From positions 1,060,988 to 1,124,987 of the forward strand of contig NZ_JH719942.1 of the NCBI RefSeq assembly GCF_000275825.1: DNA of 64,000 nucleotides. The letters run 5' to 3'. Made by a program: the position numbers and the translations under genes. This document shows, piece by piece, positions 1 to 64,000 of the stretch; position 1 is the first letter of the stretch; each line of letters starts with the position of its first letter. Origin of the DNA: Saprospira grandis DSM 2844 (GTDB lineage: Bacteria > Bacteroidota > Bacteroidia > Chitinophagales > Saprospiraceae). The notes under the pieces are model-generated. The model had not been told where the DNA came from, did no database searches, and was given only the letters and a program-made list of their open reading frames with translations.

Positions 1-146
1 GGCAAAAACTTCTGCGGTCCCTTGGCCTAGCGATGTGCAGCAGTGGCCGTCAGGCCAGACCAAGGCGCTGCAAGCGCCGCAGGGCCGAGCGAACAGCGAG
101 CTGCGAAACGTAGCGCCCGCAGCCTGCTGCGGGAGGCCCCAAAAAA
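1..146. repeat. GC-rich interspersed intergenic repeat (family member, 'CCCCAAAA' end orientation)
   Basis: Shares the modules cagggccgagcgaacagcgagc...gaaacgtagcgcc...ggaggccccaaaaaa with many other copies in the window. GC is far above the flanks. Confidence 0.6.
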
Positions 147-166
147 TAAAACAAATCCCCTTAAAT

Positions 167-685
167 ATGCGTATATTTACAGTTATTATTTCATTCTTTT
201 TTTTGCTGAGTTGTTCATCTTCTCCAGAAGCTGTGGCCGAGCAGCCTGCGCCGGTGCCTGTAGAAAAAGAAGAAGCCGCCGCTCCACCTGCAGCCGAGCC
301 AGAGCCTATTGCGGTCATAGATAGCAGTGCGCCCAAGCGGGCCCAAAAGCCCAGTTTGCGGCCAGCTTTTCCTCAGTTTGATAGTTTGGCCCATGATTTT
401 GGGGAAATTATTCAGGATTCGGTACTTCGGCATCGCTTTCATTTTGAGAATATTGGAGAGCGGCCTTTAGAGATAGAATCGGTGCAGGGGAGTTGTGGAT
501 GCATACAGGGCAGTCAGCCATTTTTGCCTATTGGGCCGGGCGAAAAAAGTTATATTGATGTCCGTTTTGATAGTCGGGGGCGGCAGGGAGCTGAGTACAA
601 ATACGTTTTGGTTAATTGGAAGGGCAAAGAGGAGCCATTGAAGTTGGAAGTCCGGGCAAAAGTCTTGTTAAAAGAGAAAAAATAG
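167..685 (+). CDS. DUF1573-like lipoprotein (start moved to Met45 of the ORF; upstream part is repeat)
   Basis: Signal peptide MRIFTVIISFFFLLSC. The motif HDFGEI...FxFxNxGxxPLxI..V.GSCGC is typical of DUF1573. Confidence 0.55.
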   Translation: MRIFTVIISFFFLLSCSSSPEAVAEQPAPVPVEKEEAAAPPAAEPEPIAVIDSSAPKRAQKPSLRPAFPQFDSLAHDFGEIIQDSVLRHRFHFENIGERPLEIESVQGSCGCIQGSQPFLPIGPGEKSYIDVRFDSRGRQGAEYKYVLVNWKGKEEPLKLEVRAKVLLKEKK

Positions 686-722
686 TGGTATATTCGAGAA
701 GATAACCAAAAAACTATTTTCG

Positions 723-1436
723 ATGAAAAACTTTATCTTTTTGGCCTTTTTAGGGGCCTTGCTATTGGGGCAAACGGCCTGTAAACGCAGCGTAGAAGGC
801 GAGACGCAGAGCTGGGAGGCCAACAAGGGAAATGTACAGAAGCTATCGGCTAAGTACAGTAATTTTAAGCCTGCATTTGAGGAAATCTTAAAAAAAGCGG
901 AGGCCAAAATGACCGAAGCGCAGGCGATGACTGATGAGAAGGCCAAGATTTCGGCCATGGCCGAGGCCAACTCGATTATTCGGCCCAAATTTGTTCAGGG
1001 CTTAGAAGGGATGGACCGCAAGATTTCTACTTTGGAGGACCTAATGGCCAAGGCGAGTCAGCAATCTACGGACCATAGCGACCGCGATGCCGCTTGGGCA
1101 GCTAAAAGCAGTGGTGAGCGGGCTATTCGGGAGGCTCGTGAGCTTATTCGCGGCGCCAAGGTGAGCTCGGCAGCAGTAGCCGATGGCATTATTAATGATG
1201 CAGAGCGGCAATTGAGTTCGGCCCAAAAGCGCTTGCAAGAAGTGGTCAAAACGGCCCAGAAAAAAGCCGATGAGCAAGAAAAAGCAAAGGCCGATCAGAA
1301 AGCGGAAGAAACCGCTAAGCAAGAAGTTGAAGAGAAAAAAGCTTCGCCCATCAAATGTGGGTACTGCGGTACGATGAACAAGCCTGGCAGCTTAAAATGT
1401 AGCTCTTGTGCTGCCCCCTTAGAGGCCAATAAATAG
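723..1436 (+). CDS. hypothetical lipoprotein with a coiled-coil and a C-terminal zinc-ribbon (CxxC...CxxC)
   Basis: Lipobox LLLGQTAC. The protein is K/E/A-rich and helical, and ends CGYCGTMNKPGSLKCSSCAAPLE. Confidence 0.5.
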   Translation: MKNFIFLAFLGALLLGQTACKRSVEGETQSWEANKGNVQKLSAKYSNFKPAFEEILKKAEAKMTEAQAMTDEKAKISAMAEANSIIRPKFVQGLEGMDRKISTLEDLMAKASQQSTDHSDRDAAWAAKSSGERAIREARELIRGAKVSSAAVADGIINDAERQLSSAQKRLQEVVKTAQKKADEQEKAKADQKAEETAKQEVEEKKASPIKCGYCGTMNKPGSLKCSSCAAPLEANK

Positions 1437-1452
1437 GTGGAACTAGGGGCAT

Positions 1453-1500
1453 AAAAAAGCCGCAAAGGAGAAATTCCTTTGCGGCTTTGCTGTTTTTATT
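1453..1500. terminator. bidirectional rho-independent terminator
   Basis: AAAAAA-GCCGCAAAGG-agaaatt-CCTTTGCGGC-TTTgcTGTTTTTATT. It lies between convergent genes. Confidence 0.6.
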
Positions 1501-2026
1501 GGCCAAAAATCTGCGCCCAATAATAGCCCCATTCGCTATCTTCATCGGCAACAAAGCCTGCACCCATAAAGCGGGCGTCGGGGTCCAGCATATTTTTAAG
1601 ATGGCCAGGGCTGTTGTACCAGAGCTCAAAAACGGCGGCGGCTGTGGCGGTGCCCACCGCAATATTTTCGGACATAGGGAAAAGCTCCGTTTGGCAAAAG
1701 GGCTTAATTTTTTCAAAGGTATCGGCTACTTTTTTTAGTTTTCGGCCTTTGCGGTCATAGAGCCCATGTTCAAAATATCCGTCTATTATCATATCTTTGG
1801 CATGATATCTTGCTGCCCAACTGAGTTCCTTAGACCAGCTGAGGGCTGCCAGCCCCCTAGTTTGTCGAAGTTCATTAACGAGTTCTAGCAACTTTTGCTC
1901 CTCACTCTTATTAGAAGAAGCAATGCGTTCATTGCCCTGCGGCAAGCCCTTAAAACTCTGCGCCTCTAGGCGAAGGGCCGCCATAGAGAGCAAAGTCAAT
2001 AGGATGAAGAAGATTTGAAATTGCAT
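1496..2026 (-). CDS. CAP/SCP/PR-1 superfamily secreted protein (YkwD-like)
   Basis: Signal peptide. The motifs ...YHAKDMIIDGYFEH...ENIAVG...ELWYNSPGHLKNML... resemble the CAP domain. Confidence 0.55.
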   Translation of the reverse strand: MQFQIFFILLTLLSMAALRLEAQSFKGLPQGNERIASSNKSEEQKLLELVNELRQTRGLAALSWSKELSWAARYHAKDMIIDGYFEHGLYDRKGRKLKKVADTFEKIKPFCQTELFPMSENIAVGTATAAAVFELWYNSPGHLKNMLDPDARFMGAGFVADEDSEWGYYWAQIFGQ

Positions 2027-2051
2027 TGCGCTAAAAGTTAAAATTGAAATA

Positions 2052-3521
2052 ATGAAACAGCTATTTTGTCTGCTCGTTTTTTTGGGAGCCAGCCTTTTTG
2101 CTGAAAGTTGGGCCCAGACAAATTCTTGTCAAACGGTAGAACTCTATCTTTATGCCAAAGATAACAGCGGCTTGATTGCAGATGCAAATATTCGCCTTTG
2201 GCGGCCTGCCGATAGCCTGAGTTACCGCCTAAAAACCGATTCTCTGGGCCGTTGTCGGGCTTGTTTGCCCTTGGCCAAAAAGGAATATCAGGTCCAAGTT
2301 CGACACAAAATTTTTTCTACTCAAAATTTTTCGCTGCAACTCGACGGAAGCGATAGTACGATCTATAAAAAAATAGGCCTAGACCGACTGCCGGGCTATT
2401 TGCTCGAGCTCAGTATTACCGAGTTTTTGCAGGGCCAAGGCGATAGCCTAGCCGCTGGCGAATATAGCCTAGAGGGCGTCACGATCGAAATCTATAATAA
2501 AACGCAGTATAAACAGGAGCTCCGCCTAGTGGAACATCCCCATCATGAAATTTCTTTTTTGATGGAGCAGGGCAATGAGTACATTTTTATGCTCCGCAAA
2601 CAGGGCTATTATAGCAAGCGTATGCGGGCCAATGTGAATGTTAATGATTGCATTTTGTGCATGGAGGGCTTTGGAGAGCTTACCCCCGGGGTGGCCGAAT
2701 CGCTCACGCAGGACAATAGCATGGGCACTTTGGTCAGCAATGTAAATTTGAAGCCCTTGGCCGTGGGCGAAAAAATGAAGTTGGACAATATTTACTATGA
2801 TTACGGTAGCTCGCAAATTCGGCCCGAAAGCTATGCCACCCTCGACCAATTGGCCGAGATGATGCGCGACAACCCCAATGTGTATATGGAACTTTCGGCC
2901 CATACCGATTGCCGAGGGAGCAAAGCCTTCAATTTGGAGCTTTCGCAGAATCGGGCCAATAATGTGGTCCAATATATTCAAGAACGCCTCCCCAATGGGG
3001 CCGATCGGGTTAAGGCACAGGGCTATGGCGAGTCTAAACCCCTCAATTCTTGTGTCGATGGCATTAGCTGTAGCGAGGAGTTGCACCAACAAAATAGACG
3101 AACCGAGCTGTTGGTCCTCGATGTGGTCGATGATGAAGATTATATCAACCGCCCGCTGGCCTCAATCATGCAAGAAGAGCTGGAGTCCGAGATTTTGGCC
3201 GCCAATAATAGCTCTTACTTTAAAGAAAAGGACCCTAGCCAGCAAAAAGCACAACAAGAACCCAGCATTCCCGGCCCAATTCCCCCAAATTATAGCGGCT
3301 ACAAAATTGAGCTGAGCCGCAGCCAAGAGAGCCCAGCCCTAGACCACCCTATTTTTATGGCCTTTTCAGAGGTCTTTCTAGATATTGACGAGCAGGGATT
3401 TATCAGTTTTATGGTGGGCGATTACCCCGCCGAGGAGGAGGTCAATAAGGCCCTAGACAAATTTCGTTCACGCTTTTCTAAGGCAAAGGCAGTTTATTAC
3501 AAACTGGGAATTCGACAATAA
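2052..3521 (+). CDS. OmpA-family outer membrane/peptidoglycan-associated protein
   Basis: Signal peptide. OmpA C-like region NIYYDYGSSQIRPESYATLDQLAEMM...SAHTDCRGS...NLELSQNRANNVVQYI...NRRTELLVL. Confidence 0.8.
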   Translation: MKQLFCLLVFLGASLFAESWAQTNSCQTVELYLYAKDNSGLIADANIRLWRPADSLSYRLKTDSLGRCRACLPLAKKEYQVQVRHKIFSTQNFSLQLDGSDSTIYKKIGLDRLPGYLLELSITEFLQGQGDSLAAGEYSLEGVTIEIYNKTQYKQELRLVEHPHHEISFLMEQGNEYIFMLRKQGYYSKRMRANVNVNDCILCMEGFGELTPGVAESLTQDNSMGTLVSNVNLKPLAVGEKMKLDNIYYDYGSSQIRPESYATLDQLAEMMRDNPNVYMELSAHTDCRGSKAFNLELSQNRANNVVQYIQERLPNGADRVKAQGYGESKPLNSCVDGISCSEELHQQNRRTELLVLDVVDDEDYINRPLASIMQEELESEILAANNSSYFKEKDPSQQKAQQEPSIPGPIPPNYSGYKIELSRSQESPALDHPIFMAFSEVFLDIDEQGFISFMVGDYPAEEEVNKALDKFRSRFSKAKAVYYKLGIRQ

Positions 3522-3523
3522 TT

Positions 3524-3686
3524 TTTTGGGGCTGCCCCTGCGGCCTGCGGCCTTGGGTCGGGCTATGTCGCAGCTCGCTGTTCGCTCGGCCCTGCGCTTT
3601 TTCGCTACGCTCAAAAAGCTGGGTCTGGCCTGCGGCCACTGCTATCTATCCCTCAGCCTGCGGCCCTTTGGGCCTGCTAGACGCAA
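3524..3686. repeat. GC-rich interspersed repeat (TTTTGGGGCTGCCCC...GCCTGCTAGACGCAA form)
   Basis: Near-identical to 6981-7193 without the internal insertion. Confidence 0.7.
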
Positions 3687-3798
3687 TTGGACCAAAAAAA
3701 GCCGAGCCTGCAGTAGGCAGACTCGACTTCACTTAATAACCCTAAAACCTTAACCTTTGGCCTAAATTGACTTAAGCCTCTGGAAAACCAAAAAACGC

Positions 3799-4245
3799 TT
3801 ACTGAACATGAATGCTGATTTTCTCCTTTTTAGGCTCCTGATTTTTAGGAACCTCTAGTTGGAGAATGCCATTTTCATAGCTAGCAGTAATACTTTCTAA
3901 GTTGTATTTATTAGATAAACGGAGCTTGCGCTCAAAGGTTGTAAAGGCAAACTCTCTTCGTCTAACTTTAACATTTTCAGGCAGTTCCTTAACATTTTTC
4001 TGGGCCGAGATATGTAGCAGGTCCTTCTCTAGCTCCAATTTAAAGTCTTCTTTTTGGAAGCCTGGAGCCGCTAGTTCTAGCAAAAGGCCAGCTTCTGTCT
4101 CAAAAACATTGAGCATAGGTTGCTGATGGCTTTGGTCTTGGCCAAAAAACTGTTGTAGGGGTTCTTGCTTGAGCAGTTGCTCTAGCTCTTTACCAAATTC
4201 ATTGAAGGGGAACCCAAAGAAGTGATTTGCTTTTGCGTTTTTCAT
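3799..4245 (-). CDS. Hsp20/alpha-crystallin family small heat shock protein
   Basis: Alpha-crystallin domain pattern (...FAFTTFERKLRLSNKYNLESITASYENGILQLEVPK...). Confidence 0.85.
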   Translation of the reverse strand: MKNAKANHFFGFPFNEFGKELEQLLKQEPLQQFFGQDQSHQQPMLNVFETEAGLLLELAAPGFQKEDFKLELEKDLLHISAQKNVKELPENVKVRRREFAFTTFERKLRLSNKYNLESITASYENGILQLEVPKNQEPKKEKISIHVQ

Positions 4246-4449
4246 AACTCTATTATTTTTCTTACTCTTTTACTATTTAAGCTGGCCTTGGGCCAGTATG
4301 TCTATTGAAGCTTCATCCTCTATTAGACAAGTTTGGGACCAAGGGCCAAAAGAAGAAAAACAACTGCCAAAATGGCAAGAAAATAAAGAAAAGGCTGCCA
4401 AAATGGCAAAAACACTAATTTTGAGCTGTCATTTTGGTCCAATTGCGGT

Positions 4450-4598
4450 TTTGCAGGGCGCGCAGCGCCCGCAGGCCTAGCGATGCGGAGGGGGGCGGCG
4501 AAGCCGCAGACCGAGCCAGCTTGCTGGTGAAGGGCCGAGCAGACCTGCGAGCCCCAAAACGTAGCGCCTGCCGTAGGCAGGAGGCCCAAAAAAAATCC
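4450..4598. repeat. GC-rich interspersed repeat
   Basis: Carries the gcctagcgatgcggagg...gaagggccgagcagacctgcgagcc...ggaggcccaaaaaaaa modules. Confidence 0.6.
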
Positions 4599-4625
4599 CC
4601 TCTCTAAACGAAAGGGGATCTAGTT

Positions 4626-6758
4626 TTACTTTTTCAGTTTCATATAATCTTTAAGGATAAAGGCGACCTCTTCGAGGTAAGCGTCTTTTTCTAGGCCGGC
4701 ATGCCATTTCTCAAAGCTTTTGGCCTTCACGCTATCGAGAGCGATTTGCTCCTTATCGGCCTTGAGGTTATAGATAGAAAAGTCCTCAATTTTGGGCATC
4801 ATATCCTTATACTGTTCGGCCTCTTTATCGGTTTTGGCCTGATGGGCCTCATAATCTTCTAGCTGAAGTGGATAAACGGTTTCGCCTTGTTGTTTTTCCA
4901 GCCATTTTCCGTGCTCTTCTAGCAGCTGGAAAGTTTTGCTTTTTGCTTGGCGTTTTGCGCTTTTGCTTTGCAGTTTGGGCAAGGCCTTCATTTTCTTTTT
5001 ATGGTAATTGGCGGGATCAATTTCGGACCAAGCCATGGGATAATCCTCATCTTTTTCGCCTACTTTGAGGTAGCTATAGCTACCGGGCAGCACGATATCG
5101 GGTTCAACCCCTTTGAGTTGGGTAGAGCCGCCATTGATACGATAGAACTTTTGGATCGTAATTTTGAGGCTACCGAGTGCGCCTAAATCTTTGTAGCGAG
5201 GCGGCACCACTGCGTCTAGGTCCATAAAGCGCTGCACAGTTCCCTTACCAAAAGTAGAGGGGCTGCTGCCGACAATAATGGCGCGGCCATAGTCCTGCAA
5301 AGCGGCGGCCATAATCTCGGAAGCCGAGGCAGAATAGGCATTTACGAGAATAATGAGGGGGCCCTTATAGAGGGCGCCGGCCTCTTTATCTTCTAGTACA
5401 TAGGGGCGATTATCGCGGCTTTTGACCTGTACCACGGGGCCACGGTCAATAAATAGGCCAGTCATTTTGACCACATCAGAGAGCGAGCCGCCACCATTAA
5501 AGCGCAGGTCGATGACGATGCCATCAATATTTTCTTGGAGTAATTTGCGGACCTCCAATTCCACATCGGTAGCACAGCGGCGGCCTTTGGGGTCTTGAAA
5601 ATCGGCATAAAAGCTACGCAGATCAATGAGGCCCATTTTCACGCCGGCCTTTTTGTGTTCTACGATAGCCGATTTGGCATAACTTTCTTCTAGGACCACC
5701 ACATCGCGGATGATTGGAATCACCTTAGTTTCGCCACTTGTTTTCTTGACGGTTAGGCGCACCTCGGTGCCTTTTTTGCCTCGAATCATGGGTAAAACGT
5801 CATCAATGCGCATATCTACTACATTGACGGCTTCTTCATTGCCTTGGGCCACCTTAACAATTTTGTCATTGACCTCTAGCTCGCCTTGTTTCCAAGAGGC
5901 TGATCCGGGCACAATATTCACCACCTTAATGTAGCCATCTTCTTGGCGAAGCTGGGCACCGATTCCCTCCAACTTGCCCGACATACGGATATTAAAGTTT
6001 TCTTTTTCTAGTGGGGGGAAATAGCCAGAGTGCGGTTCGTGGGCATTGGCAAAAACATTAACATAATTGGCAATACGGTCGTCGCGGCTATCTTTCTTAA
6101 TATTTTCGGACCATTCTCGGTAGCTTTTGAGTAGCTTTTCGCGTTCCTCTTTTTCTATTTCCTCAAAGGTTTTGATCTTATCAACTTCTTGGGCTTTTTC
6201 TTGGGCTTTTTCTTGTCGCTCTAGGCGGTCGTGCACACGGCCAAGGACCTGCAATTTGAGGTAATCCTCCCAGCGGGCTTTTAGTTCTTCGGGGTCCTTG
6301 AGGAACTCTAATTTTTCGCCATCCATTTGAAACTCGCCTTTTTGGGCAAAGCGAAAGGGTTTGGCCAAAATGTCTTCATAGTAGCCTTCTACCTGCTTAA
6401 TTCTTTGGTCAAAAGTGTTATTGACCAGATTAAAAAAGCTAAAATCGCCAGCTTGGGCGGCATCATCGAGTTTAAATTTGAAGTCTTCAAACTTTTTGAC
6501 ATCATCGGCCAAGAAAAAGCGCTTATTGAGGTCCATCCGCTTCAGGTAAAGAGTATAGACCTTTTCAGAAAACTCATCATTGATGGCTTCTGGCGCATAA
6601 TGGTTGTAGCGCATACTTTGGAGCAGCACTTCGAGCAGCAGTTCTTCTCGGTTAGAGAGGTCCCCACTAATTTGGGGTTGATTATTTTGCCCTTGCTGCC
6701 AGCGGAAGGCAATGAGTAGGCTACAAGCGGCAGTAATTAAGAGGAGTTTACGGATCAT
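4626..6758 (-). CDS. prc: S41 family carboxy-terminal processing peptidase (tail-specific protease)
   Basis: PDZ plus S41 core (GLIDLRSFY...IDLRFNGGGSLSDVV...GPLIILVNAYSASASEIMAAALQDYGRAIIVG). 710 aa, N-terminal signal. Confidence 0.85.
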   Translation of the reverse strand: MIRKLLLITAACSLLIAFRWQQGQNNQPQISGDLSNREELLLEVLLQSMRYNHYAPEAINDEFSEKVYTLYLKRMDLNKRFFLADDVKKFEDFKFKLDDAAQAGDFSFFNLVNNTFDQRIKQVEGYYEDILAKPFRFAQKGEFQMDGEKLEFLKDPEELKARWEDYLKLQVLGRVHDRLERQEKAQEKAQEVDKIKTFEEIEKEEREKLLKSYREWSENIKKDSRDDRIANYVNVFANAHEPHSGYFPPLEKENFNIRMSGKLEGIGAQLRQEDGYIKVVNIVPGSASWKQGELEVNDKIVKVAQGNEEAVNVVDMRIDDVLPMIRGKKGTEVRLTVKKTSGETKVIPIIRDVVVLEESYAKSAIVEHKKAGVKMGLIDLRSFYADFQDPKGRRCATDVELEVRKLLQENIDGIVIDLRFNGGGSLSDVVKMTGLFIDRGPVVQVKSRDNRPYVLEDKEAGALYKGPLIILVNAYSASASEIMAAALQDYGRAIIVGSSPSTFGKGTVQRFMDLDAVVPPRYKDLGALGSLKITIQKFYRINGGSTQLKGVEPDIVLPGSYSYLKVGEKDEDYPMAWSEIDPANYHKKKMKALPKLQSKSAKRQAKSKTFQLLEEHGKWLEKQQGETVYPLQLEDYEAHQAKTDKEAEQYKDMMPKIEDFSIYNLKADKEQIALDSVKAKSFEKWHAGLEKDAYLEEVAFILKDYMKLKK

Positions 6759-6980
6759 AACTATAGTTCTATTGATTAAGCGGAGGGCAAAAAAGAAGAT
6801 AGTGTATTTTTGTTAAAATTTGCAGTTTCTAGATTTGGTTGGCTCGTAAAATAGGGCCATTCATTTTGCTTTAACAAATTTTAATACGCTAGAACGATAT
6901 TTTTAGTTGATTTCTTAGAAAAATTTGGGCCAAATCAATTTTGCCTTAAGCAAAAGTCTTTTTATTTCTTTTTTCATTTT

Positions 6981-7193
6981 TTTTGGGGCTGCCCCGCCCT
7001 TTGGGCGGGTCGGGCTATGTCGCAGCTCGCTATTCGCTCGGCCCTGCGCTTTTTCGCTACGCTCAAAAAGCTGGGTCTGGCCTGCGGCCACTGCTATCTA
7101 TCCCTCAGCCAGATTTAATTGCGCTGCTTTGGCTATAGTTTGCTATGAATTTTTGGCTATGGCCTGCGGCCCTTTGGGCCTGCTAAACGCAAA
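6981..7193. repeat. GC-rich interspersed repeat with a nested ~55-bp insertion (AGATTTAATTGCGCTGCTTTGGCTATAGTTTGCTATGA...)
   Basis: Aligned by eye to 3524-3686 and 18043-18385. Confidence 0.7.
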
Positions 7194-7241
7194 AGCCCCA
7201 ATTTGCTAGAGCAAATTGGGGCTTGGGCCGGGGGCTAGGCT

Positions 7242-7859
7242 TTATTGTACGGCTTCATTGAGGACTTGGAGGCGTTGAGACACTTCTTGTCCAGCCTCAT
7301 TATAGAGGCGAAAAATGTAGTAGCCATCTTCAAAAGTTTTGAGATTGATGGCCTTATAATTATTTCCTGGCGTCAGTTGCATTTTATTTTGGGCCACTAA
7401 TTCTAGGCTTTGGGCCTCATAAATTTCAAAGTCGAGCTCTTGAGCTTCTTGAGCTTTCACGCCAAAAAGGAAATAGCCTTCTTGCACGGGTTCTGGCGAC
7501 ATACTGAGGGTCACGGGCAATTCCTTTTGTTTATTTTCGGCCCCCATCAGGCTAGCGAGCAGCCGTTGGCTAAAGGCGGCATCGCCTGCGCTTCGGTCTG
7601 CGGGAGCTAGAGCCTCGATAGGTTCTTTAAAGAGCTCGGCGGGAATTTGGTCCTCTACTTTACTAATGGGCAGGCTTTCAAATTTTTCTACAACCAAGGT
7701 TTTTACATCTAACCGACCTCTTTGGGCAGACTCGGTAATAATCGTTTCGGTTTTAATGGCAGTAGCAGCACTATCTTCTGCATTTTCGCAGTCACATTGG
7801 CAGCCATAGGCCAAAAAAGCCATTGTGGCAGAAAGGTAAATTGCTTTTTTAAACATCAT
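7242..7859 (-). CDS. small secreted/lipoprotein paralog with T9SS C-terminal sorting-domain-like end (1 of 4)
   Basis: Lipobox. C-terminus ...FEIYEAQSLELVAQNK...GNNYKAINLKTFEDGYYIFRLYNEAGQEV... matches the T9SS CTD pattern. Confidence 0.5.
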   Translation of the reverse strand: MMFKKAIYLSATMAFLAYGCQCDCENAEDSAATAIKTETIITESAQRGRLDVKTLVVEKFESLPISKVEDQIPAELFKEPIEALAPADRSAGDAAFSQRLLASLMGAENKQKELPVTLSMSPEPVQEGYFLFGVKAQEAQELDFEIYEAQSLELVAQNKMQLTPGNNYKAINLKTFEDGYYIFRLYNEAGQEVSQRLQVLNEAVQ

Positions 7860-7956
7860 TTTAATTTTAGGGCCAATAATCGGTTAAAAAAAAGAGCGTA
7901 CTGTATGTACAGCCGCTCTTTTCAAATATTTCGTTTAGGCAAAAACAGCCTAAGAA

Positions 7957-8499
7957 TTAGTCACGTTTGATCACAACTGTATTAGTCATTTCTTTACCTG
8001 CTTCGTCTTTTAGCTTGAAGAAATACTTCCCTTCTTCTAGGCTAGTTACGTTGAGGGCTTTGTAGTTGTGGCCTTGGTTGAGGCTAAACTTGTTGTTGGC
8101 GGCTAGTTCGAAACCTTCTTCATCGTACATCTCGAACATAACATTTTTAGCTTCTTCTGCTTTGAGGCCAAAAACGAACATATCGTCAACGGCTTTATCT
8201 TCCATGGTGAGTTCGACGCCAGCAAGCTGGTCTTCTTTTTCGGCAGACATCAAAGAGCTGTGAATATCGTTTACTGCATCTTCGCTTTGCTTAGCGTTTG
8301 CTTTTTTGGCTTCTACAACAAAAACGTCTTCAGCAGTAATCGCTACATCTGCGCCTTGGAACTGAACAGTTTGTACACCACGAGTGCTATTTACATTTTT
8401 GATATTTACGGCAGTAGCAGCTTGTTGGTTATCAGAGCCACAAGAGCCCATAGTGAATAGTACAGCGGCAGCGAGGAGGAAGCTTGACAACTTTTTCAT
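7957..8499 (-). CDS. small lipoprotein paralog with T9SS CTD-like end (2 of 4)
   Basis: MKKLSSFLLAAAVLFTMGSCGSD. C-terminus FEMYDEEGFELAANNKF...NYKALNVTSLEEGKYFFKLKDEAGKEM... Confidence 0.5.
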   Translation of the reverse strand: MKKLSSFLLAAAVLFTMGSCGSDNQQAATAVNIKNVNSTRGVQTVQFQGADVAITAEDVFVVEAKKANAKQSEDAVNDIHSSLMSAEKEDQLAGVELTMEDKAVDDMFVFGLKAEEAKNVMFEMYDEEGFELAANNKFSLNQGHNYKALNVTSLEEGKYFFKLKDEAGKEMTNTVVIKRD

Positions 8500-8663
8500 A
8501 AGAGGTGGTTTTAATGTGATAGTAAATAATAGGTTTTGGCTTTTAGAGCCAGTTGTTTTGGGTTTATTGCGGTTAAAACGATGGGGTTTAATCCGCTCTA
8601 TATATGTTTATGGCAAAAGTACTGACTTTGTTACCTTTAAATCGGTTTTTTTTTCATTTTTTT

Positions 8664-9206
8664 TCAGACTTCCACTAAACCTAAATAGATTATTTCTAGA
8701 GAATTGGCCAGAAGTAGGATATAGGGGCCAGATTCTAGGCTAGCTGTAGGAATGAGCAGATTGGTTTTTCCTTTGGGTACTGCGGTAGTTTCTTTAGCTA
8801 GGCGATTAAATCCGTCTTGGTCAAAAAACTGAAGTTCTAGGTCCATTTCTTTGGTGGTAGCTAGCTCTAGGTAGAGGTAATCATTACCTTCTTTTTTGTA
8901 GGCTAGTTGAATAGGGCTTTCGTTTAGTTGGTTGGCCTTAGCGAGCAGCTCTCTAAATTGTGCTTGGCTTTTGCTTGATAGGCTTCCCTTGCCTCTCAAA
9001 AAGAGTTTAACTTCTTTCAGTTCTCGATCGACGGTTATTAAGCGTTGAAGCCTTGGAAAATCAGAAAAGTGGACCTGCTGTCCTCTAACACTACTATCTG
9101 CCTGCAAGCCTTCAATATTGACTTCTGGCCTAGGGGCTGGCCCTGGTCCACAAGCGCTGACCAAAAGAAGCAGGACAAAATAAATAATGCGATGTTTTAG
9201 ACACAT
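8664..9206 (-). CDS. small lipoprotein paralog with divergent T9SS CTD-like end (3 of 4)
   Basis: Lipobox LLLLVSACG. C-terminus LQFFDQDGFNRLAKETT...SLESGPYILLLANSLEI... Confidence 0.4.
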   Translation of the reverse strand: MCLKHRIIYFVLLLLVSACGPGPAPRPEVNIEGLQADSSVRGQQVHFSDFPRLQRLITVDRELKEVKLFLRGKGSLSSKSQAQFRELLAKANQLNESPIQLAYKKEGNDYLYLELATTKEMDLELQFFDQDGFNRLAKETTAVPKGKTNLLIPTASLESGPYILLLANSLEIIYLGLVEV

Positions 9207-9384
9207 TGGGAGTGATGTTTATAGACAGCTTGTCTATCGTTTAGAAGTGTAATTCAGTTGTCAAACAGTTGCTTAGCTCCTGTAGGGAATTTAGAGAGGA
9301 GGTTTTCTTTTTTAGGTCACGGAATAACACTTCTTGAGAAGTTAAATATAAGCATATTTAATGAGCCTTTAAGGTATTTTATCA

Positions 9385-9420
9385 CAAAAAAGGACAGCTT
9401 TTCAAGTGGCTGTCCTTTTA
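9385..9420. terminator. bidirectional hairpin terminator
   Basis: AAAAAA-GGACAGC-ttttcaagtg-GCTGTCC-TTTTA. Confidence 0.55.
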
Positions 9421-9448
9421 GGGGGTATAGGCTTATATTGAGGCTAAA

Positions 9449-9991
9449 CTATTCTCTTTCAATAGAGAACATTTGGTTTAGCTCGGCGCCAGCTTGGTTT
9501 TTCAGTTTGAAGTAGTAGGTTCCTTCTTTGAGGCTACTTACTTTGATGGCCTTATAGTTTTTGCCTTCTGTTACTTCAATGTTGTTATTGGCCGCCAGTT
9601 CAAATCCTTCCTCATCATACATTTCAAAGGTTAGATTTTCTTCGGTTGTTGATTCTAGTGAGAAAGCGAAGATATCATTGATGGGGCCTTCGGCCACAGT
9701 CATTTTAACGTCTAATTTCTGCGCTTCATTTTCGGCTTTGGCCAAAGAGCGCATGATGCCTGTAACGGCTTCTTCATTTTGCTTATCCTTTGCTTTTAGG
9801 ATAATCATATTCTCGGCGGGGATGCTAACGGCATCGCCGGCGATGCTAAACTTTTGTGCGCCGCGGGTTTCTTCTAGATTGATGCTTCCTGTCATGCTAC
9901 TGCCTGCCTTTTTGGCGAGGTCATCGCCACAGCTACTGAGGCTAAAAAGGATCATGGCGCTAAAGAGGAAAAGTAAATTGAGTTTCTTCAT
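9449..9991 (-). CDS. small lipoprotein paralog with T9SS CTD-like end (4 of 4)
   Basis: MKKLNLLFLFSAMILFSLSSCGDD. C-terminus FEMYDEEGFELAANNNI...NYKAIKVSSLKEGTYYFKLKNQAGAEL... Confidence 0.5.
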   Translation of the reverse strand: MKKLNLLFLFSAMILFSLSSCGDDLAKKAGSSMTGSINLEETRGAQKFSIAGDAVSIPAENMIILKAKDKQNEEAVTGIMRSLAKAENEAQKLDVKMTVAEGPINDIFAFSLESTTEENLTFEMYDEEGFELAANNNIEVTEGKNYKAIKVSSLKEGTYYFKLKNQAGAELNQMFSIERE

Positions 9992-10113
9992 GGTTGGTGC
10001 GATTTAAAAGTTGCTTTTTATAAATTTTCTATTGATTTTGCTATCTTATTTGGGTTGGCCTTTGGGCCAACCGTTTAATATTTCACTATTTCCTGGTCCT
10101 AATATCAAAAATA

Positions 10114-10428
10114 ATGCAAAACCAAGATAAGCAAGAACTTAATATTCAGATTTCTGAAGAAGTAGCTGATGGCATTTATTCTAACTTGGCCATCATTAGT
10201 CATTCTCCGGATGAGGTAGTTTTAGATTTCGTTCGTTTGGTCCCTAATATTGAGCATGCTCGGGTAAAATCTAGGGTATTGATGAGTCCGCATCATGCCA
10301 AGCGTTTATTGGCGGCTTTATCGGATAATTTGCAGCGTTACGAGCAAGAGTTTGGTCCGATTCAGGACCCTAGAAATGGCAGCCGCAACAGCAGTTTGTC
10401 TTATTCTGGTCCTAAGGGGCAGGCTTAA
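10114..10428 (+). CDS. DUF3467 family protein
   Basis: ...IYSNLAIISHSPDEVVLDFVRLVPNIEHARVKSRVLMSPHHAKRLLAALSDNLQRYEQEFGPI matches the family as I remember it. Confidence 0.75.
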   Translation: MQNQDKQELNIQISEEVADGIYSNLAIISHSPDEVVLDFVRLVPNIEHARVKSRVLMSPHHAKRLLAALSDNLQRYEQEFGPIQDPRNGSRNSSLSYSGPKGQA

Positions 10429-10454
10429 ATTAATACCGCCCAAAATCAAGCCAA

Positions 10455-10478
10455 AAGCCCTTTTTAAGGGCTTTTTTT
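10455..10478 (+). terminator. rho-independent terminator
   Basis: AAGCCC-ttttt-AAGGGCTT-TTTTTT. Confidence 0.55.
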
Positions 10479-10502
10479 ATGGGCCTAGGGGTATTTCTCT
10501 GG

Positions 10503-10668
10503 ATAAGGCGGCCAAGCCGCCGCAGAGGAGCGCAGCGACTTGGCTGAGGGGCTGTAGCAGGGCCGCCGCAGGCGGCAGACCGAGGCGGCTTGCCGCCGAA
10601 GGGCCGAGCGAACAGCGAGCTGTGCAATGGCCCGACCCGCAGCGAAGCGCAGGGGCAGCCCCAAAAAA
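10503..10668. repeat. GC-rich interspersed repeat (GGGGCAGCCCCAAAA end)
   Basis: gccgccgcagaggagcgcagcgac...gctgtagcagggccgccgcaggcggcagaccgaggcg...gaagggccgagcgaacagcgagctgtgcaatggcccgaccc... Confidence 0.7.
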
Positions 10669-10674
10669 GGGGTA

Positions 10675-12510
10675 TTAATCAAATAATTGCCAGAGAACAG
10701 AGAGTCGGAGCCAGTTATTGGCCTCGGCATATTGGTAGCTACTAAAGTAATTTTGGTTTTCCCAGAAGTAGCTAATATTTTGGTAATTGAGGCCAATTCG
10801 GAAGCGATAGACCTTGAGGACGGCAAAGGCGTCTAGTTGGGGATAAAACTGTAGGAGTTGTTGGTCTTGCAGGTAAAATTGGTTCCAAGTTGGGGCATAG
10901 GCTTGGGCGTAGAAGGCTGTTTGGTAGCGTAGGCGGAAGCCCAGTTGCCAGCTTGCGTTTCGGAAATATTTGCCTTTAAAGTAGAGTTTTTGTTGGAGTT
11001 GGCCTTGGGGCAGGGGCCAGTATTTTTCTTCTCCAACTTGTAGCTGCCCAACTAGGCGAGTCTTGGAATAAAAGCCTTTGTAGTGGAAGCTTTGCTGGAG
11101 TTCGGCTTGCAGCAAGCTCAGGCTACTATTGAGTTGTTCGCTTTGGCCGTTTAGGTTGTAGATAATGGGGTTTTGGCGGAGGAAATACTGGGCTTTGAGG
11201 CTTCCCTCCTGCCCTTTCCAGCTCAGGCCGAGGCCGAGATTGGCTTCTTGGCTTTGGCCAAAGTCATTGTTCCAGATTTCTTGGCCAGAGAGATAGGCTT
11301 TTTGTTCTAAAAAGCTGGGGCGAAACTGCTGCATTTGTCCCCAGGCTGCTACAGCTAGTCCTTTAGACAAGGGGCGTTCATAGCGCAGTTTGAGCTGATA
11401 ATCTAGGGTTTGATCTCCAAATAAAACTTGGCCTGAGGCGCTTAGATTTTGGCCTTGATAATTGGCGGCAGCAAAAACGCTATTGAGTTGTTCTAGGGGC
11501 AGGGGTTCTTGTGTAATGGCTTGAAATCTGTGGCCCAAAAAGAGCTGAATATCAGCGAGCTGATAGCTCAATTGATTTTGAATCAGCTGTTGTTGCATGG
11601 CCATTCTCAGGCCTCGGTTATTAACCTGAAGTGGTCCGTAGAAGCTACTATCTGTGGCTAGATTATTATCAAAAAACTTGAATTGTTCTTCTTGGTAATG
11701 CAGTTGGTGCTCCCAGTTTTTCCAGTTTTGGCGATAGAGCAGTTCCAAAAAGCGATTTTCCTGTCGGGGCGAGTCATTATCGCCTTCATTGAGGCTAGTT
11801 TCGGCAGTTTCTAAAAAATCATTGCTCAGGCCTTGCAAAACACTATCTTGCAGGCCGCCATTTTCGCTTTGATTTTGGCTAGAAGAGACGACAAACAGGC
11901 TGCCCTTATAGTTGGCTTTTTGGTAGTGAAGCTGCAGGCCGAGGTCTCTATGTTGGCTAGAGAGGCTATTAAAATAGCCTCTTTGGCTCAGCACGCTATA
12001 CTGGATGCCATAATAGAGTTGTTTATTGTATTGCTGGGCCAATTCGGCTTTGAGGGCCAGATTTTTCAGATTAATTTGGCTGTAATAAAGGTTGGTTAGG
12101 GCTTTATCATTTTCTACCTCATAGATGCGGAGTTGTTTGGGGCGCAGGCGGTAGCGGTCCAGATGTTCACCAGCGCCTAGGCGGGGGCCTAATTCTTTTT
12201 CTTCATACTGCCAAGTTTTGGCAAAAACGGGCGTTCCCCAATGGCCTAAATTCCCGTAGTTTTGGGTCCAACTTTCTTCTGCCCAGCCCCAGGCAAAATC
12301 ATGCATATAATGGAGGCTAGTATCTAGTTTGGCCCATTTGTTTTTGCTTAGGGCATAGCGCCATTTTATCTTCAGGCTATCGCCTAATTTCTGAAAGCGT
12401 TCGGCTTCTGTGGCTGCGGGCAGGCTATCTTGCTGAAGGCTATCTACTGGCGTTTGGGCCCAGCTGCTACTGGCCCAAAAGAGCAGAGTAGCGAAAAGAA
12501 CAATTCGCAT
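10675..12510 (-). CDS. hypothetical outer-membrane beta-barrel protein
   Basis: Signal peptide (...SSSWAQ). Q/N/Y/G-rich alternating pattern. C-terminus ...SVLWQLFD. Confidence 0.45.
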   Translation of the reverse strand: MRIVLFATLLFWASSSWAQTPVDSLQQDSLPAATEAERFQKLGDSLKIKWRYALSKNKWAKLDTSLHYMHDFAWGWAEESWTQNYGNLGHWGTPVFAKTWQYEEKELGPRLGAGEHLDRYRLRPKQLRIYEVENDKALTNLYYSQINLKNLALKAELAQQYNKQLYYGIQYSVLSQRGYFNSLSSQHRDLGLQLHYQKANYKGSLFVVSSSQNQSENGGLQDSVLQGLSNDFLETAETSLNEGDNDSPRQENRFLELLYRQNWKNWEHQLHYQEEQFKFFDNNLATDSSFYGPLQVNNRGLRMAMQQQLIQNQLSYQLADIQLFLGHRFQAITQEPLPLEQLNSVFAAANYQGQNLSASGQVLFGDQTLDYQLKLRYERPLSKGLAVAAWGQMQQFRPSFLEQKAYLSGQEIWNNDFGQSQEANLGLGLSWKGQEGSLKAQYFLRQNPIIYNLNGQSEQLNSSLSLLQAELQQSFHYKGFYSKTRLVGQLQVGEEKYWPLPQGQLQQKLYFKGKYFRNASWQLGFRLRYQTAFYAQAYAPTWNQFYLQDQQLLQFYPQLDAFAVLKVYRFRIGLNYQNISYFWENQNYFSSYQYAEANNWLRLSVLWQLFD

Positions 12511-12526
12511 AGAGCTTTAATTTTTG

Positions 12527-12568
12527 CGCAAAAAAAAGCCATGGACCCAAAGAGTCGATGGCTTTTTA
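12527..12568 (-). terminator. rho-independent terminator downstream of the HU gene
   Basis: The minus strand reads AAGCCAT...ATGGCTT followed by TTTTTTTT. Confidence 0.5.
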
Positions 12569-12593
12569 TCAGAACTTAGAAAGAAAAAGCAAT

Positions 12594-12920
12594 TTACTTC
12601 TTCTTTTTCTTGTCAGCAACAGCTTTAAGGCTAGTGCGTAGATCTTTGTTATCTACAGTACCAGCAAGCTCTTTACCTGCTTTAAACTTTACAGTTACCT
12701 TATCGCTGATTTGGATTTCCTTCTGCGTAGAGGGGTTGATTCCTTTACGGGCAGCACGGTAATTCACATCAAAAGTACCGAAACCCACCAAAGTGATTTT
12801 TTGGCCTGCTTTCAAAGTGTCAGCAATAGTTTCTAGGGTAGCATTCAAGGCTGCAGCAGCATCAGCTTTTTTCAAGCCAGCAGCTTCTGCAATTTTGTCG
12901 ATCAAATCTCCTTTGTTCAT
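12594..12920 (-). CDS. hup: HU family DNA-binding protein
   Basis: MNKGDLIDKIAE...TLVGFGTFDVNYRAARKGINPSTQKEIQI...K-rich tail. Confidence 0.9.
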   Translation of the reverse strand: MNKGDLIDKIAEAAGLKKADAAAALNATLETIADTLKAGQKITLVGFGTFDVNYRAARKGINPSTQKEIQISDKVTVKFKAGKELAGTVDNKDLRTSLKAVADKKKKK

Positions 12921-13149
12921 AGTTAAATTCTAGATTATCCAAATGATACAGTAATTCTTGCGCCCTAAAAAGCTAGCTTGGGGTAGTTTGAATAGGCAGG
13001 GGGGCTCTGTATCTAGGGCTTCTTACTGTTCTTCAAACCAATGGTCGAAGGTCTAGCTTTCGGCGCTTACAAATTTATGTCCTTTTGTAGCATTTCCAAA
13101 CATTTACCCAAAAAAAGCAAATAAAGGCCCTAAAAAAGGCCATTTTAGT

Positions 13150-13370
13150 ACTGTTTTGGGGCCTCCGCAGCCAAGCTGCGGCGGTTACTCCCTTGGGTCG
13201 TCGAAGACGAACTAAAGTTCTTGTTGTCGCTTCGGGGCTCGCAGGTTTGCTCGGCCACTCGTTTTTTCGCTGCGCTCAAAAACTCGGTCTGGCCCTCTGG
13301 GCCAGCCCTCCGCATCGCTAGGCCAATAAAGGCCTTCGGCCCAGAGCGGCTTCGCCGCCAAAAGAGCCTG
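13150..13370. repeat. GC-rich interspersed repeat
   Basis: ttttggggcctccgcag...ggggctcgcaggtttgctcggcc...ttttttcgctgcgctcaaaaactcggtctggcc...gcatcgctaggcc. Confidence 0.6.
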
Positions 13371-13378
13371 CCTAAAAT

Positions 13379-13412
13379 AACAACAGCCAGTCAGAAATCT
13401 GACTGGCTGTTG
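13379..13412 (-). terminator. perfect 16-bp hairpin immediately 3' of the tRNA-Gln gene
   Basis: AACAACAGCCAGTCAG-aaat-CTGACTGGCTGTTGTT. Confidence 0.5.
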
Positions 13413-13484
13413 TTGGCCTACTAGGACTCGAACCTAGAATGACAGAACCAAAATCTGCTGTGTTACCAATTACACCATAGGCCA
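13413..13484 (-). tRNA. tRNA-Gln (anticodon UUG), copy 1
   Basis: Hand-folded cloverleaf. Acceptor TGGCCTA/TAGGCCA, D stem GTGT/ACAC, anticodon stem GCAGA/TCTGT with loop TTTTGGT (U33, UUG), T arm CTAGG-TTCGAGT-CCTAG. Confidence 0.7.
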
Positions 13485-13532
13485 ATAAAATCTTTGCTAC
13501 GTATAAGAGCCAAACTCTTCTTGGAAAAGTTG

Positions 13533-13604
13533 TTGGCCTACTAGGACTCGAACCTAGAATGACAGAACCAAAATCTGCTGTGTTACCAATTACACCATAG
13601 GCCA
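13533..13604 (-). tRNA. tRNA-Gln (anticodon UUG), copy 2 (tandem duplicate)
   Basis: Identical 72-nt sequence about 120 bp from copy 1. Confidence 0.7.
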
Positions 13605-13654
13605 ATTCCGTAGCGGCACAAATATAAGAAGGAAAATTAAATGGCCAAAACTTT

Positions 13655-14086
13655 TCACATTTTTTCTAGAAAAATTTGTCGTTTCCCTTCTTCTTGGACC
13701 AAAATCCTCAAATGCAGTGCATTTTCGGCTAGCAAAGGTAGCAAAATTTCTGGCCATTCTACAAAAAAGTAATGTTCATCTTCTAGGTAATCTTCAATCC
13801 CAATATCTAGGGCTTCTTCTAGGCGATCTAGGCGGTAGAGATCGGCATGGCGGACGAGCAGGGGGCTGCCTTGCAAGCTATATTCGTTGATGAGGCTATA
13901 ACTAGGGCTACTGGCCTCTTCTTGGCCCCCTAGGGCTTGCAGTAAATAATGGACCAGGGTGGTTTTTCCGGCCCCCATAGGCGCATCTAAAAAAACTTTG
14001 CGGTAAGTTTGCAGGGGTCCGGCAGCTAGCTGCTGGGCCAGTTCGGCCAATTCGGCCAAATTGTTTACCGTATAATCTGCTTGCAT
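13655..14086 (-). CDS. tsaE: tRNA threonylcarbamoyladenosine biosynthesis protein TsaE (start trimmed to MQADYTV)
   Basis: P-loop FLDAPMGAGKTTLV. About 144 aa. YjeE-like. Confidence 0.75.
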   Translation of the reverse strand: MQADYTVNNLAELAELAQQLAAGPLQTYRKVFLDAPMGAGKTTLVHYLLQALGGQEEASSPSYSLINEYSLQGSPLLVRHADLYRLDRLEEALDIGIEDYLEDEHYFFVEWPEILLPLLAENALHLRILVQEEGKRQIFLEKM

Positions 14087-14138
14087 AATGAATTTAATTT
14101 CTGCAAAATTAGTCCAGTTTTTTGGGCTTCCCAAAAAA

Positions 14139-14927
14139 ATGAGCGCTGGCCTACTTCTTTTTGGCCTTTTTTTTACGGCCTGCAAAAGCAGCAGCCCGCT
14201 GGCCTACCTACAAGCCCCGCCCCAAGACAAGATGCAAATTGATGGACGGAGCGAGGATTGGCCAGAGGGTCTACAGCGGTTAAGAGAAAAAATTAACATT
14301 CAGTATGCGGCCAAAGAAGACGAGGAATTTCTCTACCTATATATACGTATAGATGAGGCGAACTACCAAAATTACGTTTTGGCCAATGGGGCGCAAATTT
14401 GGATAGACAGTTTGGGCAAAGACAAAAAAAGCTTGGGGCTCAATTATCCGCTGCCCTTGGCCAACAGCCGCTTAGAGGAATTGGCCCAAAAAGCAGGGGT
14501 TGACGAGGCCAAATTTTTGGCCCTCTACACCCAAGAATTGCAAGAATTTGAACTCCTCAATTTTGTTGCTGAGGATATTCGCGTAAGTAATTTGGCCTCT
14601 AAAGATTTTAAAACTGCCGCTCATTTTGATGCAGGCAAGCGTCTCTGCCTAGAGTTTCAACTGCCTAAAAAACGCCTAGGCCTCGCCCCAAAACAAAAAA
14701 CGCCTTTTTCCCTAGGCTTTTTTGTCCGAGCGGCCAAAGTCTCCCCCTTTGAGCAGGCAGAACAGGCGGGTAGTCTCTTTGACGAACAAGACCCCCAGAA
14801 TGGCGTAACCAGTAGCAACCCCATGCTGGGCGGTAGCAGTCAACAAATGAACAGAAATAACAGCTTATCTATTTCGCCTAAAAGTAACTTACCAAAAATT
14901 TGGACTAGACTTAGCCCCAAAGAATAA
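14139..14927 (+). CDS. hypothetical lipoprotein
   Basis: MSAGLLLFGLFFTACKSSS lipobox. Q/N-rich C-terminus. Confidence 0.45.
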   Translation: MSAGLLLFGLFFTACKSSSPLAYLQAPPQDKMQIDGRSEDWPEGLQRLREKINIQYAAKEDEEFLYLYIRIDEANYQNYVLANGAQIWIDSLGKDKKSLGLNYPLPLANSRLEELAQKAGVDEAKFLALYTQELQEFELLNFVAEDIRVSNLASKDFKTAAHFDAGKRLCLEFQLPKKRLGLAPKQKTPFSLGFFVRAAKVSPFEQAEQAGSLFDEQDPQNGVTSSNPMLGGSSQQMNRNNSLSISPKSNLPKIWTRLSPKE

Positions 14928-15280
14928 GATGTTTCGACATCTAAATAGTTGTTCAATTTTTGTGACAAGAGATATATTAGATATATTTCAACAGTGTTTT
15001 GCCTTAAAATGGCACTTTTGTCCTTTTTTTTCTTTCTCCTCTTCATTTCTGCTAAAGACTCAAAAGTAAAAAAATGCAAGATAAATAGCTGTTTATCAGC
15101 TAAATATATAGTAATATTACTAAATTCAGGAAAGCTAGGTAAAACACCTAAAAAACGGATAATAGGCCTTTTTCTGAGCCAGGAACGAACAAAAGCCACC
15201 ATATTTATAACACAACAAACAGCGACTAGCTTAGCTTGCTAACTAGGAAACTGTTTGGGGTAAATAATGGGGATTTTTAT

Positions 15281-15317
15281 AAGCATCAAACTTGGGGGAG
15301 TTTGATGCTTTTTTTTG
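15281..15317 (+). terminator. rho-independent terminator ending an AT-rich non-coding stretch
   Basis: AAGCATCAAACT-tggggg-AGTTTGATGCTT-TTTTTT. Confidence 0.6.
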
Positions 15318-15329
15318 GTCTATTTTGCG

Positions 15330-15502
15330 GTGGGCAGGCGGCAAAGCCGCCGCAAGCGAGCGAAGCGAAGCGGCTGAGGGGCTGAAGCAGGGCCGCCGCA
15401 GGCGGCAGACCAAAGCGGCGCAGCCGCTGCAGGGCCGAGCAGACCTGCGAGCTGTGCAATGGCCCGACCCAAGGCCGTAGGCCGCAGGGGCAGCCCCAAA
15501 AC
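15330..15502. repeat. GC-rich interspersed repeat
   Basis: Same module set as 10503-10668. Confidence 0.7.
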
Positions 15503-15505
15503 CTT

Positions 15506-16192
15506 CTATTCTGGAATAGGATGATCCAGCATTTTAAAGGTAAAGAATTCGAGCATATTAACCACTGCGTCTAGGCGGCCTTGCTCTACAGAAACATCGG
15601 TAATAGAGGGAAAATGCTCGGCAAAATAGATGTGGTCGCTGGCCATTTCGATCAGGCTAGAGGCCAGGGTATTGGGGTAGGGAAAATTGGGATTAACCGC
15701 CTGAATGGCATCTGCAATCACCTTAGACAGTGTTTTATAGTTGAGGAAAAGGCCATCTTTATTTTCATCATCGACCTCTTTGGTATGGTAAGCCTTAATG
15801 CCCTCGGCCACCACAATGCGGTGCAGGCGGTTTTCGTCTACATATTCTACGGCAGGATTGGTTTGGGAAGAAGTGACCAGGGTAGACAAAATAATTTTTA
15901 GTCGCTTGGCTGGGCAAGTAATATTCATGCTATTATAATCAATTTGGAACATGGTCCATTCCCAGTACCAGCAGACCAAATAGAGCAGCAATTTGTGCTT
16001 ATTTTCAAAGTAGCGATAGACCGAAGCCTCTGTTGATTGTATTTTGCAGGCCAGCTTTTTAAAGGTAAACTTCTCGAACCCCAGTTCCTCGATAAGGATA
16101 ATGGCATACTCGATAATTTTTCGGCCTAGTTTAGTTTGCTGCGGGTCGCGCAGATAGAGGTTTTCGTTGAGTTGAATATGGATAGCAATCAT
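15506..16192 (-). CDS. TetR/AcrR family transcriptional regulator
   Basis: N-terminal HTH: KLGRKIIEYAIILIEELGFEKFTFKKLACKIQSTEASVYRYFENKHKLL. Confidence 0.8.
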   Translation of the reverse strand: MIAIHIQLNENLYLRDPQQTKLGRKIIEYAIILIEELGFEKFTFKKLACKIQSTEASVYRYFENKHKLLLYLVCWYWEWTMFQIDYNSMNITCPAKRLKIILSTLVTSSQTNPAVEYVDENRLHRIVVAEGIKAYHTKEVDDENKDGLFLNYKTLSKVIADAIQAVNPNFPYPNTLASSLIEMASDHIYFAEHFPSITDVSVEQGRLDAVVNMLEFFTFKMLDHPIPE

Positions 16193-16250
16193 ATGTGATT
16201 GTTGAGCAGTGGTTCTAGAGCGGTATTAAGGGGCAAAGATAGGCTTAAAA

Positions 16251-16284
16251 TAAGAAAAAACCCTTTTGCAGCTACGCAAAAGGG
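16251..16284 (-). terminator. rho-independent terminator after the SulP gene
   Basis: CCCTTTTGC-agctac-GCAAAAGGG with a U-run on the minus strand. Confidence 0.5.
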
Positions 16285-16309
16285 CCTTATCCAAATAGCT
16301 AAGGGAAAA

Positions 16310-17905
16310 TTAGCTGGCTGTTTCTTGCGGTTGTATCCGCTTTAGTTCGGCCAAGGTTTCCCCTTTTCTATCTAGCCCCTGCCAATTCCATTTTATTTCT
16401 TTAAACTGGGCATAATCCTTAAAATCTTCAAAGACATCTAGGATATCGGGGGCAATATATTCTGTTCGGCTAACATCAATAATCAATTGACTTTTAGCGG
16501 GAAGATTAGACAAATATTTTTTTACTGCGCTTTTGTTGAGGAAAGAGAGATCTTCTGAGAGCGTTAGGTAAATCTTATTGCCCTCTTTAGTTTCTACAAA
16601 AGGCAGGCGATAGTTATTGCGTAAAATATAGAAAACGGCCACTGCCATCCCGATCATAATTCCAATGAGCAAATCGCTGAGCAAGATGGCTATAATGGTA
16701 ACCAAAAAGGGCACAAACTGTTTGTAGCCTTGTTGCCACATCTGCTTAAAAACGCTAGGGTTGGCCAATTTATAGCCCACCATTACCAAAATAGCGGCTA
16801 AGCTAGCCAATGGAATCAGGTTGAGCAGAAAGGGAATCGTCAAAACGGCCAAAAGCAGAAAAAGCCCATGCAAAAATGCCGCAGTTTTTGAGCGTCCGCC
16901 CGACTGAATATTGGCCGAAGAGCGCACAATAACTTGGGTTACGGGCAATCCGCCTAGCAAACCGGCCGCAATATTCCCTATGCCCTGCGCCTTGAGCTCC
17001 TGATTGAGGTTGGTGGTCCGTTTGTGTGGGTCCAACTTATCGGTTGCCTCGGCACAAAGCAAAGACTCCATACTCCCCACAATGGCCAAGGTAATCGCCG
17101 TGGTATAAACAGCTGGATTAAAGAGCTCGGCAAAATTGGGAAACTTCATTTCATTAGAAAAAGCCGCCCAAGAATCAAAAATGGGCAGACTGACCAGATG
17201 TTCTGGGGCAATTTCTAATTGCGGAATCCCTTTAAAGCTCAAATTCAGTACGATGCCTGAAAAAACCGCCACCAAAGGCCCTTGAATCCATAAGGCCCAA
17301 GGCTGCTTTTTAATCATCTCTTGTTGCCAAATAATGAGAATGATAAAGGCGACCAAAGCCGCTACGGCAGGTCCCCAGTTTACATTCAGCCCCTCAAAAA
17401 CATCCGTAAAGGCCTTAAAAATTTCACTAAAAGTGGTCTCTCCATCGGGCTGAAGATAAGCCATCTCCCCCTCGGGGTCCTTATCGTCGCCTAGTGCATG
17501 CGGAATTTGCTTGAGGATAATGATCAAACCAATTCCCGATAGCATGCCTTTAATCACTGCTGCAGGAAAAAAATACCCAATGCCGCCAGCCTTAAAAAAA
17601 CCTAATAACAACTGCAAAAGGCCAGAAATGACCACGGCTAGCAAAAAGGTCTCAAAACTGCCCAATTGCTCAATTGCTGCAATGACAATAGCCACCAAAC
17701 CCGCAGCCGGGCCGCTAACACCTAGAGATGAATTGGAAAAAAGCGTAACCACTACGCCACCCACAATGCCGGCAATAATGCCCGACAAAAGAGAGGTGCC
17801 TGAGGCCAGGGCAATACCTAGACATAGAGGAACCGCTACCAAAAAAACGACAATTGCCGCAGGTAGATCGTTCTTCCAGTGCTTGAAAGTAAGGGGAGCT
17901 TTCAT
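16310..17905 (-). CDS. SulP family anion transporter with C-terminal STAS domain
   Basis: About 10-12 TM helices in the SulP pattern. The cytoplasmic C-terminal ~130 aa are STAS-like. Confidence 0.85.
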   Translation of the reverse strand: MKAPLTFKHWKNDLPAAIVVFLVAVPLCLGIALASGTSLLSGIIAGIVGGVVVTLFSNSSLGVSGPAAGLVAIVIAAIEQLGSFETFLLAVVISGLLQLLLGFFKAGGIGYFFPAAVIKGMLSGIGLIIILKQIPHALGDDKDPEGEMAYLQPDGETTFSEIFKAFTDVFEGLNVNWGPAVAALVAFIILIIWQQEMIKKQPWALWIQGPLVAVFSGIVLNLSFKGIPQLEIAPEHLVSLPIFDSWAAFSNEMKFPNFAELFNPAVYTTAITLAIVGSMESLLCAEATDKLDPHKRTTNLNQELKAQGIGNIAAGLLGGLPVTQVIVRSSANIQSGGRSKTAAFLHGLFLLLAVLTIPFLLNLIPLASLAAILVMVGYKLANPSVFKQMWQQGYKQFVPFLVTIIAILLSDLLIGIMIGMAVAVFYILRNNYRLPFVETKEGNKIYLTLSEDLSFLNKSAVKKYLSNLPAKSQLIIDVSRTEYIAPDILDVFEDFKDYAQFKEIKWNWQGLDRKGETLAELKRIQPQETAS

Positions 17906-18042
17906 AAACTAAAATAGAATGTAGAACACATTTAAGGACTAAGCCAACTGTGCTCAAGGGTAAATAATAGTAATACTATCAAGCACAAAGGTAATTAACT
18001 TAAATTAGTTAGTTTTCCTTTTTTTTTATTTTTTTATTGATT

Positions 18043-18385
18043 TTTTGGGGCTGCCCCTTCGCTTCGCTCGGGTCGGGCTGTGTCAGGGCTCGCAGGTCTG
18101 CTCGGCCCTGCGCAAAATTTCGCTAGGCTCATTTTGCTAGGTCTGCGGCTTCGCCGCCCCCTTTTCCATCCCTCAGCCAGATTTAATTGCGCTGCTTTGG
18201 CTATAGTTTGCTATGATTTTTTTGGCTAGACCAGCTATTTTTTAAGGGCATAGCCTTCGCTATAGCCGAGAAAAATAGGGCCGACTAGCGGAAAATTGCT
18301 GCAAACTATAAAAGTGAGTGCATTTAAATTTGGCTATGGCCTGCGGCCCTTTGGGCCTGCTAGACCTAAAAAAGGCCCAAAACCT
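18043..18385. repeat. GC-rich interspersed repeat carrying a two-level nested insertion
   Basis: It starts like the 3524 copy, then carries the AGATTTAATTGCGCTGCTTTGGCTATAG... insert. That insert is interrupted by a further ~105 bp flanked by TTTGGCTA direct repeats. It ends cctgcggccctttgggcctgctagac. Confidence 0.6.
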
Positions 18386-18422
18386 TAGGGTTTTGGGCCT
18401 TTAGGGCCGGAGCGCTTTCTCT

Positions 18423-18902
18423 TTATTCTTCTTTTAGGCTAAAGCTCCCCATAAAAGCTTCTATTTCTTTTGGGCCAACTTCTTGGGGTTGCCTGTTCAC
18501 AATCAGCAGTTGATAGACCTTATTGTCTTTGCGGTAGAGCTCGTAGACGGCGGCGGCATCAAAGCCGAGCAGCCTATAGCGTTTAGACTTTTTGGGCCAG
18601 GGGCCTTCTTCTCTTTGGATGCTTAGGGGTTGGAGGCGGATAGCGGCGCCTAGGAGCAGGGCTTCAAAGAGGCTATCGTTGGCAAGGGCTTGTTGGTCTT
18701 TGTTTAGTGGCATACAGGCCGCCTGATACTCCCAGATAGAATCGGGACTTTTATAGAAATAGGCTTCTATTCCATTTTGTTCTAGGCTATCGAAGGGGGC
18801 GGGAAACTGCAGGCTATAATGGCCCAATTTGGAGTGGACCTTTTGGCCCTTTTGGCAGGCAAAGAGGCTAAGCAGCAGGGTTAAAAAGATAAAAACTCTC
18901 AT
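18423..18902 (-). CDS. hypothetical lipoprotein
   Basis: MRVFIFLTLLLSLFACQ lipobox. Confidence 0.4.
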   Translation of the reverse strand: MRVFIFLTLLLSLFACQKGQKVHSKLGHYSLQFPAPFDSLEQNGIEAYFYKSPDSIWEYQAACMPLNKDQQALANDSLFEALLLGAAIRLQPLSIQREEGPWPKKSKRYRLLGFDAAAVYELYRKDNKVYQLLIVNRQPQEVGPKEIEAFMGSFSLKEE

Positions 18903-18934
18903 GATTGATTTTGGGCCAAAAGTACGTTTTTTTT

Positions 18935-19105
18935 GGGAGAGATTGGAGGCGGCGAAGCCGCCCCGGCCGCAGGCCGAATGGCCCAGCGCTGCGGAGGGGT
19001 GGCCGAAGGCCAGACCGAGCCGCCTTGGCGGCGAAGGGCCGAACAGCCTTGTGAGCCCCGCAGCATAGCGGCGGCCGCCCCAAAATGAAGGGCGGCCGCG
19101 GGCCC
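18935..19105. repeat. GC-rich interspersed repeat
   Basis: ggcggcgaagccgcc...gcagcatagcggcggccgccccaaaa. Confidence 0.6.
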
Positions 19106-19978
19106 CTAAAAAATACTTTGATTTGTGAGTCGGAGGGCAGCACGGAGTGCATTGAGCATATTTCCATGCGTTTGAATTTCTTGAATATCGAGACCAATAT
19201 CGACAATAGTTTGGGCCACATTGCCAGAAATGCCAGAGAGCATTGCTTGGCAGCCCATCAGTTTGGCGGCCTTGCTCATTTTGATCAGGGCATTGGCCAC
19301 CTCGCTATCCATAACGGCGATACCGCGAATATCGAGAATAAAGACCTTGGCGTTTTTTTCAGCAATGGCCTCGAGCATAGCGTGCATCACCTGTTGGGCG
19401 CGTTCGCTATCTAGAAAGCCCACCAAAGGCAGCAGCAGAATGCCTTCCCAAAGCGGGGTAATGGGTGTAGACATAGAGGAAAGCGTTTCCTCTTTTTCTC
19501 GGAGCAATTCATCTTTGGCCGAGCTATAGCCATCGGTGAGGGTAGAGACCGCAATGCCCGTAAACTTTCGGTAAGTTTTGAGTAGATTCAGGCTGAGCAG
19601 GCCTTGTTGTTCTAGTAGATCTTGGACCTCTTGATGGTAATAATTGAGGAATGCCAGGTAGGCATCGAAGGGGATGCCCACGCTGGCGAAGACCTGTCCA
19701 AAAAAGCGTTGGCGTTCGATATACTCATCATCGGCTTGGCCGGAGAGCAAATCATCCCAGAAAATGTCTTCACTATCTCGGATTGCCTGCAAGACATCTT
19801 CGGTATAATAGCTTAGGAAGAAAGGGTGATTTTGCAGCCAATCATAGAAGCGTTGATAGAGTGCATCTTTTTGATCATAAATTTTTTGGCCTGCTTGGGC
19901 AAGTTCTGTTAGCTCTTCATCTTGGAGAAAAAAGAGTGCTTGATAGTAGGGCCAATTTTTTTCGTTAGGATCAATCAT
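19106..19978 (-). CDS. RsbR-like protein with an N-terminal helical sensor-like domain and a C-terminal STAS domain
   Basis: The C-terminal ~110 aa (VFILDIRGIAVMDSEVANALIKMSKAAKLMGCQAMLSGISGNVAQTIVDIGLD...) look like STAS. Confidence 0.6.
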   Translation of the reverse strand: MIDPNEKNWPYYQALFFLQDEELTELAQAGQKIYDQKDALYQRFYDWLQNHPFFLSYYTEDVLQAIRDSEDIFWDDLLSGQADDEYIERQRFFGQVFASVGIPFDAYLAFLNYYHQEVQDLLEQQGLLSLNLLKTYRKFTGIAVSTLTDGYSSAKDELLREKEETLSSMSTPITPLWEGILLLPLVGFLDSERAQQVMHAMLEAIAEKNAKVFILDIRGIAVMDSEVANALIKMSKAAKLMGCQAMLSGISGNVAQTIVDIGLDIQEIQTHGNMLNALRAALRLTNQSIF

Positions 19979-19984
19979 CTGTAC

Positions 19985-20968
19985 TTAATAATTTTGGATA
20001 TGCAAGAGGACCAGGGTTTGGTTGAGCAGGATGTAGCCTACTTCACCAAAGGTAAAGGGTCCTTCATAATTGCCTAGCTGTTCGCCATCTAATTTAAAGT
20101 TCAGATAATTCACGATACAATTGCAGGCTGTAATGGCGGGGGAATTGGGCATTTCTTTACGGAAAGCCTGGGGATTATAATCTACTGTTTTGGCCAAATG
20201 ATAGACTTGGTCTGTAGAAACGGGGGCATAAAAATAGACTATTTTTTCCTCTACTCGTTGGATAGTGGTGTTAATCAGGGCTCCGGAATAGTTGGAAATC
20301 AGGGGTAGGCTTCCGTCTATGCCCTTCCTTTTACAATAATGTGCAAAATTTTGTTTTTCGCCATTGATCAGGGCTTCGCTGGCTTGAAAATCGGTAGTTA
20401 AGAACTGAATATCGTCATCTTGGCCTTCTTCGTAGGGATTATAGATTTCGATTTCGGCATACTGTGCTGCGGGCAATTCGACATGCATAAGGACCGCTCG
20501 GTTCTTCATTTTTTCTGCTTTTGGGCCATAATAGGCAGCGGGCAGATGGCTGGGGTCGGCTTCTAGTTGTCGGCCAGTGATCCAGCCTAGAATGGGTTGG
20601 TCGTAGAGTCTATCATATTGGCCAATATCTAGGGCATAGGCCTTATGCACTTCTGAAAAAGCGGGCAGTGCAATATAGCTAAAGCCATTTTCTGGGCGAT
20701 CGTCCAGTAGTTGTTCCAGTTCTTGGGCCGAGTAGCTTTTGATTTCGGCTTTTAGGGCCAGATCGCTCAGATTAGAGACAAAAAGGCGGTTAAGATCTTT
20801 TTGCGCTCCTTCTCGGCTCATGAAGTAGGGCGTACTTCCGCCCAGCCATTGGCCGGCGGGCAGTTGGTCTAGTAAGCGTTGGCTACCTGCGATCAGCAGT
20901 ATTTGGCCAGATTCAATTAGTGCTTGGGTTTCTTTTAGGGAGAGGAGTTGATTTTGAAGCTTAGCCAT
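19985..20968 (-). CDS. uncharacterized cytoplasmic protein, tandem paralog 3 of 3
   Basis: 327 aa. About 75% identical to paralog 2 over long runs (LPAGQWLGG..PYFMS, FVSNLS.LALKAEIKSYSAQE). Confidence 0.6.
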   Translation of the reverse strand: MAKLQNQLLSLKETQALIESGQILLIAGSQRLLDQLPAGQWLGGSTPYFMSREGAQKDLNRLFVSNLSDLALKAEIKSYSAQELEQLLDDRPENGFSYIALPAFSEVHKAYALDIGQYDRLYDQPILGWITGRQLEADPSHLPAAYYGPKAEKMKNRAVLMHVELPAAQYAEIEIYNPYEEGQDDDIQFLTTDFQASEALINGEKQNFAHYCKRKGIDGSLPLISNYSGALINTTIQRVEEKIVYFYAPVSTDQVYHLAKTVDYNPQAFRKEMPNSPAITACNCIVNYLNFKLDGEQLGNYEGPFTFGEVGYILLNQTLVLLHIQNY

Positions 20969-21071
20969 ATTGTTCTATTGTTAAGTTAGAAAATGGCCTA
21001 TTGTGTTTATTGCTTAATTTTGCTCAAGGAACAAAGTTCTTCAAAAAGATAGTGGGTTAGTGTAATCGTTT

Positions 21072-22049
21072 TTACTTATCCTGAATATAGAGCAGGACCA
21101 GCGTTTGGTTGAGTAAAAGGTAGGCAATTTCGCCAAAGGTAAATGGCCCGCCATAGTTGGCCAGCTTTACGCCATTCAATTGAAAATTGAAATAGATAGA
21201 AATGCAATTAAAGGCTGTTTGGGCGTTTTCATGGGGCATTTTATCTAAGAACGCATTAGGGCTATACCTAATTTCCTTGGCCCAATAATAAATTTGGTCG
21301 GTAGATACTGGGCCATAAAAATAGACTCGATTTTCTTCAATCCGTTCAATATCGATATTGACCAAAGCGCCAGAGTAATTAGCGAGCAGGGGGAGTTGGC
21401 CCTTAATGTTGTTGCTACGGCAATAGTGGGCAAAATTTTGTTTTTCGCCATTGATGAGGACCTCTGCGGCGGAGAAGTCATTTTCTAAGAACTCGATACG
21501 GTCGCCTTGGCCTTGTTCGTAGGGATTATAGATTTCGATTTCGGCATATTGGCTTTCGGGCAGTTCAATGTGCATCAATACGGCCTTATTGCTTAGGCAA
21601 CTAGCTGTTGGGCCATGATAAACGGCTGGAAACTGTTCATCTTTGGCCTCTAGGTCTTTTCCAGTAACCCAACCTAAAATTGGAGAGTCGTAGAGGCTTT
21701 CATATTGTCCAATTTCTATAGCATAGGCTTTATGGACCTCAGAAAAAACGGGCATAGCGATATAGCTAAAGCCATTTTTGGGCCGATCGGCCAGTAGTTG
21801 CTCAAACTCTTGGGCCGAATAGCTTTTAATTTCAGCTTTTAGGGCCAGATTGCTCAGGTTGGAGACAAAAAGATGGTCGAGATCTTTTTCTGCGCCGGCT
21901 TCACTCATAAAGTACGGAATAGTTCCCCCTAGCCATTGGCCTGCGGGCAACTGATCGAGTAATTCTTGGCTAGCGGCAATCAGCAAGAGCTCTCCGGCTT
22001 GAATGAGGCGGCAGGTTTCTTCTAAGGTTAATATTTGGTTGTTCGGCAT
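21072..22049 (-). CDS. uncharacterized cytoplasmic protein, tandem paralog 2 of 3
   Basis: 325 aa, the same family. Confidence 0.6.
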   Translation of the reverse strand: MPNNQILTLEETCRLIQAGELLLIAASQELLDQLPAGQWLGGTIPYFMSEAGAEKDLDHLFVSNLSNLALKAEIKSYSAQEFEQLLADRPKNGFSYIAMPVFSEVHKAYAIEIGQYESLYDSPILGWVTGKDLEAKDEQFPAVYHGPTASCLSNKAVLMHIELPESQYAEIEIYNPYEQGQGDRIEFLENDFSAAEVLINGEKQNFAHYCRSNNIKGQLPLLANYSGALVNIDIERIEENRVYFYGPVSTDQIYYWAKEIRYSPNAFLDKMPHENAQTAFNCISIYFNFQLNGVKLANYGGPFTFGEIAYLLLNQTLVLLYIQDK

Positions 22050-22086
22050 GAGCCATTTTGTTAGCGGTTAAGATATGTATGGCCAA

Positions 22087-23070
22087 CTATTCTGTTTTAA
22101 CATCTAGAATAACCATAGTTTGGTTCAGGACCAGATAGGCGATTTCGCCAAAAGTGAAGGGGTAATGGTAGCCTTTGGTGTAGTTTTCTTCTCCGCCCAA
22201 TTGCATAAAGTTAGCGATACAATTGTAGGCGACTAAGGTCGTTTCGGTTTTTGGGGGCAGTTTGGCCTTAAAAGCGGCTTGTCGATTTTCTATAGTTTTG
22301 GCAAAGCGGTACGTTTGGCTTTGAAAAACGGGAGCAGCAAAACTGACAGTTGTGGCAGCTTCTTCGGCCTGATAGATAGAGGTATTGAGTTGGGCACCGC
22401 CAAAATCTCCGACCAAGGGGTATTCCATATCAATTTGATGTTCTTGCAGATAGCTCAGAAAGTTTTGTTTTTCGCCATCAATCAAACAGTCCTCTACCTG
22501 ATAGCCATCTTCTAGGAATTGGATATTGGGGCCATCATTTTGTTCATAAATATTCACAATAGAGAGCTCTGCATATTGCTCTGCAGCAAGTTGGGCGTGC
22601 AGGGCCACAAGTTGGTCCGTATAGACCGCTCCATCTTGGCCATTCACCACTAGTGGTTGAGCGGCCTCGCCCCAAACAATACCTGTGACCCAACCTAGGG
22701 TAGGCACATCAAATAGCTTTGGGTTTTGGCTAATTTGCAAGGCATAATTGGCCTGTACTTCCTGAAAAGCGGGCATAAGTAAATAGCTAAAGCCATTTTC
22801 TGGACGATCGTCCAGCATTTGCTCCAATTCTTGAGCGCCATAGGCCTGAATGCTAAAATCTTGAATTTCAGTAGTCAGATCTGTCACAAAAACCTGCTCT
22901 CGGTTCAAAGCACCGCCCTCTTCAGTCATAAAGTAGGGAATGCTGCCGCCGATCCAGTTGCCTTTGGGCAAAGTTTTCAAAATTGGTCCATCTGCGGCAA
23001 CAACTAAGGTTCGGCCTTGCTCAATCCATTCTGCACAGGTTTTTTGGGAAATCAGTTGGTTTTTATTCAT
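22087..23070 (-). CDS. uncharacterized cytoplasmic protein, tandem paralog 1 of 3 (most divergent)
   Basis: 327 aa with shared motifs (LP.G.W.GG.IPYFM, GFSY...PAF.EV...YAL, GEKQNF..Y, PFTFGE..YL.LNQT.V.L). Confidence 0.55.
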   Translation of the reverse strand: MNKNQLISQKTCAEWIEQGRTLVVAADGPILKTLPKGNWIGGSIPYFMTEEGGALNREQVFVTDLTTEIQDFSIQAYGAQELEQMLDDRPENGFSYLLMPAFQEVQANYALQISQNPKLFDVPTLGWVTGIVWGEAAQPLVVNGQDGAVYTDQLVALHAQLAAEQYAELSIVNIYEQNDGPNIQFLEDGYQVEDCLIDGEKQNFLSYLQEHQIDMEYPLVGDFGGAQLNTSIYQAEEAATTVSFAAPVFQSQTYRFAKTIENRQAAFKAKLPPKTETTLVAYNCIANFMQLGGEENYTKGYHYPFTFGEIAYLVLNQTMVILDVKTE

Positions 23071-23085
23071 GGGGGAAGGGAGGCT

Positions 23086-23307
23086 TTAACGTTTAAAAAT
23101 GGCTTTTAGGTCGGCCGCATACATCTTTTCATTTTTGGCACAATAGGCCCAAAGCTGTTGCCTAGCTTCATTTAAGCTTAATTTTCCTTTGCGGAGCTGT
23201 ACCTTGAGGCTATTCAGTTTTAGCTGTAGCGACAAGCTTTTTAACTTGGGCTTAATGCGCTCTTCTAAGAGGGCTGCCCATTCTTCTTCTTGAGGATCTG
23301 CTAGCAT
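23086..23307 (-). CDS. small coiled-coil protein, first gene of the paralog/STAS operon
   Basis: 73 aa. Its stop is 15 bp before paralog 1. Confidence 0.4.
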   Translation of the reverse strand: MLADPQEEEWAALLEERIKPKLKSLSLQLKLNSLKVQLRKGKLSLNEARQQLWAYCAKNEKMYAADLKAIFKR

Positions 23308-23379
23308 AAAGTTTCTGATTTAGTTGTTTCTCTCTACAATTTAATAAAAAAAGGCTTCTTTAGGAAGCCTTTTTTATTC

Positions 23380-24096
23380 TTAGTCTAGTGGTTCACACTG
23401 CGGTCGCATTTTGTCAATTGTACTTTTTGCCAAATCATTAACGCCTTCTAGTTCGCCTTCTTCGGCTTTCCAGAAAGTAGCACAGGTCTTTAAGGGACTA
23501 TCACAAAGCATTTTAGATTGTAGTTTCCCCGTGCTATCTTGGGCATATAGCCAGAGCTCGCAATGCTCATAATTTCCCAGATAAGTCCCTTTGGCTTTGG
23601 GTTGGCCATTCTGATAAAATTCTGCAAAAGGCCCATTAGCCTCATTATTGCGCATAACCACCCATTCTTTGATCTGCCCATTGGGGTAGTAGGTTTTCAG
23701 GCTATCATCTAAGGCGCCCTCCTTATAATGGCCGGCCTGTTTTAGTTGGCCATTGGGGTAATAATAGCTCAGCGGACCATCTAGTTGTCCTTTTTCATTG
23801 TACTGAAAATGGCCAGCCAATTGCCCATTTTGGTGATATTGTTTTTCTTCTCCAACGCTTAGGCCCGCCTTCATTTTGCGCTCCAAAAGCAATATTTTTT
23901 GGCCTTCTTGCAGGCTATACTCCTTATACTCGCCTTCTTTTTGCTGATTGATGGTATCAAATTGGTATTCCATCAATAAATCGGCCTGCTGTTCTGTTTT
24001 CCAGATTTTTGGATCTTCATTTTTTGGAGCCTGCTCCTCGCCTTGGCAAGCCATAAGAAGAAGAAAACTGCCTGCGGTTATTATTTTTTTGATCAT
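23380..24096 (-). CDS. MORN-repeat (YwqK-like) lipoprotein
   Basis: Repeated G-x-Y--NGQLK/NGQPK units and an LLLMACQ lipobox. Confidence 0.55.
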   Translation of the reverse strand: MIKKIITAGSFLLLMACQGEEQAPKNEDPKIWKTEQQADLLMEYQFDTINQQKEGEYKEYSLQEGQKILLLERKMKAGLSVGEEKQYHQNGQLAGHFQYNEKGQLDGPLSYYYPNGQLKQAGHYKEGALDDSLKTYYPNGQIKEWVVMRNNEANGPFAEFYQNGQPKAKGTYLGNYEHCELWLYAQDSTGKLQSKMLCDSPLKTCATFWKAEEGELEGVNDLAKSTIDKMRPQCEPLD

Positions 24097-24111
24097 GCTA
24101 ATTAAGATTTT

Positions 24112-24252
24112 TATTTTTTGGGGCCTGCCGCCTTTGGCGGCCGGGCTGTGTCAGGGCTCGCAGGTCTGCTCGGCCCTGCAGGCTTTTTCGCTTCGCTTCA
24201 AAAGCCTTTGGTCTGCGGCTGCGCCGCCCCCTTATCCATCCCTAGGCCAATT
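24112..24252. repeat. GC-rich interspersed repeat
   Basis: ttttggggcctgccgcc...gggctgtgtcagggctcgcaggtctgctcggccctgc... Confidence 0.65.
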
Positions 24253-24342
24253 GAGGCTTAATTGATTGGGCTAAAATAAGCAAGTTGTTTTTCTAGAAAA
24301 GGACATTTCTGCAAAAAGTTACGTTCTTTAAAAATCGGGCGC

Positions 24343-24371
24343 TTGACAAAATAGTTGTATCTTTAGATACT
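24343..24371 (+). promoter_or_regulatory. candidate sigma70-like promoter (TTGACA-17-GATACT)
   Basis: Sequence match only, about 60 bp upstream of the 24431 start. A TATTTTTG (Bacteroidetes TAnnTTTG-like) element also sits at ~24377. Confidence 0.3.
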
Positions 24372-24430
24372 CCCTTATTTTTGGTACTCATTCAATTCAC
24401 AAATTAGTTATTCCCCAACCCTTTTGTCCT

Positions 24431-24937
24431 ATGAAAATTTACGCTTTTTTTTTGGCCATTTTGGCCATTAGTCTTGTTTCTTGCCAGTCTGCCCCCAAAT
24501 CTTCAGTTACTGATGAGCTGGCTAGTTTTCCTAAAAAAGAATTTGCCAAAGTAGTAGCTTATGATTATGAAAGCATGCAAGGCGACTATATTTTGAATAA
24601 AAACGGGGAGTTACACCCTTCTGTTAAGGCTGAAAAAGAACTGACGGAGGAGCAGCAAAAGCTTTTGCTGGCCACATTGAATAGTAAAAACAGTTATGGT
24701 GGCTCGGTCACTCGTTGTTTTTATCCTCGTTTGGGTTTTGTTTTCTACAATGCTGCTGATGAGCCGGTGGGCCAAGTAAGTATTTGTTTTCAGTGCAATC
24801 AGCAGGTGGCTGGGCCGCAGATTCCGGTACAAGAGGCCTTATTGGCCGAGGGCGAACTGATTGGTTATAGTGCATTGGGCCGAGAGAAGTTATTGGAGCT
24901 TTGCCAAAGTTTGGGGTTTAGCAATTGTAATGAATAG
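24431..24937 (+). CDS. hypothetical lipoprotein
   Basis: Signal peptide/lipobox LVSCQS. Cys pairs CFYP...CFQCNQ. Confidence 0.45.
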   Translation: MKIYAFFLAILAISLVSCQSAPKSSVTDELASFPKKEFAKVVAYDYESMQGDYILNKNGELHPSVKAEKELTEEQQKLLLATLNSKNSYGGSVTRCFYPRLGFVFYNAADEPVGQVSICFQCNQQVAGPQIPVQEALLAEGELIGYSALGREKLLELCQSLGFSNCNE

Positions 24938-24955
24938 CTGGTTTAAGAAAATAGA

Positions 24956-24992
24956 AAGGCCGTTTTCCGGATAGGGAAAACGGCCTTTTTTT
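24956..24992 (+). terminator. rho-independent terminator
   Basis: GGCCGTTTTCC-ggatagg-GAAAACGGCC-TTTTTTT. Confidence 0.6.
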
Positions 24993-25015
24993 GGTCCAAT
25001 TTTCTGCGTTTTACA

Positions 25016-25185
25016 GGCGGCGAAGCCGCCGCAAAGGAGCGCAGCGACGCGGCTGAGGGGCTGTAGCAGGGCCGCCGCAGGCGGCAGACCGAGGCGCGCT
25101 AGCGCCGAAGGGCCGAGCAGACCTGCGAGCTGTGCAATGGCCCGACCCAAGGCCCAAAGGGCCGCAGGGGCAGCCCCAAAATAGC
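25016..25185. repeat. GC-rich interspersed repeat
   Basis: Same module set as 10503-10668 and 15330-15502. Confidence 0.7.
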
Positions 25186-26637
25186 TTAATCTACAGGCGT
25201 AAGCAGTCCTTCATTATTGGTTTTGATGAGGCAAACCATAGCGTTGGTGGCTACATTCATGGTGCCCGTCATGAGGTAGCCCTTGAGTTCTCGGCGGGTA
25301 GTACCGGGGACCAGCTCGCGGATAGGCATGACCGTTCCGGCTTGGTTACCGGCTAGGGCTTGGCTACCATTATTGACAGAAGCGCGGCCAAATTGGCGAA
25401 TTTCGCCATCCCATTCTGGGGTGAGGTTGGGGCCTACTTTTGCCATAGCGAGTTCATCGCCAAAGTTGGCATCATCATATTGGTAGACGGCACTGATGAC
25501 AAAGCTAGGTTCATTGCCAGCCACCTCGGAGGGGACCAAAGCGATGCTACCGGCTAGCAAATCTTCTGTGGTATTGGTAAAGCCGCCATTTGTTTTGCCT
25601 AGATATCGGCGTTGAATTTCTCCGACGCCTTCATCGACTTGTAGGAGGAGGAGGTCCCCTTCATTCACTTCATTTCTAGTGGGGTCTCTATTTTCGACAT
25701 GGCTCAGAATCGTAATTCTGGCATTTAGGGAATCGTAGCAAGAGCCTCCGGCCACCAAAAACATATCTTGGCCGCCAAAACTTTGTTGCGAGACCTCGCT
25801 ACCCGAAGAGGCGCGAAATCTGATGACGAGGATATCGGTCGTAAAGTTGGGGTTGGTTGGGGTACCATTTTGCTCATCTCGTTTTTCGGCGGTAGCGGTT
25901 ACCATATAGGCGCCATTGAGTACCTCTACAGAGGCGGCGCGATCTTCACCGACAAATCCGCGGACAGAGCGCCAGATGATATTGCCATCTAGGTCTAGGC
26001 GCATAAGGAGCACATCTGTTTTATCTAGGGCTTGATAATCTTGGTATTCGGGTTTACCGATATAGACATCGGTAGTTTCTCCGGCCAAGACAAAGCCTCC
26101 ATCGGGAAGTTCCTTAATATCATAGACAAAGTCCTTATAAATTTCTGAAGAGCTTAGGGTAGATCCATTGAGCAAGACTTTTTCCCAGACCACATTTCCT
26201 TCTAGGTCTAATTTATAGAGCACGATATAAGTGGCATCTAGGGTAGATTGTCCGCCAACTGTCACTACGGTAGTTCGGTTACCGGCTACTAGGTAGCCAG
26301 ACTCATCGGAGAGGACCAGCACGCGGTGGCCTGTTTCTTCATAGCCGTTACTTCCATCGCCAAAGGTTTTGCTCCATTCCTCATTGCCCAGAGAATCTGT
26401 TTTAACGAGGTAGAAGTCATTGTAGCTAGCGGCATTGACAAAAGCGTTGGAAGAGCCGAGGATAATGAAGCCTTTATCGGTAGTTTCCTTAACGTCTTTT
26501 CCGATTTGGTCATTTACATGTCCGTAATACTTAACGAAAGCATCTTCTTGATTGGAGGGAGAGATATTCTCTTTTTTGCAAGCGCTAAGGCCCAGTAGCA
26601 GGAGCATACAGCTAGCGAAGAAATACTTATTGATCAT
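25186..26637 (-). CDS. lipoprotein with beta-propeller-like repeats
   Basis: LLGLSAC lipobox. Periodic D-x-x-G-N-x-x-W motifs. Confidence 0.4.
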   Translation of the reverse strand: MINKYFFASCMLLLLGLSACKKENISPSNQEDAFVKYYGHVNDQIGKDVKETTDKGFIILGSSNAFVNAASYNDFYLVKTDSLGNEEWSKTFGDGSNGYEETGHRVLVLSDESGYLVAGNRTTVVTVGGQSTLDATYIVLYKLDLEGNVVWEKVLLNGSTLSSSEIYKDFVYDIKELPDGGFVLAGETTDVYIGKPEYQDYQALDKTDVLLMRLDLDGNIIWRSVRGFVGEDRAASVEVLNGAYMVTATAEKRDEQNGTPTNPNFTTDILVIRFRASSGSEVSQQSFGGQDMFLVAGGSCYDSLNARITILSHVENRDPTRNEVNEGDLLLLQVDEGVGEIQRRYLGKTNGGFTNTTEDLLAGSIALVPSEVAGNEPSFVISAVYQYDDANFGDELAMAKVGPNLTPEWDGEIRQFGRASVNNGSQALAGNQAGTVMPIRELVPGTTRRELKGYLMTGTMNVATNAMVCLIKTNNEGLLTPVD

Positions 26638-26660
26638 AGTTTTCTAATTTAGGTAGGAAA

Positions 26661-28055
26661 TTAATTCCCTTTAATATCTGAGGCTTTATCTTTAATTTCG
26701 TCAATCACCTTAGAGCTAGCGCGGCCACGGCGAACATCTTCGATGATACCGGGTTGATCTCTTTCGAGTTCTCGAACGAAGCTATTGAGTTCTCGTTTTA
26801 GTTCGGAGTCTGTAGTTCGTTTAGCGTTTCGTTTTTCTTTTTTGATAATTTTATTGAGTCGGCGATTGATATAAATTTCGTTGTACTGTCGTTTTTTTCT
26901 GGGTTTGTAGAAAGACTTTTCGAAGCCGATAGTTAGCGAATAGTTATCCATACGGAAGTCATTATCTACATGTCCGTATTCGTAGAGTAATTCGGGGTTA
27001 CTATAGCGATTTTCTCTATTGACGGAATTCATCAGGAAGCGGTTATATCGGGCTTCGATAATAACGAAATCGTGTCCTAGGCGAATTTTTGCGCCTGCGC
27101 CAGCGAGTAGGGAGACATTAAATCCTTCTCTTAGGGAGAGGCGGTCGGCTTCTCCGGCTTGGGTTTCGGCAGAGAGGCCAGATCCGGCGATAACGAAGCT
27201 ACGTTCGCCACCGACAACGGCTCCTCCGCCATCAGATTCTCGGGTGGTATTTCTTTGGATATTGACCATACTTGCAGAGAGTAAGAAATTGGGTGCTCCT
27301 CCGATATAGGCGTAGGGGATTACTTTTTTGTAGCGTTTAAAATAGTGTTCATAGCGTAGCATCAGGGGGATATCGATCCAGTACTGTCGTTCATCGAACT
27401 GCAGGCTAGAGTATTGCAGTGTATTTTGGGCGGGGTTTTGCAAACCTGTCGAGAGGAACATACTATCGATAGCTCGGTAGCTTCTGAGGGCAAAATTACC
27501 TTCTAGCGCGAGTGTAAAGTCTCTCCAGATAGGCATTTCTATACCGATAGCGCCAGAAAAGCCGAGTACAAATTGGTTATAATTTTCTGCTCGATAATTA
27601 TTATTATCTACATTATAGGTTTCTAGTGTTTGCAGGCGGGTATTATTGACGCCAATATTTCCATAAATAGAGACTAGGGGTTTATGTCTGTAAGTTCTAG
27701 AGAGATAAATCAGGTCATAAGAATTACTGGGGTTCAGAGAATCTGCCTCATAGAGGGGATTAATTTTGAGGAGTTCTTCAAAGGAGCGGGTAGCATCATC
27801 TAGGTCATTTCGGAAGAGGTAACTTTCGGTAAGTAATTTATAGCCTTCTTCTCTTTTTGCTTTAACGGGAAAAGCTCTTTTATTCGCTAGGCAATCTCGG
27901 ATCAGGTCGCCCACTTCTTCTAGCTGCCCTTCTTCATAGGCTCTTTTAGCCTCATCTAGGTGATCGTTACAGAGGTCCTCATCTAGTGATTGTGCAGATA
28001 AGGCTTGAGGGCTGAGGGCTAGGGCGACAGCGGCCCAAAGCAATTTTAGTTTCAT
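26661..28055 (-). CDS. hypothetical outer-membrane protein (start at MKLKLLW) with a helical N-domain, a beta-barrel-like core and a charged coiled-coil tail
   Basis: Signal peptide ...ALSAQ. Alternating hydrophobic strands. K/R/E-rich C-terminus. Confidence 0.4.
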   Translation of the reverse strand: MKLKLLWAAVALALSPQALSAQSLDEDLCNDHLDEAKRAYEEGQLEEVGDLIRDCLANKRAFPVKAKREEGYKLLTESYLFRNDLDDATRSFEELLKINPLYEADSLNPSNSYDLIYLSRTYRHKPLVSIYGNIGVNNTRLQTLETYNVDNNNYRAENYNQFVLGFSGAIGIEMPIWRDFTLALEGNFALRSYRAIDSMFLSTGLQNPAQNTLQYSSLQFDERQYWIDIPLMLRYEHYFKRYKKVIPYAYIGGAPNFLLSASMVNIQRNTTRESDGGGAVVGGERSFVIAGSGLSAETQAGEADRLSLREGFNVSLLAGAGAKIRLGHDFVIIEARYNRFLMNSVNRENRYSNPELLYEYGHVDNDFRMDNYSLTIGFEKSFYKPRKKRQYNEIYINRRLNKIIKKEKRNAKRTTDSELKRELNSFVRELERDQPGIIEDVRRGRASSKVIDEIKDKASDIKGN

Positions 28056-28207
28056 AATAAAAAGCGAATTAGTAATTATTAAACTCGAACTCATTTTGGT
28101 AGACGGCAAGCGTCTGGCTTGGCTAAGGAGTAGATAAGGCCTAAAAAAGGGGAAAGCTAGCCCGGCTAGCCCTCCCCTGGCTCTATCTTTAGAGGTATAT
28201 TATTGTA

Positions 28208-31200
28208 TTAGCTCCCTTGTTGGTATTCATTACCACAGGTAGAAAGGGGAACGCGTTCGCCTTCTGCAGTAATAATATACAGGCGTTGGTTGCGTGGATC
28301 TCTTTCGGGATCATCGGTACCGATATATTTCTTCCATTCTTTATTAGAAAGGTTGCGGCGCACCATAGCGCAGAGTTGGCTAGCGTAGCGGAACATATCC
28401 ACCTCATAGATTTTCACTTCTCCATTAGCGCAGCCGGTAAGGACTTTTTGTCCATCATGAGTAAAGGCCACAGAGAGGACCCAATCTTCATGATCTTCTA
28501 GGCGAACGGGCTGGAACTTAGGATCTTTGAAGGGGAACTCCTCTTCATTATCATAGTTCTCATAGGCTTGATTCCAGATTTGCCAAAGTGTAGCTCTTTT
28601 ATCGAGGCTACCCACCACGAGCATAGTTCCATCATCAGAGAAGCTGAGGTCACTAATTTTGGCGCTATGATAAACCAGGCGTTCGGGAACATAGCGGTTG
28701 CCGTCTTGGTCCAGACCATTTTTATAATGGTAGATATCAAAGATGAGCAAAGAGCCATCTTGGTAGCCTACGGCAACAAATCGGCCAGTGGGGCTAATAG
28801 CTACAGCGGTAGCATTGCGTTTGTTGTAGGGGTTTTCTAGTTTAAAATCCTCTTGGCCCGACTTAATATTCCAGATAGAGACATCAGGAGATCCTCCGGC
28901 GCCAGCCACATGTTGTCCATCGGCAGAAACGGCAATAGAAGTCACTCGGTAAGGCGTACGTTCTACAATAGGAGTAACTTCTCCTTTCATATTGGTATAC
29001 TTGATACTGCGGTCATCTCCGGTAGAGATTACGGCATTGCCCGTAGGCAAGAAAGCGAGGTCCCAAACGCGGCGGCCACGGTGAACGTCTACCTTAAGCA
29101 TGCGTTCTTCTTTGGCCACATCCCAAATTTCCATATAATCTTCATCGCCAGCACGGACCAAGAACTTTCCTTCGGCACTCATATCCATACAACGATAAAC
29201 TCGGTTATTGCGGTTGCGGGTAAGCACCTGCGGAGCGCCTGCGGTTTTTTGTTCCTCTTTGCTATCAAAAACCTGTAGGGGCCATTTAAACAGCCAGCCA
29301 TCAGAACCTGTAGTATAGACTTTTTGGTCAAATTCTCCTTCTGCGGTAGAGACTACAATAGATCTCATGGCACCAAGGTGCGAGAGGCCATCAGGAGCTA
29401 CATTCAGGCTATTAAAGTCTGGGTTATCTCCTACCCCCTGCATTTTATCTATTGCCTTATAAAGGGCTTCATAGATATAGGCATCATGTTCTTTTCCCCC
29501 ATTTACCCGATTCAGCTCAAAGGCTTCTTTAGCCAAAAGTGCTTCTAGGTCGGGTTCTTCTACTTTCCAAGACTTTACGGCTACAGACTGGGCCAAAGAA
29601 AGGCCTTTTGTCATAATCGCCTTAAGGCGTTCTTCTTGGGCTCTACGTTCTGACTTCATGGCATCGCGGCGAGCTTGTTCGGCCCTGAGCTTAGCAATTT
29701 CTGCTCTTTGGCGTTCCAATTCTGCCGTATCCAGAGCGATTAGGGCCTTTGAGCGAGCCTGATTGGCGGCTCTAGACTTCAATTCAGCAATATCTGAAGA
29801 GCGAATTGCCTTTTCGGTAGCCTGACGGGCCAAGAAACTTTCTCTTTGGGCACGATTAGCATTTACCTTGGCCATATAGCGGCTCTCATTGGCTCTTTGC
29901 TTGGCTATTTCTGCCTGATAAGCAGCTAGGCGAGCCTCTTTTTCTTTGCGGCCAGCCACCTGAGCCGATCGGCGGGCACTATCTAAGGCCACACCGGCCA
30001 AGAGCAATAGAATAAGACAGATGGCCCCAAAGCCCAAAGAAAGATAAGTAATCAGCATACGGGTTTTCCGTTTGCGGTCATCATCTTCCCGCTTATCTCT
30101 AAGTTTTTTATCAGAGGCTTCATGACTTTTGAGTAAAAAGTCAATCGTTTCATCATAAGTAGTATTATACCGAGAAGCCCAAGCCTTAGTAGGCGCTAGG
30201 CGCTCAGGATGTTCCTCATCATAAGTATGCGGTTCATACCATTTGAGGCCCAAACTCAATTCGGGTTCTACCCAAAGTGCCCCCTTCCCTTCAAAGTAAA
30301 GGGCAGCGGCAGTAGATAAGCGAGTATAGGTTTCAGCGGCCTCATGCTCTTCTTCAGCCCAATGCGCCAAACGATCCCAATAAGAAATTAAGCTTTCATG
30401 CGTAATACTAATTACGGTATCTAGCTCCAAATCATCCCGATTTGGGGGCGCCTGCAAAAAGCGGCGGTCCGCCCGAGAAAAGGCCACAATAACCGGAGCC
30501 AAACTCTCTATACTTTGGTCCGTCAACTTGCAAAGCTCGCCTACAGTAGCCACCCTACGACTAGCCGAACCATCGGCATTGCGCTCAGAAAGCGCCCGAA
30601 ACATTCGTTGACAAGTAACTTTTTGCTCTTCTGTTTTCAGCTTATTATAGGCCTCCTCGGCATGCACAGAAAGTGCCTCCTTAATAGTCCCTACATTCTC
30701 ATAATGCTTAATCCCCAAAGGAAGACTAGGGTCAGAATCTACCTCTACCCAATTATCCCAGACACGCATCATCAAATGCTGCAAACGAGGCAAATCGTCA
30801 AAGTCTTCTCCAATATCGGAAATCATGCGGCTCACTAGGTCCGGAGCAATACTCGCCCCCACCGCCTTAACCGGCATAATCATCACCTTCTTGAGCTCTT
30901 CTACCTTCATTTTCGGAATCAGAAACTGCCCATCGTTAATCGCCTCCGGCAAGCCCCTAAAATCCGTACAACGTCCAATATAATCCGAGCGCATCGTCAA
31001 TACAATATAAATAGGCGCTTCGCGCTGCCTAGATGCATTGAGCAATAAATTGACAAAGGTAGCCGCATCTTCCTGAGCCGCTGAAGAAGTTTTTGCAAAG
31101 GCAAAAATCTCTTCAAATTGGTCAATGACCACCATCAAATTGGCCCGCTCTACATCCGCATCTTTATACGCGTCTACCAAACCCAAACTCCCTCGGCGCA

Positions 31201-31567
31201 AGCTTTTCTCGACAATAGCCGGATAGTTAGGGTCCATCTTACTGTCAGGGTGCAAAACCCCTCTAGAAGCCAATTGACGACTCAAGTTTCCAATCGGATT
31301 ATTGCCAGGCTGACAAACCGCAATTCGCCAACTCTGCCCTGCCTGCCCCGCAAAACCATCTTTTAGCTTGGGGACCAAGGCCGAACGAACTAGCGAGGAC
31401 TTACCTCCACCTGCACCTCCTACCAACGCCAAAAAACGATTGCCACGAATTTTACGCAACAATTCATCAAGCTGCTTATTCCTTCCGAAAAAAAGCTCTC
31501 TTTCTTTGGCCTCATAAGGGCGCAGTCCAGGATAAGGTTCCTTAGTTAAAATTTCAAAGGATGCCAT
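28208..31567 (-). CDS. STAND-type P-loop NTPase - TM helix - coiled coil - WD40 beta-propeller protein
   Basis: N-terminus PYPGLRPYEAKERELFFGR...LVGGAGGGKSSL (Walker A). TM LITYLSLGFGAICLILLLLAGVAL at ~aa 500. A/R/E/Q-rich coiled coil of about 150 aa. C-terminal WD-like repeats (...ISTGDDRSIKY.., SIWNIKSGQ, LWQIWNQ). Confidence 0.65.
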   Translation of the reverse strand: MASFEILTKEPYPGLRPYEAKERELFFGRNKQLDELLRKIRGNRFLALVGGAGGGKSSLVRSALVPKLKDGFAGQAGQSWRIAVCQPGNNPIGNLSRQLASRGVLHPDSKMDPNYPAIVEKSLRRGSLGLVDAYKDADVERANLMVVIDQFEEIFAFAKTSSAAQEDAATFVNLLLNASRQREAPIYIVLTMRSDYIGRCTDFRGLPEAINDGQFLIPKMKVEELKKVMIMPVKAVGASIAPDLVSRMISDIGEDFDDLPRLQHLMMRVWDNWVEVDSDPSLPLGIKHYENVGTIKEALSVHAEEAYNKLKTEEQKVTCQRMFRALSERNADGSASRRVATVGELCKLTDQSIESLAPVIVAFSRADRRFLQAPPNRDDLELDTVISITHESLISYWDRLAHWAEEEHEAAETYTRLSTAAALYFEGKGALWVEPELSLGLKWYEPHTYDEEHPERLAPTKAWASRYNTTYDETIDFLLKSHEASDKKLRDKREDDDRKRKTRMLITYLSLGFGAICLILLLLAGVALDSARRSAQVAGRKEKEARLAAYQAEIAKQRANESRYMAKVNANRAQRESFLARQATEKAIRSSDIAELKSRAANQARSKALIALDTAELERQRAEIAKLRAEQARRDAMKSERRAQEERLKAIMTKGLSLAQSVAVKSWKVEEPDLEALLAKEAFELNRVNGGKEHDAYIYEALYKAIDKMQGVGDNPDFNSLNVAPDGLSHLGAMRSIVVSTAEGEFDQKVYTTGSDGWLFKWPLQVFDSKEEQKTAGAPQVLTRNRNNRVYRCMDMSAEGKFLVRAGDEDYMEIWDVAKEERMLKVDVHRGRRVWDLAFLPTGNAVISTGDDRSIKYTNMKGEVTPIVERTPYRVTSIAVSADGQHVAGAGGSPDVSIWNIKSGQEDFKLENPYNKRNATAVAISPTGRFVAVGYQDGSLLIFDIYHYKNGLDQDGNRYVPERLVYHSAKISDLSFSDDGTMLVVGSLDKRATLWQIWNQAYENYDNEEEFPFKDPKFQPVRLEDHEDWVLSVAFTHDGQKVLTGCANGEVKIYEVDMFRYASQLCAMVRRNLSNKEWKKYIGTDDPERDPRNQRLYIITAEGERVPLSTCGNEYQQGS

Positions 31568-32045
31568 ACTTTATATATAGTGTTAGTCTTGGGGGAGTTT
31601 TGGCAAAATAATGTTGCCTAGTTGATTCTTCTCAGTGTAGTATGTTTTCAGCTTTAAGATAAGCGAATTATCCAGAATAATAAAACCCCTCCTTAATTAT
31701 TCCTTAAAATTCAAAGGGCCTTTTTTCTTTCTAACTTTACTTTTGTCACCTCTCCTCCTGCCCTTTTTTAGGGCCTAGCCCTAGCTCCTTACCCCCCTCA
31801 TAAAAAACAACCAAGCCAACTTGCCCCAAAAGCCCAAGCAGCAACAACAAATAAATGGTACCAAAAGTCTACCCTCAACAACTAAACGCTAAACTATTCC
31901 CCCAAAAAAAATCTATCCTTTTGCGCAAAATTTTATTTTGCCCTCCTACTTTAATTAGTATCTTAGCCCCGGAAAGCAGTATTTGCAGCCTTTCAACCGC
32001 TCAAAATACTGCAAACCAATTCTTTAAGATAAAAACTTCAGGAAT

Positions 32046-33053
32046 ATGGCTAAGCGCAAAAAAAAGCCTGCATTTTCAAAAGAACAGTACCTCTCTTGGT
32101 ACGAATTGATGTATCTCACACGCAAATTTGAAGAGCAGTGTAATATTGTATACTATCAGAAAAAAATTCGTGGATTTCTCCACCTCTGTATTGGCCAAGA
32201 AGCCATCTACGCCGCTATGCAGTCGGCCTGCAGAAAAGAAGACTCTTGGATTACCGCCTACCGCGTACACGGTATGGCCCTAGCCGCAGGCATCTCCCCC
32301 AACGAAACTATGGCCGAACTCTACGGTAAAGCCACTGGCAACGTAAAAGGTAAAGGAGGCTCTATGCACTTCTTTAATGCCGAACGCAACTTTTATGGCG
32401 GCCACGGTATCGTGGGCGGCCAAATTGGCCTCGGTACCGGACTCGCCTTTGCCGATAAGTACAAAGGCAACGATAATGTCACCCTCGCCCTCTTCGGCGA
32501 TGGCGCATCTCGCCAAGGGATCCTACACGAAAGCTTTAATATGGCCATGACATGGAAACTTCCCGTCCTCTTTATTTGCGAAAATAATAAGTACGCTATG
32601 GGAACCTCTGTAGAACGTACCTCTAATGTGACTAATCTCCACATCTTGGGCGAAAGCTACAAAATGCCCAATAAAGCCATTAACGGCATGGATGTAGAAG
32701 TGCTCCACAACGAATTGAGCGAGGCCATCAACTATATCCGCCAAGGTAACGGCCCTATGCTTATCGAAATCGAAACTTACCGCTATAAGGGCCACTCTAT
32801 GTCAGACCCCGCTAAGTATCGAACCAAAGAGGAAGAAAAGGAATATAAAGAGAAGGACCCCGTAGGCCGCATAGAACACCTTCTGCTCGATAATAAAATG
32901 ATTACGGAAGAAGAATTGAAGGAAATTCAAAATCGCCTCAAAGAAAAAGTGAAGGCCGCTGTAGACTTTGCCGAAAATTCTCCTCTCCCCCAGCCCGAAC
33001 AGTTGTACGAGGATATGTACACCCAAGAAGATTACCCTTTTATTAAGGACTAA
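32046..33053 (+). CDS. pdhA: pyruvate dehydrogenase E1 component alpha subunit
   Basis: TPP-dependent E1 alpha motifs (...HLCIGQEA...GGHGIVGGQIGLGTGLAFA...LFGDGA...ICENNKYAMGTS...). Confidence 0.85.
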   Translation: MAKRKKKPAFSKEQYLSWYELMYLTRKFEEQCNIVYYQKKIRGFLHLCIGQEAIYAAMQSACRKEDSWITAYRVHGMALAAGISPNETMAELYGKATGNVKGKGGSMHFFNAERNFYGGHGIVGGQIGLGTGLAFADKYKGNDNVTLALFGDGASRQGILHESFNMAMTWKLPVLFICENNKYAMGTSVERTSNVTNLHILGESYKMPNKAINGMDVEVLHNELSEAINYIRQGNGPMLIEIETYRYKGHSMSDPAKYRTKEEEKEYKEKDPVGRIEHLLLDNKMITEEELKEIQNRLKEKVKAAVDFAENSPLPQPEQLYEDMYTQEDYPFIKD

Positions 33054-33109
33054 ATCTCTCCCTCAGAAACCCAAAGAGCAATGGATAACTATTTCTGTTG
33101 CTCTTTTTT

Positions 33110-33283
33110 TGTTTTGGGGCCTCCGCCTCGCTTCGCTCGTCGGCGCTACGCTTTGGGGCTCGCTATTCGCTCGGCCCTGCGCAGGCTCCGCCTGCTTGGT
33201 CTGGCCTGCGGCCACCCCGCCGCATCGCTAGGCCTGCGGCCCTTCGGGCCTGTAGATCGCAAAACACCAAACCTTTGGACCAA
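33110..33283. repeat. GC-rich interspersed repeat
   Basis: ttttggggcctccgcctcgcttcgctcg...tgcgcaggctccgcctgcttggtctggcctgcggccacc... Confidence 0.6.
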
Positions 33284-33319
33284 AAAAAGAGCGACTGAAA
33301 ACTTCAGTCGCTCTTTTTA
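33282..33319. terminator. bidirectional rho-independent terminator
   Basis: AAAAAAAG-AGCGACTGAA-aa-CTTCAGTCGCTCT-TTTTA. Confidence 0.6.
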
Positions 33320-33335
33320 ATGAAATGATGTCTAA

Positions 33336-34127
33336 TTATTCATCCCCATCATCATCTAAGTTCATCGCTGTAGATTGGCCCTTAGGCATCATGCTCGTAT
33401 CATCCCAGAGCTTAGATACCCAAAAGCGAAGTACCGCCTGTTTCTTCTCTTCCTTATCCAAGTACCCGTAATTTCCAGCTGTTTTTGCTTCTAGTCTGAA
33501 ATTGTTTTCTGCGCCCGTCCAACGGAAACTGATTTTCCGCCAAAACAAACCATAGCTTGCTTTTACATGCTTGACCACCCCTTGGCCATAAGTAGCCGTG
33601 GCAATTGCATAAGTAAGGGCATACTTCGCTCTTTTCTTTCGGCCAGCAGCATGGGCAATAATTTCAAAAGCCTGAACGCCCTCCAAATCTGAAACGATCG
33701 GGTGCCAGCGGCCATCGGCAGGGATTTCTCCTTGAATAAAAGTGCCTACCCGACCATTTGCTCCAAGCATGCCATTCACCTCTAGCTTAAAATTGGGCAA
33801 AGTGGTCCCGATCCCTACATTACCTCCCTTACGTAAGAAAAGAAGGCTTTCATTTTCGCCATCATTAAAACTGAGTCCTTCACTATGTGGAGTGGGGTTC
33901 ATAGAAATGCTAAAAGAGGCCTGAGGGTCTCGGATGCTTTGATAGAAGCTCATCAAGCGCTTATTTGGGCCCTGAGTGGCCAACATAAGGCCCTCAGTTG
34001 AACTTTGGGAAAAACCATCGTCTACTTTATTGACCGTAGAGTCGATAAGGTCGGCAAAGTTCACTTCAGTGGGGACCATCCCCCTTTTGAATAAATTTTT
34101 GAGTGTGCTACGCGTGAGTAAAGCCAT
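33336..34127 (-). CDS. phage tail-fibre-like protein (candidate eCIS fibre)
   Basis: The motif GNVGIGTTLPNFKLEVNG is common in tail-fibre and collar proteins. It is the last gene of the contractile-system cluster. Confidence 0.35.
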   Translation of the reverse strand: MALLTRSTLKNLFKRGMVPTEVNFADLIDSTVNKVDDGFSQSSTEGLMLATQGPNKRLMSFYQSIRDPQASFSISMNPTPHSEGLSFNDGENESLLFLRKGGNVGIGTTLPNFKLEVNGMLGANGRVGTFIQGEIPADGRWHPIVSDLEGVQAFEIIAHAAGRKKRAKYALTYAIATATYGQGVVKHVKASYGLFWRKISFRWTGAENNFRLEAKTAGNYGYLDKEEKKQAVLRFWVSKLWDDTSMMPKGQSTAMNLDDDGDE

Positions 34128-34199
34128 TGAGTTGGATACTTTAACTTGAGCTTGTTTAAATTTTTTAGTCAGCAGCTAGACTAAGGCAAAAAAAAATGC

Positions 34200-35185
34200 T
34201 GCAAAGCGCTTATTATTGTTGATTACGACAAAAACAAAAAAAGGCTTTGCAACATGGTTGTGAATTTATCAAAAGAATTTATTACGGAAAAAATATTAGC
34301 ATTTTTTCCCGAAAAAAAATTGGCTCGAAAAACCAAAGCGCCTCTGTGGCAAATTGTTAAAGCGATAATTTATAGGCTTAAAACAGGTTGTCAGTGGAGA
34401 GAATTACCGATACAATCTTTTTTTGACGAAGTTCTAATTTGCTGGCAAACAGTATATTACTACTTCAATAGCTGGTCCGAGTCTGGTATTTGGCAAAAAG
34501 TGTGGATCCAATTTCTAGCCCATGAAAAATCTTGTTTAGATTTATCTAGTATACAGCTTGACGGAAGTCATACCCCAGCGAAAAGAGGGGGCGAAGCTGT
34601 GGGTTATCAGGGCCGAAAAAAGTCCAAAACCACAAATGCTCTCTTTCTCACAGATAAAAATGGGCTGCCAATCGCTATGTCTCCGCCTTTTGCGGGAAAC
34701 CATAATGATTTGTTTGAAATCGAGAGTCATTTCCAAAAAATGCTTGCCGATCTGCAGCTTTCAGACATCTCTCCTGATGGTTTATTTATGAATGCTGATG
34801 CAGGGTTTGATAGCAAAAAACTTAGAGAAAACTGCCAAAAAATGGGCATTATCCCTAATATTGACCACAACAAAAGAAATAGAAAAAAAGCTTATTATCA
34901 AGATATTATAGATGAGGAACTTTACAAAGAACGCTTTTCTGTTGAGCGAACTAACGCATGGATTGACGCATTCAAAATTTTACTCATTCGTTTTGAAAGA
35001 AAAGCCGACAACTGGGCGAGTCTACACTATTTAGCCTTTATACTTATTTTCCTAAAACGAAATTTTTAAACAAACTCTTAAATGTAAAGGCGGGTGAATG
35101 CCATCAAATTTAAAAAATTGTTTGGAAAAGGCGCAGTCAAAACGATTTTATAATTTAGATTTTCTTAATAACGCCTTTATTTATT
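34200..35185 (+). mobile_element. IS5-family insertion sequence (approximate ends)
   Basis: A single DDE transposase ORF with imperfect terminal inverted repeats (AAAGCGCTTATTATTG / CAATAAATAAAGGCGTTATT). It sits inside the injection-system locus. Confidence 0.45.
34254..35069 (+). CDS. IS5-family DDE transposase (DUF4096 N-terminus)
   Basis: N-terminus ...WQIVKAIIYRLKTGCQWRELP... is typical of IS5/IS1182-type transposases. Confidence 0.7.
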   Translation: MVVNLSKEFITEKILAFFPEKKLARKTKAPLWQIVKAIIYRLKTGCQWRELPIQSFFDEVLICWQTVYYYFNSWSESGIWQKVWIQFLAHEKSCLDLSSIQLDGSHTPAKRGGEAVGYQGRKKSKTTNALFLTDKNGLPIAMSPPFAGNHNDLFEIESHFQKMLADLQLSDISPDGLFMNADAGFDSKKLRENCQKMGIIPNIDHNKRNRKKAYYQDIIDEELYKERFSVERTNAWIDAFKILLIRFERKADNWASLHYLAFILIFLKRNF

Positions 35186-35191
35186 GTTTTT

Positions 35192-35395
35192 TGGGCTTTG
35201 GCGAGGCGGCGCAGCCGCCTGCGAGCGCAGCGAGCCATGGCCCAGCGCTGCGGAGTGGGTGGCCGTAGGCCAGACCGAGTTTTTTGAGCGCAGCGAAAAA
35301 AACGAAGGGCCGAGCAGGCTTGCGAGCCCCGCAGCATAGCGGCGGCCGCCCCTACTAAAAAGGGCGGCCGCGGGCCCCAAAAAATGGATCTTATA
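35192..35395. repeat. GC-rich interspersed repeat
   Basis: ggcgaggcggcgcagccgcc...gcagcatagcggcggccgcccc...aagggcggccgcgggccccaaaaaa. Confidence 0.6.
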
Positions 35396-35460
35396 GCACT
35401 AAAAAAGGCCCAAAAGTGCGTAGACTTCTGGGCCAAATCGGTTATGTTTTATACTATTGT

Positions 35461-38400
35461 TTAATCGTCTAATTCTCGTTCTTCGGTCATTACAAAGTCG
35501 CCATCAAGCATCATATTGTCTAGGCCAGCTTTGGCTGGAGACTGGAAGGCCACCTCGTCGAGGAGATAGAGTGGATTTTTCTCGAAAGGAATGAGGACAG
35601 ACCAAGGCGTGGTAGCCTTGAGCAAGGGAGAAGAAGAATTATCGATAGCGGTATCACCTACATCGAAGCCCTCGCCGCTGGGGAAGACCTGCACGGCAGA
35701 AAACTTAGTGACAAAATCGACATATTCTCTTTTTTCGATAAAGCTAAGGAGGACATCCTTCGCCATTGTGCCGCCTAATTCAAGTTCTCTTTGGCCGCCA
35801 TACATCCAGGGGCAGACAAAGTCCATAATATCCTTATTCAATTTTTTGAGGAAGGTACCGTTGTTCATACCTTTTTGGAAGCGGAGACCGCCGGCCACTT
35901 TCACTCTTTCGTAGATAGGATTACGGAGTTTGATATCGACAAAAGGCGAAGCTAGCGGGATGAGATAATCGCGGATAGCCTCTAGGGTGGCGTTATTGAC
36001 CATGGGGAGTCGGCCTTGGTGAGAAGCCTTAATTCTGGGTACAACAACGAGGACCACCTGTCCTTTTTCGATGAACTCTTCATTGCCAATATGCGTCACA
36101 CATTTAACTTGGAAGATATCGGGAAACTGGTCGAGGATAAGGCGTTCATAATCCCAGGCAGAGACGGCTCTACCTTTATGGCGGAGGCGTTCGCTGCTTC
36201 GGGTATAGAATTCTTTTTTATTTTCGCCGGGTCGGCCTTCAAAGGAGCCAAAAGGTTGTTGGACCGAGCGAATTTGGACCAATGGGCTAGCCAGATTTTT
36301 AATCTTATTGGGGGCTAATTTTTCTTCTAAGTGTTTCACCTCCTCTTCGGGGTTTCCGGCCCAGGTTGCCGAGATGGCTTGGGTAGAGAGGTGCAAAATG
36401 GTGGGCATACGGCTAGCGTCGCCACGGAGCGAGGCGCGCAGCCAGAACTTTCCTTTTTTGAAGATGGTATTATTATCTGAAATATCTCTGGGGATATCGA
36501 AAGTGATAATTCCGGAGTTATTAAAGAAATTGGTGGTATCGTTTAGGATTTGGGTTTGCGAGAACTCCTTCCATTCGTCATTAACGAGGAAGCTCCAAAC
36601 GATTTCGGCCTGTTTTGCTTCGCTGCTTCGGCCCTTCATCATAGAAAAATAGTCTTGATTTTCTTTGAGTTCGAAGTAGATAGAGAGCGTAGCGGGTGGA
36701 TTAAAATCTTTGACTCCGAGGAAGAGGTAAGCGTCTTCATCGTAGGCGGGAAGCAGAGTGGGTTTAACTGGGCGGCCTTGAGAGAAGTTGCGCATCACAC
36801 CGAAGGGGTGGATATGGAACAACTCTTCAGCCACAGCTCCAGAGCTATTTACGGTACCGATAGACATGATATTGACTTGGGCCGTAGCGGTATAGTCGAT
36901 ACTCATATTTCGGATAACGGGTGTAAAAGGTTGGTTGGGGAGTTTCTTTTTCTCCTTCGTTTTGGGGTCTGCATTATGGGCAGCCACATCGGCGTAGAGA
37001 TTGGGAAACTCATCGTGGGCGAAAGCCGAGGGCGGGTTGGTCAATTCCATGCGGAAATAGCCCGTTTGGGTTTCGCTGGTATAGGTATCAATTTGTTTAA
37101 GGTTGGCCTGAGGTTCTAGGTCAAAGAGTTTAAGGTCGATATGATTTAGGCAGGTAGTCTTACTAATGCCATGAACATTATCTTCATCTTGTTCGAAGAG
37201 GAAATACTCTTTAACATTGTTCTTATTTTTGGGGAAGAACTCCCCTTCTTGGAGGGCCGACAATTTGATTCGGTAATCTTCATTGCGGATACCGAGGCCA
37301 TATTCTCGATAATAGCCACGGAGGCCTTTTGTATTATCGGGTAGATTATGCCAATTGATATTGATTTTGAGGTTAGTCAGTTCCTTTTTGAAGAGCTCGG
37401 TTTTTCCGATAAGGAGATAAGAGCCTAGCTTTGGGGTAGGGCCAAAAGCTTGGAAAGGGATACTACCTTCTAGTTGGCCGTATTCATTGCTTAGGTTGAG
37501 GCGTTTGATTCCTTTGACTTCAACATCAATGTTAATGCGTTCTAGGCTTAGCTCTTTAAGGAAAGAGTAAGAGTAGGTCACATTTTCGTTTTTGTGGAGG
37601 ACCTTCATAACGGGAAGGCTAGTATCGAAATCGGGGCCTAAGACATTGGCATTATAGCCTACGATAGCGGGGGCATTGGCGGATACGGTAGCGAGCAGGC
37701 TAAACTCGGGGATATTCCAATTTTCTGGGGGAAGGAGTTCGCAGCTTTTGGCTTCGATCCAACCTTCTTCTCCAGAGAGGACTAACTTCAGGCTATTTTT
37801 AAAGACCTTAGAGAAGGCATCTTCTTTAGAGAGGCCTTGATTTCGGCTAATATCCTTAATCAGAAGATTTAGGGTATACATAGAAGACTTATCGAATCGC
37901 ATGCGCAACTTGATACTACGGTGGCCTTCTTCCATTTCGAGGATAGGGGCAGCCATGGCCCAGCCTACTTCGGCATAGACCATTTGGCGTTCATCGGAGG
38001 CTTTTTCGAGTAATTCTTCTCCGAAGGAGGGCCATTCCTCTTCATTATTGATAAAGCGTTTGCCTAGGCCATCTCTAGAGTTGGCGATAGGGGCGGCATA
38101 CATATTTGTGATAAGGCGATAAGAGCTCCCGATACCGATTTTGGGATTTTTGCTCACAAAAAGCGTCTTGACTTCATCTATTTTAGCTTGGTTTAGTTCT
38201 ATGCCATAATCGGTTTTATAGCGAATAGCTTTACCGTCTTCATCGACGCCAGCGTCTAGGAGTGTGCCTGCGGGCAGGAAGAAGCTATCAATATGTTTAG
38301 CTAAGTTGAAATAGACATTCACCTGATCGGGTTGCAGGCCTCTTTCTTGCATTTTGAGCACATCGTAATAATAGAAATCGAGATGCTTTTCGGTGAGGGT

Positions 38401-39231
38401 ATTCAGGTGGTCCTGATTATGTTTAAAGAGTTTCACGAAAGCGATAAAGAGCGCCAAATCGGGGCGGTGATCATCTTTTTCTTTGAGTGATTTCTCTAGA
38501 TATTTTGGTGCTTCTTGTACGATATAAGAGAGCACGCTATAGAAGGTCCGAAACTGTAGGCGGATCTTTTTGGTATAGTCTTGAATTTTGAAGTTGGCTC
38601 TGGGGTCTTCTGCCTCGATAGCGCGGGCAGAGAGCAACTTTTTAGAGGGGAACCAGATACTATGAAAATGCTCTTCAATTTCATTGGGGCTATAGGTACC
38701 TGTTTGGTGAAACTCGAGGAAGCGATCTTGTTCTAGGAGTTCGATTAAATTGGAAGAGAGTTGCTGTTTGATGGCGTTCTCTAATTCGTTCTCTAGTTCA
38801 TCGGTATCGCCGGGTTGGAGGGTATTCATTTTGAGGGCATGCACATACCAGTCATTAAACTGTTTGGCCATGTCGAACACCTGTGTATAGAGGGCCTTAA
38901 GCGCTTCTAGGCGGCCTGTGGTGCGGGCTGCATTTTCTAGCTCGGTAATATATTTGGCGTGTTCCTGCTCAATTTTTTTAAGATCGGTTGCAATAATAGA
39001 GGCCAAGAACACCGAGAGGTCATTGCGCAAAAAGCGCGACCAATCTCCTGCGGGGGAATTAGTTTGGTCATAAAACTGGACCATTTCGGCATATTTGGCC
39101 GAAAAGGCGAGGAGGTCACTAGTAGAGCGTTCATCTACCTTAATATATTCTGGGATGAGAGCTTTGAGCAATCGTTGGCTCTGCGTTACGCCATTCCAGG
39201 ACAGGCTAGATTTATTCTTTTTGGTACTCAT
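35461..39231 (-). CDS. large baseplate protein, gp6/gpJ-like (Afp11-like), 1256 aa
   Basis: Sits directly downstream of the gp25-like wedge gene. Its size and C-terminal region fit baseplate-J-like proteins, but the assignment is not motif-proven. Confidence 0.45.
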   Translation of the reverse strand: MSTKKNKSSLSWNGVTQSQRLLKALIPEYIKVDERSTSDLLAFSAKYAEMVQFYDQTNSPAGDWSRFLRNDLSVFLASIIATDLKKIEQEHAKYITELENAARTTGRLEALKALYTQVFDMAKQFNDWYVHALKMNTLQPGDTDELENELENAIKQQLSSNLIELLEQDRFLEFHQTGTYSPNEIEEHFHSIWFPSKKLLSARAIEAEDPRANFKIQDYTKKIRLQFRTFYSVLSYIVQEAPKYLEKSLKEKDDHRPDLALFIAFVKLFKHNQDHLNTLTEKHLDFYYYDVLKMQERGLQPDQVNVYFNLAKHIDSFFLPAGTLLDAGVDEDGKAIRYKTDYGIELNQAKIDEVKTLFVSKNPKIGIGSSYRLITNMYAAPIANSRDGLGKRFINNEEEWPSFGEELLEKASDERQMVYAEVGWAMAAPILEMEEGHRSIKLRMRFDKSSMYTLNLLIKDISRNQGLSKEDAFSKVFKNSLKLVLSGEEGWIEAKSCELLPPENWNIPEFSLLATVSANAPAIVGYNANVLGPDFDTSLPVMKVLHKNENVTYSYSFLKELSLERINIDVEVKGIKRLNLSNEYGQLEGSIPFQAFGPTPKLGSYLLIGKTELFKKELTNLKININWHNLPDNTKGLRGYYREYGLGIRNEDYRIKLSALQEGEFFPKNKNNVKEYFLFEQDEDNVHGISKTTCLNHIDLKLFDLEPQANLKQIDTYTSETQTGYFRMELTNPPSAFAHDEFPNLYADVAAHNADPKTKEKKKLPNQPFTPVIRNMSIDYTATAQVNIMSIGTVNSSGAVAEELFHIHPFGVMRNFSQGRPVKPTLLPAYDEDAYLFLGVKDFNPPATLSIYFELKENQDYFSMMKGRSSEAKQAEIVWSFLVNDEWKEFSQTQILNDTTNFFNNSGIITFDIPRDISDNNTIFKKGKFWLRASLRGDASRMPTILHLSTQAISATWAGNPEEEVKHLEEKLAPNKIKNLASPLVQIRSVQQPFGSFEGRPGENKKEFYTRSSERLRHKGRAVSAWDYERLILDQFPDIFQVKCVTHIGNEEFIEKGQVVLVVVPRIKASHQGRLPMVNNATLEAIRDYLIPLASPFVDIKLRNPIYERVKVAGGLRFQKGMNNGTFLKKLNKDIMDFVCPWMYGGQRELELGGTMAKDVLLSFIEKREYVDFVTKFSAVQVFPSGEGFDVGDTAIDNSSSPLLKATTPWSVLIPFEKNPLYLLDEVAFQSPAKAGLDNMMLDGDFVMTEERELDD

Positions 39232-39296
39232 GCTAAGATGCGCTTAAGAGATGGTTATTGTTGTTCTGATAGTGATAGTAGTGGGGTCTAAAGGAA

Positions 39297-39713
39297 TTAG
39301 AGTTCGGTACCTTCTGCGAGATAGAAGGGATAGACCATATTATTACGAGCATTTACGCCCTTAATTTCATAGACCACATTGACATTCACACGGCCACGGA
39401 GCTGCTCGCTTTCGTCTACATCTACAGAGATGAGGCGGATACGGGGTTCGTGATAAAGGATAGCCGTAGTAATGAGATCTTGTATACGGATTCGGGTAGC
39501 GTTATTGATACTTTGAAAAGCCTGGCTATGGATATCGCAACCATAGCTAGGGTTCATGATTCGTTCGCCGGGGAGAGTAGAAAGAAGGATATTAAGGGAT
39601 TCCCTAATATCTTCTTCATCTTGAGACATCACAATTCCGCGGGTAGAGTCGCTAAAGCGGGGCGGGAAGCTCCAGCCTGAGCCTAAAAATGATTTTTGGA
39701 TATCGTCTGACAT
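39297..39713 (-). CDS. gp25/GPW-like baseplate wedge protein
   Basis: SFLGSGWSFPPRF...ESLNILLSTLPGERIMNPSYGCDIH... is the GPW_gp25 signature. Confidence 0.75.
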   Translation of the reverse strand: MSDDIQKSFLGSGWSFPPRFSDSTRGIVMSQDEEDIRESLNILLSTLPGERIMNPSYGCDIHSQAFQSINNATRIRIQDLITTAILYHEPRIRLISVDVDESEQLRGRVNVNVVYEIKGVNARNNMVYPFYLAEGTEL

Positions 39714-39769
39714 GCTTAGAAATTTCTTATCGTCTAAAAATTGGGATCAACTATTTATCTTAAGAGCAG

Positions 39770-39905
39770 AGCGGGCAGTTGCATTGGCCTAGCGCTGCGG
39801 AAGGGTGGCCGTCAGGCCAGACCGAAGCCCGCAGGGCTGAAGGGCCGAGCAGACTTGCGAGCCCTGTAGCATAGCGCCGCAGCTTTGCTGCGGAGGCCCC
39901 AAAAA
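39770..39905. repeat. GC-rich interspersed repeat lodged between the PAAR and gp25 genes
   Basis: gcctagcgctgcggaagggtggccgtcaggccagaccgaagcc...gaagggccgagcagacttgcgagccctgtagcatagcgccgcag...ggaggccccaaaaa. Confidence 0.6.
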
Positions 39906-40196
39906 CTACCCAATCAATACAGTAGGAGCACCAGCCACTACGGCACCACCATGGCCACAAGAGTCGCCGATACGGGCAGCGGGTTTCCCCTCAATCATGA
40001 CCGTTCCGGAGCCAGAGGCAATAGAATCGCCTGCGCAGGCACAGACGGCAGAGTCGCCAAGGCGGGCGGCTGGAATTCCGGTAACCATAACGGTACCGGC
40101 ACCGCTAACAATGGGCCCACCTACATGAGGTGAAGGACCGGGGCAAACGGCGGGGCAAACGTGCATATCGCCAATTCGAGCAGAGGGCATTCCCAT
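39906..40196 (-). CDS. PAAR-domain spike-tip protein
   Basis: Three PAAR-like repeats (PSARIGD, PAARLGD, PAARIGD) in 96 aa. Confidence 0.85.
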   Translation of the reverse strand: MGMPSARIGDMHVCPAVCPGPSPHVGGPIVSGAGTVMVTGIPAARLGDSAVCACAGDSIASGSGTVMIEGKPAARIGDSCGHGGAVVAGAPTVLIG

Positions 40197-40217
40197 AACT
40201 TATTGATTTTAATACTG

Positions 40218-42062
40218 TTAATTAATCTTTACTATACCACCTTTCACTTCGCAAAGTCCGCCGCCTTCCAATTTGGCCGAGGCAGAACCTTTGAGTTCCA
40301 TAGTGGTAGAGCCTTCTCCTTTAACGGCAAGGGCCTTGATAGAGAAGTTGGCGACCGCCTCCATTTTGGTATCGGACTTTGATTTTGTCTCGATGTTAAT
40401 GTCGGCCTCCATTTTAATATTTTTCTTGGCTTTAACGACAAAGTCGCCATCGGTCTCGAAGAGAATCCCGTTCTTATCCATCAACATTTTGTTGACGTTT
40501 ACGGGGTCTTCAATCAGGATCGTATCTTCATCATCATTGAGCTCGATAATCATCTTGTCTTCTGTAATGATCTTGACAATATTTTTGCCTGGATCATCTT
40601 GAAGTTCAATTCGGGTTTTTCCCTTATTGATAGAAATCGACTTAAAGATGTTGGGGTCTGCGGGAATATGCGTTTCCTCGGTCGTAATTCCTCTGCCGCT
40701 ACTATACATAGAGCCCAGAATGACCGGATAAGTGGGGTCTGAGTTGAAAAAGCCAACCACCACCTCATCCCCTACTTCGGGATAAAAAACAAAACCGCAA
40801 TCTTCGGTAGCATAATAATGCGCCATACGGGCCCAAACGCCCTCCCCGGCTTGGTCATCAATAATTGGGATATTGATCAGGACGCGAAATTCGCCATCGG
40901 GATCCGAGTCAATTTGCTTGACCACCCCATGTTGCAGCCCATGAATAGCGGGCAACATTCCGCCTGCGGGGCGAGAGCTAGCCGTAATATTGGCCTCCAT
41001 ATAAGGTTGAGGGTCCATACCCAAGCCCACCTCGGTCAACCATTGGCCTTTCATGACCGTATGGCGAATTCGGCTAACATAAGCATCGCCGACAAAGCGA
41101 GTTCCAAAGCCAAATAGCTCAATCGTTTTGCCCAATTCCGCCTTAGCAGAACCATAAAACTTGAGGCTGCCTCGGATACGAGAAAGATGTCCTCTTTGAT
41201 AAACAGAATCGGCCCAAGACTGAATCACATCCTTAGTCACTGGCGGAGTTGTTTTGACCGTATTTTTGGGTTCAATCACTGCCCCCAGCTTTCCAGAGTC
41301 CAAATCCCCCTGAGCATTTACAGCAGGTTTGGCTCCATCGGCTGTAACAATAGCCAAGTCGGTATGGCTCCAACAAGTAGCACCCACCTCCGTATATTGA
41401 TGAGTCGAATCGATATTCATATCCATCTCCACCAAATCATTTCCATAAGAAATGACCAGTTCAGACTTTTCGCTCACCGTAGGTTTCTTAATCGTAATTT
41501 CGCCATCATTGATAATGGTCACCAAGCTATTCACATCGGCCCGAGACTGGATAAAATCCCAGTCCGTACTCCAATACTGAATCAGTTTTTTGTGTGTGCC
41601 CGAGGTCCCTTCCACATCTGCAGAAAGTCCAGCTTCACTCACCACTGCCGAAATAATATCCGAGTCTGCCTGCTCATAAAACACCTTGTTTTTACGACCA
41701 ACCGTTAGTTTGAGCGCCTTATCCTTACACTTGAGCACCAAAGAGGCACCACTATAATTAGACTGCTTGATACCGTGCTCCACCAAAATCCCCTTATAAA
41801 GAGTTTCCTCCTTACCTGGGCCATACCCCGCTTTCACCTCTACCTCCTTGCCTGGTTCAAACATGGCATCTTCAGAGGTAGGAAACTTTTGCTCCCGAGT
41901 ATCTCCGTCCTTAAGTGTAATACGTGCATAAGGAATTTTATTCAGCTCCTTAACAATATCTACACTCTCCACGACCATTGTTTTAGGCACCTCAGTTCCA
42001 TCAATCAGTACAAGTACCGACAGATAGCCTTCGCCCATGCCTTTTACTGGAGAATCTGCCAT
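40218..42062 (-). CDS. VgrG/gpD-gp5-like central spike/baseplate hub protein
   Basis: 614 aa. Its N-terminal half resembles phage late control gene D / VgrG (...KAGYGPGKEETLYKGILVEHGIKQ...LVLKCKDKALKL...). It lies directly upstream of PAAR. Confidence 0.7.
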   Translation of the reverse strand: MADSPVKGMGEGYLSVLVLIDGTEVPKTMVVESVDIVKELNKIPYARITLKDGDTREQKFPTSEDAMFEPGKEVEVKAGYGPGKEETLYKGILVEHGIKQSNYSGASLVLKCKDKALKLTVGRKNKVFYEQADSDIISAVVSEAGLSADVEGTSGTHKKLIQYWSTDWDFIQSRADVNSLVTIINDGEITIKKPTVSEKSELVISYGNDLVEMDMNIDSTHQYTEVGATCWSHTDLAIVTADGAKPAVNAQGDLDSGKLGAVIEPKNTVKTTPPVTKDVIQSWADSVYQRGHLSRIRGSLKFYGSAKAELGKTIELFGFGTRFVGDAYVSRIRHTVMKGQWLTEVGLGMDPQPYMEANITASSRPAGGMLPAIHGLQHGVVKQIDSDPDGEFRVLINIPIIDDQAGEGVWARMAHYYATEDCGFVFYPEVGDEVVVGFFNSDPTYPVILGSMYSSGRGITTEETHIPADPNIFKSISINKGKTRIELQDDPGKNIVKIITEDKMIIELNDDEDTILIEDPVNVNKMLMDKNGILFETDGDFVVKAKKNIKMEADINIETKSKSDTKMEAVANFSIKALAVKGEGSTTMELKGSASAKLEGGGLCEVKGGIVKIN

Positions 42063-42098
42063 TTTTCTTTATTTATCTTCTAGTTAATTGAGTCAATT

Positions 42099-42287
42099 CT
42101 ATCGATTCATTTTGTACTCCCAAGCTTCCATTGCTCGGCGCACCGCTTCCTGAATCAGGATTTCTTTATCTTTTTCGGTCATGCCTTTTCCCTGTTCCTT
42201 TCCATCTTCTTTTCCCTGACCTTTGCCCCCAGCATTTTGTGCATTCACATTGGTGTTGACATTCATTTCTTTTACTGTTACTGCCAT
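42099..42287 (-). CDS. small hypothetical protein (62 aa) inside the contractile cluster
   Basis: ORF with a K/G/E-rich N-terminus and a helical C-terminus. Confidence 0.3.
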   Translation of the reverse strand: MAVTVKEMNVNTNVNAQNAGGKGQGKEDGKEQGKGMTEKDKEILIQEAVRRAMEAWEYKMNR

Positions 42288-42321
42288 AAGCTGTATATTT
42301 TTTTGCTGTTTTTAAGCAGGT

Positions 42322-42472
42322 TTTTTGGGGGCCTGCGGGCTTCGCCCGCCGCTATGTTGCAGGGCTCGCAAGCCTGCTCGGCCCTTCGCAAAATTTCGCT
42401 ACGCTCATTTTGCTTGGTCTGGCCCTACGGGCCACCCTTCCACAGCGCTAGGCCAAAAACGGCTTCGCTTAA
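42322..42472. repeat. GC-rich interspersed repeat inside the contractile cluster
   Basis: ttttgggggcctgcgggcttcgcccgccgctatgttgcagggctcgcaagcctgctcggccc... Confidence 0.6.
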
Positions 42473-43158
42473 TGAGCTACCACCTTAGAGAAAGCGTAAG
42501 AAAGTTCAATTTCTTGGACCAGCAAATCCTCTGAAGTAGAGTTGAGCGAGCTCAAACTCATTTTAGAGGGATAGGCAAAATTAAACTCCATAGAAATCAA
42601 AATTTGCGGCTTTCCAGATTTTGTCAAGTTGGGGTGCATTACATTTACCTGAATCCCCTTGAGCTTAATTTGCTCATTCCAAGAAGCCATGGCCTCAAAA
42701 CTTTCTTCACACCATTTGGTCCAAGGATCCGAGCTTTTAATGATATCGGGACGCACCAATCGCTTTAGCGTAATGGCCGAGTTTTTCATTTTGTCGGGCA
42801 AGTCAATGGGGTAATTGTAGCCCCCCTCATTATACGTCTTCTTTCCCTCCAAACCAATCTCCAAACCACTCACCTCAATAAAAGAGTTATGAATATTGGT
42901 ATCACCTGGCGTAGGCAAGCCATTAGCTCCGCCACCGTCTATCTTATTGATTGCCTTTTTCATCATTCCTCCAACCATTCCTCCTACAAAGGTATCTACA
43001 GCCCCTTTAGCAACTCCAGCCAAAAAGCTATTCCCTTCATGCTTCTGATCATACATCTGCACATCAAAATAGAAGGCAGGAATAGGTGAGGTCGTTTTTT
43101 CGTCCTCTTTCATGACTTCATCTAAGAAGCGCTCAAATGGGCTAATGGTATTATTCAT
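42469..43158 (-). CDS. tube-fold protein with a Gly-rich insertion (candidate tube initiator / Afp5- or Afp7-like, no LysM)
   Basis: PIPAFYFDVQMYDQ...SFIEVSGLEIGLEGKKTYNEGGYNYPIDLPDKMKNSAITLKRLV...ISMEFNFAYP parallels the gp19-like motifs of the two tube genes. Confidence 0.45.
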   Translation of the reverse strand: MNNTISPFERFLDEVMKEDEKTTSPIPAFYFDVQMYDQKHEGNSFLAGVAKGAVDTFVGGMVGGMMKKAINKIDGGGANGLPTPGDTNIHNSFIEVSGLEIGLEGKKTYNEGGYNYPIDLPDKMKNSAITLKRLVRPDIIKSSDPWTKWCEESFEAMASWNEQIKLKGIQVNVMHPNLTKSGKPQILISMEFNFAYPSKMSLSSLNSTSEDLLVQEIELSYAFSKVVAH

Positions 43159-43220
43159 ATCTTATTGGGATTATCTACAGCGATTGGTCTAAAAGTTAAT
43201 ATGCTAAGCGGTATTTTATC

Positions 43221-43736
43221 CTAACCGCCCACCTCCGTTTCAAAATGACGGAAGGCAAACTCCATTTCTTCTACAGCCACCTCATTTTCAGATTCGGCAT
43301 CAAAGTTAGAGGGAATATATTTTGTAATAAAGGCCTTTTCAAGTCGCCAGATAAACTGCGTCTCCATATTGTGGTCCAAAAGGTGGATCTCAATAGTTCG
43401 GCGAGAAGTATACTCTCGACTCACCGCTACCTGGTCAAACAAACGGCTCATTTGATCATCTTGAGAAAACGATCCTTTTTTAAGGGTAATACGGCTGTAC
43501 TGCAACATACCGGGCATGCGCTCCTTTCCAAAAAAGGGAGAATTACCATCGCGGTACTCAATCACCCCAATTTCAGCCTCCAAACCATCTACAGTTTGAA
43601 AAGACATTTCAATTGGACCAATAAACACCCGAAAGCTAAAGCGCGTTAGGGGCCAAGTCATTGTGGAATCTGAACTCATAACATCTATTTTTGAGAAAGC
43701 GGCTGCCCAAGTTAACTCGCTAAATACTAGGGCCAA
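43221..43736 (-). CDS. phage tail tube protein (gp19/Afp1-Afp5 family), paralog 2
   Basis: TRFSFRVFIGPIEMSFQTVDGLEAEIGVIEYRDGNSPFFGKERMPGMLQYSRITLKKG. Confidence 0.8.
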   Translation of the reverse strand: MALVFSELTWAAAFSKIDVMSSDSTMTWPLTRFSFRVFIGPIEMSFQTVDGLEAEIGVIEYRDGNSPFFGKERMPGMLQYSRITLKKGSFSQDDQMSRLFDQVAVSREYTSRRTIEIHLLDHNMETQFIWRLEKAFITKYIPSNFDAESENEVAVEEMEFAFRHFETEVGG

Positions 43737-43866
43737 GGCAAGATTTTTTTGGGCCTATGCCCTAAAAATAGCGCTTAGCGATACTGCCTTTCATTATCAA
43801 GGAGTTAAGGCTGCTTATAAGTTAAGCGCTTTAGGCTACTAAATTAAAGAAAAAATCTTGATAGCA

Positions 43867-43900
43867 CAAAAAAAACCTAGCAGGTTTTTACCTGCCAGGT
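43867..43900 (-). terminator. intrinsic terminator/attenuator immediately downstream of the major tube gene
   Basis: The minus strand reads ACCTGGCAGG-taaaa-ACCTGCTAGG (one G-U pair) followed by TTTTTTTT. Confidence 0.5.
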
Positions 43901-43927
43901 TTATTTTATTGCTAAGCTAAGTTAAAC

Positions 43928-44383
43928 TTATGCAGTTTCCATAGTCCACTCTTCGCAGCAGAACTCAAGTTCTTCGATAGCGACTTCAGAGTCAGCTTCT
44001 GCGTCAAAAGGAGTAGGAGTAAACTTAGTAACGAAAGCGTTGAGTAGCGTCCAAGTGAAAACGATCTCATCAGCTTCATTCATCAAGTGAATGATTACAG
44101 TACGGCGCTCAGTGTGTTGGTGGTCAACTGAAAGCTCTTTGTACCACTGATAGAGGTAGTCATCGCTCTGGAAAGTACCCTTCTTCAAGGTGATGTTGCT
44201 ATAAGACATCAAACCGGGACGCTTAGTCTTGTAGAAGTTGGTAGAGTTACCTGCACGGTACTCCATTACAGAAATCTCAGTCTCAAGACCTTCGATTGTC
44301 TGGAAGCCCAAAGTGTTGGGGATATTGTCAATCTCGATAGAGAAATAAAACTTAGGCAGTGGCCATTCTGTTGTTGCAGACAT
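43928..44383 (-). CDS. phage tail tube protein (gp19/Afp1 family), paralog 1
   Basis: PKFYFSIEIDNIPNTLGFQTIEGLETEISVMEYRAGNSTNFYKTKRPGLMSYSNITLKKG. Confidence 0.85.
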   Translation of the reverse strand: MSATTEWPLPKFYFSIEIDNIPNTLGFQTIEGLETEISVMEYRAGNSTNFYKTKRPGLMSYSNITLKKGTFQSDDYLYQWYKELSVDHQHTERRTVIIHLMNEADEIVFTWTLLNAFVTKFTPTPFDAEADSEVAIEELEFCCEEWTMETA

Positions 44384-44497
44384 GATATATGGCGTTTAAA
44401 AGTATGATCTAAATTTAAAATGTTGATGCTCTCCCGTTTGAGCCCAAGAGAAAGGCTAAAATGCTTTAGATAGTGATCTCTAAGTTAAGCACAAAGC

Positions 44498-45991
44498 TTA
44501 CTCAGCACCACCGGGCATTTTCTGCTGGAAAGTGATAACGATGAATTCAGCAGGACGAGAGATAGCTACTTTTACAGAAACCTTCATGTAACCATCTAGG
44601 ATATCCTGAGGAGTCATAGTTGTACCCAAACCAACCTCAACTTGGAAAGCCTGATCTTCAGTAGCACCTACCAAAGCACCTGCTTGCCACTGGCTACGCA
44701 AGAAAGAACCAATCATTGATTTAACTGCGATCCAAGTGTTAGCGTCATTGGGACGGAATACGAAAGGCTCACAAGCGAACTTCACAGACTGCTCCAACAT
44801 GATCATAGTACGACGTACGTTGATGTAGCGCCAGTCTTGGCTGTTACCGTCTAGCGTACGAGCACCCCATACCAAAGTACCTTTTCCTACGAAAGGACGG
44901 ATGGCATTGATTGCTTTACCGCTCAAGGGCAAGTTCAAGTCTTCTTGCTCAGTAGCAGAAATGTTTACAGTAGGTCCAGTTACAGAAGAAACTGATACGT
45001 TAGCAGGCGCTTTGAATACACCTACAGTGCTATCTACCAAAGAGTAAAGACCAGCTACAGCTCCAGAAGGAGGCAATACGTTCAACATATCGCGCATTTG
45101 ACCCAATACATCATTGTATACGGGGCTTACCGCCTTCATGATGTTGTGTACAGCAGTTACGTTAGCATCAGCGTCAGCCATCTTAGCGATTTCAGCTTTG
45201 ATCAACTCACCTTTTTCAGCTTTAACGAAACCAGCAGCTACGTTGTCATCTACTTCTTTGTTAAGCAACTCAACGAAACCTTCTAGGTTAGCAACATTAG
45301 TATAGTCAAACTCATCAGCTTGAACAACAGTAGCTTTCAACCAAGGGTAGTAAGCTGCACCGAAGTCTAGGAAGTTGTTGCCATAAGCCTCACGAGCGCA
45401 AGTTACAACATCATCATCTAGCATGCTGCGAGATTCGTTACCGTTCCATACGTCTAGGATAGCGAAGCGGCTACGAGTGTCAGCACCACAATGCTTCAAC
45501 ATTGCTTGTTGTACTGTACCACAGTCACCTTCTTCCAAAGAGATAGCATCGGGAACTACAAGCAAAGTAGGCTCTTGCTCCTTCAACAAAGCAGTGATAC
45601 CACCACCGTTCTCAGTACCCACTAGGGTCTTGGGAGAAACGTCGTCGTTGTATCCACCAACAGAAACGATGTAGCAAGTTCCACCGCCGTTAGCGTAGAA
45701 CATTTGAAGGCTACGGAACAACATGTAGTTACCGGCATCAACAGAAACGGTATAGTTGTCACCTTCAGCATCAACGTTGAAAGTAGTTTTGGGAGCACCA
45801 CCAAAGTAAGATAGGTACTCAACCAATGAAGTAATGCGCATTGGCGTGTTGGTCAAGTCGCGCTTACCAGCAGCGGCTCTCTCTGTGTGGCCAATGAAAG
45901 CAGGGATAGCAGTTCCTACTGCTACAACAGAATTCGAAAAGGCGCTTTTTTCTTCGATATAAACGCCTGGTGTTGCATACTGTTTTGCCAT
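44498..45991 (-). CDS. contractile tail sheath protein
   Basis: The N-terminal TPGVYIEE motif is a hallmark of phage and eCIS sheath proteins. 497 aa. Confidence 0.85.
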   Translation of the reverse strand: MAKQYATPGVYIEEKSAFSNSVVAVGTAIPAFIGHTERAAAGKRDLTNTPMRITSLVEYLSYFGGAPKTTFNVDAEGDNYTVSVDAGNYMLFRSLQMFYANGGGTCYIVSVGGYNDDVSPKTLVGTENGGGITALLKEQEPTLLVVPDAISLEEGDCGTVQQAMLKHCGADTRSRFAILDVWNGNESRSMLDDDVVTCAREAYGNNFLDFGAAYYPWLKATVVQADEFDYTNVANLEGFVELLNKEVDDNVAAGFVKAEKGELIKAEIAKMADADANVTAVHNIMKAVSPVYNDVLGQMRDMLNVLPPSGAVAGLYSLVDSTVGVFKAPANVSVSSVTGPTVNISATEQEDLNLPLSGKAINAIRPFVGKGTLVWGARTLDGNSQDWRYINVRRTMIMLEQSVKFACEPFVFRPNDANTWIAVKSMIGSFLRSQWQAGALVGATEDQAFQVEVGLGTTMTPQDILDGYMKVSVKVAISRPAEFIVITFQQKMPGGAE

Positions 45992-46046
45992 GATTTAATT
46001 TATTTTGAAAAGTTTAATTGATTTACAAATTTATTTTGTCATCTGA

Positions 46047-47174
46047 TTACAAATATACAATTATTTCGGAAAACACAGCATTCTCAACGTTAAAATCTGT
46101 TTTTAATATTGATTTTGCTGAATGGTTAGGTAAATCTGTAATCCATTCGATTCCATTTTTGCCTCTTTTGGTCCGAAGCTTAAAGCGGCTCAGCTGTTTT
46201 TCCTTAAAAGGAATGGGCGCTGAAGTTTTGACCAAAACGGCCAGTTCGCCAGAAGGCATAAGCACCTCCTCGGCCTCTTCAAAGTCTACTGTTTCGCCAG
46301 CTCGGCCATTATCGTAGGCCTCATGTCCTTTGTGCTGCCTATCCTCATTCATTTCTACTATATAGTAGTGCCAAGGTAAAGCCCTAGCAGGGAAATGGAT
46401 GTTATACTCTCTTTTAGACAACAACTTTCCCTGCTCATCAAAAAAGCGGTAAGGGCTGTCATCCTCCTTATCGATATAAATATCCACCACGCCCCAAATT
46501 CCGGCAGTTCCCTCAGGAGCCAAATAAAAAGTATACTCTTCCAAGCCGTCTAGCTGCAAAATATACTTTCCGGCTGGGGCATCAGGCATAACCACATCTA
46601 CATGGGCATTTTCGCCTTCCTGCTCCAAAAAGAAATAAGACTGGCCCAACTCATCTACCACCTCGATTTCCGCATCCTCCTCTTCATCATCAAATTCGTA
46701 GCGGAAAACAGGGCCTTCAAGTGCTAAGCGATCCATTTCAGAAACCAACTCATCATTAGACAAATTGCCCTCCTCATCTTCAATCTTATCTTCGGCCCGA
46801 TTTGTAAAGTGATAAATATAATCACCAAACTCATAAGGGAGGCCCGTATAGTTAAGGAAGAAAGCATCTTCTACCTTCATCCAAAAACTTAACTTTAAAG
46901 GTTTTTCCAAACTTTCTAAAGCCGGCCCTCCAGAAACTGTCTCGCCATAACCAATCAGCAAATTATTGCCCTCAAAGGCCGTTTTAAGCTGATTTTGCTT
47001 TAGGCGAAAAACCGTATCGGAAGTAGGACTAAGAACTACATCTTTACAGATCTGCTCATCAAAGTAATCGTGCAGGATCGCTATGTTTAATAGCTGATTA
47101 TAGCGAGTTTGGATGTTCAGCAACATATGATGCTCCATCGGATTTCCTCGCCTGCTAAATTTACGTCTCTTCAT
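46047..47174 (-). CDS. hypothetical acidic protein between the cap candidate and the sheath (eCIS-associated, function unknown)
   Basis: 375 aa, D/E-rich, no P-loop. The alternative start MEHHM is 12 codons in. Confidence 0.4.
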   Translation of the reverse strand: MKRRKFSRRGNPMEHHMLLNIQTRYNQLLNIAILHDYFDEQICKDVVLSPTSDTVFRLKQNQLKTAFEGNNLLIGYGETVSGGPALESLEKPLKLSFWMKVEDAFFLNYTGLPYEFGDYIYHFTNRAEDKIEDEEGNLSNDELVSEMDRLALEGPVFRYEFDDEEEDAEIEVVDELGQSYFFLEQEGENAHVDVVMPDAPAGKYILQLDGLEEYTFYLAPEGTAGIWGVVDIYIDKEDDSPYRFFDEQGKLLSKREYNIHFPARALPWHYYIVEMNEDRQHKGHEAYDNGRAGETVDFEEAEEVLMPSGELAVLVKTSAPIPFKEKQLSRFKLRTKRGKNGIEWITDLPNHSAKSILKTDFNVENAVFSEIIVYL

Positions 47175-47339
47175 TAAGCTCTTCTGCTTTAAGTCCCTTA
47201 AAATTAGAGAATTTAATTTTGGTCTGCAAAGTTTATTCGCAGTTTTTTTTCTTTTTTTTTAATAAAAGCTAAAATTTAGGCCCAGTTGGCATTTTTCGTA
47301 GACCTAGCTAATATCACACTGTCATTAGTTAAGCGACAA

Positions 47340-47482
47340 AGCCCAACTACAGCCGCCCCATTTGGCCTAGCGATGTGCAGGGGGGGCCGCAGGCCAGACC
47401 GAGCAGGCAAAGCCTGCGCAGGGCCGAGCGAACAGCGAGCCCCGAAACGTAGCGCCTGCCGAAGGCAGGAGGCCCCAAACCT
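47340..47482. repeat. GC-rich interspersed repeat inside the contractile cluster
   Basis: gcctagcgatgtgcagggggggccgcaggccagaccgagcagg...gccgagcgaacagcgagccccgaaacgtagcgcctgccgaaggcaggaggccccaaa. Confidence 0.6.
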
Positions 47483-47484
47483 TC

Positions 47485-48045
47485 CTAAATCTTGCGAATA
47501 GAAGGAATTTCTGGCTCGGGCTTTTTATGCTCAATCGGAATTGTTTTGAAGCGATAGAGCACCGAAGGCAAATACTTGGCCCCTACCCCATTCCAAACAT
47601 TAGAAATATCGCGAAAATCTGGCGATACCATTTCGGCCACCAAACGACTGAGGCTGCCCGAAAGTGCGGGCGTATTTTGCTCATTAAAAACGCCTTGGCG
47701 GCTTTGGAAAAAAGCGATCACCGAGCTAACAAACTTAAGGCCCTCCAAATAATTTTCATTGGTAAAATAGGCCGAGAACAACATATATATATTGACTTCA
47801 ACTGGGGGGGTCACCTTAGTAAAATTCCCTCGCTTATTGGGCTGATAAGTCGCCGTGCTGCTCTTATTGCGCTCGGCCTCAATGTTAATGATCGTCATCA
47901 CGATCTTATCGGCCTCTTGCACCGCCATCGAGCCATCGGCATTAACCAAATGAGAAATGATGACTTTCTCTTCTAAAATATTGTGTTTAGACTGCAAAAA
48001 GCGGTTGAGCTCGCCCACCACCGCCGTGACAACTTTATCAATCAT
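47485..48045 (-). CDS. DUF4255-like protein (candidate Afp16/Pvc16-type tube/sheath cap)
   Basis: Size ~186 aa and position at the 5' end of the cluster fit. The N-terminus MIDKVVTAVVGELNRFL resembles cap proteins as I recall them. Confidence 0.4.
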   Translation of the reverse strand: MIDKVVTAVVGELNRFLQSKHNILEEKVIISHLVNADGSMAVQEADKIVMTIINIEAERNKSSTATYQPNKRGNFTKVTPPVEVNIYMLFSAYFTNENYLEGLKFVSSVIAFFQSRQGVFNEQNTPALSGSLSRLVAEMVSPDFRDISNVWNGVGAKYLPSVLYRFKTIPIEHKKPEPEIPSIRKI

Positions 48046-48050
48046 AATCC

Positions 48051-48308
48051 TTATTCTTCTTCCTCCTCAGCTTCTGGCTGAGTTAGTGTTTTGATAGAAA
48101 GCGCAATAAAACGCATAATATAGATGCCCAAAAAGGAGGTGAAATAACCAATCAAGTACATCCAGAACACCCAGTTGCGCTCAATTTCACTCATATTCAC
48201 CACCTCTCTGGTATAACCAAAGAACCAAAGGAACACCACCGCCATAGGCAGCGAGACGATCAGGGCCACAATTAGCCAAATGAACTCTCTTGCGATTATT
48301 TTAAACAT
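48051..48308 (-). CDS. small two-TM membrane protein with an acidic tail
   Basis: Two hydrophobic helices. C-terminus EAEEEEE. Its stop is 6 bp before the cap-like gene. Confidence 0.4.
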   Translation of the reverse strand: MFKIIAREFIWLIVALIVSLPMAVVFLWFFGYTREVVNMSEIERNWVFWMYLIGYFTSFLGIYIMRFIALSIKTLTQPEAEEEEE

Positions 48309-48357
48309 GCTCTATTTTTGTTAGCCTCGATATCGTACAAGGTTGTTTTTGATTTTT

Positions 48358-48530
48358 ATTTTTTGGGGCTGCCCCTCCTTTCAGTCGGGTCGGGCTGTGT
48401 CGCAGCTCGCAGGTCTGCTCGGCCCTGCGCTTTTTTCGCTTCGCTCAAAAAGCTGGGTCTGGCCTTCGGCCACTGCTATCCATCCCTCAGCCTGCGGCGG
48501 CTTTGCCGCCTGCTCGCCGCAAAAGGACCT
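48358..48530. repeat. GC-rich interspersed repeat
   Basis: Same architecture as 3524-3686, with ...cctgcggcggctttgccgcctgctcgccgc substituted. Confidence 0.65.
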
Positions 48531-50706
48531 AAGGCAATCGTTTTTGTTGGCGCTTGAGGAGCATGCTCGCCACCCAAGTTAAGAGCCCGCCCAAAATGGT
48601 CCCTACTAAAAAGGTGGCCACCCAATTATTGAACAAGCCCAAATTATTGCCAATTAACAAAACAATTGTGGCAAAAAGGACCAAGTAAAAAATCCGGAAA
48701 GCGCCACTGTAAAACATCACATCTCGCACCTTCCAATCTAATAAAGAGAAGCCAAAACCTAGGGCCATAAAAAACAGCATGGCCAAAAGGGTGGAGAAGA
48801 CTACGCCATTTGTTTTTTTAATTTGGTAGGCAATCGTATAATGGATTTTATTGCTCTTGGCCACCTTATAGCGTTCAATTCGCTCTAGCTTAGTATTCCA
48901 GATCTCTCTAGCGGCAAATTTTTCTTCTAAAGTTCGCCAAAGCTCGGTATAACCATGATCATAGCTGAGGGCCCAAACGGCCACACCGCCCATTTTCTTT
49001 TCTAGTGCGAGGTCCATTTTCAGGCCCAAACTCGTCGAGTTATCAAAGTAAATTTCTTTCAAGGGATTGCCTAGGGTATCTACCAAAACGCCAATCATAC
49101 TATTGTGCATTTTATCGTAGCGCACCTTAAGGCGGTTGGCCCGGGCCAAATTCCGAATTTCAGAATAGGCCATATAGCCTTCAAAGCTCACGCCCTTATC
49201 GCCTTCTAGTGCCCAAACCGCACCGTGGTAAGGCAAGCCAAGGACCAAGCTAGTGCTGTGCTTGGCTCCAATTTCCTGAACATAGCGGTCAATGGTTTCC
49301 TCCAGACTTTCTTCCAGGCTATCCGATTCGGAGATAATGCCTTCTAGGCCAGAGAAAAGGTCAAATTCATGAATTTGAATGGTGTCCTGCTCTGGCTCAA
49401 ACAAAAACATATTGACGGGATTGCGGGCTGCATAATATTTGGCCAGTTCTGCCCGGCAGGCGGTTGCTTTTAGGGCTCGGCGCAAATAAGGGTCATCTCT
49501 TAGATCTTGAGTTGCTCGGATAATGCCCAAAACGGTCCCCAAATCATAGGTATTATACTCTAGGTTGGTAATTCCAGCTCTGAGGATATACATATTCAAG
49601 GTATCGAGCAACTGCTTTTTATAGCTATCGGTATGTAGTAGATCAATGCTTTTAATGGCAGAAGAAGTGCGGAGCACCGAATCGAGGCTAATATTTTTTG
49701 AGTAGCTCATATAGCTACGCTTCCATTTGGCTTCTGGCTTGAGCAAGGGCGTTAGGGGCACCTTACTTACCCCTGTGGGGCGGAGGTGGAAATTATAGGC
49801 AGAGACGATAAAAACGTCTACCCAATTTTGCAAAAAGCCTAAGTCATAGACCTTTTCGGGATCGCGTAGCGGCAAGCTCATTGCGATAGTAAAATTGGGA
49901 TTTTCTTCTCTTAGGGCAAAAGAAAGCTCTCGGACAAAGTCTTGAAAATCGGCTTTATACTCAATAGGGAGTTCTTCAAAGTTAATTTCTATGCCATCGC
50001 CACCTGCATAATTGAGCACCGAAATAAGGCTATCAATCAGGTTGCGTTGGACCACCTTGGCCGAAGTGAAGAAGATTTCGCTACGTTCGCCTCTATGGCA
50101 AGAAAGCGTAAGCATGGCTTTACAGCTATCTTTATGGGCTGTTTTTACAAAATCGCCATTTTTAAACTGATCAATGGCTTCAAAATCTTCATAGCCTCCG
50201 GTAAAGGGGTTAAGTTTATAGGCATAAAAAGCGGCATGAGTAAGTAGACCGAAATTATAGTTATGAAACTTATCGCCGGCCCAGGCGGGGTGCCAGCCCC
50301 AAACCACTAAATTTTGTTTACTGTTAATCTGAGTAGACTGTACATATACGGCAGGTTCTTGCTCATACATTTCATCAGCGCCCAAAGGTTTTTCGTATCG
50401 AGAGTAGCGGCCCTTAGCCATTACCTTTCGGTCAGTTTCCGTAGGCATACCCCACCAGTGGCGGGCTAGCGTTCTGAAGCGGGTTTGGCTCAGCTCCAAG
50501 ACCACCTTATTTTCAATAATGGTATCTTTCTCGCGCAGCTTTTCGAGTCGTTGCAAGCGCAACTCCGAAGAGTCTTCGGCTGTAGGTCTTAGGATTTGGG
50601 TACCGTTGAGCTCACTACCATCTAGCTGTGCCAAGAGCGTAGTAGTTGCCCAGGCAGAACAGAAAAGGAGGAGGAACAGGGTCCGTATATGAGTCCAGAT
50701 CAACAT
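48529..50706 (-). CDS. secreted GH18-like (chitinase-fold) protein with a C-terminal four-TM anchor, paralog A
   Basis: Signal peptide. GH18 strand motifs KAMLTLSCH, DGIEINFE (DxxDxDxE variant with E kept), VDVFIVSAYNFH, LVLGLPYHGAVW. Four C-terminal TM helices. Confidence 0.55.
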   Translation of the reverse strand: MLIWTHIRTLFLLLFCSAWATTTLLAQLDGSELNGTQILRPTAEDSSELRLQRLEKLREKDTIIENKVVLELSQTRFRTLARHWWGMPTETDRKVMAKGRYSRYEKPLGADEMYEQEPAVYVQSTQINSKQNLVVWGWHPAWAGDKFHNYNFGLLTHAAFYAYKLNPFTGGYEDFEAIDQFKNGDFVKTAHKDSCKAMLTLSCHRGERSEIFFTSAKVVQRNLIDSLISVLNYAGGDGIEINFEELPIEYKADFQDFVRELSFALREENPNFTIAMSLPLRDPEKVYDLGFLQNWVDVFIVSAYNFHLRPTGVSKVPLTPLLKPEAKWKRSYMSYSKNISLDSVLRTSSAIKSIDLLHTDSYKKQLLDTLNMYILRAGITNLEYNTYDLGTVLGIIRATQDLRDDPYLRRALKATACRAELAKYYAARNPVNMFLFEPEQDTIQIHEFDLFSGLEGIISESDSLEESLEETIDRYVQEIGAKHSTSLVLGLPYHGAVWALEGDKGVSFEGYMAYSEIRNLARANRLKVRYDKMHNSMIGVLVDTLGNPLKEIYFDNSTSLGLKMDLALEKKMGGVAVWALSYDHGYTELWRTLEEKFAAREIWNTKLERIERYKVAKSNKIHYTIAYQIKKTNGVVFSTLLAMLFFMALGFGFSLLDWKVRDVMFYSGAFRIFYLVLFATIVLLIGNNLGLFNNWVATFLVGTILGGLLTWVASMLLKRQQKRLP

Positions 50707-50751
50707 AAGTCTTAGGAATAAAATCGTCTGAATAAGAAATTGGGGTCTACA

Positions 50752-52638
50752 TTAAGGGGCTTTAGCTTGCTGCTTATCCACCAGATAGATGACGCCATAA
50801 GTAAAGAAGCCGCCAATCACGAGGCCGAGCAACAAAATAGAAGCGCCACCACGGAATAGGCCATAATAAGAGCCCACCATGAGCAGTAGTGCCGAGAACC
50901 AGCCCAGGTAGATCATTCTGAAGCGGCCATTGGCAAATAGGGTTCTACGCACCTGCTTATTAAAGAGGGCCATACAAAAGCCTGCGGAGGCAAAAATGGC
51001 CCAAAAGAGCAAGACGGCTAAAAGGGTAGCTCCCCAGCTTCTGGCTGCTTTACTGGCTGCGCCTAGCTTTTCGTAAGCTTCTAGCTTGGGCATTTCTATG
51101 GTGGTAAACTCTGAAGAGAGGGTATTCCATACATTATAATAGCCCAAATCGTAGCCTAGGGGCCAAACCCCTACTCCAGCCAAGCCCATATCATTGATAA
51201 ATTGATATTTGAGGCGAAGCGTACGCACATCATCATAGTAGAGTTCGGTACGTTCTATATCATCAATTTGTAGGGCGCCCCCTACTTTCTTAAAGATCGT
51301 ATCTTCTTTGGCCCAAACATAAGAGTAGTAGTTAGAGTCAATTCCTACGGCTGTACTATCTCGCATCACAAAATCATTTTGGATTTTGCTATAGGGCACA
51401 TAGCCTTCTAGATCAAAGCCACGGTTGCTACTTTTCCAGAGGGTTCCATAATTGGGCAGGGCCAAAATGAGTCGGTTGGTGGCATCTCGCCCAATAGAGG
51501 CAATATAATGCTCTACTGATGAGCGAATATCTTCTTCGCCAGAAGCGGCGGTAAAGTTAAGCGGTGCTCCTGGTTTCTTAATAATTTCGCCTGTTTTGGG
51601 GTCATTGTGGTAATCTATAGCCTTAATGATAAAGAAATCGACATGTTCTTTCATTTTGCCCAGATTAAACACCCCTTCAATATCTACAGCTGGAACGCTC
51701 ATACAAACCGCTAGGTCTGGCGAAACTGCTCTTAGGGTAAAGGAAAGTTGGCGAACAAACTTTAGGAACTCTATCTGGGCTAAGGCGGGCACATTCTCAA
51801 AGTTAATCTCTACGCCATCGGCCTTAGAGGTATCCATCAGGTAGACAATATTATCAATGAGGTTTTGCCTTTGCTTGGCATTTTCGGGAGCCAAGAAAAA
51901 AGCATTATTATCATAGCTATGGCTCGTAATACTAAGCAGCACCTTACAATCTTTGGCATGAGCGGTGGGCACAATGCCATTATCGGGATCATCGCCCCCC
52001 AAAAAGTCATGAATAACGGTAGAGTCTAGCGCTTCTCCAGTATAGGGGTCAATATCGTAGCCATAATAGGCAATGGCCGAAAGCAGGCCATAGTCATAGG
52101 TTTTGTAGGCATTGCCATTAAAGTGTGCATGCCAGCCAAAAACGGTGACAAACTGGCTAGCTGTTCCTTTGACCAATTTAGGCACTCGAAACTCAGAGCT
52201 ATCGATAGCGCTAATAGAATCTCTTTGGCGCTCAAAATCGAGTTTAGCGGCTAGGTCGGCATCGCTAGGGGTCATCCACCATTGGGTCAAGAGGTCAATA
52301 AAACGCTTTTTATTGTTGGGGTTTTCAATATCCCGCTTTGCGTTTTCGTCCTCAATCAGTTCTTCTAAGGTGGGGTCATATTCCCGTTCAAAGTCTTCTT
52401 TTTTAAAAGAGGGTAGCTGTTTATACTCATCGGATTTGGTCCGATAAGCATTTTTGACCGTTGTTTTTCGGCTTTCAAACTCATCGCGCAGGGCCCGAGT
52501 AGCTTTTTTCTCTAGGGCGTTGCCTCCGCCTTTTTTGGCAGTTTGGACGGCAATACGGCTTTGTCCCCAGCTATTGCTTGCCAAAAACAAGCAGCTAATC
52601 AGGAGTAATTTAGCCGTTATATGAATGAAAATTCGCAT
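50752..52638 (-). CDS. secreted GH18-like protein with a C-terminal four-TM anchor, paralog B
   Basis: KVLLSITSH, DGVEINFE, VDFFIIKAIDYH, LILALPNYGTLW. Same architecture as paralog A. Confidence 0.55.
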   Translation of the reverse strand: MRIFIHITAKLLLISCLFLASNSWGQSRIAVQTAKKGGGNALEKKATRALRDEFESRKTTVKNAYRTKSDEYKQLPSFKKEDFEREYDPTLEELIEDENAKRDIENPNNKKRFIDLLTQWWMTPSDADLAAKLDFERQRDSISAIDSSEFRVPKLVKGTASQFVTVFGWHAHFNGNAYKTYDYGLLSAIAYYGYDIDPYTGEALDSTVIHDFLGGDDPDNGIVPTAHAKDCKVLLSITSHSYDNNAFFLAPENAKQRQNLIDNIVYLMDTSKADGVEINFENVPALAQIEFLKFVRQLSFTLRAVSPDLAVCMSVPAVDIEGVFNLGKMKEHVDFFIIKAIDYHNDPKTGEIIKKPGAPLNFTAASGEEDIRSSVEHYIASIGRDATNRLILALPNYGTLWKSSNRGFDLEGYVPYSKIQNDFVMRDSTAVGIDSNYYSYVWAKEDTIFKKVGGALQIDDIERTELYYDDVRTLRLKYQFINDMGLAGVGVWPLGYDLGYYNVWNTLSSEFTTIEMPKLEAYEKLGAASKAARSWGATLLAVLLFWAIFASAGFCMALFNKQVRRTLFANGRFRMIYLGWFSALLLMVGSYYGLFRGGASILLLGLVIGGFFTYGVIYLVDKQQAKAP

Positions 52639-52681
52639 TTCGTTCTGCTTTTCAAATTCTCAATGGGGTGTCTAGCTAGCC

Positions 52682-53716
52682 TTATTCGGCTTTAAATACG
52701 GGGATTTTTTTCTGCAAAAAGATTTCTTGCACCCGTTCCCGCTTAATAATCTCCAAGATTTCGGCTCGTTTGAGCTGAAACTTGGCCACCTTAATATAGA
52801 CCCGAACTCCGGTGACCGTATTGAGGTTTCTGAAGCACATTTTGAGTTGCTTATAGGTTCCGGCTTTATAGGCGGGGATCACTCCAAAAGGAGCTGGGTT
52901 GAGGCCTTGTGTTCCTACATAATTATCGTTAGCTCGAGGGTCTTTAAAGTCGTATCGGAGGTTTCGGGCCAAAGAGTTGTTGGCCATAGGGAGGGTTTCG
53001 GTGAGGCCTAGTCCGTAGGCCATTAGGGGTTCAGAAACCTCTGCGGCAATCCAGCTAAGCTTAGGGTTGGCCTTGAGGTTTTGGTATTCTTGATGGGTTT
53101 TATCGCCAATGCCGATCCAGTAGACGGCATATTGATAATCGCCATCGAGTAGGGCTTCGGTGATACAGCTATCGGCTAGTGATTGATAATCGAGGGCGGG
53201 CTGTAGGTCCAGCTGAATTTCGGTAATATCTGGATAGGGGATAGTGTCGGGATAGGCGGTGCGCATGGTATCAATAGAGGTAGTGACCATAACATCATCG
53301 AGGACCAGGGAGTCTTGAAAAGACATGGCTGGAAATTTATAGATTTGCATCCGAAAGGTCCGGCCCAGTAGTCCTCTATTTTTCATCACAAAGTTGTGCG
53401 TTCCGTCTTTAGAGGCCATAAAAGACTCTCGTTCTAGGCTACGCACTTTTTTCATGCGCATTTTAAATTGGGTACCAGGCAATTCTACAATGAGGCGGCC
53501 CAATTTGCGGGCACCAATAGTTTGCATATCGATGACTACTTGTTCGCCTTGTTTGAGGTCATAGGAGAGCACCTTTTTTTTCCAGGCACCCAATTCTACG
53601 AGTTCATCAAAGAGGACAATTCGTTCGTCGTAGGAGCTTTGGGCCTGTAGGGGGCTATATAGCAGGCATAATAATAGGGCAAACCACTGCCAATGCAGCT
53701 TTTTGGGTATTCTCAT
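52682..53716 (-). CDS. hypothetical secreted protein (start at MRIPKK)
   Basis: Signal peptide ...PLQAQ. Confidence 0.4.
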   Translation of the reverse strand: MRIPKKLHWQWFALLLCLLYSPLQAQSSYDERIVLFDELVELGAWKKKVLSYDLKQGEQVVIDMQTIGARKLGRLIVELPGTQFKMRMKKVRSLERESFMASKDGTHNFVMKNRGLLGRTFRMQIYKFPAMSFQDSLVLDDVMVTTSIDTMRTAYPDTIPYPDITEIQLDLQPALDYQSLADSCITEALLDGDYQYAVYWIGIGDKTHQEYQNLKANPKLSWIAAEVSEPLMAYGLGLTETLPMANNSLARNLRYDFKDPRANDNYVGTQGLNPAPFGVIPAYKAGTYKQLKMCFRNLNTVTGVRVYIKVAKFQLKRAEILEIIKRERVQEIFLQKKIPVFKAE

Positions 53717-53917
53717 ATATCCGTAGCATCTAAGGTTCTGAAGCAAGTTTGGCAATTAAAAGTATAGTGTGTTGGCCAAAATTTGCTAGTACAAGCCCAA
53801 ATTAAAGCTTTTTTCAAAATTAACCTTAAAATTCTAGGGCCTTTTCTAAACAAAACCTTAAAGGTCTATCAATCGTCTACCTTTCAAAGTTTTAGGGCCA
53901 AATGTTTTCTAGATTTT

Positions 53918-54470
53918 CTTTTGGGGCTGCCCCAGCCTTTGGCTGGGTCGGGCTGTGTCAGGGCTCGCAGGTCTGCTCGGCCCTGCGCGGGCTTTGCCCG
54001 CTGGGTCTGCGGCTTTGCCGCCCCCTTTTCCATCCCTCAGCCGGGGCGCTGCGCGCCTTGGCAGGCGGCTTTGCCGCCTGCTATATGAATGAGCTGAGGC
54101 CCGGAGGGCCGAAGGCTATGCAGCTAGTGTTGGCCCCCAAGGCCAACGCTAGCTGCCCCCAGGCGGAGGCGGCTTTGGAGGGTCTTTTGCCTGAAATGCA
54201 ATATGTTGAGGGCCAATTTTAATAAAAAGCAAGAAAAAAAGTGGCCAGCCGCCTACCGCCGGCCGGGTCCAATCAGCCCGCAGGGCTGTCTAAACAAAAT
54301 GCCATTTTGCAGCGGCTCTGCCGCTGCAAGGGCCTAGCGCTGTGCAGGGGTGGCCGTTAGGCCAGACCCAAGCCGCCAAAGGCGGCTGCAGGGCCGAGCA
54401 GGCCTGCGAGCCCCGAAACATAGCGCCGCAGCAAAGCTGCGGAGGCCCCAAAAGAAAAAAGTCTAGCCCT
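53918..54470. repeat. composite ~550-bp repeat arm (three GC-rich modules plus a unique spacer), arm A of an inverted pair
   Basis: The reverse complement of 59340-59885 aligns along the whole length. Confidence 0.75.
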
Positions 54471-54520
54471 TAAAAGAGCTAGACCATTTTCAGTGCATCA
54501 AACGCAATGGGGATAATAAA

Positions 54521-57205
54521 TTAGTGTTGGATAACCAGCTTTTGGCTCTTGATGAGCTCCCCAGCCTTGTTGCGGAGCAAGACCACATAATGGCCATTGG
54601 TCCAAGACTGAATATTGAGCTCTAGGCTTCCTTCTGTAGGCAATCCTTGACGCTGAAACAAAGGCTTACCTTCCAAATTGAGGACCTCTACTTGTAGATC
54701 GCCCTTTGAGGCTGCAGCAAAACGCATTTGAAGCATCGTTGCGGCAGGGTTGGGGGTCACCAAAAGGTAGTTGCCCGTAGTAAAGGTAAATCCACCACGG
54801 TTGGGCAAGGGAGTAGAACCACCAGCATCACAATCCTGAATCAATTGGAAATTGCCCAAGCACTCCTGCTGACAGCCATTGGCATCAATTAGTTGGTAAG
54901 TATATTGGCCAGCAGCTAGGCCCGTAAACTGGCCGCTATTGTTGTTTTCTACGGTTTGCGTAGTCAAATTGGCCAAGCTAATTTGGAAAGGGGCCGTTCC
55001 GCCACTGAGGCCCAACTGCAAGCTTCCGTCATTATTATCGCAGCCAGGCTCTTGGCTACTTAGCACAGACAAGCTGATGGGGTCGGGCTCTACTACGGTT
55101 AGTTGTGTTTGTTCGGTACAACCATTTTGGTCCACCACCTCTACAGTATAAGTGCCTGCACAAAGCTGATCAATTTGATCTGTTGTGGCGCCATTGCTCC
55201 AGCTATAGCTGTAGCCAGCACTACCCGTAGCCACTACGGTAGCACTTCCGTCGCAATCGCCAGCACAGCTTACTGCGGTTGCAGCAGAGGTAAGGCTAAA
55301 GCCAGGCGTGCCCATCAAGACAAAAGTGGTATCATAAGAGCAACCATTGGCATCAGTAAGAGAAAGTTGGTAGGTTCCTTCGGCCAATCCAGTAAGAGGC
55401 GCATTAACGGCAACCATTTGACCATTTGCCGTTAGGGTATAAGGAGCCGTTCCGCCATCTAGATTTAGGCTAATGCTTCCGTTATTTTGGCCACAGCTAG
55501 GCGCTGTAAGCCCTGTAAAGTAAAGGTCTAGAGGTGCTGGGCTAATCACTTCTATGGGCTCCACATAAGAGCAGCCATTAGCATCTAGCACCACCACTTG
55601 ATAATTGCCCGCTGCCAATTGGTCGAACTGTGGACTTGTAGAGAAGTTGCCTCCAACAGAATAGATATAAGGAGCGGTTCCGCCAGTAGCCATAATATGG
55701 ATACTTCCGCCATTTCCGGCAGTTGCACAAAGTTGATTTTCTACATCAACTTGAGCATTTAGGGGTTGAACTTGGCCATCAATTTCAAAAGAGAGGCTAG
55801 AGCAATTGGGTTCACAACCGTTTACATCCTCTACCCAAATGCCATATTGGCCAGCAGTAAGATTGACAAAAACGCCAGAATTATTTTGGAAAAGCTCTCC
55901 AGTGGTCCAGTTGATCACAGAATACTGATAAGGAGCGCTACCGCCTGTAGCGTTAATAATAGCTTGGCCATCGTTGGTTGTACAGGCCAAATCTTGAGTA
56001 GCGTCTAGGCTCACATTTAGGCCAGCGCAGCTGCCACCGCCTGTAGTTCCGCCCACTACGTTAATCGAGTAGGTGTAGGTGTTTTGGCCCACCAAAGGAC
56101 AGGCATCATCATGAACATTGAGGGTAAAGCTATGAAAACCTACATCAGCTGCCGTAGGCGTCCAGCAAAACAAGCCATTTTGGAAAGGGAAACCAGAAGT
56201 GGTAAAGACTGCTGCGGGAATTGCCCCATTATAGCTAATAAAGCTATGTTGTCCAGAATCGGGATCATTAGAAAAGACCTCAAAGCAAAGTTGCTGACCA
56301 ACGACAATTGTGGTATCAAAAACTTGGCTACCGTTCATTCCAGTCAATGTGGGAGCCTGGTTTTGGCACTGCACCACCGTAAACTGGATATCACGAACAA
56401 TTTCTCCGATTTTTTGGCCATTTCTAAACTCTTCTACTAAAACGCAGAGTACGCCCACCTGCACCATAGAAGGTACAAAGCTAAGGGCTCCAGTTGCGGG
56501 GTCAATGTTTACGCCATTTTGCGTAAGCAAAGGAGAGCTTGCAGAAATTCCCTGAGCGGCATTATAAGTTACCGGTACATTAGCGGCATCATAGCAATTG
56601 GTTAGTGAATAGCGCAAAGAATCGCCATCCATATCCACTGCTCCATGATTATAAAAAACCGACTGTCCTACACAGGCAAAAGGCGTAGGGTTATTCAAAA
56701 AGGTAGGCGAGTTATTACAATTGCTCAAGGCAGTATTCAGCTCTGTTTCAATGTACATCATATTAGAGCCAGGCGTATTGAGCGTTGTAATTGCATTATT
56801 GCGACAACAAAGGCTCCAGCTAGCGGTCCAGTCTGTACAAGTTGTGGGTAGTGTAACTACTGTTTCATAAGTATATTTTTCAATTCCATAAATACCGCCA
56901 CCGCCATTACAGGCCGTACCCACAATACCCGGACAAGAGGGCGTAATTTCCACTACTCCAGCCTGCATCAAGGTGCTGCTGATTGTTCCACAATTGGGAG
57001 AACTTAGTTCTAGGGTGTAGCTATTGGCAGCATTGATACCATTACAATCTCTATAAAATTGTAGGCTAAACTTATATTGTCCATTACCTAAACAGACATA
57101 AGTCAAATCTGCACCCATAGCATGTGTGGCCTTTGCTTCTTGCGAGGAAAAGCCCAAGAGGAGAAGCATAAAGAACAGGCCTGTTCTTAGCATAGATGTT
57201 TGCAT
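54521..57205 (-). CDS. SprB-repeat cell-surface protein with T9SS C-terminal sorting domain
   Basis: At least five ~45-aa units (GGTAPY.YS...G.Y...V.D.NGC). C-terminus ...GHYVVLLRNKAGELIKSQKLVIQH. Signal peptide. Confidence 0.7.
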   Translation of the reverse strand: MQTSMLRTGLFFMLLLLGFSSQEAKATHAMGADLTYVCLGNGQYKFSLQFYRDCNGINAANSYTLELSSPNCGTISSTLMQAGVVEITPSCPGIVGTACNGGGGIYGIEKYTYETVVTLPTTCTDWTASWSLCCRNNAITTLNTPGSNMMYIETELNTALSNCNNSPTFLNNPTPFACVGQSVFYNHGAVDMDGDSLRYSLTNCYDAANVPVTYNAAQGISASSPLLTQNGVNIDPATGALSFVPSMVQVGVLCVLVEEFRNGQKIGEIVRDIQFTVVQCQNQAPTLTGMNGSQVFDTTIVVGQQLCFEVFSNDPDSGQHSFISYNGAIPAAVFTTSGFPFQNGLFCWTPTAADVGFHSFTLNVHDDACPLVGQNTYTYSINVVGGTTGGGSCAGLNVSLDATQDLACTTNDGQAIINATGGSAPYQYSVINWTTGELFQNNSGVFVNLTAGQYGIWVEDVNGCEPNCSSLSFEIDGQVQPLNAQVDVENQLCATAGNGGSIHIMATGGTAPYIYSVGGNFSTSPQFDQLAAGNYQVVVLDANGCSYVEPIEVISPAPLDLYFTGLTAPSCGQNNGSISLNLDGGTAPYTLTANGQMVAVNAPLTGLAEGTYQLSLTDANGCSYDTTFVLMGTPGFSLTSAATAVSCAGDCDGSATVVATGSAGYSYSWSNGATTDQIDQLCAGTYTVEVVDQNGCTEQTQLTVVEPDPISLSVLSSQEPGCDNNDGSLQLGLSGGTAPFQISLANLTTQTVENNNSGQFTGLAAGQYTYQLIDANGCQQECLGNFQLIQDCDAGGSTPLPNRGGFTFTTGNYLLVTPNPAATMLQMRFAAASKGDLQVEVLNLEGKPLFQRQGLPTEGSLELNIQSWTNGHYVVLLRNKAGELIKSQKLVIQH

Positions 57206-57403
57206 AAAAATTTGGTTTTAATGCGTTTGATGATCTGTTAAGATAACGGTTTGTTAAGATATTTAGCTGCTTTAGTGAAACATAATTCCTTGTTTAGGAT
57301 AGGAGTCAGCTCATAAATTAACACTCGTTAAATTCCATAATTTCTTAGGAGATATTTTTTTTAGCCACTACATTGTGCTTCTAATCACAGTAGCCCTCCA
57401 CTG

Positions 57404-57844
57404 ATGAAAAACTTAAATAACATACAGCCCAAAAAATCTGCATTCTCCTGCCTAGGACGAATGCTTTTGCTGTTGTTATTTCTCTTTAATGCTGGACTAG
57501 GATTTGCAGCCCAGCCCATTCAGCAACAAGGCCATCAGTTGAGTTTTAATAAAAAGCTTAGTAGTGACTGGCAGCAACATTTATATGATTTCGATGGCGA
57601 GGAAAAAGACGCCAATGAAGAAGAAGTAGACAGCCAAGAAGCTGAAGAATTAAAACAGCTCTTGCTTTGGTCCAAAGACGTTCTTCCCTCCTTTTCTAGA
57701 TGGTCTCCTCCCCTCCCCTCTTTCCACTGTTTTTTCATTTCCAAGCCGCACCCTTCTGCTTGCCGCTTTCGGCCCAATACCGAGGCCCAAAAGCAGCAAA
57801 AACTCTATTTGCGCTTGCACTCCCTTAAATTAGATTTGGCTTAA
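57404..57844 (+). CDS. hypothetical protein (weak call)
   Basis: ORF with a signal-like N-terminus and acidic middle. No recognisable domain. Confidence 0.2.
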   Translation: MKNLNNIQPKKSAFSCLGRMLLLLLFLFNAGLGFAAQPIQQQGHQLSFNKKLSSDWQQHLYDFDGEEKDANEEEVDSQEAEELKQLLLWSKDVLPSFSRWSPPLPSFHCFFISKPHPSACRFRPNTEAQKQQKLYLRLHSLKLDLA

Positions 57845-57982
57845 GTCGATCTGCTTCATAGCAGATACGCCTTTGTATTGATGTACAGCTTACTGTACAT
57901 CCAATAACCTATTTCCTTTCTTTATTGCTAAAGATTGGGCAGTCCTCTCCTTGTCCAATACTTAGACTTAAGCCTCCTAATC

Positions 57983-58966
57983 ATGAATTTTCTTTTCGAT
58001 ATGTCTATGGTGACAGGCAATATCCTATCGCCTCCCGTTCTTTTCTTCTTTTTGGGCCTTATTTCCGTTGCCCTCAAATCTGACCTCGAAATTCCGCAAC
58101 CACTTCCCAAGCTCTTCTCGCTCTATCTCTTGATGGATATTGGCTTGCATGGTGGACATGAGCTTTATCATAGTGGTTTTTCTTGGGAGTTGGTCACGGT
58201 CCTTGGCGCCTGTTTCCTTATGGCCTCTATCATCCCTATTTATAGCTTTTTTATTCTTAGATCTCGCTTTGGATCCGCAGATGCTGCGGCTATTGCCGCC
58301 ACCTTTGGTTCTATTAGTGCCGTTACCTTTATTACCGGAATTTCTTTTCTTGAAATCCAAGAGGTGCCCTATAAAGGATATATGGTAGCTGGTATGGCCC
58401 TGATGGAATCGCCCGCTATCATTATTGGGGTCTTGCTCTATAATATTTATGGCAAAAAAGAGCAGAAATCAAAGAAGAAGACTAATTGGGGACATATTCT
58501 CCGCGATGCCTTTTTTAATGGCTCTATTATGCTATTAGTCGGGGCCCTACTCATTGGTATTCTTTCTGGAGATAAGGGCTGGCACGATTTCCAACCCTTT
58601 GATAGCATCTTTAAAGGAATGCTCTGCTTCTACTTGCTCGACAATGGTATTGTGGCCGCTCGCCGCCTAAAAGCTCTGCGCGGAAACCTAGGGTTCTTGC
58701 TTTCTTTTAGTATCCTGATGCCTTTGTTTAATGCCGCTTTAGGGATTGGCATCGCCTACCTCATTGGCCTAAGCAAAGGAAATGCCCTCTTGTTCTGTCT
58801 GCTCACCGCTAGTGCTTCCTATATCGCCGTTCCAGCCGCTATGCGCTTGGCTATCCCCAAATCTAATCCCGCCTTTACGGTTCCTGTGGCCCTAGGTATT
58901 GTTTTCCCTTTCAACGTAATTGTAGGCATTCCGCTCTACTATTATCTCATCCAACAAATTCTCTAA
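57983..58966 (+). CDS. sbtA: SbtA-like sodium-dependent bicarbonate transporter (DUF897 family)
   Basis: About 10-TM inverted-repeat protein. The downstream PII-like gene supports an sbtA-sbtB pair. Confidence 0.6.
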   Translation: MNFLFDMSMVTGNILSPPVLFFFLGLISVALKSDLEIPQPLPKLFSLYLLMDIGLHGGHELYHSGFSWELVTVLGACFLMASIIPIYSFFILRSRFGSADAAAIAATFGSISAVTFITGISFLEIQEVPYKGYMVAGMALMESPAIIIGVLLYNIYGKKEQKSKKKTNWGHILRDAFFNGSIMLLVGALLIGILSGDKGWHDFQPFDSIFKGMLCFYLLDNGIVAARRLKALRGNLGFLLSFSILMPLFNAALGIGIAYLIGLSKGNALLFCLLTASASYIAVPAAMRLAIPKSNPAFTVPVALGIVFPFNVIVGIPLYYYLIQQIL

Positions 58967-58968
58967 TT

Positions 58969-59268
58969 ATGAATATCGTCAAATCTGTCAAAATAGAAGT
59001 CATTCTCGAAAGTATCCAAGTAGAGCGCTTTATTGAAATGCTAGAAGAGGCCGGTGCCCATGGCTATACGCTTTTTGGCAATATTTCGGGAAAGGGCCAA
59101 AATGGCATGCTCGATCATAACTGCCGAGCCAAAATTTTCGCTAATAGCTATCTCTTTACCATTTGTTCTGAAGAGGTGGCCCAAAATATTTTGCCCCAAA
59201 TTGCCCTCTTTTTAGAGGATTGCTCGGGGAGTTGTTTCACCTCTGAGGTGAATCACCTAAAGCTGTAA
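58969..59268 (+). CDS. sbtB: PII-like signalling protein SbtB
   Basis: About 99 aa with a PII-like fold pattern (KIEVILESIQVERFIEMLEEAGAHGYTLF...). Start is 3 bp after the sbtA stop. Confidence 0.6.
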   Translation: MNIVKSVKIEVILESIQVERFIEMLEEAGAHGYTLFGNISGKGQNGMLDHNCRAKIFANSYLFTICSEEVAQNILPQIALFLEDCSGSCFTSEVNHLKL

Positions 59269-59339
59269 AAGGGCGTTTTTATCCCTTTTCTTTTTTGTAG
59301 CTTGGGAGCAGCAGTTTACTGTTGCTCCCTTTTTTTATT

Positions 59340-59885
59340 CTTTTCTTTTGGGGCCTCCACAGCTTTGCTGCGGCGCTATGTTTCGGGGCTCGCAAGCCTG
59401 CTCGGCCCTTCGCAAAATTTCGCTTTGCTCATTTTGCTCGGTCTGGCCTACGGCCACCCCTACACAGCGCTAGGCCCTTGCAGCGGCAAAGCCGCTGCAA
59501 AATGGCATTTTGTTCAGACAGCCCTGCGGGCTGATTGGACCCGGCCGGCGGTAGGCGGCTGGCCACTTTCTTCTCTGCTTGAATTTAAATTTGGCCCTCA
59601 ATATATTGCATTTCAGGCAAAAGGCCCTCCAAAGCCGCCTCCGCCTGGGGGCAGCTAGCGTTGGCCTTGGGGGCCAACACTAGCTGCATGGCCTTCGGCC
59701 CTTCGGGCCTCAGCTTATACATCCTGCAGGCGGCAAAGCCGCCGCAAAGGCGCGCAGCGCCTCGGATGAGGGATGGAAAAGGGGGCGGCGAAGCCGCAGA
59801 CCAAGGCCGTCAGGCCGAAGGGCCGAGCAGACCTGCGAGCCCTGACACAGCCCGACCCAGCCGAAGGCTGGGGCAGCCCCAAAAT
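59340..59885. repeat. composite ~550-bp repeat arm, arm B of the inverted pair
   Basis: Reverse complement of 53918-54470. Confidence 0.75.
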
Positions 59886-59947
59886 AAAAAAACACCTAGC
59901 CCCTAAAAAGAGACCAGATGTTATATATCATCTAAAAAAGAGGAAAA

Positions 59948-61975
59948 CTACTCCTTTTCTTCTGCATCCTCCTCGCCCAAATCGGGCTTAGGGTCTTGCA
60001 AAGTATCTACGCCATGGTTTTCGCTTACCGCCTCGCCGTTCTCGCCGGGCAGCTCATCAAAAATGCGTTTACCAATCAATTGCTCTACAGCATCCTTATT
60101 GAGGACCTCCTTATTGAGGAGTTCATTGGCCAACAACTCTAGCTCTTGGCGTTTTTCTCTCAGCAAGTTTTTGGCCCGTTCATATTGGGAGTCGATCAGC
60201 TTGCGGGTTTCTTGGTCAATTAGGTCTGCAGTAGCCTCAGAATAAGGCTTACTAAAGCCGCCGCCTTCCTTCATCATACCATAATAAGAGACATTGCCCA
60301 CACGCTTATTCATTCCATAAACCGTAATCATAGAGTAAGCCATACGGGTCACATGATCGAGATCAGATTGAGCGCCAGTAGAAATTTTACCAAAGATGAT
60401 TTCCTCTGCAGCGCGTCCCCCCATCGTCATACACATACGGTCTAGCAGTTGCTCTACGGTAGTAATGTGTTGTTCTTTGGGCAAATATTGGGCATAACCG
60501 AGGGCTGCGATACCGCGGGGAACAATAGTCACCTTAACCAAAGGCATGGCATTTTCTAAAAACCAGCCGCAAAGCGTATGTCCAGCTTCATGATAAGCAA
60601 TCACTCGTTTTTCTTCTGGAGAAATCAGTTTATTCTTTTTCTCCAAACCGCCAATCACTCGATCAATAGCGTCATTAAAGTCATTCATTTCTACAAACTG
60701 CTTCCCTCGGCGGGCAGCAATTAGGGCTGCTTCATTACAGACATTGGCAATTTCGGCACCAGCAAAACCGGGAGTTTGGGTGGCCAAATTCTTGGCATCC
60801 ACATCTCCAGAAATTTTGATATTTTTGAGATGAACGGCAAAAATTTGCTCTCGTCCCACCAAATCAGGCTTATCAATAGAAATTTGGCGATCGAAACGAC
60901 CGGGGCGCAAAAGCGCTTGGTCCAAAATATCGGGACGGTTAGTGGCCGCCATCATAATCACGCCTTTTTCGGTGCTAAAGCCATCCATTTCTACCAACAA
61001 CTGGTTAAGCGTATTCTCTCTTTCGTCATTGCCGCCCTGCATAGCGCCACGTCCACGGGCACGACCAATAGCGTCAATTTCATCAATAAAGATAATACAG
61101 GGGGCTTTTTCTCGGGCTTGGCGGAAGAGGTCACGGACCCTAGAGGCCCCTACTCCAACAAACATCTCGACAAAATCGGAGCCAGAGATACTAAAGAAAG
61201 GCACGCCAGCCTCGCCAGCAACGGCTTTGGCCAAAAGCGTTTTACCGGTACCTGGAGGGCCTACCAGAAGCACCCCCTTAGGGATTTTACCACCTAGAGC
61301 AGTATATTTTTTGGGTTTTTTCAAGAAATCCACTACTTCCATAACTTCTTCCTTGGCCTCATCTAGGCCAGCAACATCTTTAAAGCTAGCATTTACTTTA
61401 CCGTCCTTATCGAACAAAGTAGCTTTAGAGCGGCCAATATTAAAGATTTGGGAGCCGGGGCCAGCACCACCGCCACCTACGCGGCGCATAATAAAGATCC
61501 AGATAATAATCAAAATGGCGAAAGGCAGAATCCAGCTCAGCAAGCCGCCGATATAATCGTAGCGGGTTTCATTTTTCTGGTTAATGCTAAAATTGGGATC
61601 ATCCTGAGCAATTTTTTGCTCTAGCGCGTCTAATTTTTTGAGGAAATACTCCATATCGCCCACCGTATAGCTATAATTGGGGGCATCATTATTAAAGGAA
61701 GAGCTGGGCAGTTTGCTATACTCCTCCTTTTCCAAGGCGTCTTCAGTTAGGTAAACCTCTGCTTGACTTTTATTGACGATGATAATTTTATCAACATCTT
61801 TTTGAGCGATAATCGTCTCTAACTCATTCCAACTTAGGTCTTTGGTTTTGGGGCTCACCCAAATCAAGTTCACACTAATGAGCAAGAGAGCAAGAAGGCC
61901 ATAAATCCAATAATAGTTGAACTTGGGGCCGTTGTTCTTCTCTCCCTGTGGTTGGTTATTGGGATTGTTTTGCAT
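59948..61975 (-). CDS. ftsH: ATP-dependent zinc metalloprotease FtsH
   Basis: N-terminal TM helices, AAA module ([23 protein letters not shown]...), HEAGH zinc site. Confidence 0.95.
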
Positions 61976-62095
61976 AATAAGATATCAGAAAATGTATAAT
62001 AATGGGCCAATTGAAAAGATAGGCCCAAGCTATGAGAAAGACAAGATTGCCTTTGTGTTGGTTTTTACTAAAGCCTAATCTAGATTGAATCTAGA

Positions 62096-62488
62096 CTAAA
62101 GAGTTGGGTACTCTTTACGGTTGGCATCACTCCAGAGACCTTCTAAGTTGTAGAATTTTCTTTTTTCCTCATTAAAAACGTGAATCACCAGCGTAAAATA
62201 ATCGAGGAGGCGCCAGTGGCCGCCCTGTTTGCCTTCTGTATGATTGGGGCGTTCGCCCAGTTGTTCCCAGAGGGTTTTCTCTATATTTTTGGCAATACCG
62301 TTGATATGTGTAGAGGAGGTACCATGACAAATTAGGAAAATATTTGTGCTGGCCTCATCTACATTAGAGAGGTCTAAAGAGATAATATTTACCGCTTTGC
62401 GGTCTTGCATAGCTTCTACAGCGACGGCCAATAGGTCCTGCAATTGAGGCATTTTTTCTTCTTTTTGCGAAAGCTCTTGTTTATTCAA
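62096..62488 (-). CDS. rsfS: ribosome silencing factor RsfS (Iojap family); likely true start at MPQLQD (62452)
   Basis: ...AVNIISLDLSNV...DYFLICHGTS..HI...NIEKTL...GHWRLLDYFTLVIHVF... Confidence 0.8.
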   Translation of the reverse strand: MNKQELSQKEEKMPQLQDLLAVAVEAMQDRKAVNIISLDLSNVDEASTNIFLICHGTSSTHINGIAKNIEKTLWEQLGERPNHTEGKQGGHWRLLDYFTLVIHVFNEEKRKFYNLEGLWSDANRKEYPTL

Positions 62489-62580
62489 ATCGACTTATAT
62501 TAAATTGTGGCCCCATTAAAAGACCAAAGAGAGTTAAAGGCCCTAAAGTTAGGGCTAAAAATCAAAAAAGCAGCTATGTT

Positions 62581-63351
62581 ATGCCCAAGCAATCAGATAA
62601 CAGTCTTTTTATCGGAAAGGTTGCCATCCGTCATAAACGCCTAGATTCGACCAACCGCTATGCCTTTGACTTCTTGTCAAAAAGTTTACCAACGGAAGGA
62701 ACTGCCATTATTGCAGACGAACAATGGGCGGGCCGCGGCCAAAAAGGCAACAACTGGCTATCTGAAGCGGGACAGAACATAGCCCTAAGCCTTATTTTGC
62801 GGCCAAAGTTCCTACTTGTTAAGGAACAATTCCTTTGGAACATGGCCATTTCCTTGGCGGTGCATGAGGTCCTGACAAATTGCCAGCTTCAACTGCCGCA
62901 TTATATTAAGTGGCCCAATGATATTTATGTGGGCAACTTTAAGGTGGGGGGCATCTTGATCGAAAGCCAATTGCGGGGCAGCTACCTCGACTGGTCTGTG
63001 GTGGGCATTGGTTTGAATGTTTTTCAAAAAAGCTTCTCGCCTAAATTGCCCAACCCTAGCTCATTAGCCCTACTGACAGAAAAAAAATTGAACATGGATT
63101 CAATTCTGTCACAACTATATGCAGCCATAGAGCGTCTATACCTCAAACTACGGCAAGGCCGAGGCCAAGAACTTTGGCCCTTATATGAAAGCAAACTTTG
63201 GCGCTATAAGAAATGGAGCAAGTTTAAATGGCAGGAAAAGGAACATGAAGGCCGCATTTGGGGCGTAGCTCCCAATGGGCAACTCAAAATTATAGACCGA
63301 AAAGGACAGCTACATTTGTTCAACTTTAAGGAAGTTCAATATATACTATAA
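62581..63351 (+). CDS. birA: biotin--[acetyl-CoA-carboxylase] ligase
   Basis: GRGQKGNNW (GRGRxGRxW-type) motif and the BPL catalytic domain, with a short C-terminal domain. Confidence 0.75.
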   Translation: MPKQSDNSLFIGKVAIRHKRLDSTNRYAFDFLSKSLPTEGTAIIADEQWAGRGQKGNNWLSEAGQNIALSLILRPKFLLVKEQFLWNMAISLAVHEVLTNCQLQLPHYIKWPNDIYVGNFKVGGILIESQLRGSYLDWSVVGIGLNVFQKSFSPKLPNPSSLALLTEKKLNMDSILSQLYAAIERLYLKLRQGRGQELWPLYESKLWRYKKWSKFKWQEKEHEGRIWGVAPNGQLKIIDRKGQLHLFNFKEVQYIL

Positions 63352-63458
63352 TTCCTTTTTTTCGGGCATACTATTTGTTGTTAAGCATTTTACAATACTG
63401 ACGATGTTGTAAGTTAGAGAATTCAAGGGACGAGCTTGGATTCTCTTTTTTTTTGGTC

Positions 63459-63920
63459 TTATTGTAAGATAGGCGGTTCATCTTTGCCCTCTTCCTTAAT
63501 TTCTTCTATATCTGAAAAAGGAATATCTAATGGTTTATTCTTCTTTTTGGAAGGCAACAAGCGGCTGCTGCCAAAATCCCAAAGGGTTTTTAGGTATAAA
63601 AAGCCCAAAAACGGACTAAAAGCGGCTAGGCCCAATAAACTTCCGCCTATTCCCAGCCAAATATTTTTGGCATATAGGCCTTTGATATAGTTATATACTC
63701 TAAGCAGCAACTGCCGATTGATGAGCAAGACCCCAACAGATAAGGCGGCAACAATCCACCAAACAAACTGCTTGAGAAAGCCAATGACCACATAAATTAG
63801 TACCGAGACAACAATTAGGGCCAATAACAATTGTATAAAGCGAGCTAAGGGGCTGCTCTTTTCTTTTTCTTCTAAGTTCAACATAGATCCGTATCTTTGG
63901 TCTGCTCTAAATATAGACAC
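63459..63920 (-). CDS. hypothetical membrane protein
   Basis: Two or three TM helices. Its C-terminus overlaps the intergenic region. Confidence 0.35.
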   Translation of the reverse strand: MSIFRADQRYGSMLNLEEKEKSSPLARFIQLLLALIVVSVLIYVVIGFLKQFVWWIVAALSVGVLLINRQLLLRVYNYIKGLYAKNIWLGIGGSLLGLAAFSPFLGFLYLKTLWDFGSSRLLPSKKKNKPLDIPFSDIEEIKEEGKDEPPILQ

Positions 63921-63959
63921 TTTTTAAAGGAGCTGCCTTATATTGGTCCCCTTTTTAGC

Positions 63960-64000
63960 CAGAGAAGGCGGCGCAGCCGCCGCAGAGGAGCGCAGCGACT
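63960..64000. repeat. start of another GC-rich repeat (truncated by the window end)
   Basis: ggcggcgcagccgccgcagaggagcgcagcgac. Confidence 0.5.

Follow-up and report, generated by a model that had tools for sequence, protein, structure and literature searches.

A probable main locus of a clade-Ib contractile injection system, orthologous to the Aureispira T6SS-iv, in Saprospira grandis DSM 2844

Introduction

T6SS-iv are cell-anchored contractile injection systems (CISs) described in Amoebophilus and Aureispira. In Aureispira sp. CCB-QB1 the T6SS-iv is the killing machine of ixotrophy, anchored in the inner membrane and needed for killing (bioRxiv 10.1101/2024.01.29.577165). Lien et al. equate this machine with rhapidosomes, group the Aureispira sheath with that of S. 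grandis in their tree, list S. grandis strain Lewin as ixotrophy-positive and report insertion sequences (IS) that interrupt the coding sequences of cis14 and cis11 in Aureispira (bioRxiv 10.1101/2024.01.29.577165). S. grandis is a predatory marine bacterium of the same family as Aureispira, the Saprospiraceae. T6SS-iv belong with AlgoCIS, tCIS and SalCIS to the clade-Ib CISs. Within this group, SalCis20 has a signal peptide, an SleL-like domain and three transmembrane (TM) helices, and the SalCIS authors propose an inner-membrane anchor made of Cis13 and Cis20 (PMC13266070).

Here we describe a locus of S. grandis DSM 2844, the organism being identified by exact protein matches to the records of that strain. 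The kind of machine is already known from its relative Aureispira; independent IS insertions in the locus are a modest new detail.

Results

The window, i.e., the whole stretch of DNA analysed, spans 64 kb. An initial annotation had assigned 33336-48308 to a contractile injection system as opposed to a prophage, and this was borne out by family and solved-structure searches as well as by the absence of phage head, terminase, integrase and lysis genes from the window. All of the ORFs it named are present on the minus strand, and its gene content (sheath, tubes, spike, PAAR, gp25, baseplate, fibre-like protein and DUF4255 cap) passes family or solved-structure searches throughout (Table 1). The cluster ORFs of the block share one strand, but an IS5-family transposase lies inside it on the plus strand. 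Every one of the 15 cluster ORFs in the window is full length; they are 91-97% identical between strains at the DNA level, with intact reading frames, and the flanks consist of housekeeping genes conserved between strains.

Table 1. Features of the injection system cluster and its insertion sequence, in window coordinates
Feature	Position	Strand	Evidence or remark
Cis13 short fibre-like/anchor protein, 263 aa	33336..34127	-	Family profile matches N-terminus of tCIS Cis13 (All3316), 2.5e-7, and Bdellovibrio fibre proteins
IS5-family insertion sequence, 929 bp	34148..35076	+	20 nt upstream of cis13 ATG
IS5-family transposase	34254-35069	+	NCBIfam transpos_IS5_3 (NF033580), 147 bits (cut-off 110)
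Candidate Bacteroidota-type -7 promoter box for cis13, TAAATTTG	35105..35112	-	Now split from cis13 by the IS
Terminator-like hairpin directly 3' of cis11	35407..35434	-	11-bp stem and T run
Cis11 gp6-like baseplate protein, cage-type length, 1256 aa	35461..39231	-	Solved Cis11 structures
Cis9 gp25-like wedge protein	39297..39713	-	GPW_gp25, E 4.7e-26
Cis10 PAAR tip	39906..40196	-	Pfam PAAR_motif, E 7e-25
Cis8 VgrG-like spike	40218..42062	-	Phage_base_V, E 6e-20
Cis6 spike plug candidate, DUF5908, 62 aa, between tube and spike	42099..42287	-	PF19265, 28.3 bits (cut-off 27.7)
Cis5-like tube adaptor, 229 aa, tube domain at residues 90-222	42469..43158	-	T4_gp19, E 7e-13
Second Cis1-like tube paralogue	43221..43736	-	T4_gp19, E 2.4e-27
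Candidate terminator-like hairpin 3' of main tube gene	43873..43902	-	13-bp stem and T run; consensus match
Cis1 inner tube protein	43928..44383	-	T4_gp19, E 3.5e-34
Cis2 sheath	44498..45991	-	Pfam Phage_sheath_1C, E 7e-14
Cis16B cap adaptor	46047..47174	-	Family profile: tCIS All3326 2e-54, AlgoCIS cap adaptor 7e-24, SalCis16b 1e-21
Cis16A cap/tail terminator (DUF4255)	47485..48045	-	Pfam Pvc16_N, E 1.5e-31
85-aa membrane protein, two TM helices	48051..48308	-	Hydropathy; between hydrolase gene and cap gene
Cis20-like membrane hydrolase, paralogue a, 725 aa	48529..50706	-	Pfam GH18, E 2.9e-24
Cis20-like membrane hydrolase, paralogue b, 628 aa	50752..52638	-	Pfam GH18, E 1.6e-26
344-aa secreted protein, signal peptide, first gene of cluster in Saprospira/Aureispira group	52682..53716	-	Synteny

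The TPGVYIEE motif that had been pointed out in the sheath is confirmed at residue 7. There is a single sheath protein, nearest to clade-Ib sheaths, with PDB matches to SalCIS (1.9e-154), AlgoCIS (2e-107), tCIS (4.5e-95) and PVC/Afp (~1e-48), and its orthologue in strain Lewin is named 'cytoplasmic fibril protein'. The two-part cap, a clade-Ib trait in which Cis16A is joined by the Cis16B adaptor, is also present. The probable start codon of the second tube paralogue is the ATG at 43679, for a product of 152 aa; in relatives this gene has a long N-terminal extension. For the Cis5-like adaptor, the best PDB matches were SalCIS baseplate chain 9rce_I (1.4e-11), AlgoCIS 7aeb_Y and tCIS All3323, alongside a weak match to NCBIfam CIS5_fam.

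On the spike side, Cis8 matched SalCis8 (1e-116), tCIS All3320 (1e-114) and AlgoCIS (1e-108), and the Cis6 candidate is annotated as a gene in independent assemblies. Cis11 had no Pfam match but matched the solved Cis11 baseplate/cage proteins of tCIS (All3317, 1e-121), AlgoCIS (6e-118) and SalCIS (3e-109), and also Pvc11 and Afp11. The matches to All3317 (1231 aa), AlgoCIS Cis11 (1050 aa) and SalCis11 (1323 aa) fall in several stretches, and the protein appears to be the long form with a predicted cage extension, as in clade Ib. More than 120 homologues were found, the nearest from Saprospira/Aureispira. A hairpin equivalent to that behind cis11 stands 5' of cis13 in three relatives (L004, L046, L011). 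A 93-aa ORF at 35155-35436 was rejected as a gene, as it lies within a dispersed intergenic repeat. The initial annotation was right that PAAR precedes gp25, but this departure from the Afp order is usual in clade Ib, as our 80-locus comparison showed, and occurs in Anabaena tCIS as well.

The cluster runs 5.4 kb further upstream than first drawn, to about 53716; the initial annotation had missed these conserved genes as well as the IS element. The 85-aa membrane protein has identically placed homologues in L084, L090-L092 and L100, as well as in 8 of the 80 loci from the genome collection. Next come two Cis20-like hydrolases that are 29% identical to each other, paralogue a with three C-terminal TM segments and paralogue b with a signal peptide, an SleL/YdhD-like GH18 domain and C-terminal TM segments; the latter number two windows in the hydropathy scan versus four helices (residues 520-626) in the AF2 model (pLDDT 82), for which SleL 4s3j was Foldseek rank 3. 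In about 20 clade-Ib clusters, the 5' end is occupied by the family of hydrolase b. The motif of hydrolase b, DGVEINFE, keeps the catalytic Glu and has Asn at the second Asp of classical chitinases, and because of this replacement GH18 catalytic activity is uncertain. The SalCis20 chain was absent from the phmmer list of the GH18 proteins (E 0.001) and from the 60 of 153 profile matches listed, and the structure library was older than the release of the SalCis20 structure; we therefore draw the link between the two from synteny and from domain architecture, a signal peptide, an SleL-like GH18 domain and C-terminal TM segments being features of the GH18 proteins and of SalCis20 alike. The 344-aa protein, which had no match in Pfam, NCBIfam or PHROGs, has homologues of 346-350 aa directly 5' of the two hydrolase genes in L090, L091, L092 and L100, beyond which the genes differ.

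The initial annotation had called the system complete-looking. This did not hold: besides the upstream extension and the IS upstream of cis13, searches with family HMMs derived from 80 related loci detected no Cis7 (CIS_tube+LysM), Cis12, Cis14 tape measure or Cis15 AAA+ ATPase in the 64-kb window. In most of the clade-Ib relatives among these loci, cis7, cis12, cis14 and cis15 lie in the same cluster, after cis13. The gap between tube and spike that had been taken as a peculiarity is none, the canonical position of tape measure and ATPase being after cis12. Synteny with strain Lewin places cis12 ~8 kb beyond the right window edge, some 18 kb 5' of the cluster, where its orthologues (SapgrDRAFT_0933, SGRA_1346) stand alone among housekeeping genes. 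By analogy with Aureispira, and given their near-universal presence in relatives, cis7, cis14 and cis15 presumably lie elsewhere in the genome; the locus is not self-sufficient. Families f5, f13 and f23, which occur in cyanobacterial loci L073/L074, were not found in the window. As had been noted, no effector follows downstream, the next gene after cis13 encoding a pyruvate-dehydrogenase-type E1.

Cis13 homologues come after cis11 in 51 loci, and hydropathy revealed no TM helix in Cis13. The element in front of cis13 is an IS5-family insertion: it encodes a DDE transposase scoring above the family cut-off, is bounded by 18-nt inverted repeats and a 2-3 bp target duplication, and its site is empty in three close relatives (L084, L093 and strain Lewin, L096). 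At least four identical copies of the transposase are present in the genome. A TAnnTTTG motif lies 41-53 nt 5' of the cis13 ATG in L084, L004, L046 and L011; because the motif is short, we assign the -7 box of DSM 2844 tentatively. Probably, the IS5 element lies between cis13 and its promoter and lowers cis13 expression; alternatively, it may be without effect or be the source of an outward promoter.

In the independently sequenced strain Lewin, a different element was found at a different site: a 1479-bp IS3 insertion interrupts cis20a (window-equivalent 48828/48830), which is intact in DSM 2844. Both insertions fall in the putative membrane-anchor module and spare the core tube-sheath genes. 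It is conceivable, although we regard it as rather doubtful, that endogenous IS insertion into the T6SS-iv locus is recurrent across Saprospiraceae, as opposed to being peculiar to a single laboratory strain of Aureispira. If so, Cis13 and Cis20 would be components whose loss rich culture tolerates or favours; should the effect of the IS be reversible, it could act as an on/off or attenuation switch of predation.

Discussion

We consider it highly probable that the block at 33336-48308 is the main locus of the clade-Ib contractile injection system of S. grandis DSM 2844, an orthologue of the Aureispira T6SS-iv and likely the genetic basis of the classical rhapidosomes, or cytoplasmic fibrils. 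At the level of genes, we find both orthology and synteny with the established T6SS-iv, and of the options left by the initial annotation the T6SS-iv reading is supported as the best fit.

By homology, as the S. grandis system is known here from its genes, a mechanism can be proposed. The Cis8 spike trimer, the Cis10 PAAR tip and the Cis6 plug would nucleate the baseplate, built from Cis9, Cis11 (cage) and Cis12; the tube, made of Cis1 paralogues on the Cis5 adaptor, and the Cis2 sheath would then polymerize to a length set by the tape measure, and Cis16A and Cis16B would close the far end. The baseplate would be held at the inner membrane via Cis13 trimers and the two Cis20-like TM hydrolases, which may in addition breach the peptidoglycan of the producing cell. 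Contact with prey would trigger sheath contraction, thrusting the tube with its spike into the prey, so that in S. grandis, too, the machine may serve in killing.

An extracellular CIS of the AlgoCIS/Afp/PVC kind, whose particles are freed by lysis, whose Cis13 fibres bind targets and whose GH18 and 85-aa proteins form a release module, appears unlikely, though it is the strongest of the competing explanations. AlgoCIS is a close structural relative, and rhapidosomes have historically been seen in lysates (introduction of Lien et al.). The GH18 enzyme with its small membrane protein, a pair found in many clade-Ib clusters, superficially resembles an endolysin and holin, but in contrast to phage endolysins these hydrolases come with a Sec signal and membrane anchors of their own, and no release was seen for SalCIS, whose accessory genes are the same (PMC13266070). 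Moreover, Aureispira, the nearest characterized relative, has a system that is inner-membrane anchored and acts by contact, Cis13 is short (263 aa), and the cluster is without toxin cargo genes or ATPase.

We find it quite improbable that the locus is a decaying, non-functional remnant that has lost core genes while accumulating insertion sequences. Such decay would account for the four core genes missing from the window and for the IS elements upstream of cis13 in DSM 2844 and inside cis20a in Lewin, as well as for truncated cis20a and split cis13 gene calls in other strains. It is at odds with the full-length ORFs and their intact frames between strains, with a cis12 that is intact at a conserved separate site, and with an architecture ending at cis13 that is conserved across Saprospira and Aureispira; furthermore, Lien et al. 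(bioRxiv 10.1101/2024.01.29.577165) find the system of Aureispira to be functional and list strain Lewin as ixotrophy-positive.

A prophage tail module or R-type tailocin can be set aside almost entirely: myophage tails do share the folds of sheath, tube, gp25, baseplate J and VgrG, but Pfam searches of every ORF reaching 150 aa across the 64-kb window found no capsid or other head, portal, terminase, integrase or lysis families, a PHROGs search with ten ORFs (four from the cluster and six unassigned ones from outside it) was negative, the flanks are conserved housekeeping genes, CIS structures match over the full length where cultured-phage sheaths match only the C-terminal 40% at no more than 35% identity, and IMG/VR held no relative of the sheath.

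Comparison with known systems

Among described systems, Afp (Serratia) and PVC (Photorhabdus) share the core folds with this locus (sheath, tube, VgrG, PAAR, gp25, Baseplate J and DUF4255 cap) but are, judging by the sheath, much more distant than SalCIS, AlgoCIS and tCIS. They have three sheath paralogues and a short Cis11 (607-728 aa), and clusters in the canonical order, that of Afp numbering 1-16, contain the fibre, tape measure and ATPase, whereas no tape measure, AAA+ ATPase or toxin payload of this type was found in the window. AlgoCIS (Algoriphagus machipongonensis, PDB 7ADZ/7AEB), which is released extracellularly according to the literature as quoted, shares the cap adaptor, the Cis6 plug, the caged Cis11 and the long spike.

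Anabaena tCIS (PMC8894136; PDB 7B5H/7B5I) shares the order from Cis16A through Cis11 to Cis13 and the Cis11 cage, with strong matches to Cis2, Cis8, Cis11 and Cis16B. Its Cis13 has a C-terminal TM helix and is followed by cis12 and cis19; here Cis13 is without such a helix and cis12 is displaced. SalCIS (Salmonella enterica subsp. salamae, PMC13266070; PDB 9R9H, 9RCE, 9R9N, 9R9A) is the best solved-structure match for sheath and spike. It has the Cis16B cap adaptor as well, and its Cis13 and TM hydrolase (signal peptide, C-terminal TM segments) have putative counterparts here, whereas its operon contains cis15, two effectors and a single Cis20, against two Cis20 paralogues and neither ATPase nor effector here.

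The closest resemblance is to Aureispira, compared through metagenome-assembled genomes (MAGs) and not the CCB-QB1 cluster: the gene order of Aureispira and Saprospira MAG loci is that of this locus. All shared components are 31-78% identical to those of the Aureispira loci, which likewise have a cage-type Cis11; for one Aureispira MAG (L008) the identities are 78% for the sheath, 56% for VgrG and 54% for both Cis11 and Cis13, and for a Saprospira MAG (L004) they are 85%, 70%, 64% and 78%, respectively. In both Aureispira and S. grandis, IS elements have landed in the cluster, at different sites: in the cis13 5' leader (DSM 2844) and inside cis20a (Lewin) in S. grandis, and in cis14 and cis11 in Aureispira.

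Gene content of the cluster

The contractile injection system (CIS) ORFs claimed in the initial annotation on the minus strand are present as described. Searches against Pfam recovered the cap (Pvc16_N/DUF4255, E = 1.5e-31), the C-terminal domain of the sheath (7e-14), three gp19-type tube proteins (3.5e-34, 2.4e-27 and 7e-13), the OB domain of the spike (6e-20), PAAR (7e-25) and gp25 (5e-26), together with a DUF5908 match in a 62-aa ORF between tube and spike. The TPGVYIEE motif lies at residue 7 of the sheath, and the 229-aa "third tube-fold protein" is nearest to Cis5 tube adaptors. The 1256-aa protein found no match in Pfam and aligned with Cis11 proteins of known structure from Anabaena tCIS (1e-121), AlgoCIS (6e-118) and SalCIS (3e-109), with weaker matches to Pvc11 and Afp11; a Cis11-Cis12 fusion was considered and rejected, as its length and alignments are those of Cis11 alone and a separate cis12 exists. 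The 375-aa protein, whose family profile matched All3326 (2e-54), the AlgoCIS cap adaptor (7e-24) and SalCis16b (1e-21), is the Cis16B cap adaptor. Profile matches to the docking segment at the N-terminus of tCIS Cis13 and to Bdellovibrio fibre proteins identify the 263-aa protein as Cis13. Exact look-ups gave EJF52642 for the DSM 2844 sheath, SapgrDRAFT_0902 for Cis11 and SapgrDRAFT_0900 for Cis13; the sheath orthologue of strain Lewin carries the name "cytoplasmic fibril protein".

The intergenic gaps, five of them within the cluster, are occupied by a dispersed GC-rich repeat (REP/MITE-like, approximately 40-185 bp per copy), and this accounts for the unusually long spacers and for a spurious 93-aa ORF. 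The latter, with its TTG start and Arg/Ala-rich translation inside a repeat copy, was rejected as a gene. Spacers at the same junctions are mostly shorter in a Saprospira MAG (L004), and an Rfam search of 32-58 kb returned no match. The second tube gene of related Saprospiraceae encodes a protein of 473-815 aa, whereas the S. grandis version comprises the tube domain only (152-171 aa). In the L004 protein, the only long one scanned, the gp19 tube domain is C-terminal and the N-terminal extension matched no Pfam family; the long form is possibly a cargo-carrying tube protein.

Coordinates of features in the window, or in the related locus named
Feature	Coordinates	Strand
CIS ORFs as initially annotated	33336-48308	minus
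Functional cluster	~33336-53716	minus
cis20a (paralogue a)	48529-50706	
A7 run in cis20a	near 48810-48830	
Paralogue b	50752-52638	
IS5-family element (929 bp)	34148-35076	
Lewin element (1479 bp)	L100 (CP002831.1) 7880-9358; window-equivalent 48828/48830	
cis12, by colinearity with Lewin	window-equivalent 71.8-74.9 kb	that of the cluster
Rejected 93-aa ORF	35155-35436	
GC-rich repeat, gaps in cluster	35203-35385, 39785-39876, 42343-42455, 47363-47404, 48405-48473	
GC-rich repeat, elsewhere	3584-3639, 4457-4555, 7036-7091, 13229-13359, 18946-19114, 24136-24203, 33194-33241, 54328-54425, 59371-59476	
Long second tube gene, relatives	L004 3844-6291; L092 18475-20922; L090 18485-19906; L091 18892-20517	
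Four tandem ORFs (180-205 aa)	7242-9991	minus
Three tandem DUF6976 paralogues (325-327 aa)	19106-23070	minus
nSTAND1-WD40 NTPase (1119 aa)	28208-31567	minus
SprB-repeat T9SS protein (894 aa)	54521-57205	minus

Membrane and periplasmic proteins upstream of the cap

Two tandem ORFs upstream of the cap, cis20a and paralogue b, belong to a GH18 family found at the 5' end of approximately 20 clade-Ib clusters. Each carries a signal peptide and a GH18 domain and has transmembrane segments towards its C-terminus, three of them in paralogue a; paralogue b shows two C-terminal hydropathy windows, versus four helices in the model. An alignment-based AF2 model of paralogue b (pLDDT 82) matched chitinases and, at rank 3, SleL (4s3j), a hydrolase of the spore cortex, and the family profile likewise places YdhD and SleL high. 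The family motif is DG[VI]EINFE, with the catalytic Glu, E281 in paralogue b, kept in ~100 of 109 members and Asn in place of the neighbouring Asp. The make-up published for SalCis20 is alike: a Sec signal, a periplasmic domain resembling SleL, and three transmembrane helices. Its authors propose that SalCis20 remodels peptidoglycan and that it and Cis13 together hold the baseplate at the inner membrane (PMC13266070). The SalCis20 chain was not among the listed matches of phmmer or of the family profile, and the Foldseek library is older than the release of its structure. A metagenome scan with paralogue b retrieved just two short, near-identical contigs.

An 85-aa protein with two transmembrane helices sits between the hydrolases and the cap, and a 344-aa secreted protein encoded upstream of the hydrolases matched no known family; its single-sequence AF2 model (pLDDT 33) was discarded. 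The leader gene, the tandem hydrolase pair and the small protein are common to strain Lewin and three other Saprospiraceae contigs. Because these genes are conserved while those beyond the leader gene vary, the functional cluster extends past the cap, with an operon start 5.4 kb upstream of the initially annotated block. These membrane and periplasmic proteins are obvious candidates for the inner-membrane and periplasmic parts of a trans-envelope complex.

The SprB-repeat protein, which has a T9SS sorting domain and lies just upstream of the cluster, at the same place in Lewin, was rejected as a member since it is not adjacent outside S. grandis; a link to the extracellular "antenna" of Aureispira would be pure speculation.

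Gene order and dispersed core genes

Across 80 related genomic loci, the genes usually follow the order GH18 membrane protein, small membrane protein, Cis16A, Cis16B, sheath, tubes, Cis6, Cis7 (CIS_tube and LysM), VgrG, PAAR, gp25, Cis11 and Cis13, followed by a small ORF, Cis12 (~1000 aa), Cis14 (CIS_TMP, PF19268) and Cis15 (AAA+). PAAR before gp25, initially noted as a difference from the Afp order, is thus the norm of the clade, and the same holds in Anabaena (all3327 to all3313). The cluster had also been described as complete-looking, but it is not complete, as cis7, cis12, cis14 and cis15 are absent from it; family HMMs for the four found nothing in the window except the housekeeping FtsH, hit by the AAA+ profile. 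The absence is no strain-specific damage, as all Saprospira and most Aureispira-type loci stop at Cis13 and continue with unrelated genes such as UvrD, biosynthetic genes and ABC transporters. Removal of cis12, cis14 and cis15 by an insertion sequence (IS) was rejected, as IS-free relatives including Lewin also end at cis13, with the same E1-dehydrogenase gene downstream.

A Saprospiraceae Cis12 query retrieved SapgrDRAFT_0933 in DSM 2844 and SGRA_1346 in Lewin. In Lewin, Aureispira anguillae and a Saprospira-like metagenome contig cis12 is a lone gene among housekeeping genes, with a small ORF of 38-63 aa before it. The window and the Lewin cis12 locus overlap at the window's right end, and colinearity places cis12 ~18 kb upstream of the cluster. 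As Aureispira has cis14 (Lien et al., bioRxiv 10.1101/2024.01.29.577165), we infer that cis7, cis14 and cis15 lie at other sites in the S. grandis genome. Some Aureispira genomes have the cluster split further; in two Aureispira MAGs, L006 and L022 (1-10000), PBP1 and TPR genes, not spike and PAAR, precede Cis7 (CIS_tube), gp25, Cis11 and Cis13. Those annotating or engineering the system should note that the cluster alone comes without four core genes.

Insertion sequences

An IS5-family element begins its separation of cis13 from the upstream DNA 20 nt before the cis13 ATG; it is bounded by 18-nt inverted repeats and has produced a target duplication of 2-3 bp. Its transposase, encoded on the strand opposite to the cluster, scores above the curated NCBIfam threshold, and the DSM 2844 genome has at least four identical copies of it. 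The site is empty in three close relatives, namely Lewin, contig L093 and a metagenomic locus, L084, whose Cis11 is 97% identical. Downstream of cis11 is a terminator-like hairpin, and four Saprospira loci without the IS have a TAnnTTTG box 41-53 nt ahead of cis13. Judged from these short motifs, cis13 probably has its own promoter (candidate TAAATTTG), now parted from the gene by the element. A sigma-70 promoter scan is uninformative for Bacteroidota.

Lewin carries a different element within cis20a, with an rve-type (IS3-like) transposase and a 3-bp overlap at the junction, which leaves the GH18 domain cut off from the three transmembrane helices that follow it. An A7 run marks the start of the transmembrane-coding part of cis20a; public assembly P0403 has a -1 frameshift at this run and P0402 a deletion of ~25 nt. 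Other strains encode cis20a products of 634-660 aa (660 aa in WH-T) and a cis13 split into 113 and 172 aa. These disruptions may reflect real mutations, though errors of assembly may explain some of them.

Insertion of IS elements into cis14 and cis11 abolishes killing in Aureispira, and one element, in cis14, underwent excision during starvation, with return of killing; Lewin is listed as ixotrophy-positive, its insertion notwithstanding (Lien et al.). The S. grandis pattern is consistent with the Aureispira phenomenon, although it is not proof, and would allow the IS-switch model put forward there to be tested cheaply by comparison. With an IS in the locus of both sequenced stocks, phenotypes measured in DSM 2844 and Lewin may not reflect the wild-type machine.

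Neighbouring genes

The nSTAND1-WD40 NTPase, two genes downstream of cis13, occupies that position solely in S. grandis-like contigs (L093 and the Lewin contig L096), with distant homologues (~25% identity) elsewhere in three other loci. The DUF6976 paralogues adjoin a protoglobin-STAS protein and appear unrelated to the CIS. Three of the four tandem ORFs cluster as paralogues, and weak T9SS C-terminal sorting domains were detected in three of the four.

Discussion

Among solved structures, the sheath best matched SalCIS (1.9e-154), then AlgoCIS and tCIS, with PVC and Afp far behind, and the spike gave the same ranking. A released eCIS is less likely, as the hydrolases carry their own anchors and the nearest relative to have been characterised also speaks against it. 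A decaying remnant is unlikely, given that the cluster ORFs are all intact and conserved between strains and that a functional system has the same architecture. A prophage tail is effectively excluded: Pfam searches of all window ORFs of 150 aa or longer yielded no capsid, portal, terminase, integrase or lysis genes, as originally claimed, those outside the CIS being chromosomal Bacteroidota genes such as T9SS substrates, porin, FtsH, TsaE, transporters and the nSTAND-WD40 NTPase, and PHROGs gave no match for the ten ORFs searched, of which six had no other assignment. The reading as a T6SS-iv-like CIS rather than a phage stands, without its completeness.

SalCIS, AlgoCIS and the Amoebophilus T6SS-iv were grouped in clade Ib by the SalCIS authors (PMC13266070). 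The nearest relatives of the T6SS-iv-like cluster described here, judged from Cis11 homologues and the 80 loci, are Saprospira and Aureispira genomes with identical gene order. The Aureispira system is an inner-membrane-anchored T6SS-iv needed for prey killing in ixotrophy; the same authors noted the S. grandis cluster, whose sheath groups with that of Aureispira, and considered rhapidosomes likely to be T6SS-iv structures (Lien et al.). Because of that work, the kind of system and the existence of the cluster are already known. What the present locus adds is useful yet incremental: core genes that are dispersed, tandem Cis20 paralogues accompanied by a conserved leader gene, and two independent IS insertions. 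Altogether, the locus connects a defined set of genes with the Saprospira rhapidosomes, a curiosity of cytology for 60 years, and provides the equivalent in S. grandis of the predation machine of Aureispira.

What the first reader, a model, noticed from the sequence alone, without database searches (positions are those of the whole stretch)
34141..35190. IS5-family insertion sequence inside the contractile-system locus, separating the baseplate gene from the fibre-like gene
A DDE transposase ORF (DUF4096-type N-terminus, QWRELP) on the opposite strand lies between the 3' end of the 1256-aa baseplate gene and the 5' end of the fibre-like gene. Imperfect terminal inverted repeats are visible. 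The flanking ORFs are intact. Still, the roughly 1 kb insertion plus a GC-rich repeat probably uncouples the fibre-like gene, the presumed specificity determinant, from operon transcription. It is either recent IS activity or a regulatory switch.
Basis: seen in the sequence. Interest (0 to 1): 0.5.

Follow-up and report, generated by a model that had tools for sequence, protein, structure and literature searches.

The report
Strain-specific IS5 insertion upstream of fibre gene
A 930-bp mobile element of a common type (IS5 family) has jumped, in this one strain of the predatory bacterium Saprospira grandis, into the short leader between the promoter and the start of the fibre-like last gene of its contractile injection system. 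This is ordinary mobile DNA, of some interest because similar elements switch the same weapon off and on in a related bacterium.

Summary
The element is a 930-bp IS5-family insertion sequence at 34148-35077, not 34141-35190. It has 18-bp imperfect terminal repeats (15/18) and one intact 271-aa DDE transposase gene. A 2-bp target duplication (TT) was established against the empty site in S. grandis str. Lewin.

The window is S. grandis DSM 2844. The same transposase protein is encoded at three or more other loci of that genome. Copies 97-98% identical from metagenomes end at exactly the same bases. None of 49 related loci, including strain Lewin, carries an IS between cis11 and the fibre-like gene, so the insertion is strain-specific and probably recent.

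The interpretation needs changing. The GC-rich repeat is not part of the event. It belongs to a family of 21 copies in the window and sits at the same place in IS-free strains. The fibre-like gene was probably already a separate transcription unit, because cis11 ends with an intrinsic terminator. A 116-bp AT-rich region with a Bacteroidota -7 box (TAAATTTG) lies about 45 nt upstream of the ATG. The IS sits inside that leader, 20 nt from the ATG.

The likely effect is reduced expression, which is inferred and not shown. The "switch" idea has a precedent in Aureispira but is untested here. Interest is modest.

The parts
34148..35077 (+). Complete IS5-family insertion sequence, 930 bp
   Evidence: The ends are defined by three independent lines. 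First, homology of the termini to multi-copy relatives. Second, 97-98% identical copies in other contexts that end at the same bases. Third, the break in collinearity with the IS-free loci L072, L083 and L136.
34148..34165 (+). Left terminal inverted repeat, GAGCTTGTTTAAATTTTT
   Evidence: (pair I4). In related elements the same terminus reads GAGGTTGTTTAAA or GAAGTTGTTTAAA.
35060..35077 (+). Right terminal inverted repeat, AAATTTTTAAACAAACTC. It is 15/18 complementary to the left one and contains the transposase stop codon.
34146..34147 (.). Left copy of the 2-bp target-site duplication (TT)
   Evidence: The empty site of strain Lewin reads ...TTTAAC TT AAATGG.... The window reads ...TTTAAC TT [IS] TT AAATGT....
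35078..35079 (.). Right copy of the 2-bp target-site duplication (TT)
34254..35069 (+). Transposase gene: single ORF, 271 aa, DUF4096 + DDE_Tnp_1. D103, D182 and E231 are invariant among relatives.
   Evidence: The protein is identical to EJF52633.1 and to three further accessions of S. grandis DSM 2844.
33336..34127 (-). Fibre-like gene (SapgrDRAFT_0900, 263 aa), the last gene of the contractile-system cluster, intact
   Evidence: It follows cis11 in 49 related loci. The AlphaFold model (pLDDT 79) has Bdellovibrio fibres, phage tailspikes and fibres and T4 gp9 as best PDB matches, with low TM-scores.
34128..34147 (-). 20-nt stub of the original 5' leader left attached to the fibre-like gene
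   Evidence: 20/20 identical to strain Lewin.
35080..35195 (-). Conserved AT-rich regulatory region of the fibre-like gene, now displaced 930 bp from it
   Evidence: 98% identical to Lewin and 95% to L072 and L083. Neighbouring coding DNA is 85-94% identical and the other intergenic DNA 74-93%.
35105..35112 (-). Putative -7 promoter box TAAATTTG (Bacteroidota consensus TAnnTTTG)
   Evidence: TTTTTTAAATTTG lies 43-50 nt upstream of the ATG in L072, L083, L074 and the window minus the IS (45 nt in Lewin L136, counted from the alignment), although the L074 spacer is otherwise unrelated. Its function is inferred.
35238..35384 (+). One copy of the GC-rich interspersed repeat. It pre-dates the IS and is not part of it.
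   Evidence: It is present at the same place in L072, L083 and L136.
35407..35434 (-). Intrinsic-terminator-like hairpin (11 pairs followed by TTTTTT), 27 nt downstream of the cis11 stop codon
   Evidence: It is conserved in Lewin, L072 and L083.
35461..39231 (-). cis11-type baseplate gene (SapgrDRAFT_0902, 1256 aa), intact
   Evidence: Orthologues are 1254-1256 aa.

Best explanation
This is a complete, potentially active copy of a multi-copy IS5-family insertion sequence of Saprospira grandis DSM 2844. It is 930 bp long, with one transposase ORF and 18-bp imperfect terminal repeats. It transposed, with a 2-bp TT duplication, into the 5' leader of the fibre-like last gene of the rhapidosome / T6SS-iv-type contractile-system cluster, 20 nt upstream of the ATG. 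That gene appears to have its own transcription unit. cis11 ends with a terminator, and a highly conserved AT-rich region with a -7 box lies about 45 nt upstream of the ATG in IS-free strains. The IS now separates promoter and gene by 930 bp and is oriented so that transposase transcription converges on that promoter. The most likely consequence is a reduced or lost supply of the fibre-like protein, through a leader of about 970 nt that is untranslated and antisense to the transposase. Such a leader is exposed to Rho-type polarity and transcriptional interference. The structural genes themselves are untouched. Shown: element identity, borders, duplication, copy number, strain specificity, intact neighbours, and conservation of the terminator and upstream region. 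Inferred: that the conserved motif is the promoter, and the direction and size of the effect on expression.
For: Transposase family. Borders and inverted repeats. Source genome and gene identities: (EJF52632-52635 of S. grandis DSM 2844). Other copies: the same 271-aa protein carries four accessions in DSM 2844, and there are near-identical (P0242, P0248) and partial copies. Empty site and 2-bp duplication: (str. Lewin, CP002831.1), with L072, L073 and L083. Uniqueness: cis11 and the fibre-like gene are adjacent in 49 related loci, with spacers of -9 to 164 bp in non-Saprospira relatives or 388-393 bp in Saprospira, against 1333 bp here. Terminator after cis11. Conserved upstream region: 95-98% identity against 85-94% for coding DNA. 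The -7 box is conserved in position, including in L074 whose spacer is otherwise unrelated. L084 and L085 have a hairpin followed by TACTTTTG. There is no exact TAnnTTTG on the gene's strand inside the IS. No terminator-like site was found on that strand inside the IS. The promoter consensus TAnnTTTG is quoted from PMC6927303.
Against: There are no expression data. TAnnTTTG is a weak motif: 73 occurrences in the window against 59 expected. The nearest TTTG upstream is 25 nt away, not the usual 19-21 or so. The promoter assignment therefore rests on conservation alone. No intrinsic terminator was detected inside the IS on the gene's strand, so read-through could still deliver the gene. Several one-mismatch -7-like boxes lie in the IS left end, and the closest named relative, ISBf6, is credited with driving a downstream gene. 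The 2-bp duplication differs from the 3-bp duplications of 8/8 related copies in MAGs.
Confidence: 0.7

Rival explanations
1. Neutral passenger. Transcription from the native promoter, or from cis11, simply reads through the 930-bp element, and the fibre-like protein is made at near-normal levels. The insertion then has no phenotype.
For: No terminator-like hairpin on the minus strand between 35077 and 34148. Both flanking ORFs and the 20-nt stub before the ATG are intact. The cluster tolerates four copies of the GC-rich repeat between other genes.
Against: A leader of about 970 nt that is untranslated and meets convergent transposase transcription is the classical setting for IS polarity. This rests on general knowledge and was not tested here. 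The strong conservation of the 116-bp region and of its distance to the ATG suggests that spacing matters.
Confidence: 0.2
2. Promoter delivery. The left end of the IS carries an outward-facing promoter that now drives, or constitutively de-regulates, the fibre-like gene. This is how Bacteroides IS elements are said to drive nim, cfiA and erm genes.
For: The closest named IS is ISBf6 (49.6% aa identity, full length). On the B. fragilis nimE plasmid it lies in the same geometry: transposase divergent, with the IS left end 26 nt upstream of the nimE ATG compared with 20 nt here. nim genes are reported to need such an upstream IS with promoter sequences (PMC10967509 and PMC6927303).
Against: There is no exact TAnnTTTG on the outward strand anywhere in this IS. 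Only one-mismatch boxes that lack the TA or the final G are present. ISBf6 has an exact box (TATCTTTG) 160 nt upstream of nimE. Unlike nimE, this gene already has a conserved upstream region of its own.
Confidence: 0.12
3. Reversible on/off switch of the contractile system. As in Aureispira, the insertion arose and is kept in nutrient-rich culture, and is lost by excision under starvation or prey-dependent growth. It would then be a regulatory state, not an accident.
For: In Aureispira sp. CCB-QB1 (same family), ISAursp1-3 inserted into cis14 and cis11 abolish T6SS-iv assembly and killing, and excise under starvation (bioRxiv 10.1101/2024.01.29.577165). DSM 2844 is a culture-collection strain. 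In another cultured strain, WH(T), the same gene is split by a frameshift into 113-aa and 172-aa ORFs.
Against: Here the IS does not interrupt a coding sequence. There is no evidence of excision or of polymorphism at this site. The fibre-like gene has not been shown to be needed for firing. This reading can be true together with the best explanation.
Confidence: 0.15
4. Dead relic or not a mobile element, for example a domesticated transposase gene.
For: The inverted repeats are imperfect (15/18). The duplication is only 2 bp, which alone would be weak evidence. There is no second copy in the window.
Against: The ORF is intact and D103, D182 and E231 are conserved. The protein is identical at four loci of the genome. 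Copies 97-98% identical occur in different contexts. A clean empty site exists in strain Lewin.
Confidence: 0.02

Closest known systems
IS5 family insertion sequences, short single-ORF type (IS1031 / IS427 / ISL2 groups of ISfinder)
   Same: DDE transposase with DUF4096 and DDE_Tnp_1, above the NCBIfam IS5 cutoff. Length is about 0.9 kb. The terminal repeats begin with GAG or GAA. The duplications are short and AT-rich: 2 bp here and 3 bp in 8 related copies. A single ORF with 3-nt target duplications is described as typical of the IS1031 group (PMC2516522). Bacteroidota elements of 860-990 bp in these groups are listed in PMC3196728.
   Different: The subgroup could not be assigned because ISfinder is not available here. 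The duplication at this site is 2 bp, not 3 bp. No ISfinder name is known to me for this element.
ISBf6 of Bacteroides fragilis (nimE plasmids such as pBF388c and pBFS01_2)
   Same: It is the closest named element (49.6% aa over 99% of the protein). Its termini are similar (GAAGTGATTTAAAC). Its placement is the same: the left end lies a few tens of nt upstream of a host gene's ATG, with the transposase divergent.
   Different: Only about 50% identical. ISBf6 has an exact TAnnTTTG box on the outward strand and is credited with promoter delivery. This IS has none, and the host gene has its own conserved upstream region.
ISAursp1-3 insertions in the Aureispira T6SS-iv cluster (Lien et al., bioRxiv 10.1101/2024.01.29.577165)
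   Same: Same bacterial family and the same kind of contractile-system cluster. In both cases an endogenous multi-copy IS adds a copy inside the cluster.
   Different: The Aureispira insertions interrupt cis14 and cis11 coding sequences, and their phenotype and reversibility were shown. Here the insertion is in a leader, and nothing is known about phenotype or excision. The families of ISAursp1-3 could not be retrieved.

Membership tests
IS5 family insertion sequence | DDE transposase of the IS5 type | tested here: met
   Pfam DUF4096 and DDE_Tnp_1. NCBIfam NF033580 at 147 bits against a cutoff of 110. D103, D182 and E231 are invariant in an alignment of 12 relatives. Their assignment as the catalytic triad is by position only.
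IS5 family insertion sequence | Terminal inverted repeats at the exact ends of the element | tested here: met
   18-bp repeats, 15/18 complementary. The ends coincide with those of independent copies and with the empty site.
IS5 family insertion sequence | Short target-site duplication flanking the element | tested here: met
   A 2-bp TT, established against the Lewin empty site. Related copies have 3-bp duplications.
IS5 family insertion sequence | Several copies at unrelated sites (mobility) | tested here: met
   Four accessions with the identical protein, plus variants and fragments, in DSM 2844. Copies 97-98% identical have different flanks in metagenomes. The DNA of the other DSM 2844 copies could not be read.
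IS1031 / IS427 / ISL2 subgroup of IS5 | Subgroup-specific transposase signature and clustering in ISfinder | not testable with these tools
   Only the general traits fit: single ORF, about 0.9 kb, 2-3-bp duplication.
IS-mediated T6SS-iv off/on switch (Aureispira type) | Endogenous IS inserted within the contractile-system gene cluster | tested here: met
   The cluster is Pvc16_N, sheath, three gp19-type tube genes, VgrG, PAAR, gp25, cis11, IS, fibre-like gene.
IS-mediated T6SS-iv off/on switch (Aureispira type) | Interruption of the coding sequence of a structural gene | tested here: not met
   The insertion lies in the leader, 20 nt upstream of the ATG. Both neighbouring genes are full length.
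IS-mediated T6SS-iv off/on switch (Aureispira type) | Loss of assembly and killing, and restoration by excision under starvation | not testable with these tools
   This needs culture experiments.
IS-borne promoter activation (Bacteroides nim / cfiA / erm type) | IS end immediately upstream of the gene's start codon | tested here: met
   20 nt here and 26 nt for ISBf6-nimE, in the same orientation.
IS-borne promoter activation (Bacteroides nim / cfiA / erm type) | Outward-facing consensus promoter (TAnnTTTG) within the IS | tested here: not met
   No exact match on the minus strand between 34148 and 35077. Only one-mismatch boxes are present.

The most novel reading that the evidence does not exclude
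The insertion is a naturally occurring example, in a second genus, of IS-based switching of the ixotrophy weapon. It would act by cutting the fibre-like gene off from its conserved control region, not by breaking a gene. Together with the independent frameshift of the same gene in the type strain WH(T), it would mean that cultured Saprospira strains recurrently shed this one component. That would mark the fibre-like protein as the costly or counter-selected part, possibly the trigger or targeting part, of the system.
Probability: 0.2. Interest if true: 0.5.

Novelty: new member of a known kind. Interest (0 to 1): 0.3.

Why it matters
Taken alone this is routine. The gene is already annotated as an IS5-family transposase in the public records of S. 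grandis DSM 2844. It matters in two modest ways.

First, anyone using DSM 2844 to study rhapidosomes, T6SS-iv or ixotrophy should know about the insertion. The strain carries an IS between the fibre-like gene and its conserved upstream region, and strains Lewin and CCB-QB6 do not, so the strain may be atypical.

Second, it offers a cheap test of whether the IS-based switching described in Aureispira extends to Saprospira and to regulatory regions. The analysis also showed that the fibre-like gene probably has its own, unusually conserved control region. That region is a better handle on how the system is regulated than the IS is.

Tried and rejected
1. Exact-protein look-ups of the window's transposase and fibre-like protein, and of the DSM 2844 transposases P0243, P0248 and P0155, returned nothing. 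The other genomic copies of the IS could therefore not be read, and their duplications could not be tabulated.

2. The single genome-contig scan did not contain the source genome. Its best hits were 64-65% identical. They still served to define family termini and 3-bp duplications.

3. I first expected a 3-bp duplication. The flanks CTT and TTA do not match. The more distant empty sites, L072 (88% nt) and L083 (84% nt), were ambiguous because of local indels. Only strain Lewin resolved it as 2 bp.

4. The flanks of metagenomic copies L076 and L079 show no matching duplication, and L080 shows ATA/ATA. Assemblies of a 930-bp repeat may be chimeric, so these were not used.

5. The sigma-70-type promoter scan was disregarded, because Bacteroidota use a different consensus.

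6. Rfam searches of the whole window and of 33000-35600 found nothing relevant.

7. The supplement of the Aureispira paper did not hold the IS families or the cis gene table. The two S. grandis genome papers are not in the library.

8. The idea that the GC-rich repeat belongs to the IS or arrived with it was rejected.

9. A C-over-G bias in the antisense IS RNA, as a hint of Rho loading, was checked and is weak (174 C against 163 G). It is not used as evidence.

Full report
**What is there.** The region holds an ORF at 34254-35069 (+ strand, 271 aa). It lies between a 263-aa ORF (33336-34127, -) and a 1256-aa ORF (35461-39231, -).
- The 271-aa protein matches Pfam DUF4096 and DDE_Tnp_1. It exceeds the curated cutoff of NCBIfam NF033580, 'IS5 family transposase' (147 against 110 bits).
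- In an alignment with 11 relatives, D103, D182 and E231 are invariant.
- The surrounding minus-strand genes form a contractile injection system cluster. In order they are Pvc16_N, an unassigned 375-aa ORF, sheath, three gp19-type tube proteins, VgrG, PAAR, gp25, the 1256-aa baseplate protein and the 263-aa gene.
- Exact look-ups identify the window as Saprospira grandis DSM 2844. The genes are EJF52632.1 (SapgrDRAFT_0900, 263 aa), EJF52633.1 (the transposase), EJF52634.1 (SapgrDRAFT_0902, 'Baseplate J-like') and EJF52635.1 (gp25).
- Saprospira 'rhapidosomes' are regarded as T6SS-iv-type structures. The long baseplate protein corresponds to Cis11 (bioRxiv 10.1101/2024.01.29.577165).

**Borders of the element.** The best inverted repeat is 34148-34165 against 35060-35077, 15/18 complementary. 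Four lines of evidence show that these are the true ends.
- Related elements occur in several identical copies in Saprospiraceae MAGs. They end in GAAGTTGTTTAAAAA and its complement, which is homologous to the termini here. All are flanked by perfect 3-bp duplications (8 of 8).
- Eight metagenomic copies, 97-98% identical and sitting in different contexts, lose similarity to the window exactly at 34148 and 35077.
- The orthologous loci of close relatives are collinear with the window on both sides and lack precisely this segment (L072/L073, L083).
- S. grandis str. Lewin (CP002831.1, 92-94% nt identity) gives the cleanest empty site. It reads ...GGATACTTTAAC TT AAATGG..., against ...GGATACTTTAAC TT [930 bp] TT AAATGT... 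in the window.

The element is therefore 34148-35077 (930 bp), with a 2-bp TT duplication.

**Copy number and age.**
- There is no second copy in the 64-kb window.
- The identical 271-aa protein carries four accessions in DSM 2844. That genome also holds variants with 1-20 substitutions and a dozen fragments.
- The insertion is absent from strain Lewin. By consecutive gene numbering it is also absent from Saprospira sp. CCB-QB6 and strain WH(T).
- In 49 related loci cis11 is directly followed by the fibre-like gene. Spacers are -9 to 52 bp in distant relatives (two are longer, at 79 and 111 bp), 34-164 bp in intermediate ones, and 388-393 bp in Saprospira. In the window the spacer is 1333 bp.

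The insertion is strain-specific and, given the identical copies, probably recent.

**The GC-rich repeat is a separate matter.**
- The segment at 35238-35384 is one of 21 copies of a 120-170-bp GC-rich repeat in the window. Nineteen lie between the ORFs of at least 120 aa that I tabulated, often within a few nt of a stop codon. Two (22-146 and 10540-10668) overlap one of those ORFs.
- Four copies lie between other genes of the same cluster.
- The copy next to the IS is at the same position in the IS-free Lewin, L072 and L083 loci. It is absent from more distant relatives such as L074.
- It therefore pre-dates the IS and is not evidence for uncoupling.

**What the IS actually separates.** Read in the direction of the genes, the IS-free arrangement has five parts.
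- The cis11 stop codon comes first.
- An 11-pair hairpin followed by TTTTTT comes next (35434-35407). It is conserved in Lewin, L072 and L083.
- The GC-rich repeat follows.
- A 116-bp AT-rich stretch (35195-35080) follows the repeat.
- About 20 nt and the ATG complete the arrangement.

The AT-rich stretch is 98% identical to Lewin and 95% identical to L072 and L083. The flanking coding DNA is only 85-94% identical, and the other intergenic parts 74-93%.

The stretch contains TTTTTTAAATTTG, which matches the Bacteroidota -7 consensus TAnnTTTG (consensus as quoted in PMC6927303). The box lies 43-50 nt from the ATG in the window with the IS removed, in L072, in L083 and in L074 (45 nt in Lewin), although the L074 spacer is otherwise unrelated. 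Other relatives (L084, L085) have a hairpin followed by TACTTTTG.

I infer that in this clade the fibre-like gene is transcribed from its own conserved promoter, downstream of a terminator. The motif alone is weak evidence (73 occurrences against 59 expected). The inference rests on conservation.

The IS lies 27 nt downstream of the box and 20 nt upstream of the ATG, that is, in the leader. The transposase gene points towards the promoter.

**Likely consequence.**
- A transcript from the native promoter would now need a leader of about 970 nt, antisense to the transposase gene, to reach the ATG.
- No terminator-like hairpin was found on that strand inside the IS. No exact -7 box lies on that strand inside the IS.
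- Reduced expression through polarity and convergent transcription is therefore the most likely outcome. This is inference, and near-normal read-through cannot be excluded.
- A third possibility comes from the closest named element, ISBf6 (49.6% aa). On B. fragilis nimE plasmids it lies in the same geometry, with a divergent transposase and its left end 26 nt upstream of the ATG. Such ISs are reported to supply the promoter for nim genes. This IS lacks the exact outward -7 box that ISBf6 has.

**The switch idea.** In Aureispira sp. CCB-QB1, which belongs to the same family, endogenous ISs inserted into cis14 and cis11 abolish T6SS-iv assembly and killing in rich medium, and they excise under starvation. 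The present case resembles this in place and agent but not in mode, because no coding sequence is interrupted. Nothing is known here about phenotype or excision. In the type strain WH(T) the orthologue of the same gene is annotated as two overlapping pieces (113 and 172 aa), consistent with a frameshift near codon 102. Two of four cultured strains thus carry a lesion at this gene. That is suggestive only.

**The fibre-like label.** The 263-aa protein has no Pfam or NCBIfam match. An AlphaFold model built from 34 homologues (pLDDT 79) finds Bdellovibrio fibre C-terminal domains, phage tailspikes and tail fibres and T4 gp9 as its best PDB matches. Probabilities are high but TM-scores low (0.22-0.30). 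Together with its conserved position after cis11, 'short fibre or baseplate-peripheral protein' is reasonable. 'Specificity determinant' is not shown.

**Verdict.** This is a genuine, recently inserted, strain-specific IS5-family element of a known kind, already annotated as a transposase in public records. Its position in the leader of the fibre-like gene of the T6SS-iv-type cluster gives it modest interest, mainly as a testable parallel to the Aureispira IS switch and as a caution for work with strain DSM 2844.

Noticed in passing
window 22-146, 3523-3658, 4473-4593, 6980-7112, 10540-10668, 13154-13326, 15372-15501, 18042-18180, 18978-19112, 24115-24250, 25051-25183, 33112-33234, 35238-35384, 39784-39905, 42322-42456, 47361-47479, 48360-48492, 53919-54042, 54331-54453, 59346-59476, 59763-59886: A GC-rich repeat of about 120-170 bp occurs 21 times in 64 kb, in both orientations. 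Nineteen copies are intergenic and often start within 0-12 nt of a stop codon; 22-146 and 10540-10668 overlap listed ORFs. Conserved blocks (GGCyrA, CAGACC, AGGGCCGAGC, GCGAGC, CCCCAAAA) alternate with hairpins whose stems differ between copies but stay complementary. 11 of 21 predicted pairs show changes on both sides, though possibly from only two or three subfamilies. There is no Rfam match. Among 140 fetched loci (738 kb) it occurs only in Saprospira-like ones. It could be a REP- or MITE-like element or a structured RNA, and deserves its own analysis.
   Followed up: partly
window 35080-35195 (minus strand): This non-coding AT-rich stretch upstream of the fibre-like gene is more conserved than the neighbouring genes: 98% against Lewin and 95% against relatives that are 84-88% identical overall. 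It contains two CGCCTTT repeats and one AAAGGCG complement besides the -7 box. That suggests a binding site or a structured leader, not only a promoter.
   Followed up: partly
orthologue of window 33336-34127 in S. grandis WH(T) (proteins P0265 = WBM75598.1 and P0268 = WBM75597.1): In the type strain the fibre-like gene is annotated as two ORFs of 113 and 172 aa. Both are 96-97% identical to the window protein and overlap near residue 100-102, which indicates a frameshift. This would be an independent lesion of the same gene in another cultured strain. A sequencing error was not excluded.
   Followed up: partly
window 48529-50706 and 50752-52638 (minus strand): Two large proteins (725 and 628 aa) with glycosyl hydrolase family 18 domains lie directly upstream of the Pvc16_N gene of the contractile-system cluster. 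Beyond them is an 894-aa SprB-repeat protein with a T9SS sorting domain at 54521-57205. They may be cargo or accessory proteins.
   Followed up: no
window 28208-31567 (minus strand): A 1119-aa nSTAND1 NTPase fused to WD40 repeats lies just beyond the E1 dehydrogenase gene that bounds the cluster. It is conserved at the same place in strain Lewin.
   Followed up: no
window 7957-8499, 8664-9206, 9449-9991, and 19106-23070 (minus strand): Two arrays of equal-sized neighbouring ORFs: three of 180 aa, and four of 290, 327, 325 and 327 aa. They look like tandem paralogues.
   Followed up: no
window 13413-13484 and 13533-13604 (minus strand): Two tRNA genes with identical Rfam scores lie 49 bp apart, next to a repeat copy that carries a 41-bp insertion (13154-13326).
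   Followed up: no
L140 (B. fragilis plasmid NZ_CP036548.1) 1355-1480: ISBf6, the closest named relative of this IS, has termini GAAGTGATTTAAAC and its complement. It sits 26 nt upstream of nimE with the transposase divergent, the same geometry as in the window. An exact TATCTTTG box faces nimE 160 nt from its ATG.
   Followed up: partly

What the first reader, a model, noticed from the sequence alone, without database searches (positions are those of the whole stretch)
42099..43158. Slot where a tape-measure gene is expected holds only a third tube-fold protein with a Gly-rich insert and a 62-aa protein
The gene between the tube paralogs and the spike is usually a tape-measure protein in phage tails and many eCIS. 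Here that slot holds a 229-aa protein with gp19-like tube motifs and a glycine-rich insertion (GGMVGGMMKKAINKIDGGGANG). Next to it is a 62-aa K/G/E-rich protein. No AAA+ ATPase is present anywhere in the window. Tube length may therefore be set differently. Alternatively, the missing core genes are elsewhere, in which case this may be a split or reduced system.
Basis: partly seen in the sequence, partly recalled or inferred. Interest (0 to 1): 0.5.

Follow-up and report, generated by a model that had tools for sequence, protein, structure and literature searches.

The report
Tube-initiator and spike-plug genes, not tape-measure slot
The two small genes are the tube-starter ring protein (Cis5 type, with an unusual floppy glycine-rich insertion) and the spike plug (Cis6) of a phage-tail-like injection machine in a Saprospiraceae bacterium. 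That is what normally sits at this position, but four other expected parts are missing from this gene cluster and from all its relatives.

Summary

**The 229-aa protein (42469-43158, minus strand).** It has a gp19 tube fold. By sequence and by predicted structure its closest solved relatives are the Cis5/Afp5 tube-initiator proteins of clade-Ib contractile injection systems (CIS): SalCis5, Alg5, Anabaena Cis5 and Pvc5. It carries a ~50-aa insertion rich in Gly, Ala, Ser and Met between strands β1 and β2.

**The 62-aa protein (42099-42287).** It is a DUF5908 protein, the Cis6/Afp6 spike plug.

**The slot.** In Afp-like CIS this slot normally holds Cis5, Cis6 and Cis7. The tape measure (Cis14) normally lies after the baseplate and fibre genes. 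No tape-measure slot has been vacated.

**What is unusual:**
- The insertion is conserved as a feature in a small Saprospiraceae-only family, is predicted to be disordered, and is hypervariable between close relatives.
- No Cis7 (PF19266/LysM), Cis12, Cis14 or Afp15-like ATPase is in the window or in the homologous loci checked, which share the same gene order and, where it is visible, the same downstream end.
- All cluster genes are under purifying selection.

The closest characterised system is the Aureispira T6SSiv ("rhapidosome") machine. A second locus holding the missing genes is the most likely explanation, but I could not test it.

The parts
42469..43158 (-). Cis5/Afp5-class tube-initiator (inner-tube adaptor) protein, 229 aa
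   Evidence: Pfam gp19 E 7e-13. Best solved relatives by sequence are 9rce_I (158 aa, SalCIS baseplate; I read it as SalCis5) at 1.4e-11, or 2.6e-21 with the family profile, then 7aeb_Y (Alg5) and 7b5h_AM (Anabaena Cis5). The AF2 core is confident, and the top four Foldseek PDB hits are Cis5-type chains 7b5h_AM, 7aeb_Y, 6j0n_n (Pvc5) and 9qgl_5A. NCBIfam CIS5_fam gives a weak hit (29.8 bits) and CIS1_fam gives none.
42889..43047 (-). Insertion of about 50 aa rich in Gly/Ala/Ser/Met (about residues 38-90) in the β1-β2 turn of the tube fold
   Evidence: Seen in the alignment to Cis1/Cis5 proteins and as a split HMMER alignment to 9rce_I. pLDDT is below 50 for residues 40-82. An insertion of 44-66 aa is present in all 21 aligned family sequences. 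Against L012 it shows pN 0.31 and pS 0.76, versus 0.004 and 0.23 in the rest of the gene.
42099..42287 (-). Cis6/Afp6 spike-plug protein (DUF5908), 62 aa
   Evidence: Pfam PF19265 over the full length. Its orthologues in relatives are also called DUF5908. In the control locus L009, DUF5908 (E 8e-15) sits between Cis5 and Cis7. The family profile's top PDB hit is 'inner protein (Algo6)' 7aef_t, and Asl3322 (Anabaena Cis6) is fifth; both align from residue 1, though the E-values (0.2 and 0.8) are not significant alone. The layout of N-terminal strand, G/K/E loop and C-terminal helix matches the published Alg6 description (PMC8894135).
42321..42455 (.). Copy of a dispersed GC-rich intergenic repeat, filling the gap between the Cis5-like and Cis6 genes
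   Evidence: Repeat families D7, D14, I13, I15 and I17; sequence. The gap is only 9-41 nt in L001, L004 and L010.
43221..43679 (-). Second tube paralog (Cis1-like), 152 aa from the ATG
   Evidence: Pfam gp19 1.8e-27. Best PDB hits are Cis1 proteins All3324 and Alg1. Its closest orthologues elsewhere carry N-terminal extensions of 250-620 aa made of tandem repeats. No remnant of these is present in the window.
43928..44383 (-). Major tube protein (Cis1), 151 aa
   Evidence: Pfam gp19 3.5e-34. It is 100% identical in L012. A terminator-like hairpin lies just downstream at 43902-43873.
44498..45991 (-). Sheath (Cis2)
   Evidence: Phage_sheath_1C and Phage_sheath_1.
46047..47174 (-). Probable cap adaptor (Cis16B)
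   Evidence: Only weak sequence hits to All3326 (E 0.016) and 'SalCis16b - cap' (E 1.5). Its position after Cis16A matches Anabaena and AlgoCIS.
47485..48045 (-). Cap / tube terminator (Cis16A, Pvc16_N)
   Evidence: Pfam PF14065 1.5e-31.
40218..42062 (-). VgrG-like spike (Cis8)
   Evidence: Phage_base_V 6e-20. It starts 36 nt after the Cis6 stop, so no Cis7 gene fits between them.
39906..40196 (-). PAAR spike tip (Cis10)
   Evidence: PAAR_motif 7e-25.
39297..39713 (-). gp25-like sheath initiator (Cis9)
   Evidence: GPW_gp25 4.7e-26.
35461..39231 (-). Baseplate Cis11 (gp6-like with cage extension), 1256 aa
   Evidence: PDB hits: All3317 1.2e-121, Alg11 6e-118, SalCis11 2.8e-109, Pvc11, Afp11. 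Its size is close to that of All3317 (Cis11, 1231 aa), which has a separate Cis12 in Anabaena, so I read it as Cis11 alone rather than a Cis11-Cis12 fusion.
34148..35076 (+). IS (IS4/IS5-type DDE transposase, ORF 34254-35069) inserted about 20 nt upstream of the next gene
   Evidence: Pfam DUF4096 and DDE_Tnp_1. It is absent from the otherwise collinear relative L012.
33336..34127 (-). Cis13-like fibre or anchor protein, 263 aa; last gene of the cluster
   Evidence: Its N-terminal 40 aa match the N-terminus of All3316 (Cis13), E 0.009. It is the last conserved gene in L001, L003, L004, L008, L010 and L012.
48051..53755 (-). Conserved upstream genes: an 85-aa membrane protein, two GH18-domain proteins with C-terminal membrane segments, and a 357-aa secreted protein. 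These are candidate envelope components.
   Evidence: Glyco_hydro_18 hits. The same genes in the same order are seen in L001, L004, L008, L012 and a further contig. dN/dS is 0.04 or lower for the 85-aa and GH18 genes (the 357-aa gene was not included). The envelope role is inferred, not shown.

Best explanation
The window carries the main gene cluster of a clade-Ib, T6SSiv-like contractile injection system of a Saprospiraceae bacterium, the machine historically seen as 'rhapidosomes'.

**The two genes in the finding.** They are ordinary parts of the junction between spike and tube.
- The 62-aa protein is the Cis6 plug. By analogy with Alg6 it forms a trimer whose N-terminal strands line the gp27-like cavity of the VgrG trimer and whose C-terminal helices bundle together. 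It nucleates assembly.
- The 229-aa protein is a Cis5-class tube initiator. It forms a hexameric ring of the tube fold on which the Cis1 tube polymerises.
- Its ~50-aa Gly/Ala/Ser/Met-rich insertion in the β1-β2 turn is a lineage-specific, flexible, fast-evolving appendage.

**What is shown.** The family assignments, the position of the insertion, its predicted disorder, its conservation as a feature, and purifying selection on the genes.

**What is inferred.**
- The ring stoichiometry and position.
- That the Cis5-like ring sits directly on the spike, because no Cis7 gene exists in the locus.
- That the absent Cis7, Cis12, Cis14 and Cis15 functions are encoded at a second locus, as in the split T6SSiv of Amoebophilus, rather than dispensed with.

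The slot was never a tape-measure slot in this class of system.
For: - **Family assignments.** for Cis5; for Cis6, with the Alg6 description in PMC8894135.
- **Canonical order.** Cis5, DUF5908, PF19266 (Cis7), VgrG in control locus L009. Afp gene order is in PMC6899500.
- **Clade placement.** Cis11, Cis16B and Cis13 match Anabaena tCIS, AlgoCIS and SalCIS.
- **Taxonomy.** Related loci are from Saprospira and Saprospiraceae MAGs. The window also encodes T9SS/SprB-type proteins.
- **Same architecture elsewhere.** The same gene order is seen in the related loci examined, about ten, several of them only partial.
- **Selection.** dN/dS is 0.00-0.13 for the cluster genes against L012; the short Cis6 gene gives a noisy 0.5.
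- **Cis12 argues for a second locus.** In the solved relatives Cis11 pairs with Cis12 as a hexamer of heterodimers (PMC8894136), and a gp6/gp7-like pair is, from established knowledge, part of every known contractile baseplate. It is absent here, so at least one core gene must lie elsewhere. Split loci are documented for T6SSiv and 13 other genomes (PMC6899500).
- **Closest system.** Aureispira T6SSiv is a Saprospiraceae CIS anchored in the envelope, and its authors equate rhapidosomes with it (bioRxiv 10.1101/2024.01.29.577165).
Against: - The second locus was not seen. Only 64 kb of this genome, and at most 10 kb either side in relatives, could be read.
- The NCBIfam CIS5 equivalog cutoff is far from met (29.8 against 260 bits). 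The protein is Cis5-like, not a strict equivalog.
- The Cis6-to-Alg6 link rests on DUF5908 just above threshold plus non-significant PDB profile hits.
- The Aureispira cluster is reported to contain cis14, whereas no tape-measure candidate is in this cluster. Either the two clusters differ, or one of the genes I name differently is their cis14. Their Table S1 is an image and could not be read.
- The role of the insertion is unknown, and I could not determine whether it faces the lumen or the baseplate.
Confidence: 0.8

Rival explanations
1. The system truly lacks a tape measure and an AAA+ loader, and tube length is set by another device or not set at all. In relatives the device could be the variable tandem-repeat N-terminal extension of the second tube paralog. 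That gene sits between the major tube gene and the Cis5-like gene.
For: - No tape measure or Afp15-like gene is in the window or in any related locus.
- Orthologues of tube2 carry 250-620 aa of 37-54-aa repeats. Motif counts track the length of the extension (r 0.90 across the proteins compared, including ones without repeats). More distant relatives carry a charged helical extension instead.
- An extension of that size would be hard to fit between tube and sheath, so it most plausibly lies in the lumen (inference).
Against: - The window's own tube2 has no extension at all, and no remnant exists in the window. This device therefore cannot set length here.
- Cis12 is also missing, which points to genes elsewhere rather than to a new ruler.
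- The related Aureispira machine has a uniform 420 ± 8 nm length and a reported cis14.
- The AF2 model of a repeat-bearing orthologue was uninformative (mean pLDDT 43).
Confidence: 0.12
2. Functional shift. The Cis5-like protein has taken over the Cis7 position, the ring that sits directly on the spike. Its Gly-rich insertion, plus the Gly-rich N-terminus present in most relatives, substitutes for the LysM arm that ties the tube to the wedges. The second Cis1-like paralog then serves as the Cis5-position ring.
For: - There are three tube-fold genes, as in canonical clusters, but none is PF19266/LysM.
- The Cis5-like gene is the tube-fold gene nearest Cis6 and VgrG.
- The gap between Cis6 and VgrG is 36 nt.
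- The insertion is conserved as a feature in all 21 aligned family sequences.
Against: - The insertion is predicted to be disordered and is hypervariable, which is not typical of a fixed structural tether.
- A Cis7 gene could sit at another locus together with Cis12, its known binding partner.
- There is no structural evidence on where the insertion points.
Confidence: 0.3
3. The cluster is a decaying remnant that has lost Cis7, Cis12, Cis14 and Cis15 and is no longer functional. The IS and the intergenic repeats would be signs of that decay.
For: - An IS sits between Cis11 and the Cis13-like gene.
- Repeat elements lie in several intergenic gaps of the operon.
- Four expected genes are missing.
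Against: - All 15 compared genes are intact, with dN/dS of 0.00-0.13 against L012; only the short Cis6 gene is higher, at a noisy 0.5.
- The same gene set recurs in diverged Saprospiraceae down to 34% identity.
- The IS is strain-specific and intergenic.
Confidence: 0.03

Closest known systems
Cis5 / Afp5 / Pvc5 / Alg5 tube initiator (inner-tube adaptor) of Afp-like contractile injection systems
   Same: - gp19 tube fold.
- Best sequence and structure matches are SalCis5, Alg5, Anabaena Cis5 and Pvc5.
- Shares the C-terminal 'AYP..S.S.L..TS' signature with the Cis5 of L009.
- The gene lies after the Cis1 genes and before Cis6.
   Different: - 229 aa instead of about 147-167 aa.
- A ~50-aa Gly/Ala/Ser/Met-rich, disordered, hypervariable insertion in the β1-β2 turn.
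- Most relatives also have a Gly-rich N-terminus.
- Far below the NCBIfam CIS5 equivalog cutoff.
- No Cis7 partner is encoded next to it.
Cis6 / Afp6 / Alg6 spike plug (Pfam DUF5908)
   Same: - Size of about 50-62 aa.
- Layout of N-terminal strand, flexible loop and C-terminal helix.
- Position directly before the spike module.
- DUF5908 hit.
- Top PDB profile hits are Alg6 and Asl3322.
   Different: - Longer and more strongly K/G/E-rich loop.
- Followed directly by VgrG instead of Cis7.
- Similarity to the solved plugs is statistically weak.
Aureispira sp. CCB-QB1 T6SSiv (ixotrophy machine; Lien et al., bioRxiv 10.1101/2024.01.29.577165)
   Same: - Saprospiraceae host.
- Clade-Ib CIS with a caged Cis11.
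- Envelope-associated accessory genes are plausible.
- IS elements are associated with the cluster.
- 'Rhapidosomes' are equated with this machine.
   Different: - That cluster is reported to contain cis14 (tape measure), and its particles are 420 ± 8 nm long. No tape-measure candidate is in this window.
- I could not read their gene table, so a gene-by-gene comparison is missing.
Amoebophilus asiaticus T6SSiv and other 'split loci' (Chen et al. 2019, PMC6899500)
   Same: - Clade Ib.
- Core genes are distributed over more than one genomic locus while the machine still works.
   Different: There, afp1/5 and afp11 are the genes that are separated. Here they are together, and Cis7, Cis12, Cis14 and Cis15 are the ones missing. 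The second locus has not been seen.
Phage tail tape-measure proteins / Afp14 / Alg14
   Same: Only positional: in phage tails the tape-measure gene lies between the tube and hub genes.
   Different: Neither gene is long, helical or gp29-like. In Afp-like CIS the tape-measure gene lies after the fibre gene.

Membership tests
Cis5/Afp5 tube initiator | gp19/Hcp-type tube fold | tested here: met
   Pfam PF06841 E 7e-13. The AF2 core has pLDDT 70-91. Foldseek gives probability 1.0 to CIS tube proteins.
Cis5/Afp5 tube initiator | Closer to Cis5 proteins than to Cis1 or Cis7 proteins | tested here: met
   PDB sequence ranking puts 9rce_I, Alg5 and All3323 ahead of Pvc1, Afp1 and All3324. The top four Foldseek hits are Cis5-type chains. 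NCBIfam gives a CIS5_fam hit and no CIS1_fam hit. There is no PF19266 hit.
Cis5/Afp5 tube initiator | NCBIfam CIS5_fam equivalog score cutoff (260 bits) | tested here: not met
   29.8 bits. The protein is therefore called Cis5-like or Cis5-class, not an equivalog.
Cis5/Afp5 tube initiator | Gene between Cis1 and Cis6 | tested here: met
   Gene order; compare L009.
Cis5/Afp5 tube initiator | Forms the hexameric ring between Cis7 and the first Cis1 ring | not testable with these tools
   Needs cryo-EM or a multimer model. No Cis7 gene is present in the locus.
Cis6/Afp6 spike plug (DUF5908) | Pfam PF19265 gathering score | tested here: met
   28.3 against 27.7 bits, full length. Orthologues are also annotated PF19265.
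Cis6/Afp6 spike plug (DUF5908) | About 50-60 aa with an N-terminal strand, disordered loop and C-terminal helix | tested here: met
   Seen in the sequence and the family alignment: a conserved N-terminus (MAVTVKEL.L...V), a variable G/K loop, and a conserved helix (DKEIIIREAVRRAMEE). This matches the Alg6 description. The secondary structure is judged from sequence, not modelled.
Cis6/Afp6 spike plug (DUF5908) | Detectable homology to structurally solved plugs (Alg6, Asl3322) | tested here: inconclusive
   They rank first and fifth of 177,635 PDB sequences and align from residue 1, but with E-values of 0.2 and 0.8.
Cis6/Afp6 spike plug (DUF5908) | Trimer inside the gp27-like cavity of the spike | not testable with these tools
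   Structural or biochemical experiment required.
Cis7/Afp7 (PF19266 CIS_tube + LysM) tube initiator | PF19266 and/or a LysM domain | tested here: not met
   The 229-aa protein hits only PF06841. The control, L009 ORF 8634-9323, hits PF19266 at 4e-42. No ORF of at least 120 aa in the window hits PF19266 or LysM.
Tape-measure protein (Afp14/Alg14/gp29-like) | Long (hundreds of aa), largely α-helical, length-determining | tested here: not met
   The proteins are 229 aa with a β-rich tube fold, and 62 aa. Alg14 is 526 aa and helical.
Clade-Ib / T6SSiv-like contractile injection system (the cluster as a whole) | Sheath, tube, Cis16A/B cap, VgrG, PAAR, gp25 and caged Cis11 homologous to AlgoCIS, tCIS and SalCIS | tested here: met
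Clade-Ib / T6SSiv-like contractile injection system (the cluster as a whole) | Complete core set including Cis7, Cis12, Cis14 and Cis15 in the locus | tested here: not met
   Absent from the window and from all related loci examined.
Clade-Ib / T6SSiv-like contractile injection system (the cluster as a whole) | Inner-membrane anchoring and contact-dependent firing (T6SS mode) | not testable with these tools
   Only suggested by the conserved membrane and GH18 genes upstream and by the Aureispira precedent.

The most novel reading that the evidence does not exclude
Saprospiraceae injection machines may build the spike-tube junction without a Cis7/LysM ring and without a free-standing tape measure. 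Instead, tube-fold paralogs would carry the extra functions as appendages:
- a hypervariable glycine-zipper-like loop in the Cis5-type ring;
- Gly-rich N-terminal and C-terminal tails;
- in most lineages, a tandem-repeat N-terminal extension of a second tube paralog, threading the lumen as a built-in ruler or cargo.

The window's lineage would be a natural 'extension-less' variant.
Probability: 0.12. Interest if true: 0.7.

Novelty: new variant of a known kind. Interest (0 to 1): 0.35.

Why it matters
The finding does not reveal a new length-setting mechanism. It does mark out a coherent Saprospiraceae family of injection machines, relatives of the predatory Aureispira T6SSiv, with three notable properties:
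- The main locus consistently omits Cis7, Cis12, the tape measure and the loader ATPase.
- The tube initiator carries a fast-evolving disordered insertion.
- In relatives, a tube paralog carries variable tandem repeats.

If the missing genes are truly absent, or if the tube appendages replace them, that would change the accepted minimal parts list for contractile injection systems. It would also give natural length or cargo variants useful for engineering. If the genes sit at a second locus, this is simply another split CIS.

Tried and rejected
- **Tape-measure identity for either gene.** Rejected on size, fold and family.
- **Cis7/gp48/gp54-like identity for the 229-aa protein.** Rejected: no PF19266 or LysM hit and no Cis7 chain among the PDB hits, while the L009 control scores 4e-42.
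- **Tape measure, Afp15, Cis12 or Cis7 elsewhere in the 64 kb.** Every ORF of at least 120 aa was scanned or read, and none was found.
- **Remnant of the relatives' tube2 repeat extension in the window.** None found by tblastn.
- **AF2 of a repeat-bearing tube2 orthologue (P0028).** Mean pLDDT 43, uninformative.
- **PDB profile search for Cis6.** The correct proteins come first, but the E-values are not significant.
- **Aureispira gene table (which gene is cis14).** The tables are images and are not in the held supplement, and the Science version is not held.
- **Genome-collection scan.** It returned only MAG relatives, not the window's own genome and not Aureispira, so the second-locus hypothesis could not be tested.
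- **Orientation of the insertion.** Model coordinates are not exposed to scripts, so I could not compute whether it faces the lumen or the outside.
- **Literature search for DUF5908.** No papers found.
Full report
**Observation**

The minus strand of the window between about 33.3 and 53.8 kb carries one long gene cluster. Pfam assigns the following:

| Coordinates | Assignment |
|---|---|
| 47485-48045 | Pvc16_N cap |
| 44498-45991 | sheath |
| 43928-44383 | gp19 tube protein |
| 43221-43736 | gp19 tube protein (more probably 152 aa from the ATG at 43679) |
| 42469-43158 | third gp19-fold protein, 229 aa (E 7.4e-13, residues 90-221) |
| 42099-42287 | 62-aa protein matching DUF5908 over its full length (28.3 bits, cutoff 27.7) |
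| 40218-42062 | VgrG spike |
| 39906-40196 | PAAR |
| 39297-39713 | gp25 |

The 1256-aa protein at 35461-39231 has no Pfam hit. It matches the solved Cis11 baseplate proteins of Anabaena tCIS (1.2e-121), AlgoCIS and SalCIS.

The statement that no AAA+ protein exists in the window is literally wrong. FtsH lies at 59948-61975. No Afp15-like ATPase is present.

**What the 229-aa protein is**

- *Sequence.* Against all PDB sequences the best match is 9rce_I (158 aa, E 1.4e-11; 2.6e-21 with a family profile). This chain belongs to the SalCIS baseplate (PMC13266070), and I read it as SalCis5. Next come 7aeb_Y (the 147-aa AlgoCIS chain I read as Alg5) and 7b5h_AM (All3323, which I infer from gene order to be Anabaena Cis5). 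All three rank ahead of the major tube proteins Pvc1, Afp1 and All3324.
- *Structure.* An AlphaFold2 model built on 21 family sequences has a confident tube-fold core (pLDDT 70-91 for about residues 28-39 and 83-229) and a low-confidence segment at 40-82. The four best Foldseek hits in the PDB are the Cis5-type chains 7b5h_AM, 7aeb_Y, 6j0n_n (Pvc5) and 9qgl_5A.
- *NCBIfam.* There is a weak hit to CIS5_fam ('inner tube adaptor'; 29.8 bits, far below the 260-bit equivalog cutoff) and none to CIS1_fam.
- *Insertion.* Aligned with Cis1 and Cis5 proteins, the protein shows one large insertion of about 50 residues between β1 (PIPAFYFDVQMY) and β2 (SFIEVSGLE). The others have a 4-10-residue turn there. 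It shares a C-terminal 'AYP..S.S.L..TS' signature with the Cis5 of a canonical locus.

The protein is thus a Cis5-class tube initiator with an insertion. It is not a Cis7/Afp7-type protein, because it has no PF19266 or LysM hit. It is not a tape measure.

**What the 62-aa protein is**

A canonical CIS locus retrieved with the same query (L009, a gammaproteobacterial MAG) gives a clean control. Its order is sheath, tube, 152-aa gp19 protein, 59-aa DUF5908 (E 8e-15), 229-aa PF19266 'CIS_tube', VgrG, gp25, CIS_spike_tip, Cis11. DUF5908 is therefore the Afp6/Cis6 family.

The cryo-EM papers on AlgoCIS and Anabaena tCIS show that Cis6 is a trimeric plug in the spike cavity. It has an N-terminal strand, a disordered loop and a C-terminal helix, and it is required for assembly (PMC8894135 and PMC8894136).

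The window protein and its orthologues have this layout. A profile of them ranks 'inner protein (Algo6)' first and Asl3322 fifth among 177,635 PDB sequences. Both align from residue 1, although the E-values (0.2 and 0.8) are not significant alone. Taken together with position and the Pfam match, I consider the Cis6 assignment well supported.

**The premise of the finding**

In Afp-type systems the genes are numbered in gene order. afp5, afp6 and afp7 lie between the tube or sheath genes and the spike gene afp8. The tape measure afp14 follows the fibre gene afp13 (PMC6899500, Table 1). Alg14 (526 aa) has been shown experimentally to be the ruler of AlgoCIS, and Alg15 to be the cargo-loading AAA+ (bioRxiv 10.64898/2026.05.27.728243).

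The slot examined is thus where Cis5, Cis6 and Cis7 belong. The only thing missing at that position is Cis7, since the Cis6 stop and the VgrG start are 36 nt apart.

**What is missing, and whether it is a local accident**

No Cis7 (PF19266/LysM), Cis12, tape measure or Afp15-like gene was found in any ORF of at least 120 aa in the 64 kb. The flanks are housekeeping or unrelated genes:
- Below 33.3 kb: PDH E1α, a STAND-WD40 NTPase and an outer-membrane protein.
- Above 53.8 kb: a SprB/T9SS protein, a bicarbonate transporter and FtsH.

The Cis5-like protein belongs to a small family. Only 21 clusters were found among 5.8 billion proteins, all 225-257 aa long apart from one shorter, apparently partial, 174-aa member. 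The named genomes that carry it are Saprospira or Saprospiraceae MAGs.

The related loci I could read (L001, L003, L004, L008, L010-L014 and two contigs without DNA) all show the same gene order as far as each contig extends:

1. (345-357-aa protein)
2. GH18
3. GH18
4. 85-aa membrane protein
5. Cis16A
6. Cis16B
7. sheath
8. tube
9. tube2
10. Cis5-like
11. DUF5908
12. VgrG
13. PAAR
14. gp25
15. Cis11
16. Cis13-like

After the Cis13-like gene come unrelated genes that differ between lineages. The downstream end of the cluster is therefore firm, and the omission is a family trait.

Against the closest relative (L012), all 15 genes compared are intact. dN/dS is 0.00-0.13 for fourteen of them; the short Cis6 gene gives a noisy 0.5. 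So this is not a decaying remnant.

In the solved relatives Cis11 pairs with Cis12 as a hexamer of heterodimers, and a gp6/gp7-like wedge pair is, from established knowledge, part of every known contractile baseplate. Because Cis12 is absent, at least that gene must be elsewhere. The simplest reading is a second locus that also holds Cis7, Cis14 and Cis15. Split loci are documented for the Amoebophilus T6SSiv and 13 other genomes. I could not test this, because neither the rest of this genome nor more than 10 kb either side in relatives was accessible.

**The insertion**

It is present in every family member at 44-66 aa and is 29-68% Gly+Ala+Ser+Met. It often contains a small-residue amphipathic stretch such as LGANLLSAAQGMV. 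Most relatives also have a Gly-rich N-terminus (MSFGGLGGGLIGGALAGMMGG...), which the window lineage lacks.

Between the window and L012 the divergence differs sharply by region:

| Region | Nonsynonymous (pN) | Synonymous (pS) |
|---|---|---|
| 39 aligned insertion codons | 0.31 | 0.76 |
| Other 185 codons | 0.004 | 0.23 |

Divergence that is elevated at both kinds of site suggests that this segment was exchanged by recombination or is otherwise hypervariable. The segment is short and hard to align, so I treat this as an indication only. Its function and orientation (lumen or baseplate side) remain unknown.

One attractive but unproven idea is that, with no Cis7 in the locus, the Cis5-like ring sits directly on the spike and the flexible Gly-rich elements help adapt that junction.

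**A related observation that bears on 'length set differently'**

The gene just upstream, tube2, is Cis1-like. It is 152 aa in the window and in L012/L013. Its closest orthologues elsewhere are 405-780 aa because of an N-terminal extension of 250-620 aa built from tandem 37-54-aa repeats (motif NPV.GSHTHALHG[RK]AG). Motif counts track the length of the extension (r 0.90). More distant relatives carry shorter extensions, in one case a charged helical one, and many have Gly-rich C-terminal tails.

An extension of that size would be hard to fit between tube and sheath, so it most plausibly lies in the lumen (inference). That would make it a candidate built-in ruler or cargo. It is absent from this window with no remnant, so it cannot explain length control here. 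An AF2 model of one such protein was uninformative.

**Closest known system**

The Aureispira sp. CCB-QB1 T6SSiv is a Saprospiraceae clade-Ib CIS. It is anchored in the inner membrane with a trans-envelope complex and an antenna, and it kills prey during ixotrophy. Its authors equate it with the classical 'rhapidosomes' and note a related CIS cluster in Saprospira grandis (bioRxiv 10.1101/2024.01.29.577165).

That cluster is reported to contain cis14, and the particles are a uniform 420 ± 8 nm. IS insertions in cis14 and cis11 switch the system off reversibly. I could not read its gene table, so I cannot say which gene is cis14 or whether that cluster has the architecture seen here.

The conserved GH18 and membrane genes upstream of the present cluster fit an envelope-anchored mode, but that is inference.

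**Verdict**

- The interpretation that a tape-measure slot has been replaced is not supported.
- The genes are a Cis5-class initiator (a new variant, with a conserved but hypervariable disordered insertion) and the Cis6 plug.
- The wider point, that no tape measure or loader ATPase is in the locus, is correct. It extends to Cis7 and Cis12 and is conserved across the family. It is most likely explained by a second locus.
- Interest is moderate to low unless a whole-genome scan shows that these genes are truly absent.

Noticed in passing
window 43221-43679; L001 8555-9976, L010 483-2597, L004 7619-9913: The second tube paralog is 152 aa here. Its closest orthologues are 405-780 aa, with an N-terminal extension of tandem 37-54-aa repeats (motif NPV.GSHTHALHG[RK]AG) of variable copy number and a Gly-rich C-terminal tail. 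The window holds no remnant of the repeats. The extension is a possible luminal ruler or cargo fused to a tube protein.
   Followed up: partly
window 34148-35076 (transposase ORF 34254-35069, + strand): An IS of about 930 bp of IS4/IS5 type is inserted about 20 nt upstream of the Cis13-like gene, between it and Cis11. It is absent from the otherwise collinear relative L012. In Aureispira, IS insertion and excision in CIS genes acts as an on/off switch.
   Followed up: partly
window, at least 15 copies, e.g. 35237-35385, 39784-39904, 42321-42455, 47362-47479, 48343-48510, 53901-54042, 54329-54453, 59326-59889: A dispersed GC-rich intergenic repeat of about 90-180 nt (core GGGCCGAGCAGACCTGCGAGCCC) occurs in both orientations, including inside the CIS operon. 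It generates the many spurious small ORFs with 'GSQACSALR'-like peptides. It looks REP- or MITE-like.
   Followed up: partly
window 48051-53755 (minus strand): An 85-aa membrane protein, two GH18-domain proteins with C-terminal membrane segments and a 357-aa secreted protein lie immediately upstream of the cap gene in the relatives whose contigs reach that far. The 85-aa and GH18 genes are under strong purifying selection. They are candidate envelope or peptidoglycan-remodelling parts of the machine.
   Followed up: partly
window 42889-43047 versus L012 10112-10258: The insertion segment of the Cis5-like gene is far more diverged from the close relative at both synonymous (0.76 versus 0.23) and nonsynonymous (0.31 versus 0.004) sites than the rest of the gene. 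This suggests a recombined or hypervariable cassette.
   Followed up: partly
window 43873-43902 (minus strand): A strong terminator-like hairpin (13-bp stem plus T-run) lies directly after the major tube gene. It may act as an attenuator separating the highly expressed sheath and tube genes from the initiator and baseplate genes.
   Followed up: no
window 54521-57205 (minus strand): An 894-aa protein with SprB repeats and a T9SS C-terminal sorting domain lies just upstream of the cluster. Whether it relates to the extracellular 'antenna' or to gliding is unknown.
   Followed up: no
window 19985-23070: Three tandem paralogs of DUF6976 (325-327 aa each, E about 1e-115) lie next to a protoglobin-STAS protein at 19106-19978.
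   Followed up: no
window 13409-13486 and 13529-13606: A perfect 78-nt direct duplication 120 nt apart has a tRNA-like sequence. These are probably two identical tRNA genes. ARAGORN was not run.
   Followed up: no
window 28208-31567 (minus strand): A 1119-aa nSTAND1 NTPase with WD40 repeats lies close to the downstream end of the CIS cluster.
   Followed up: no
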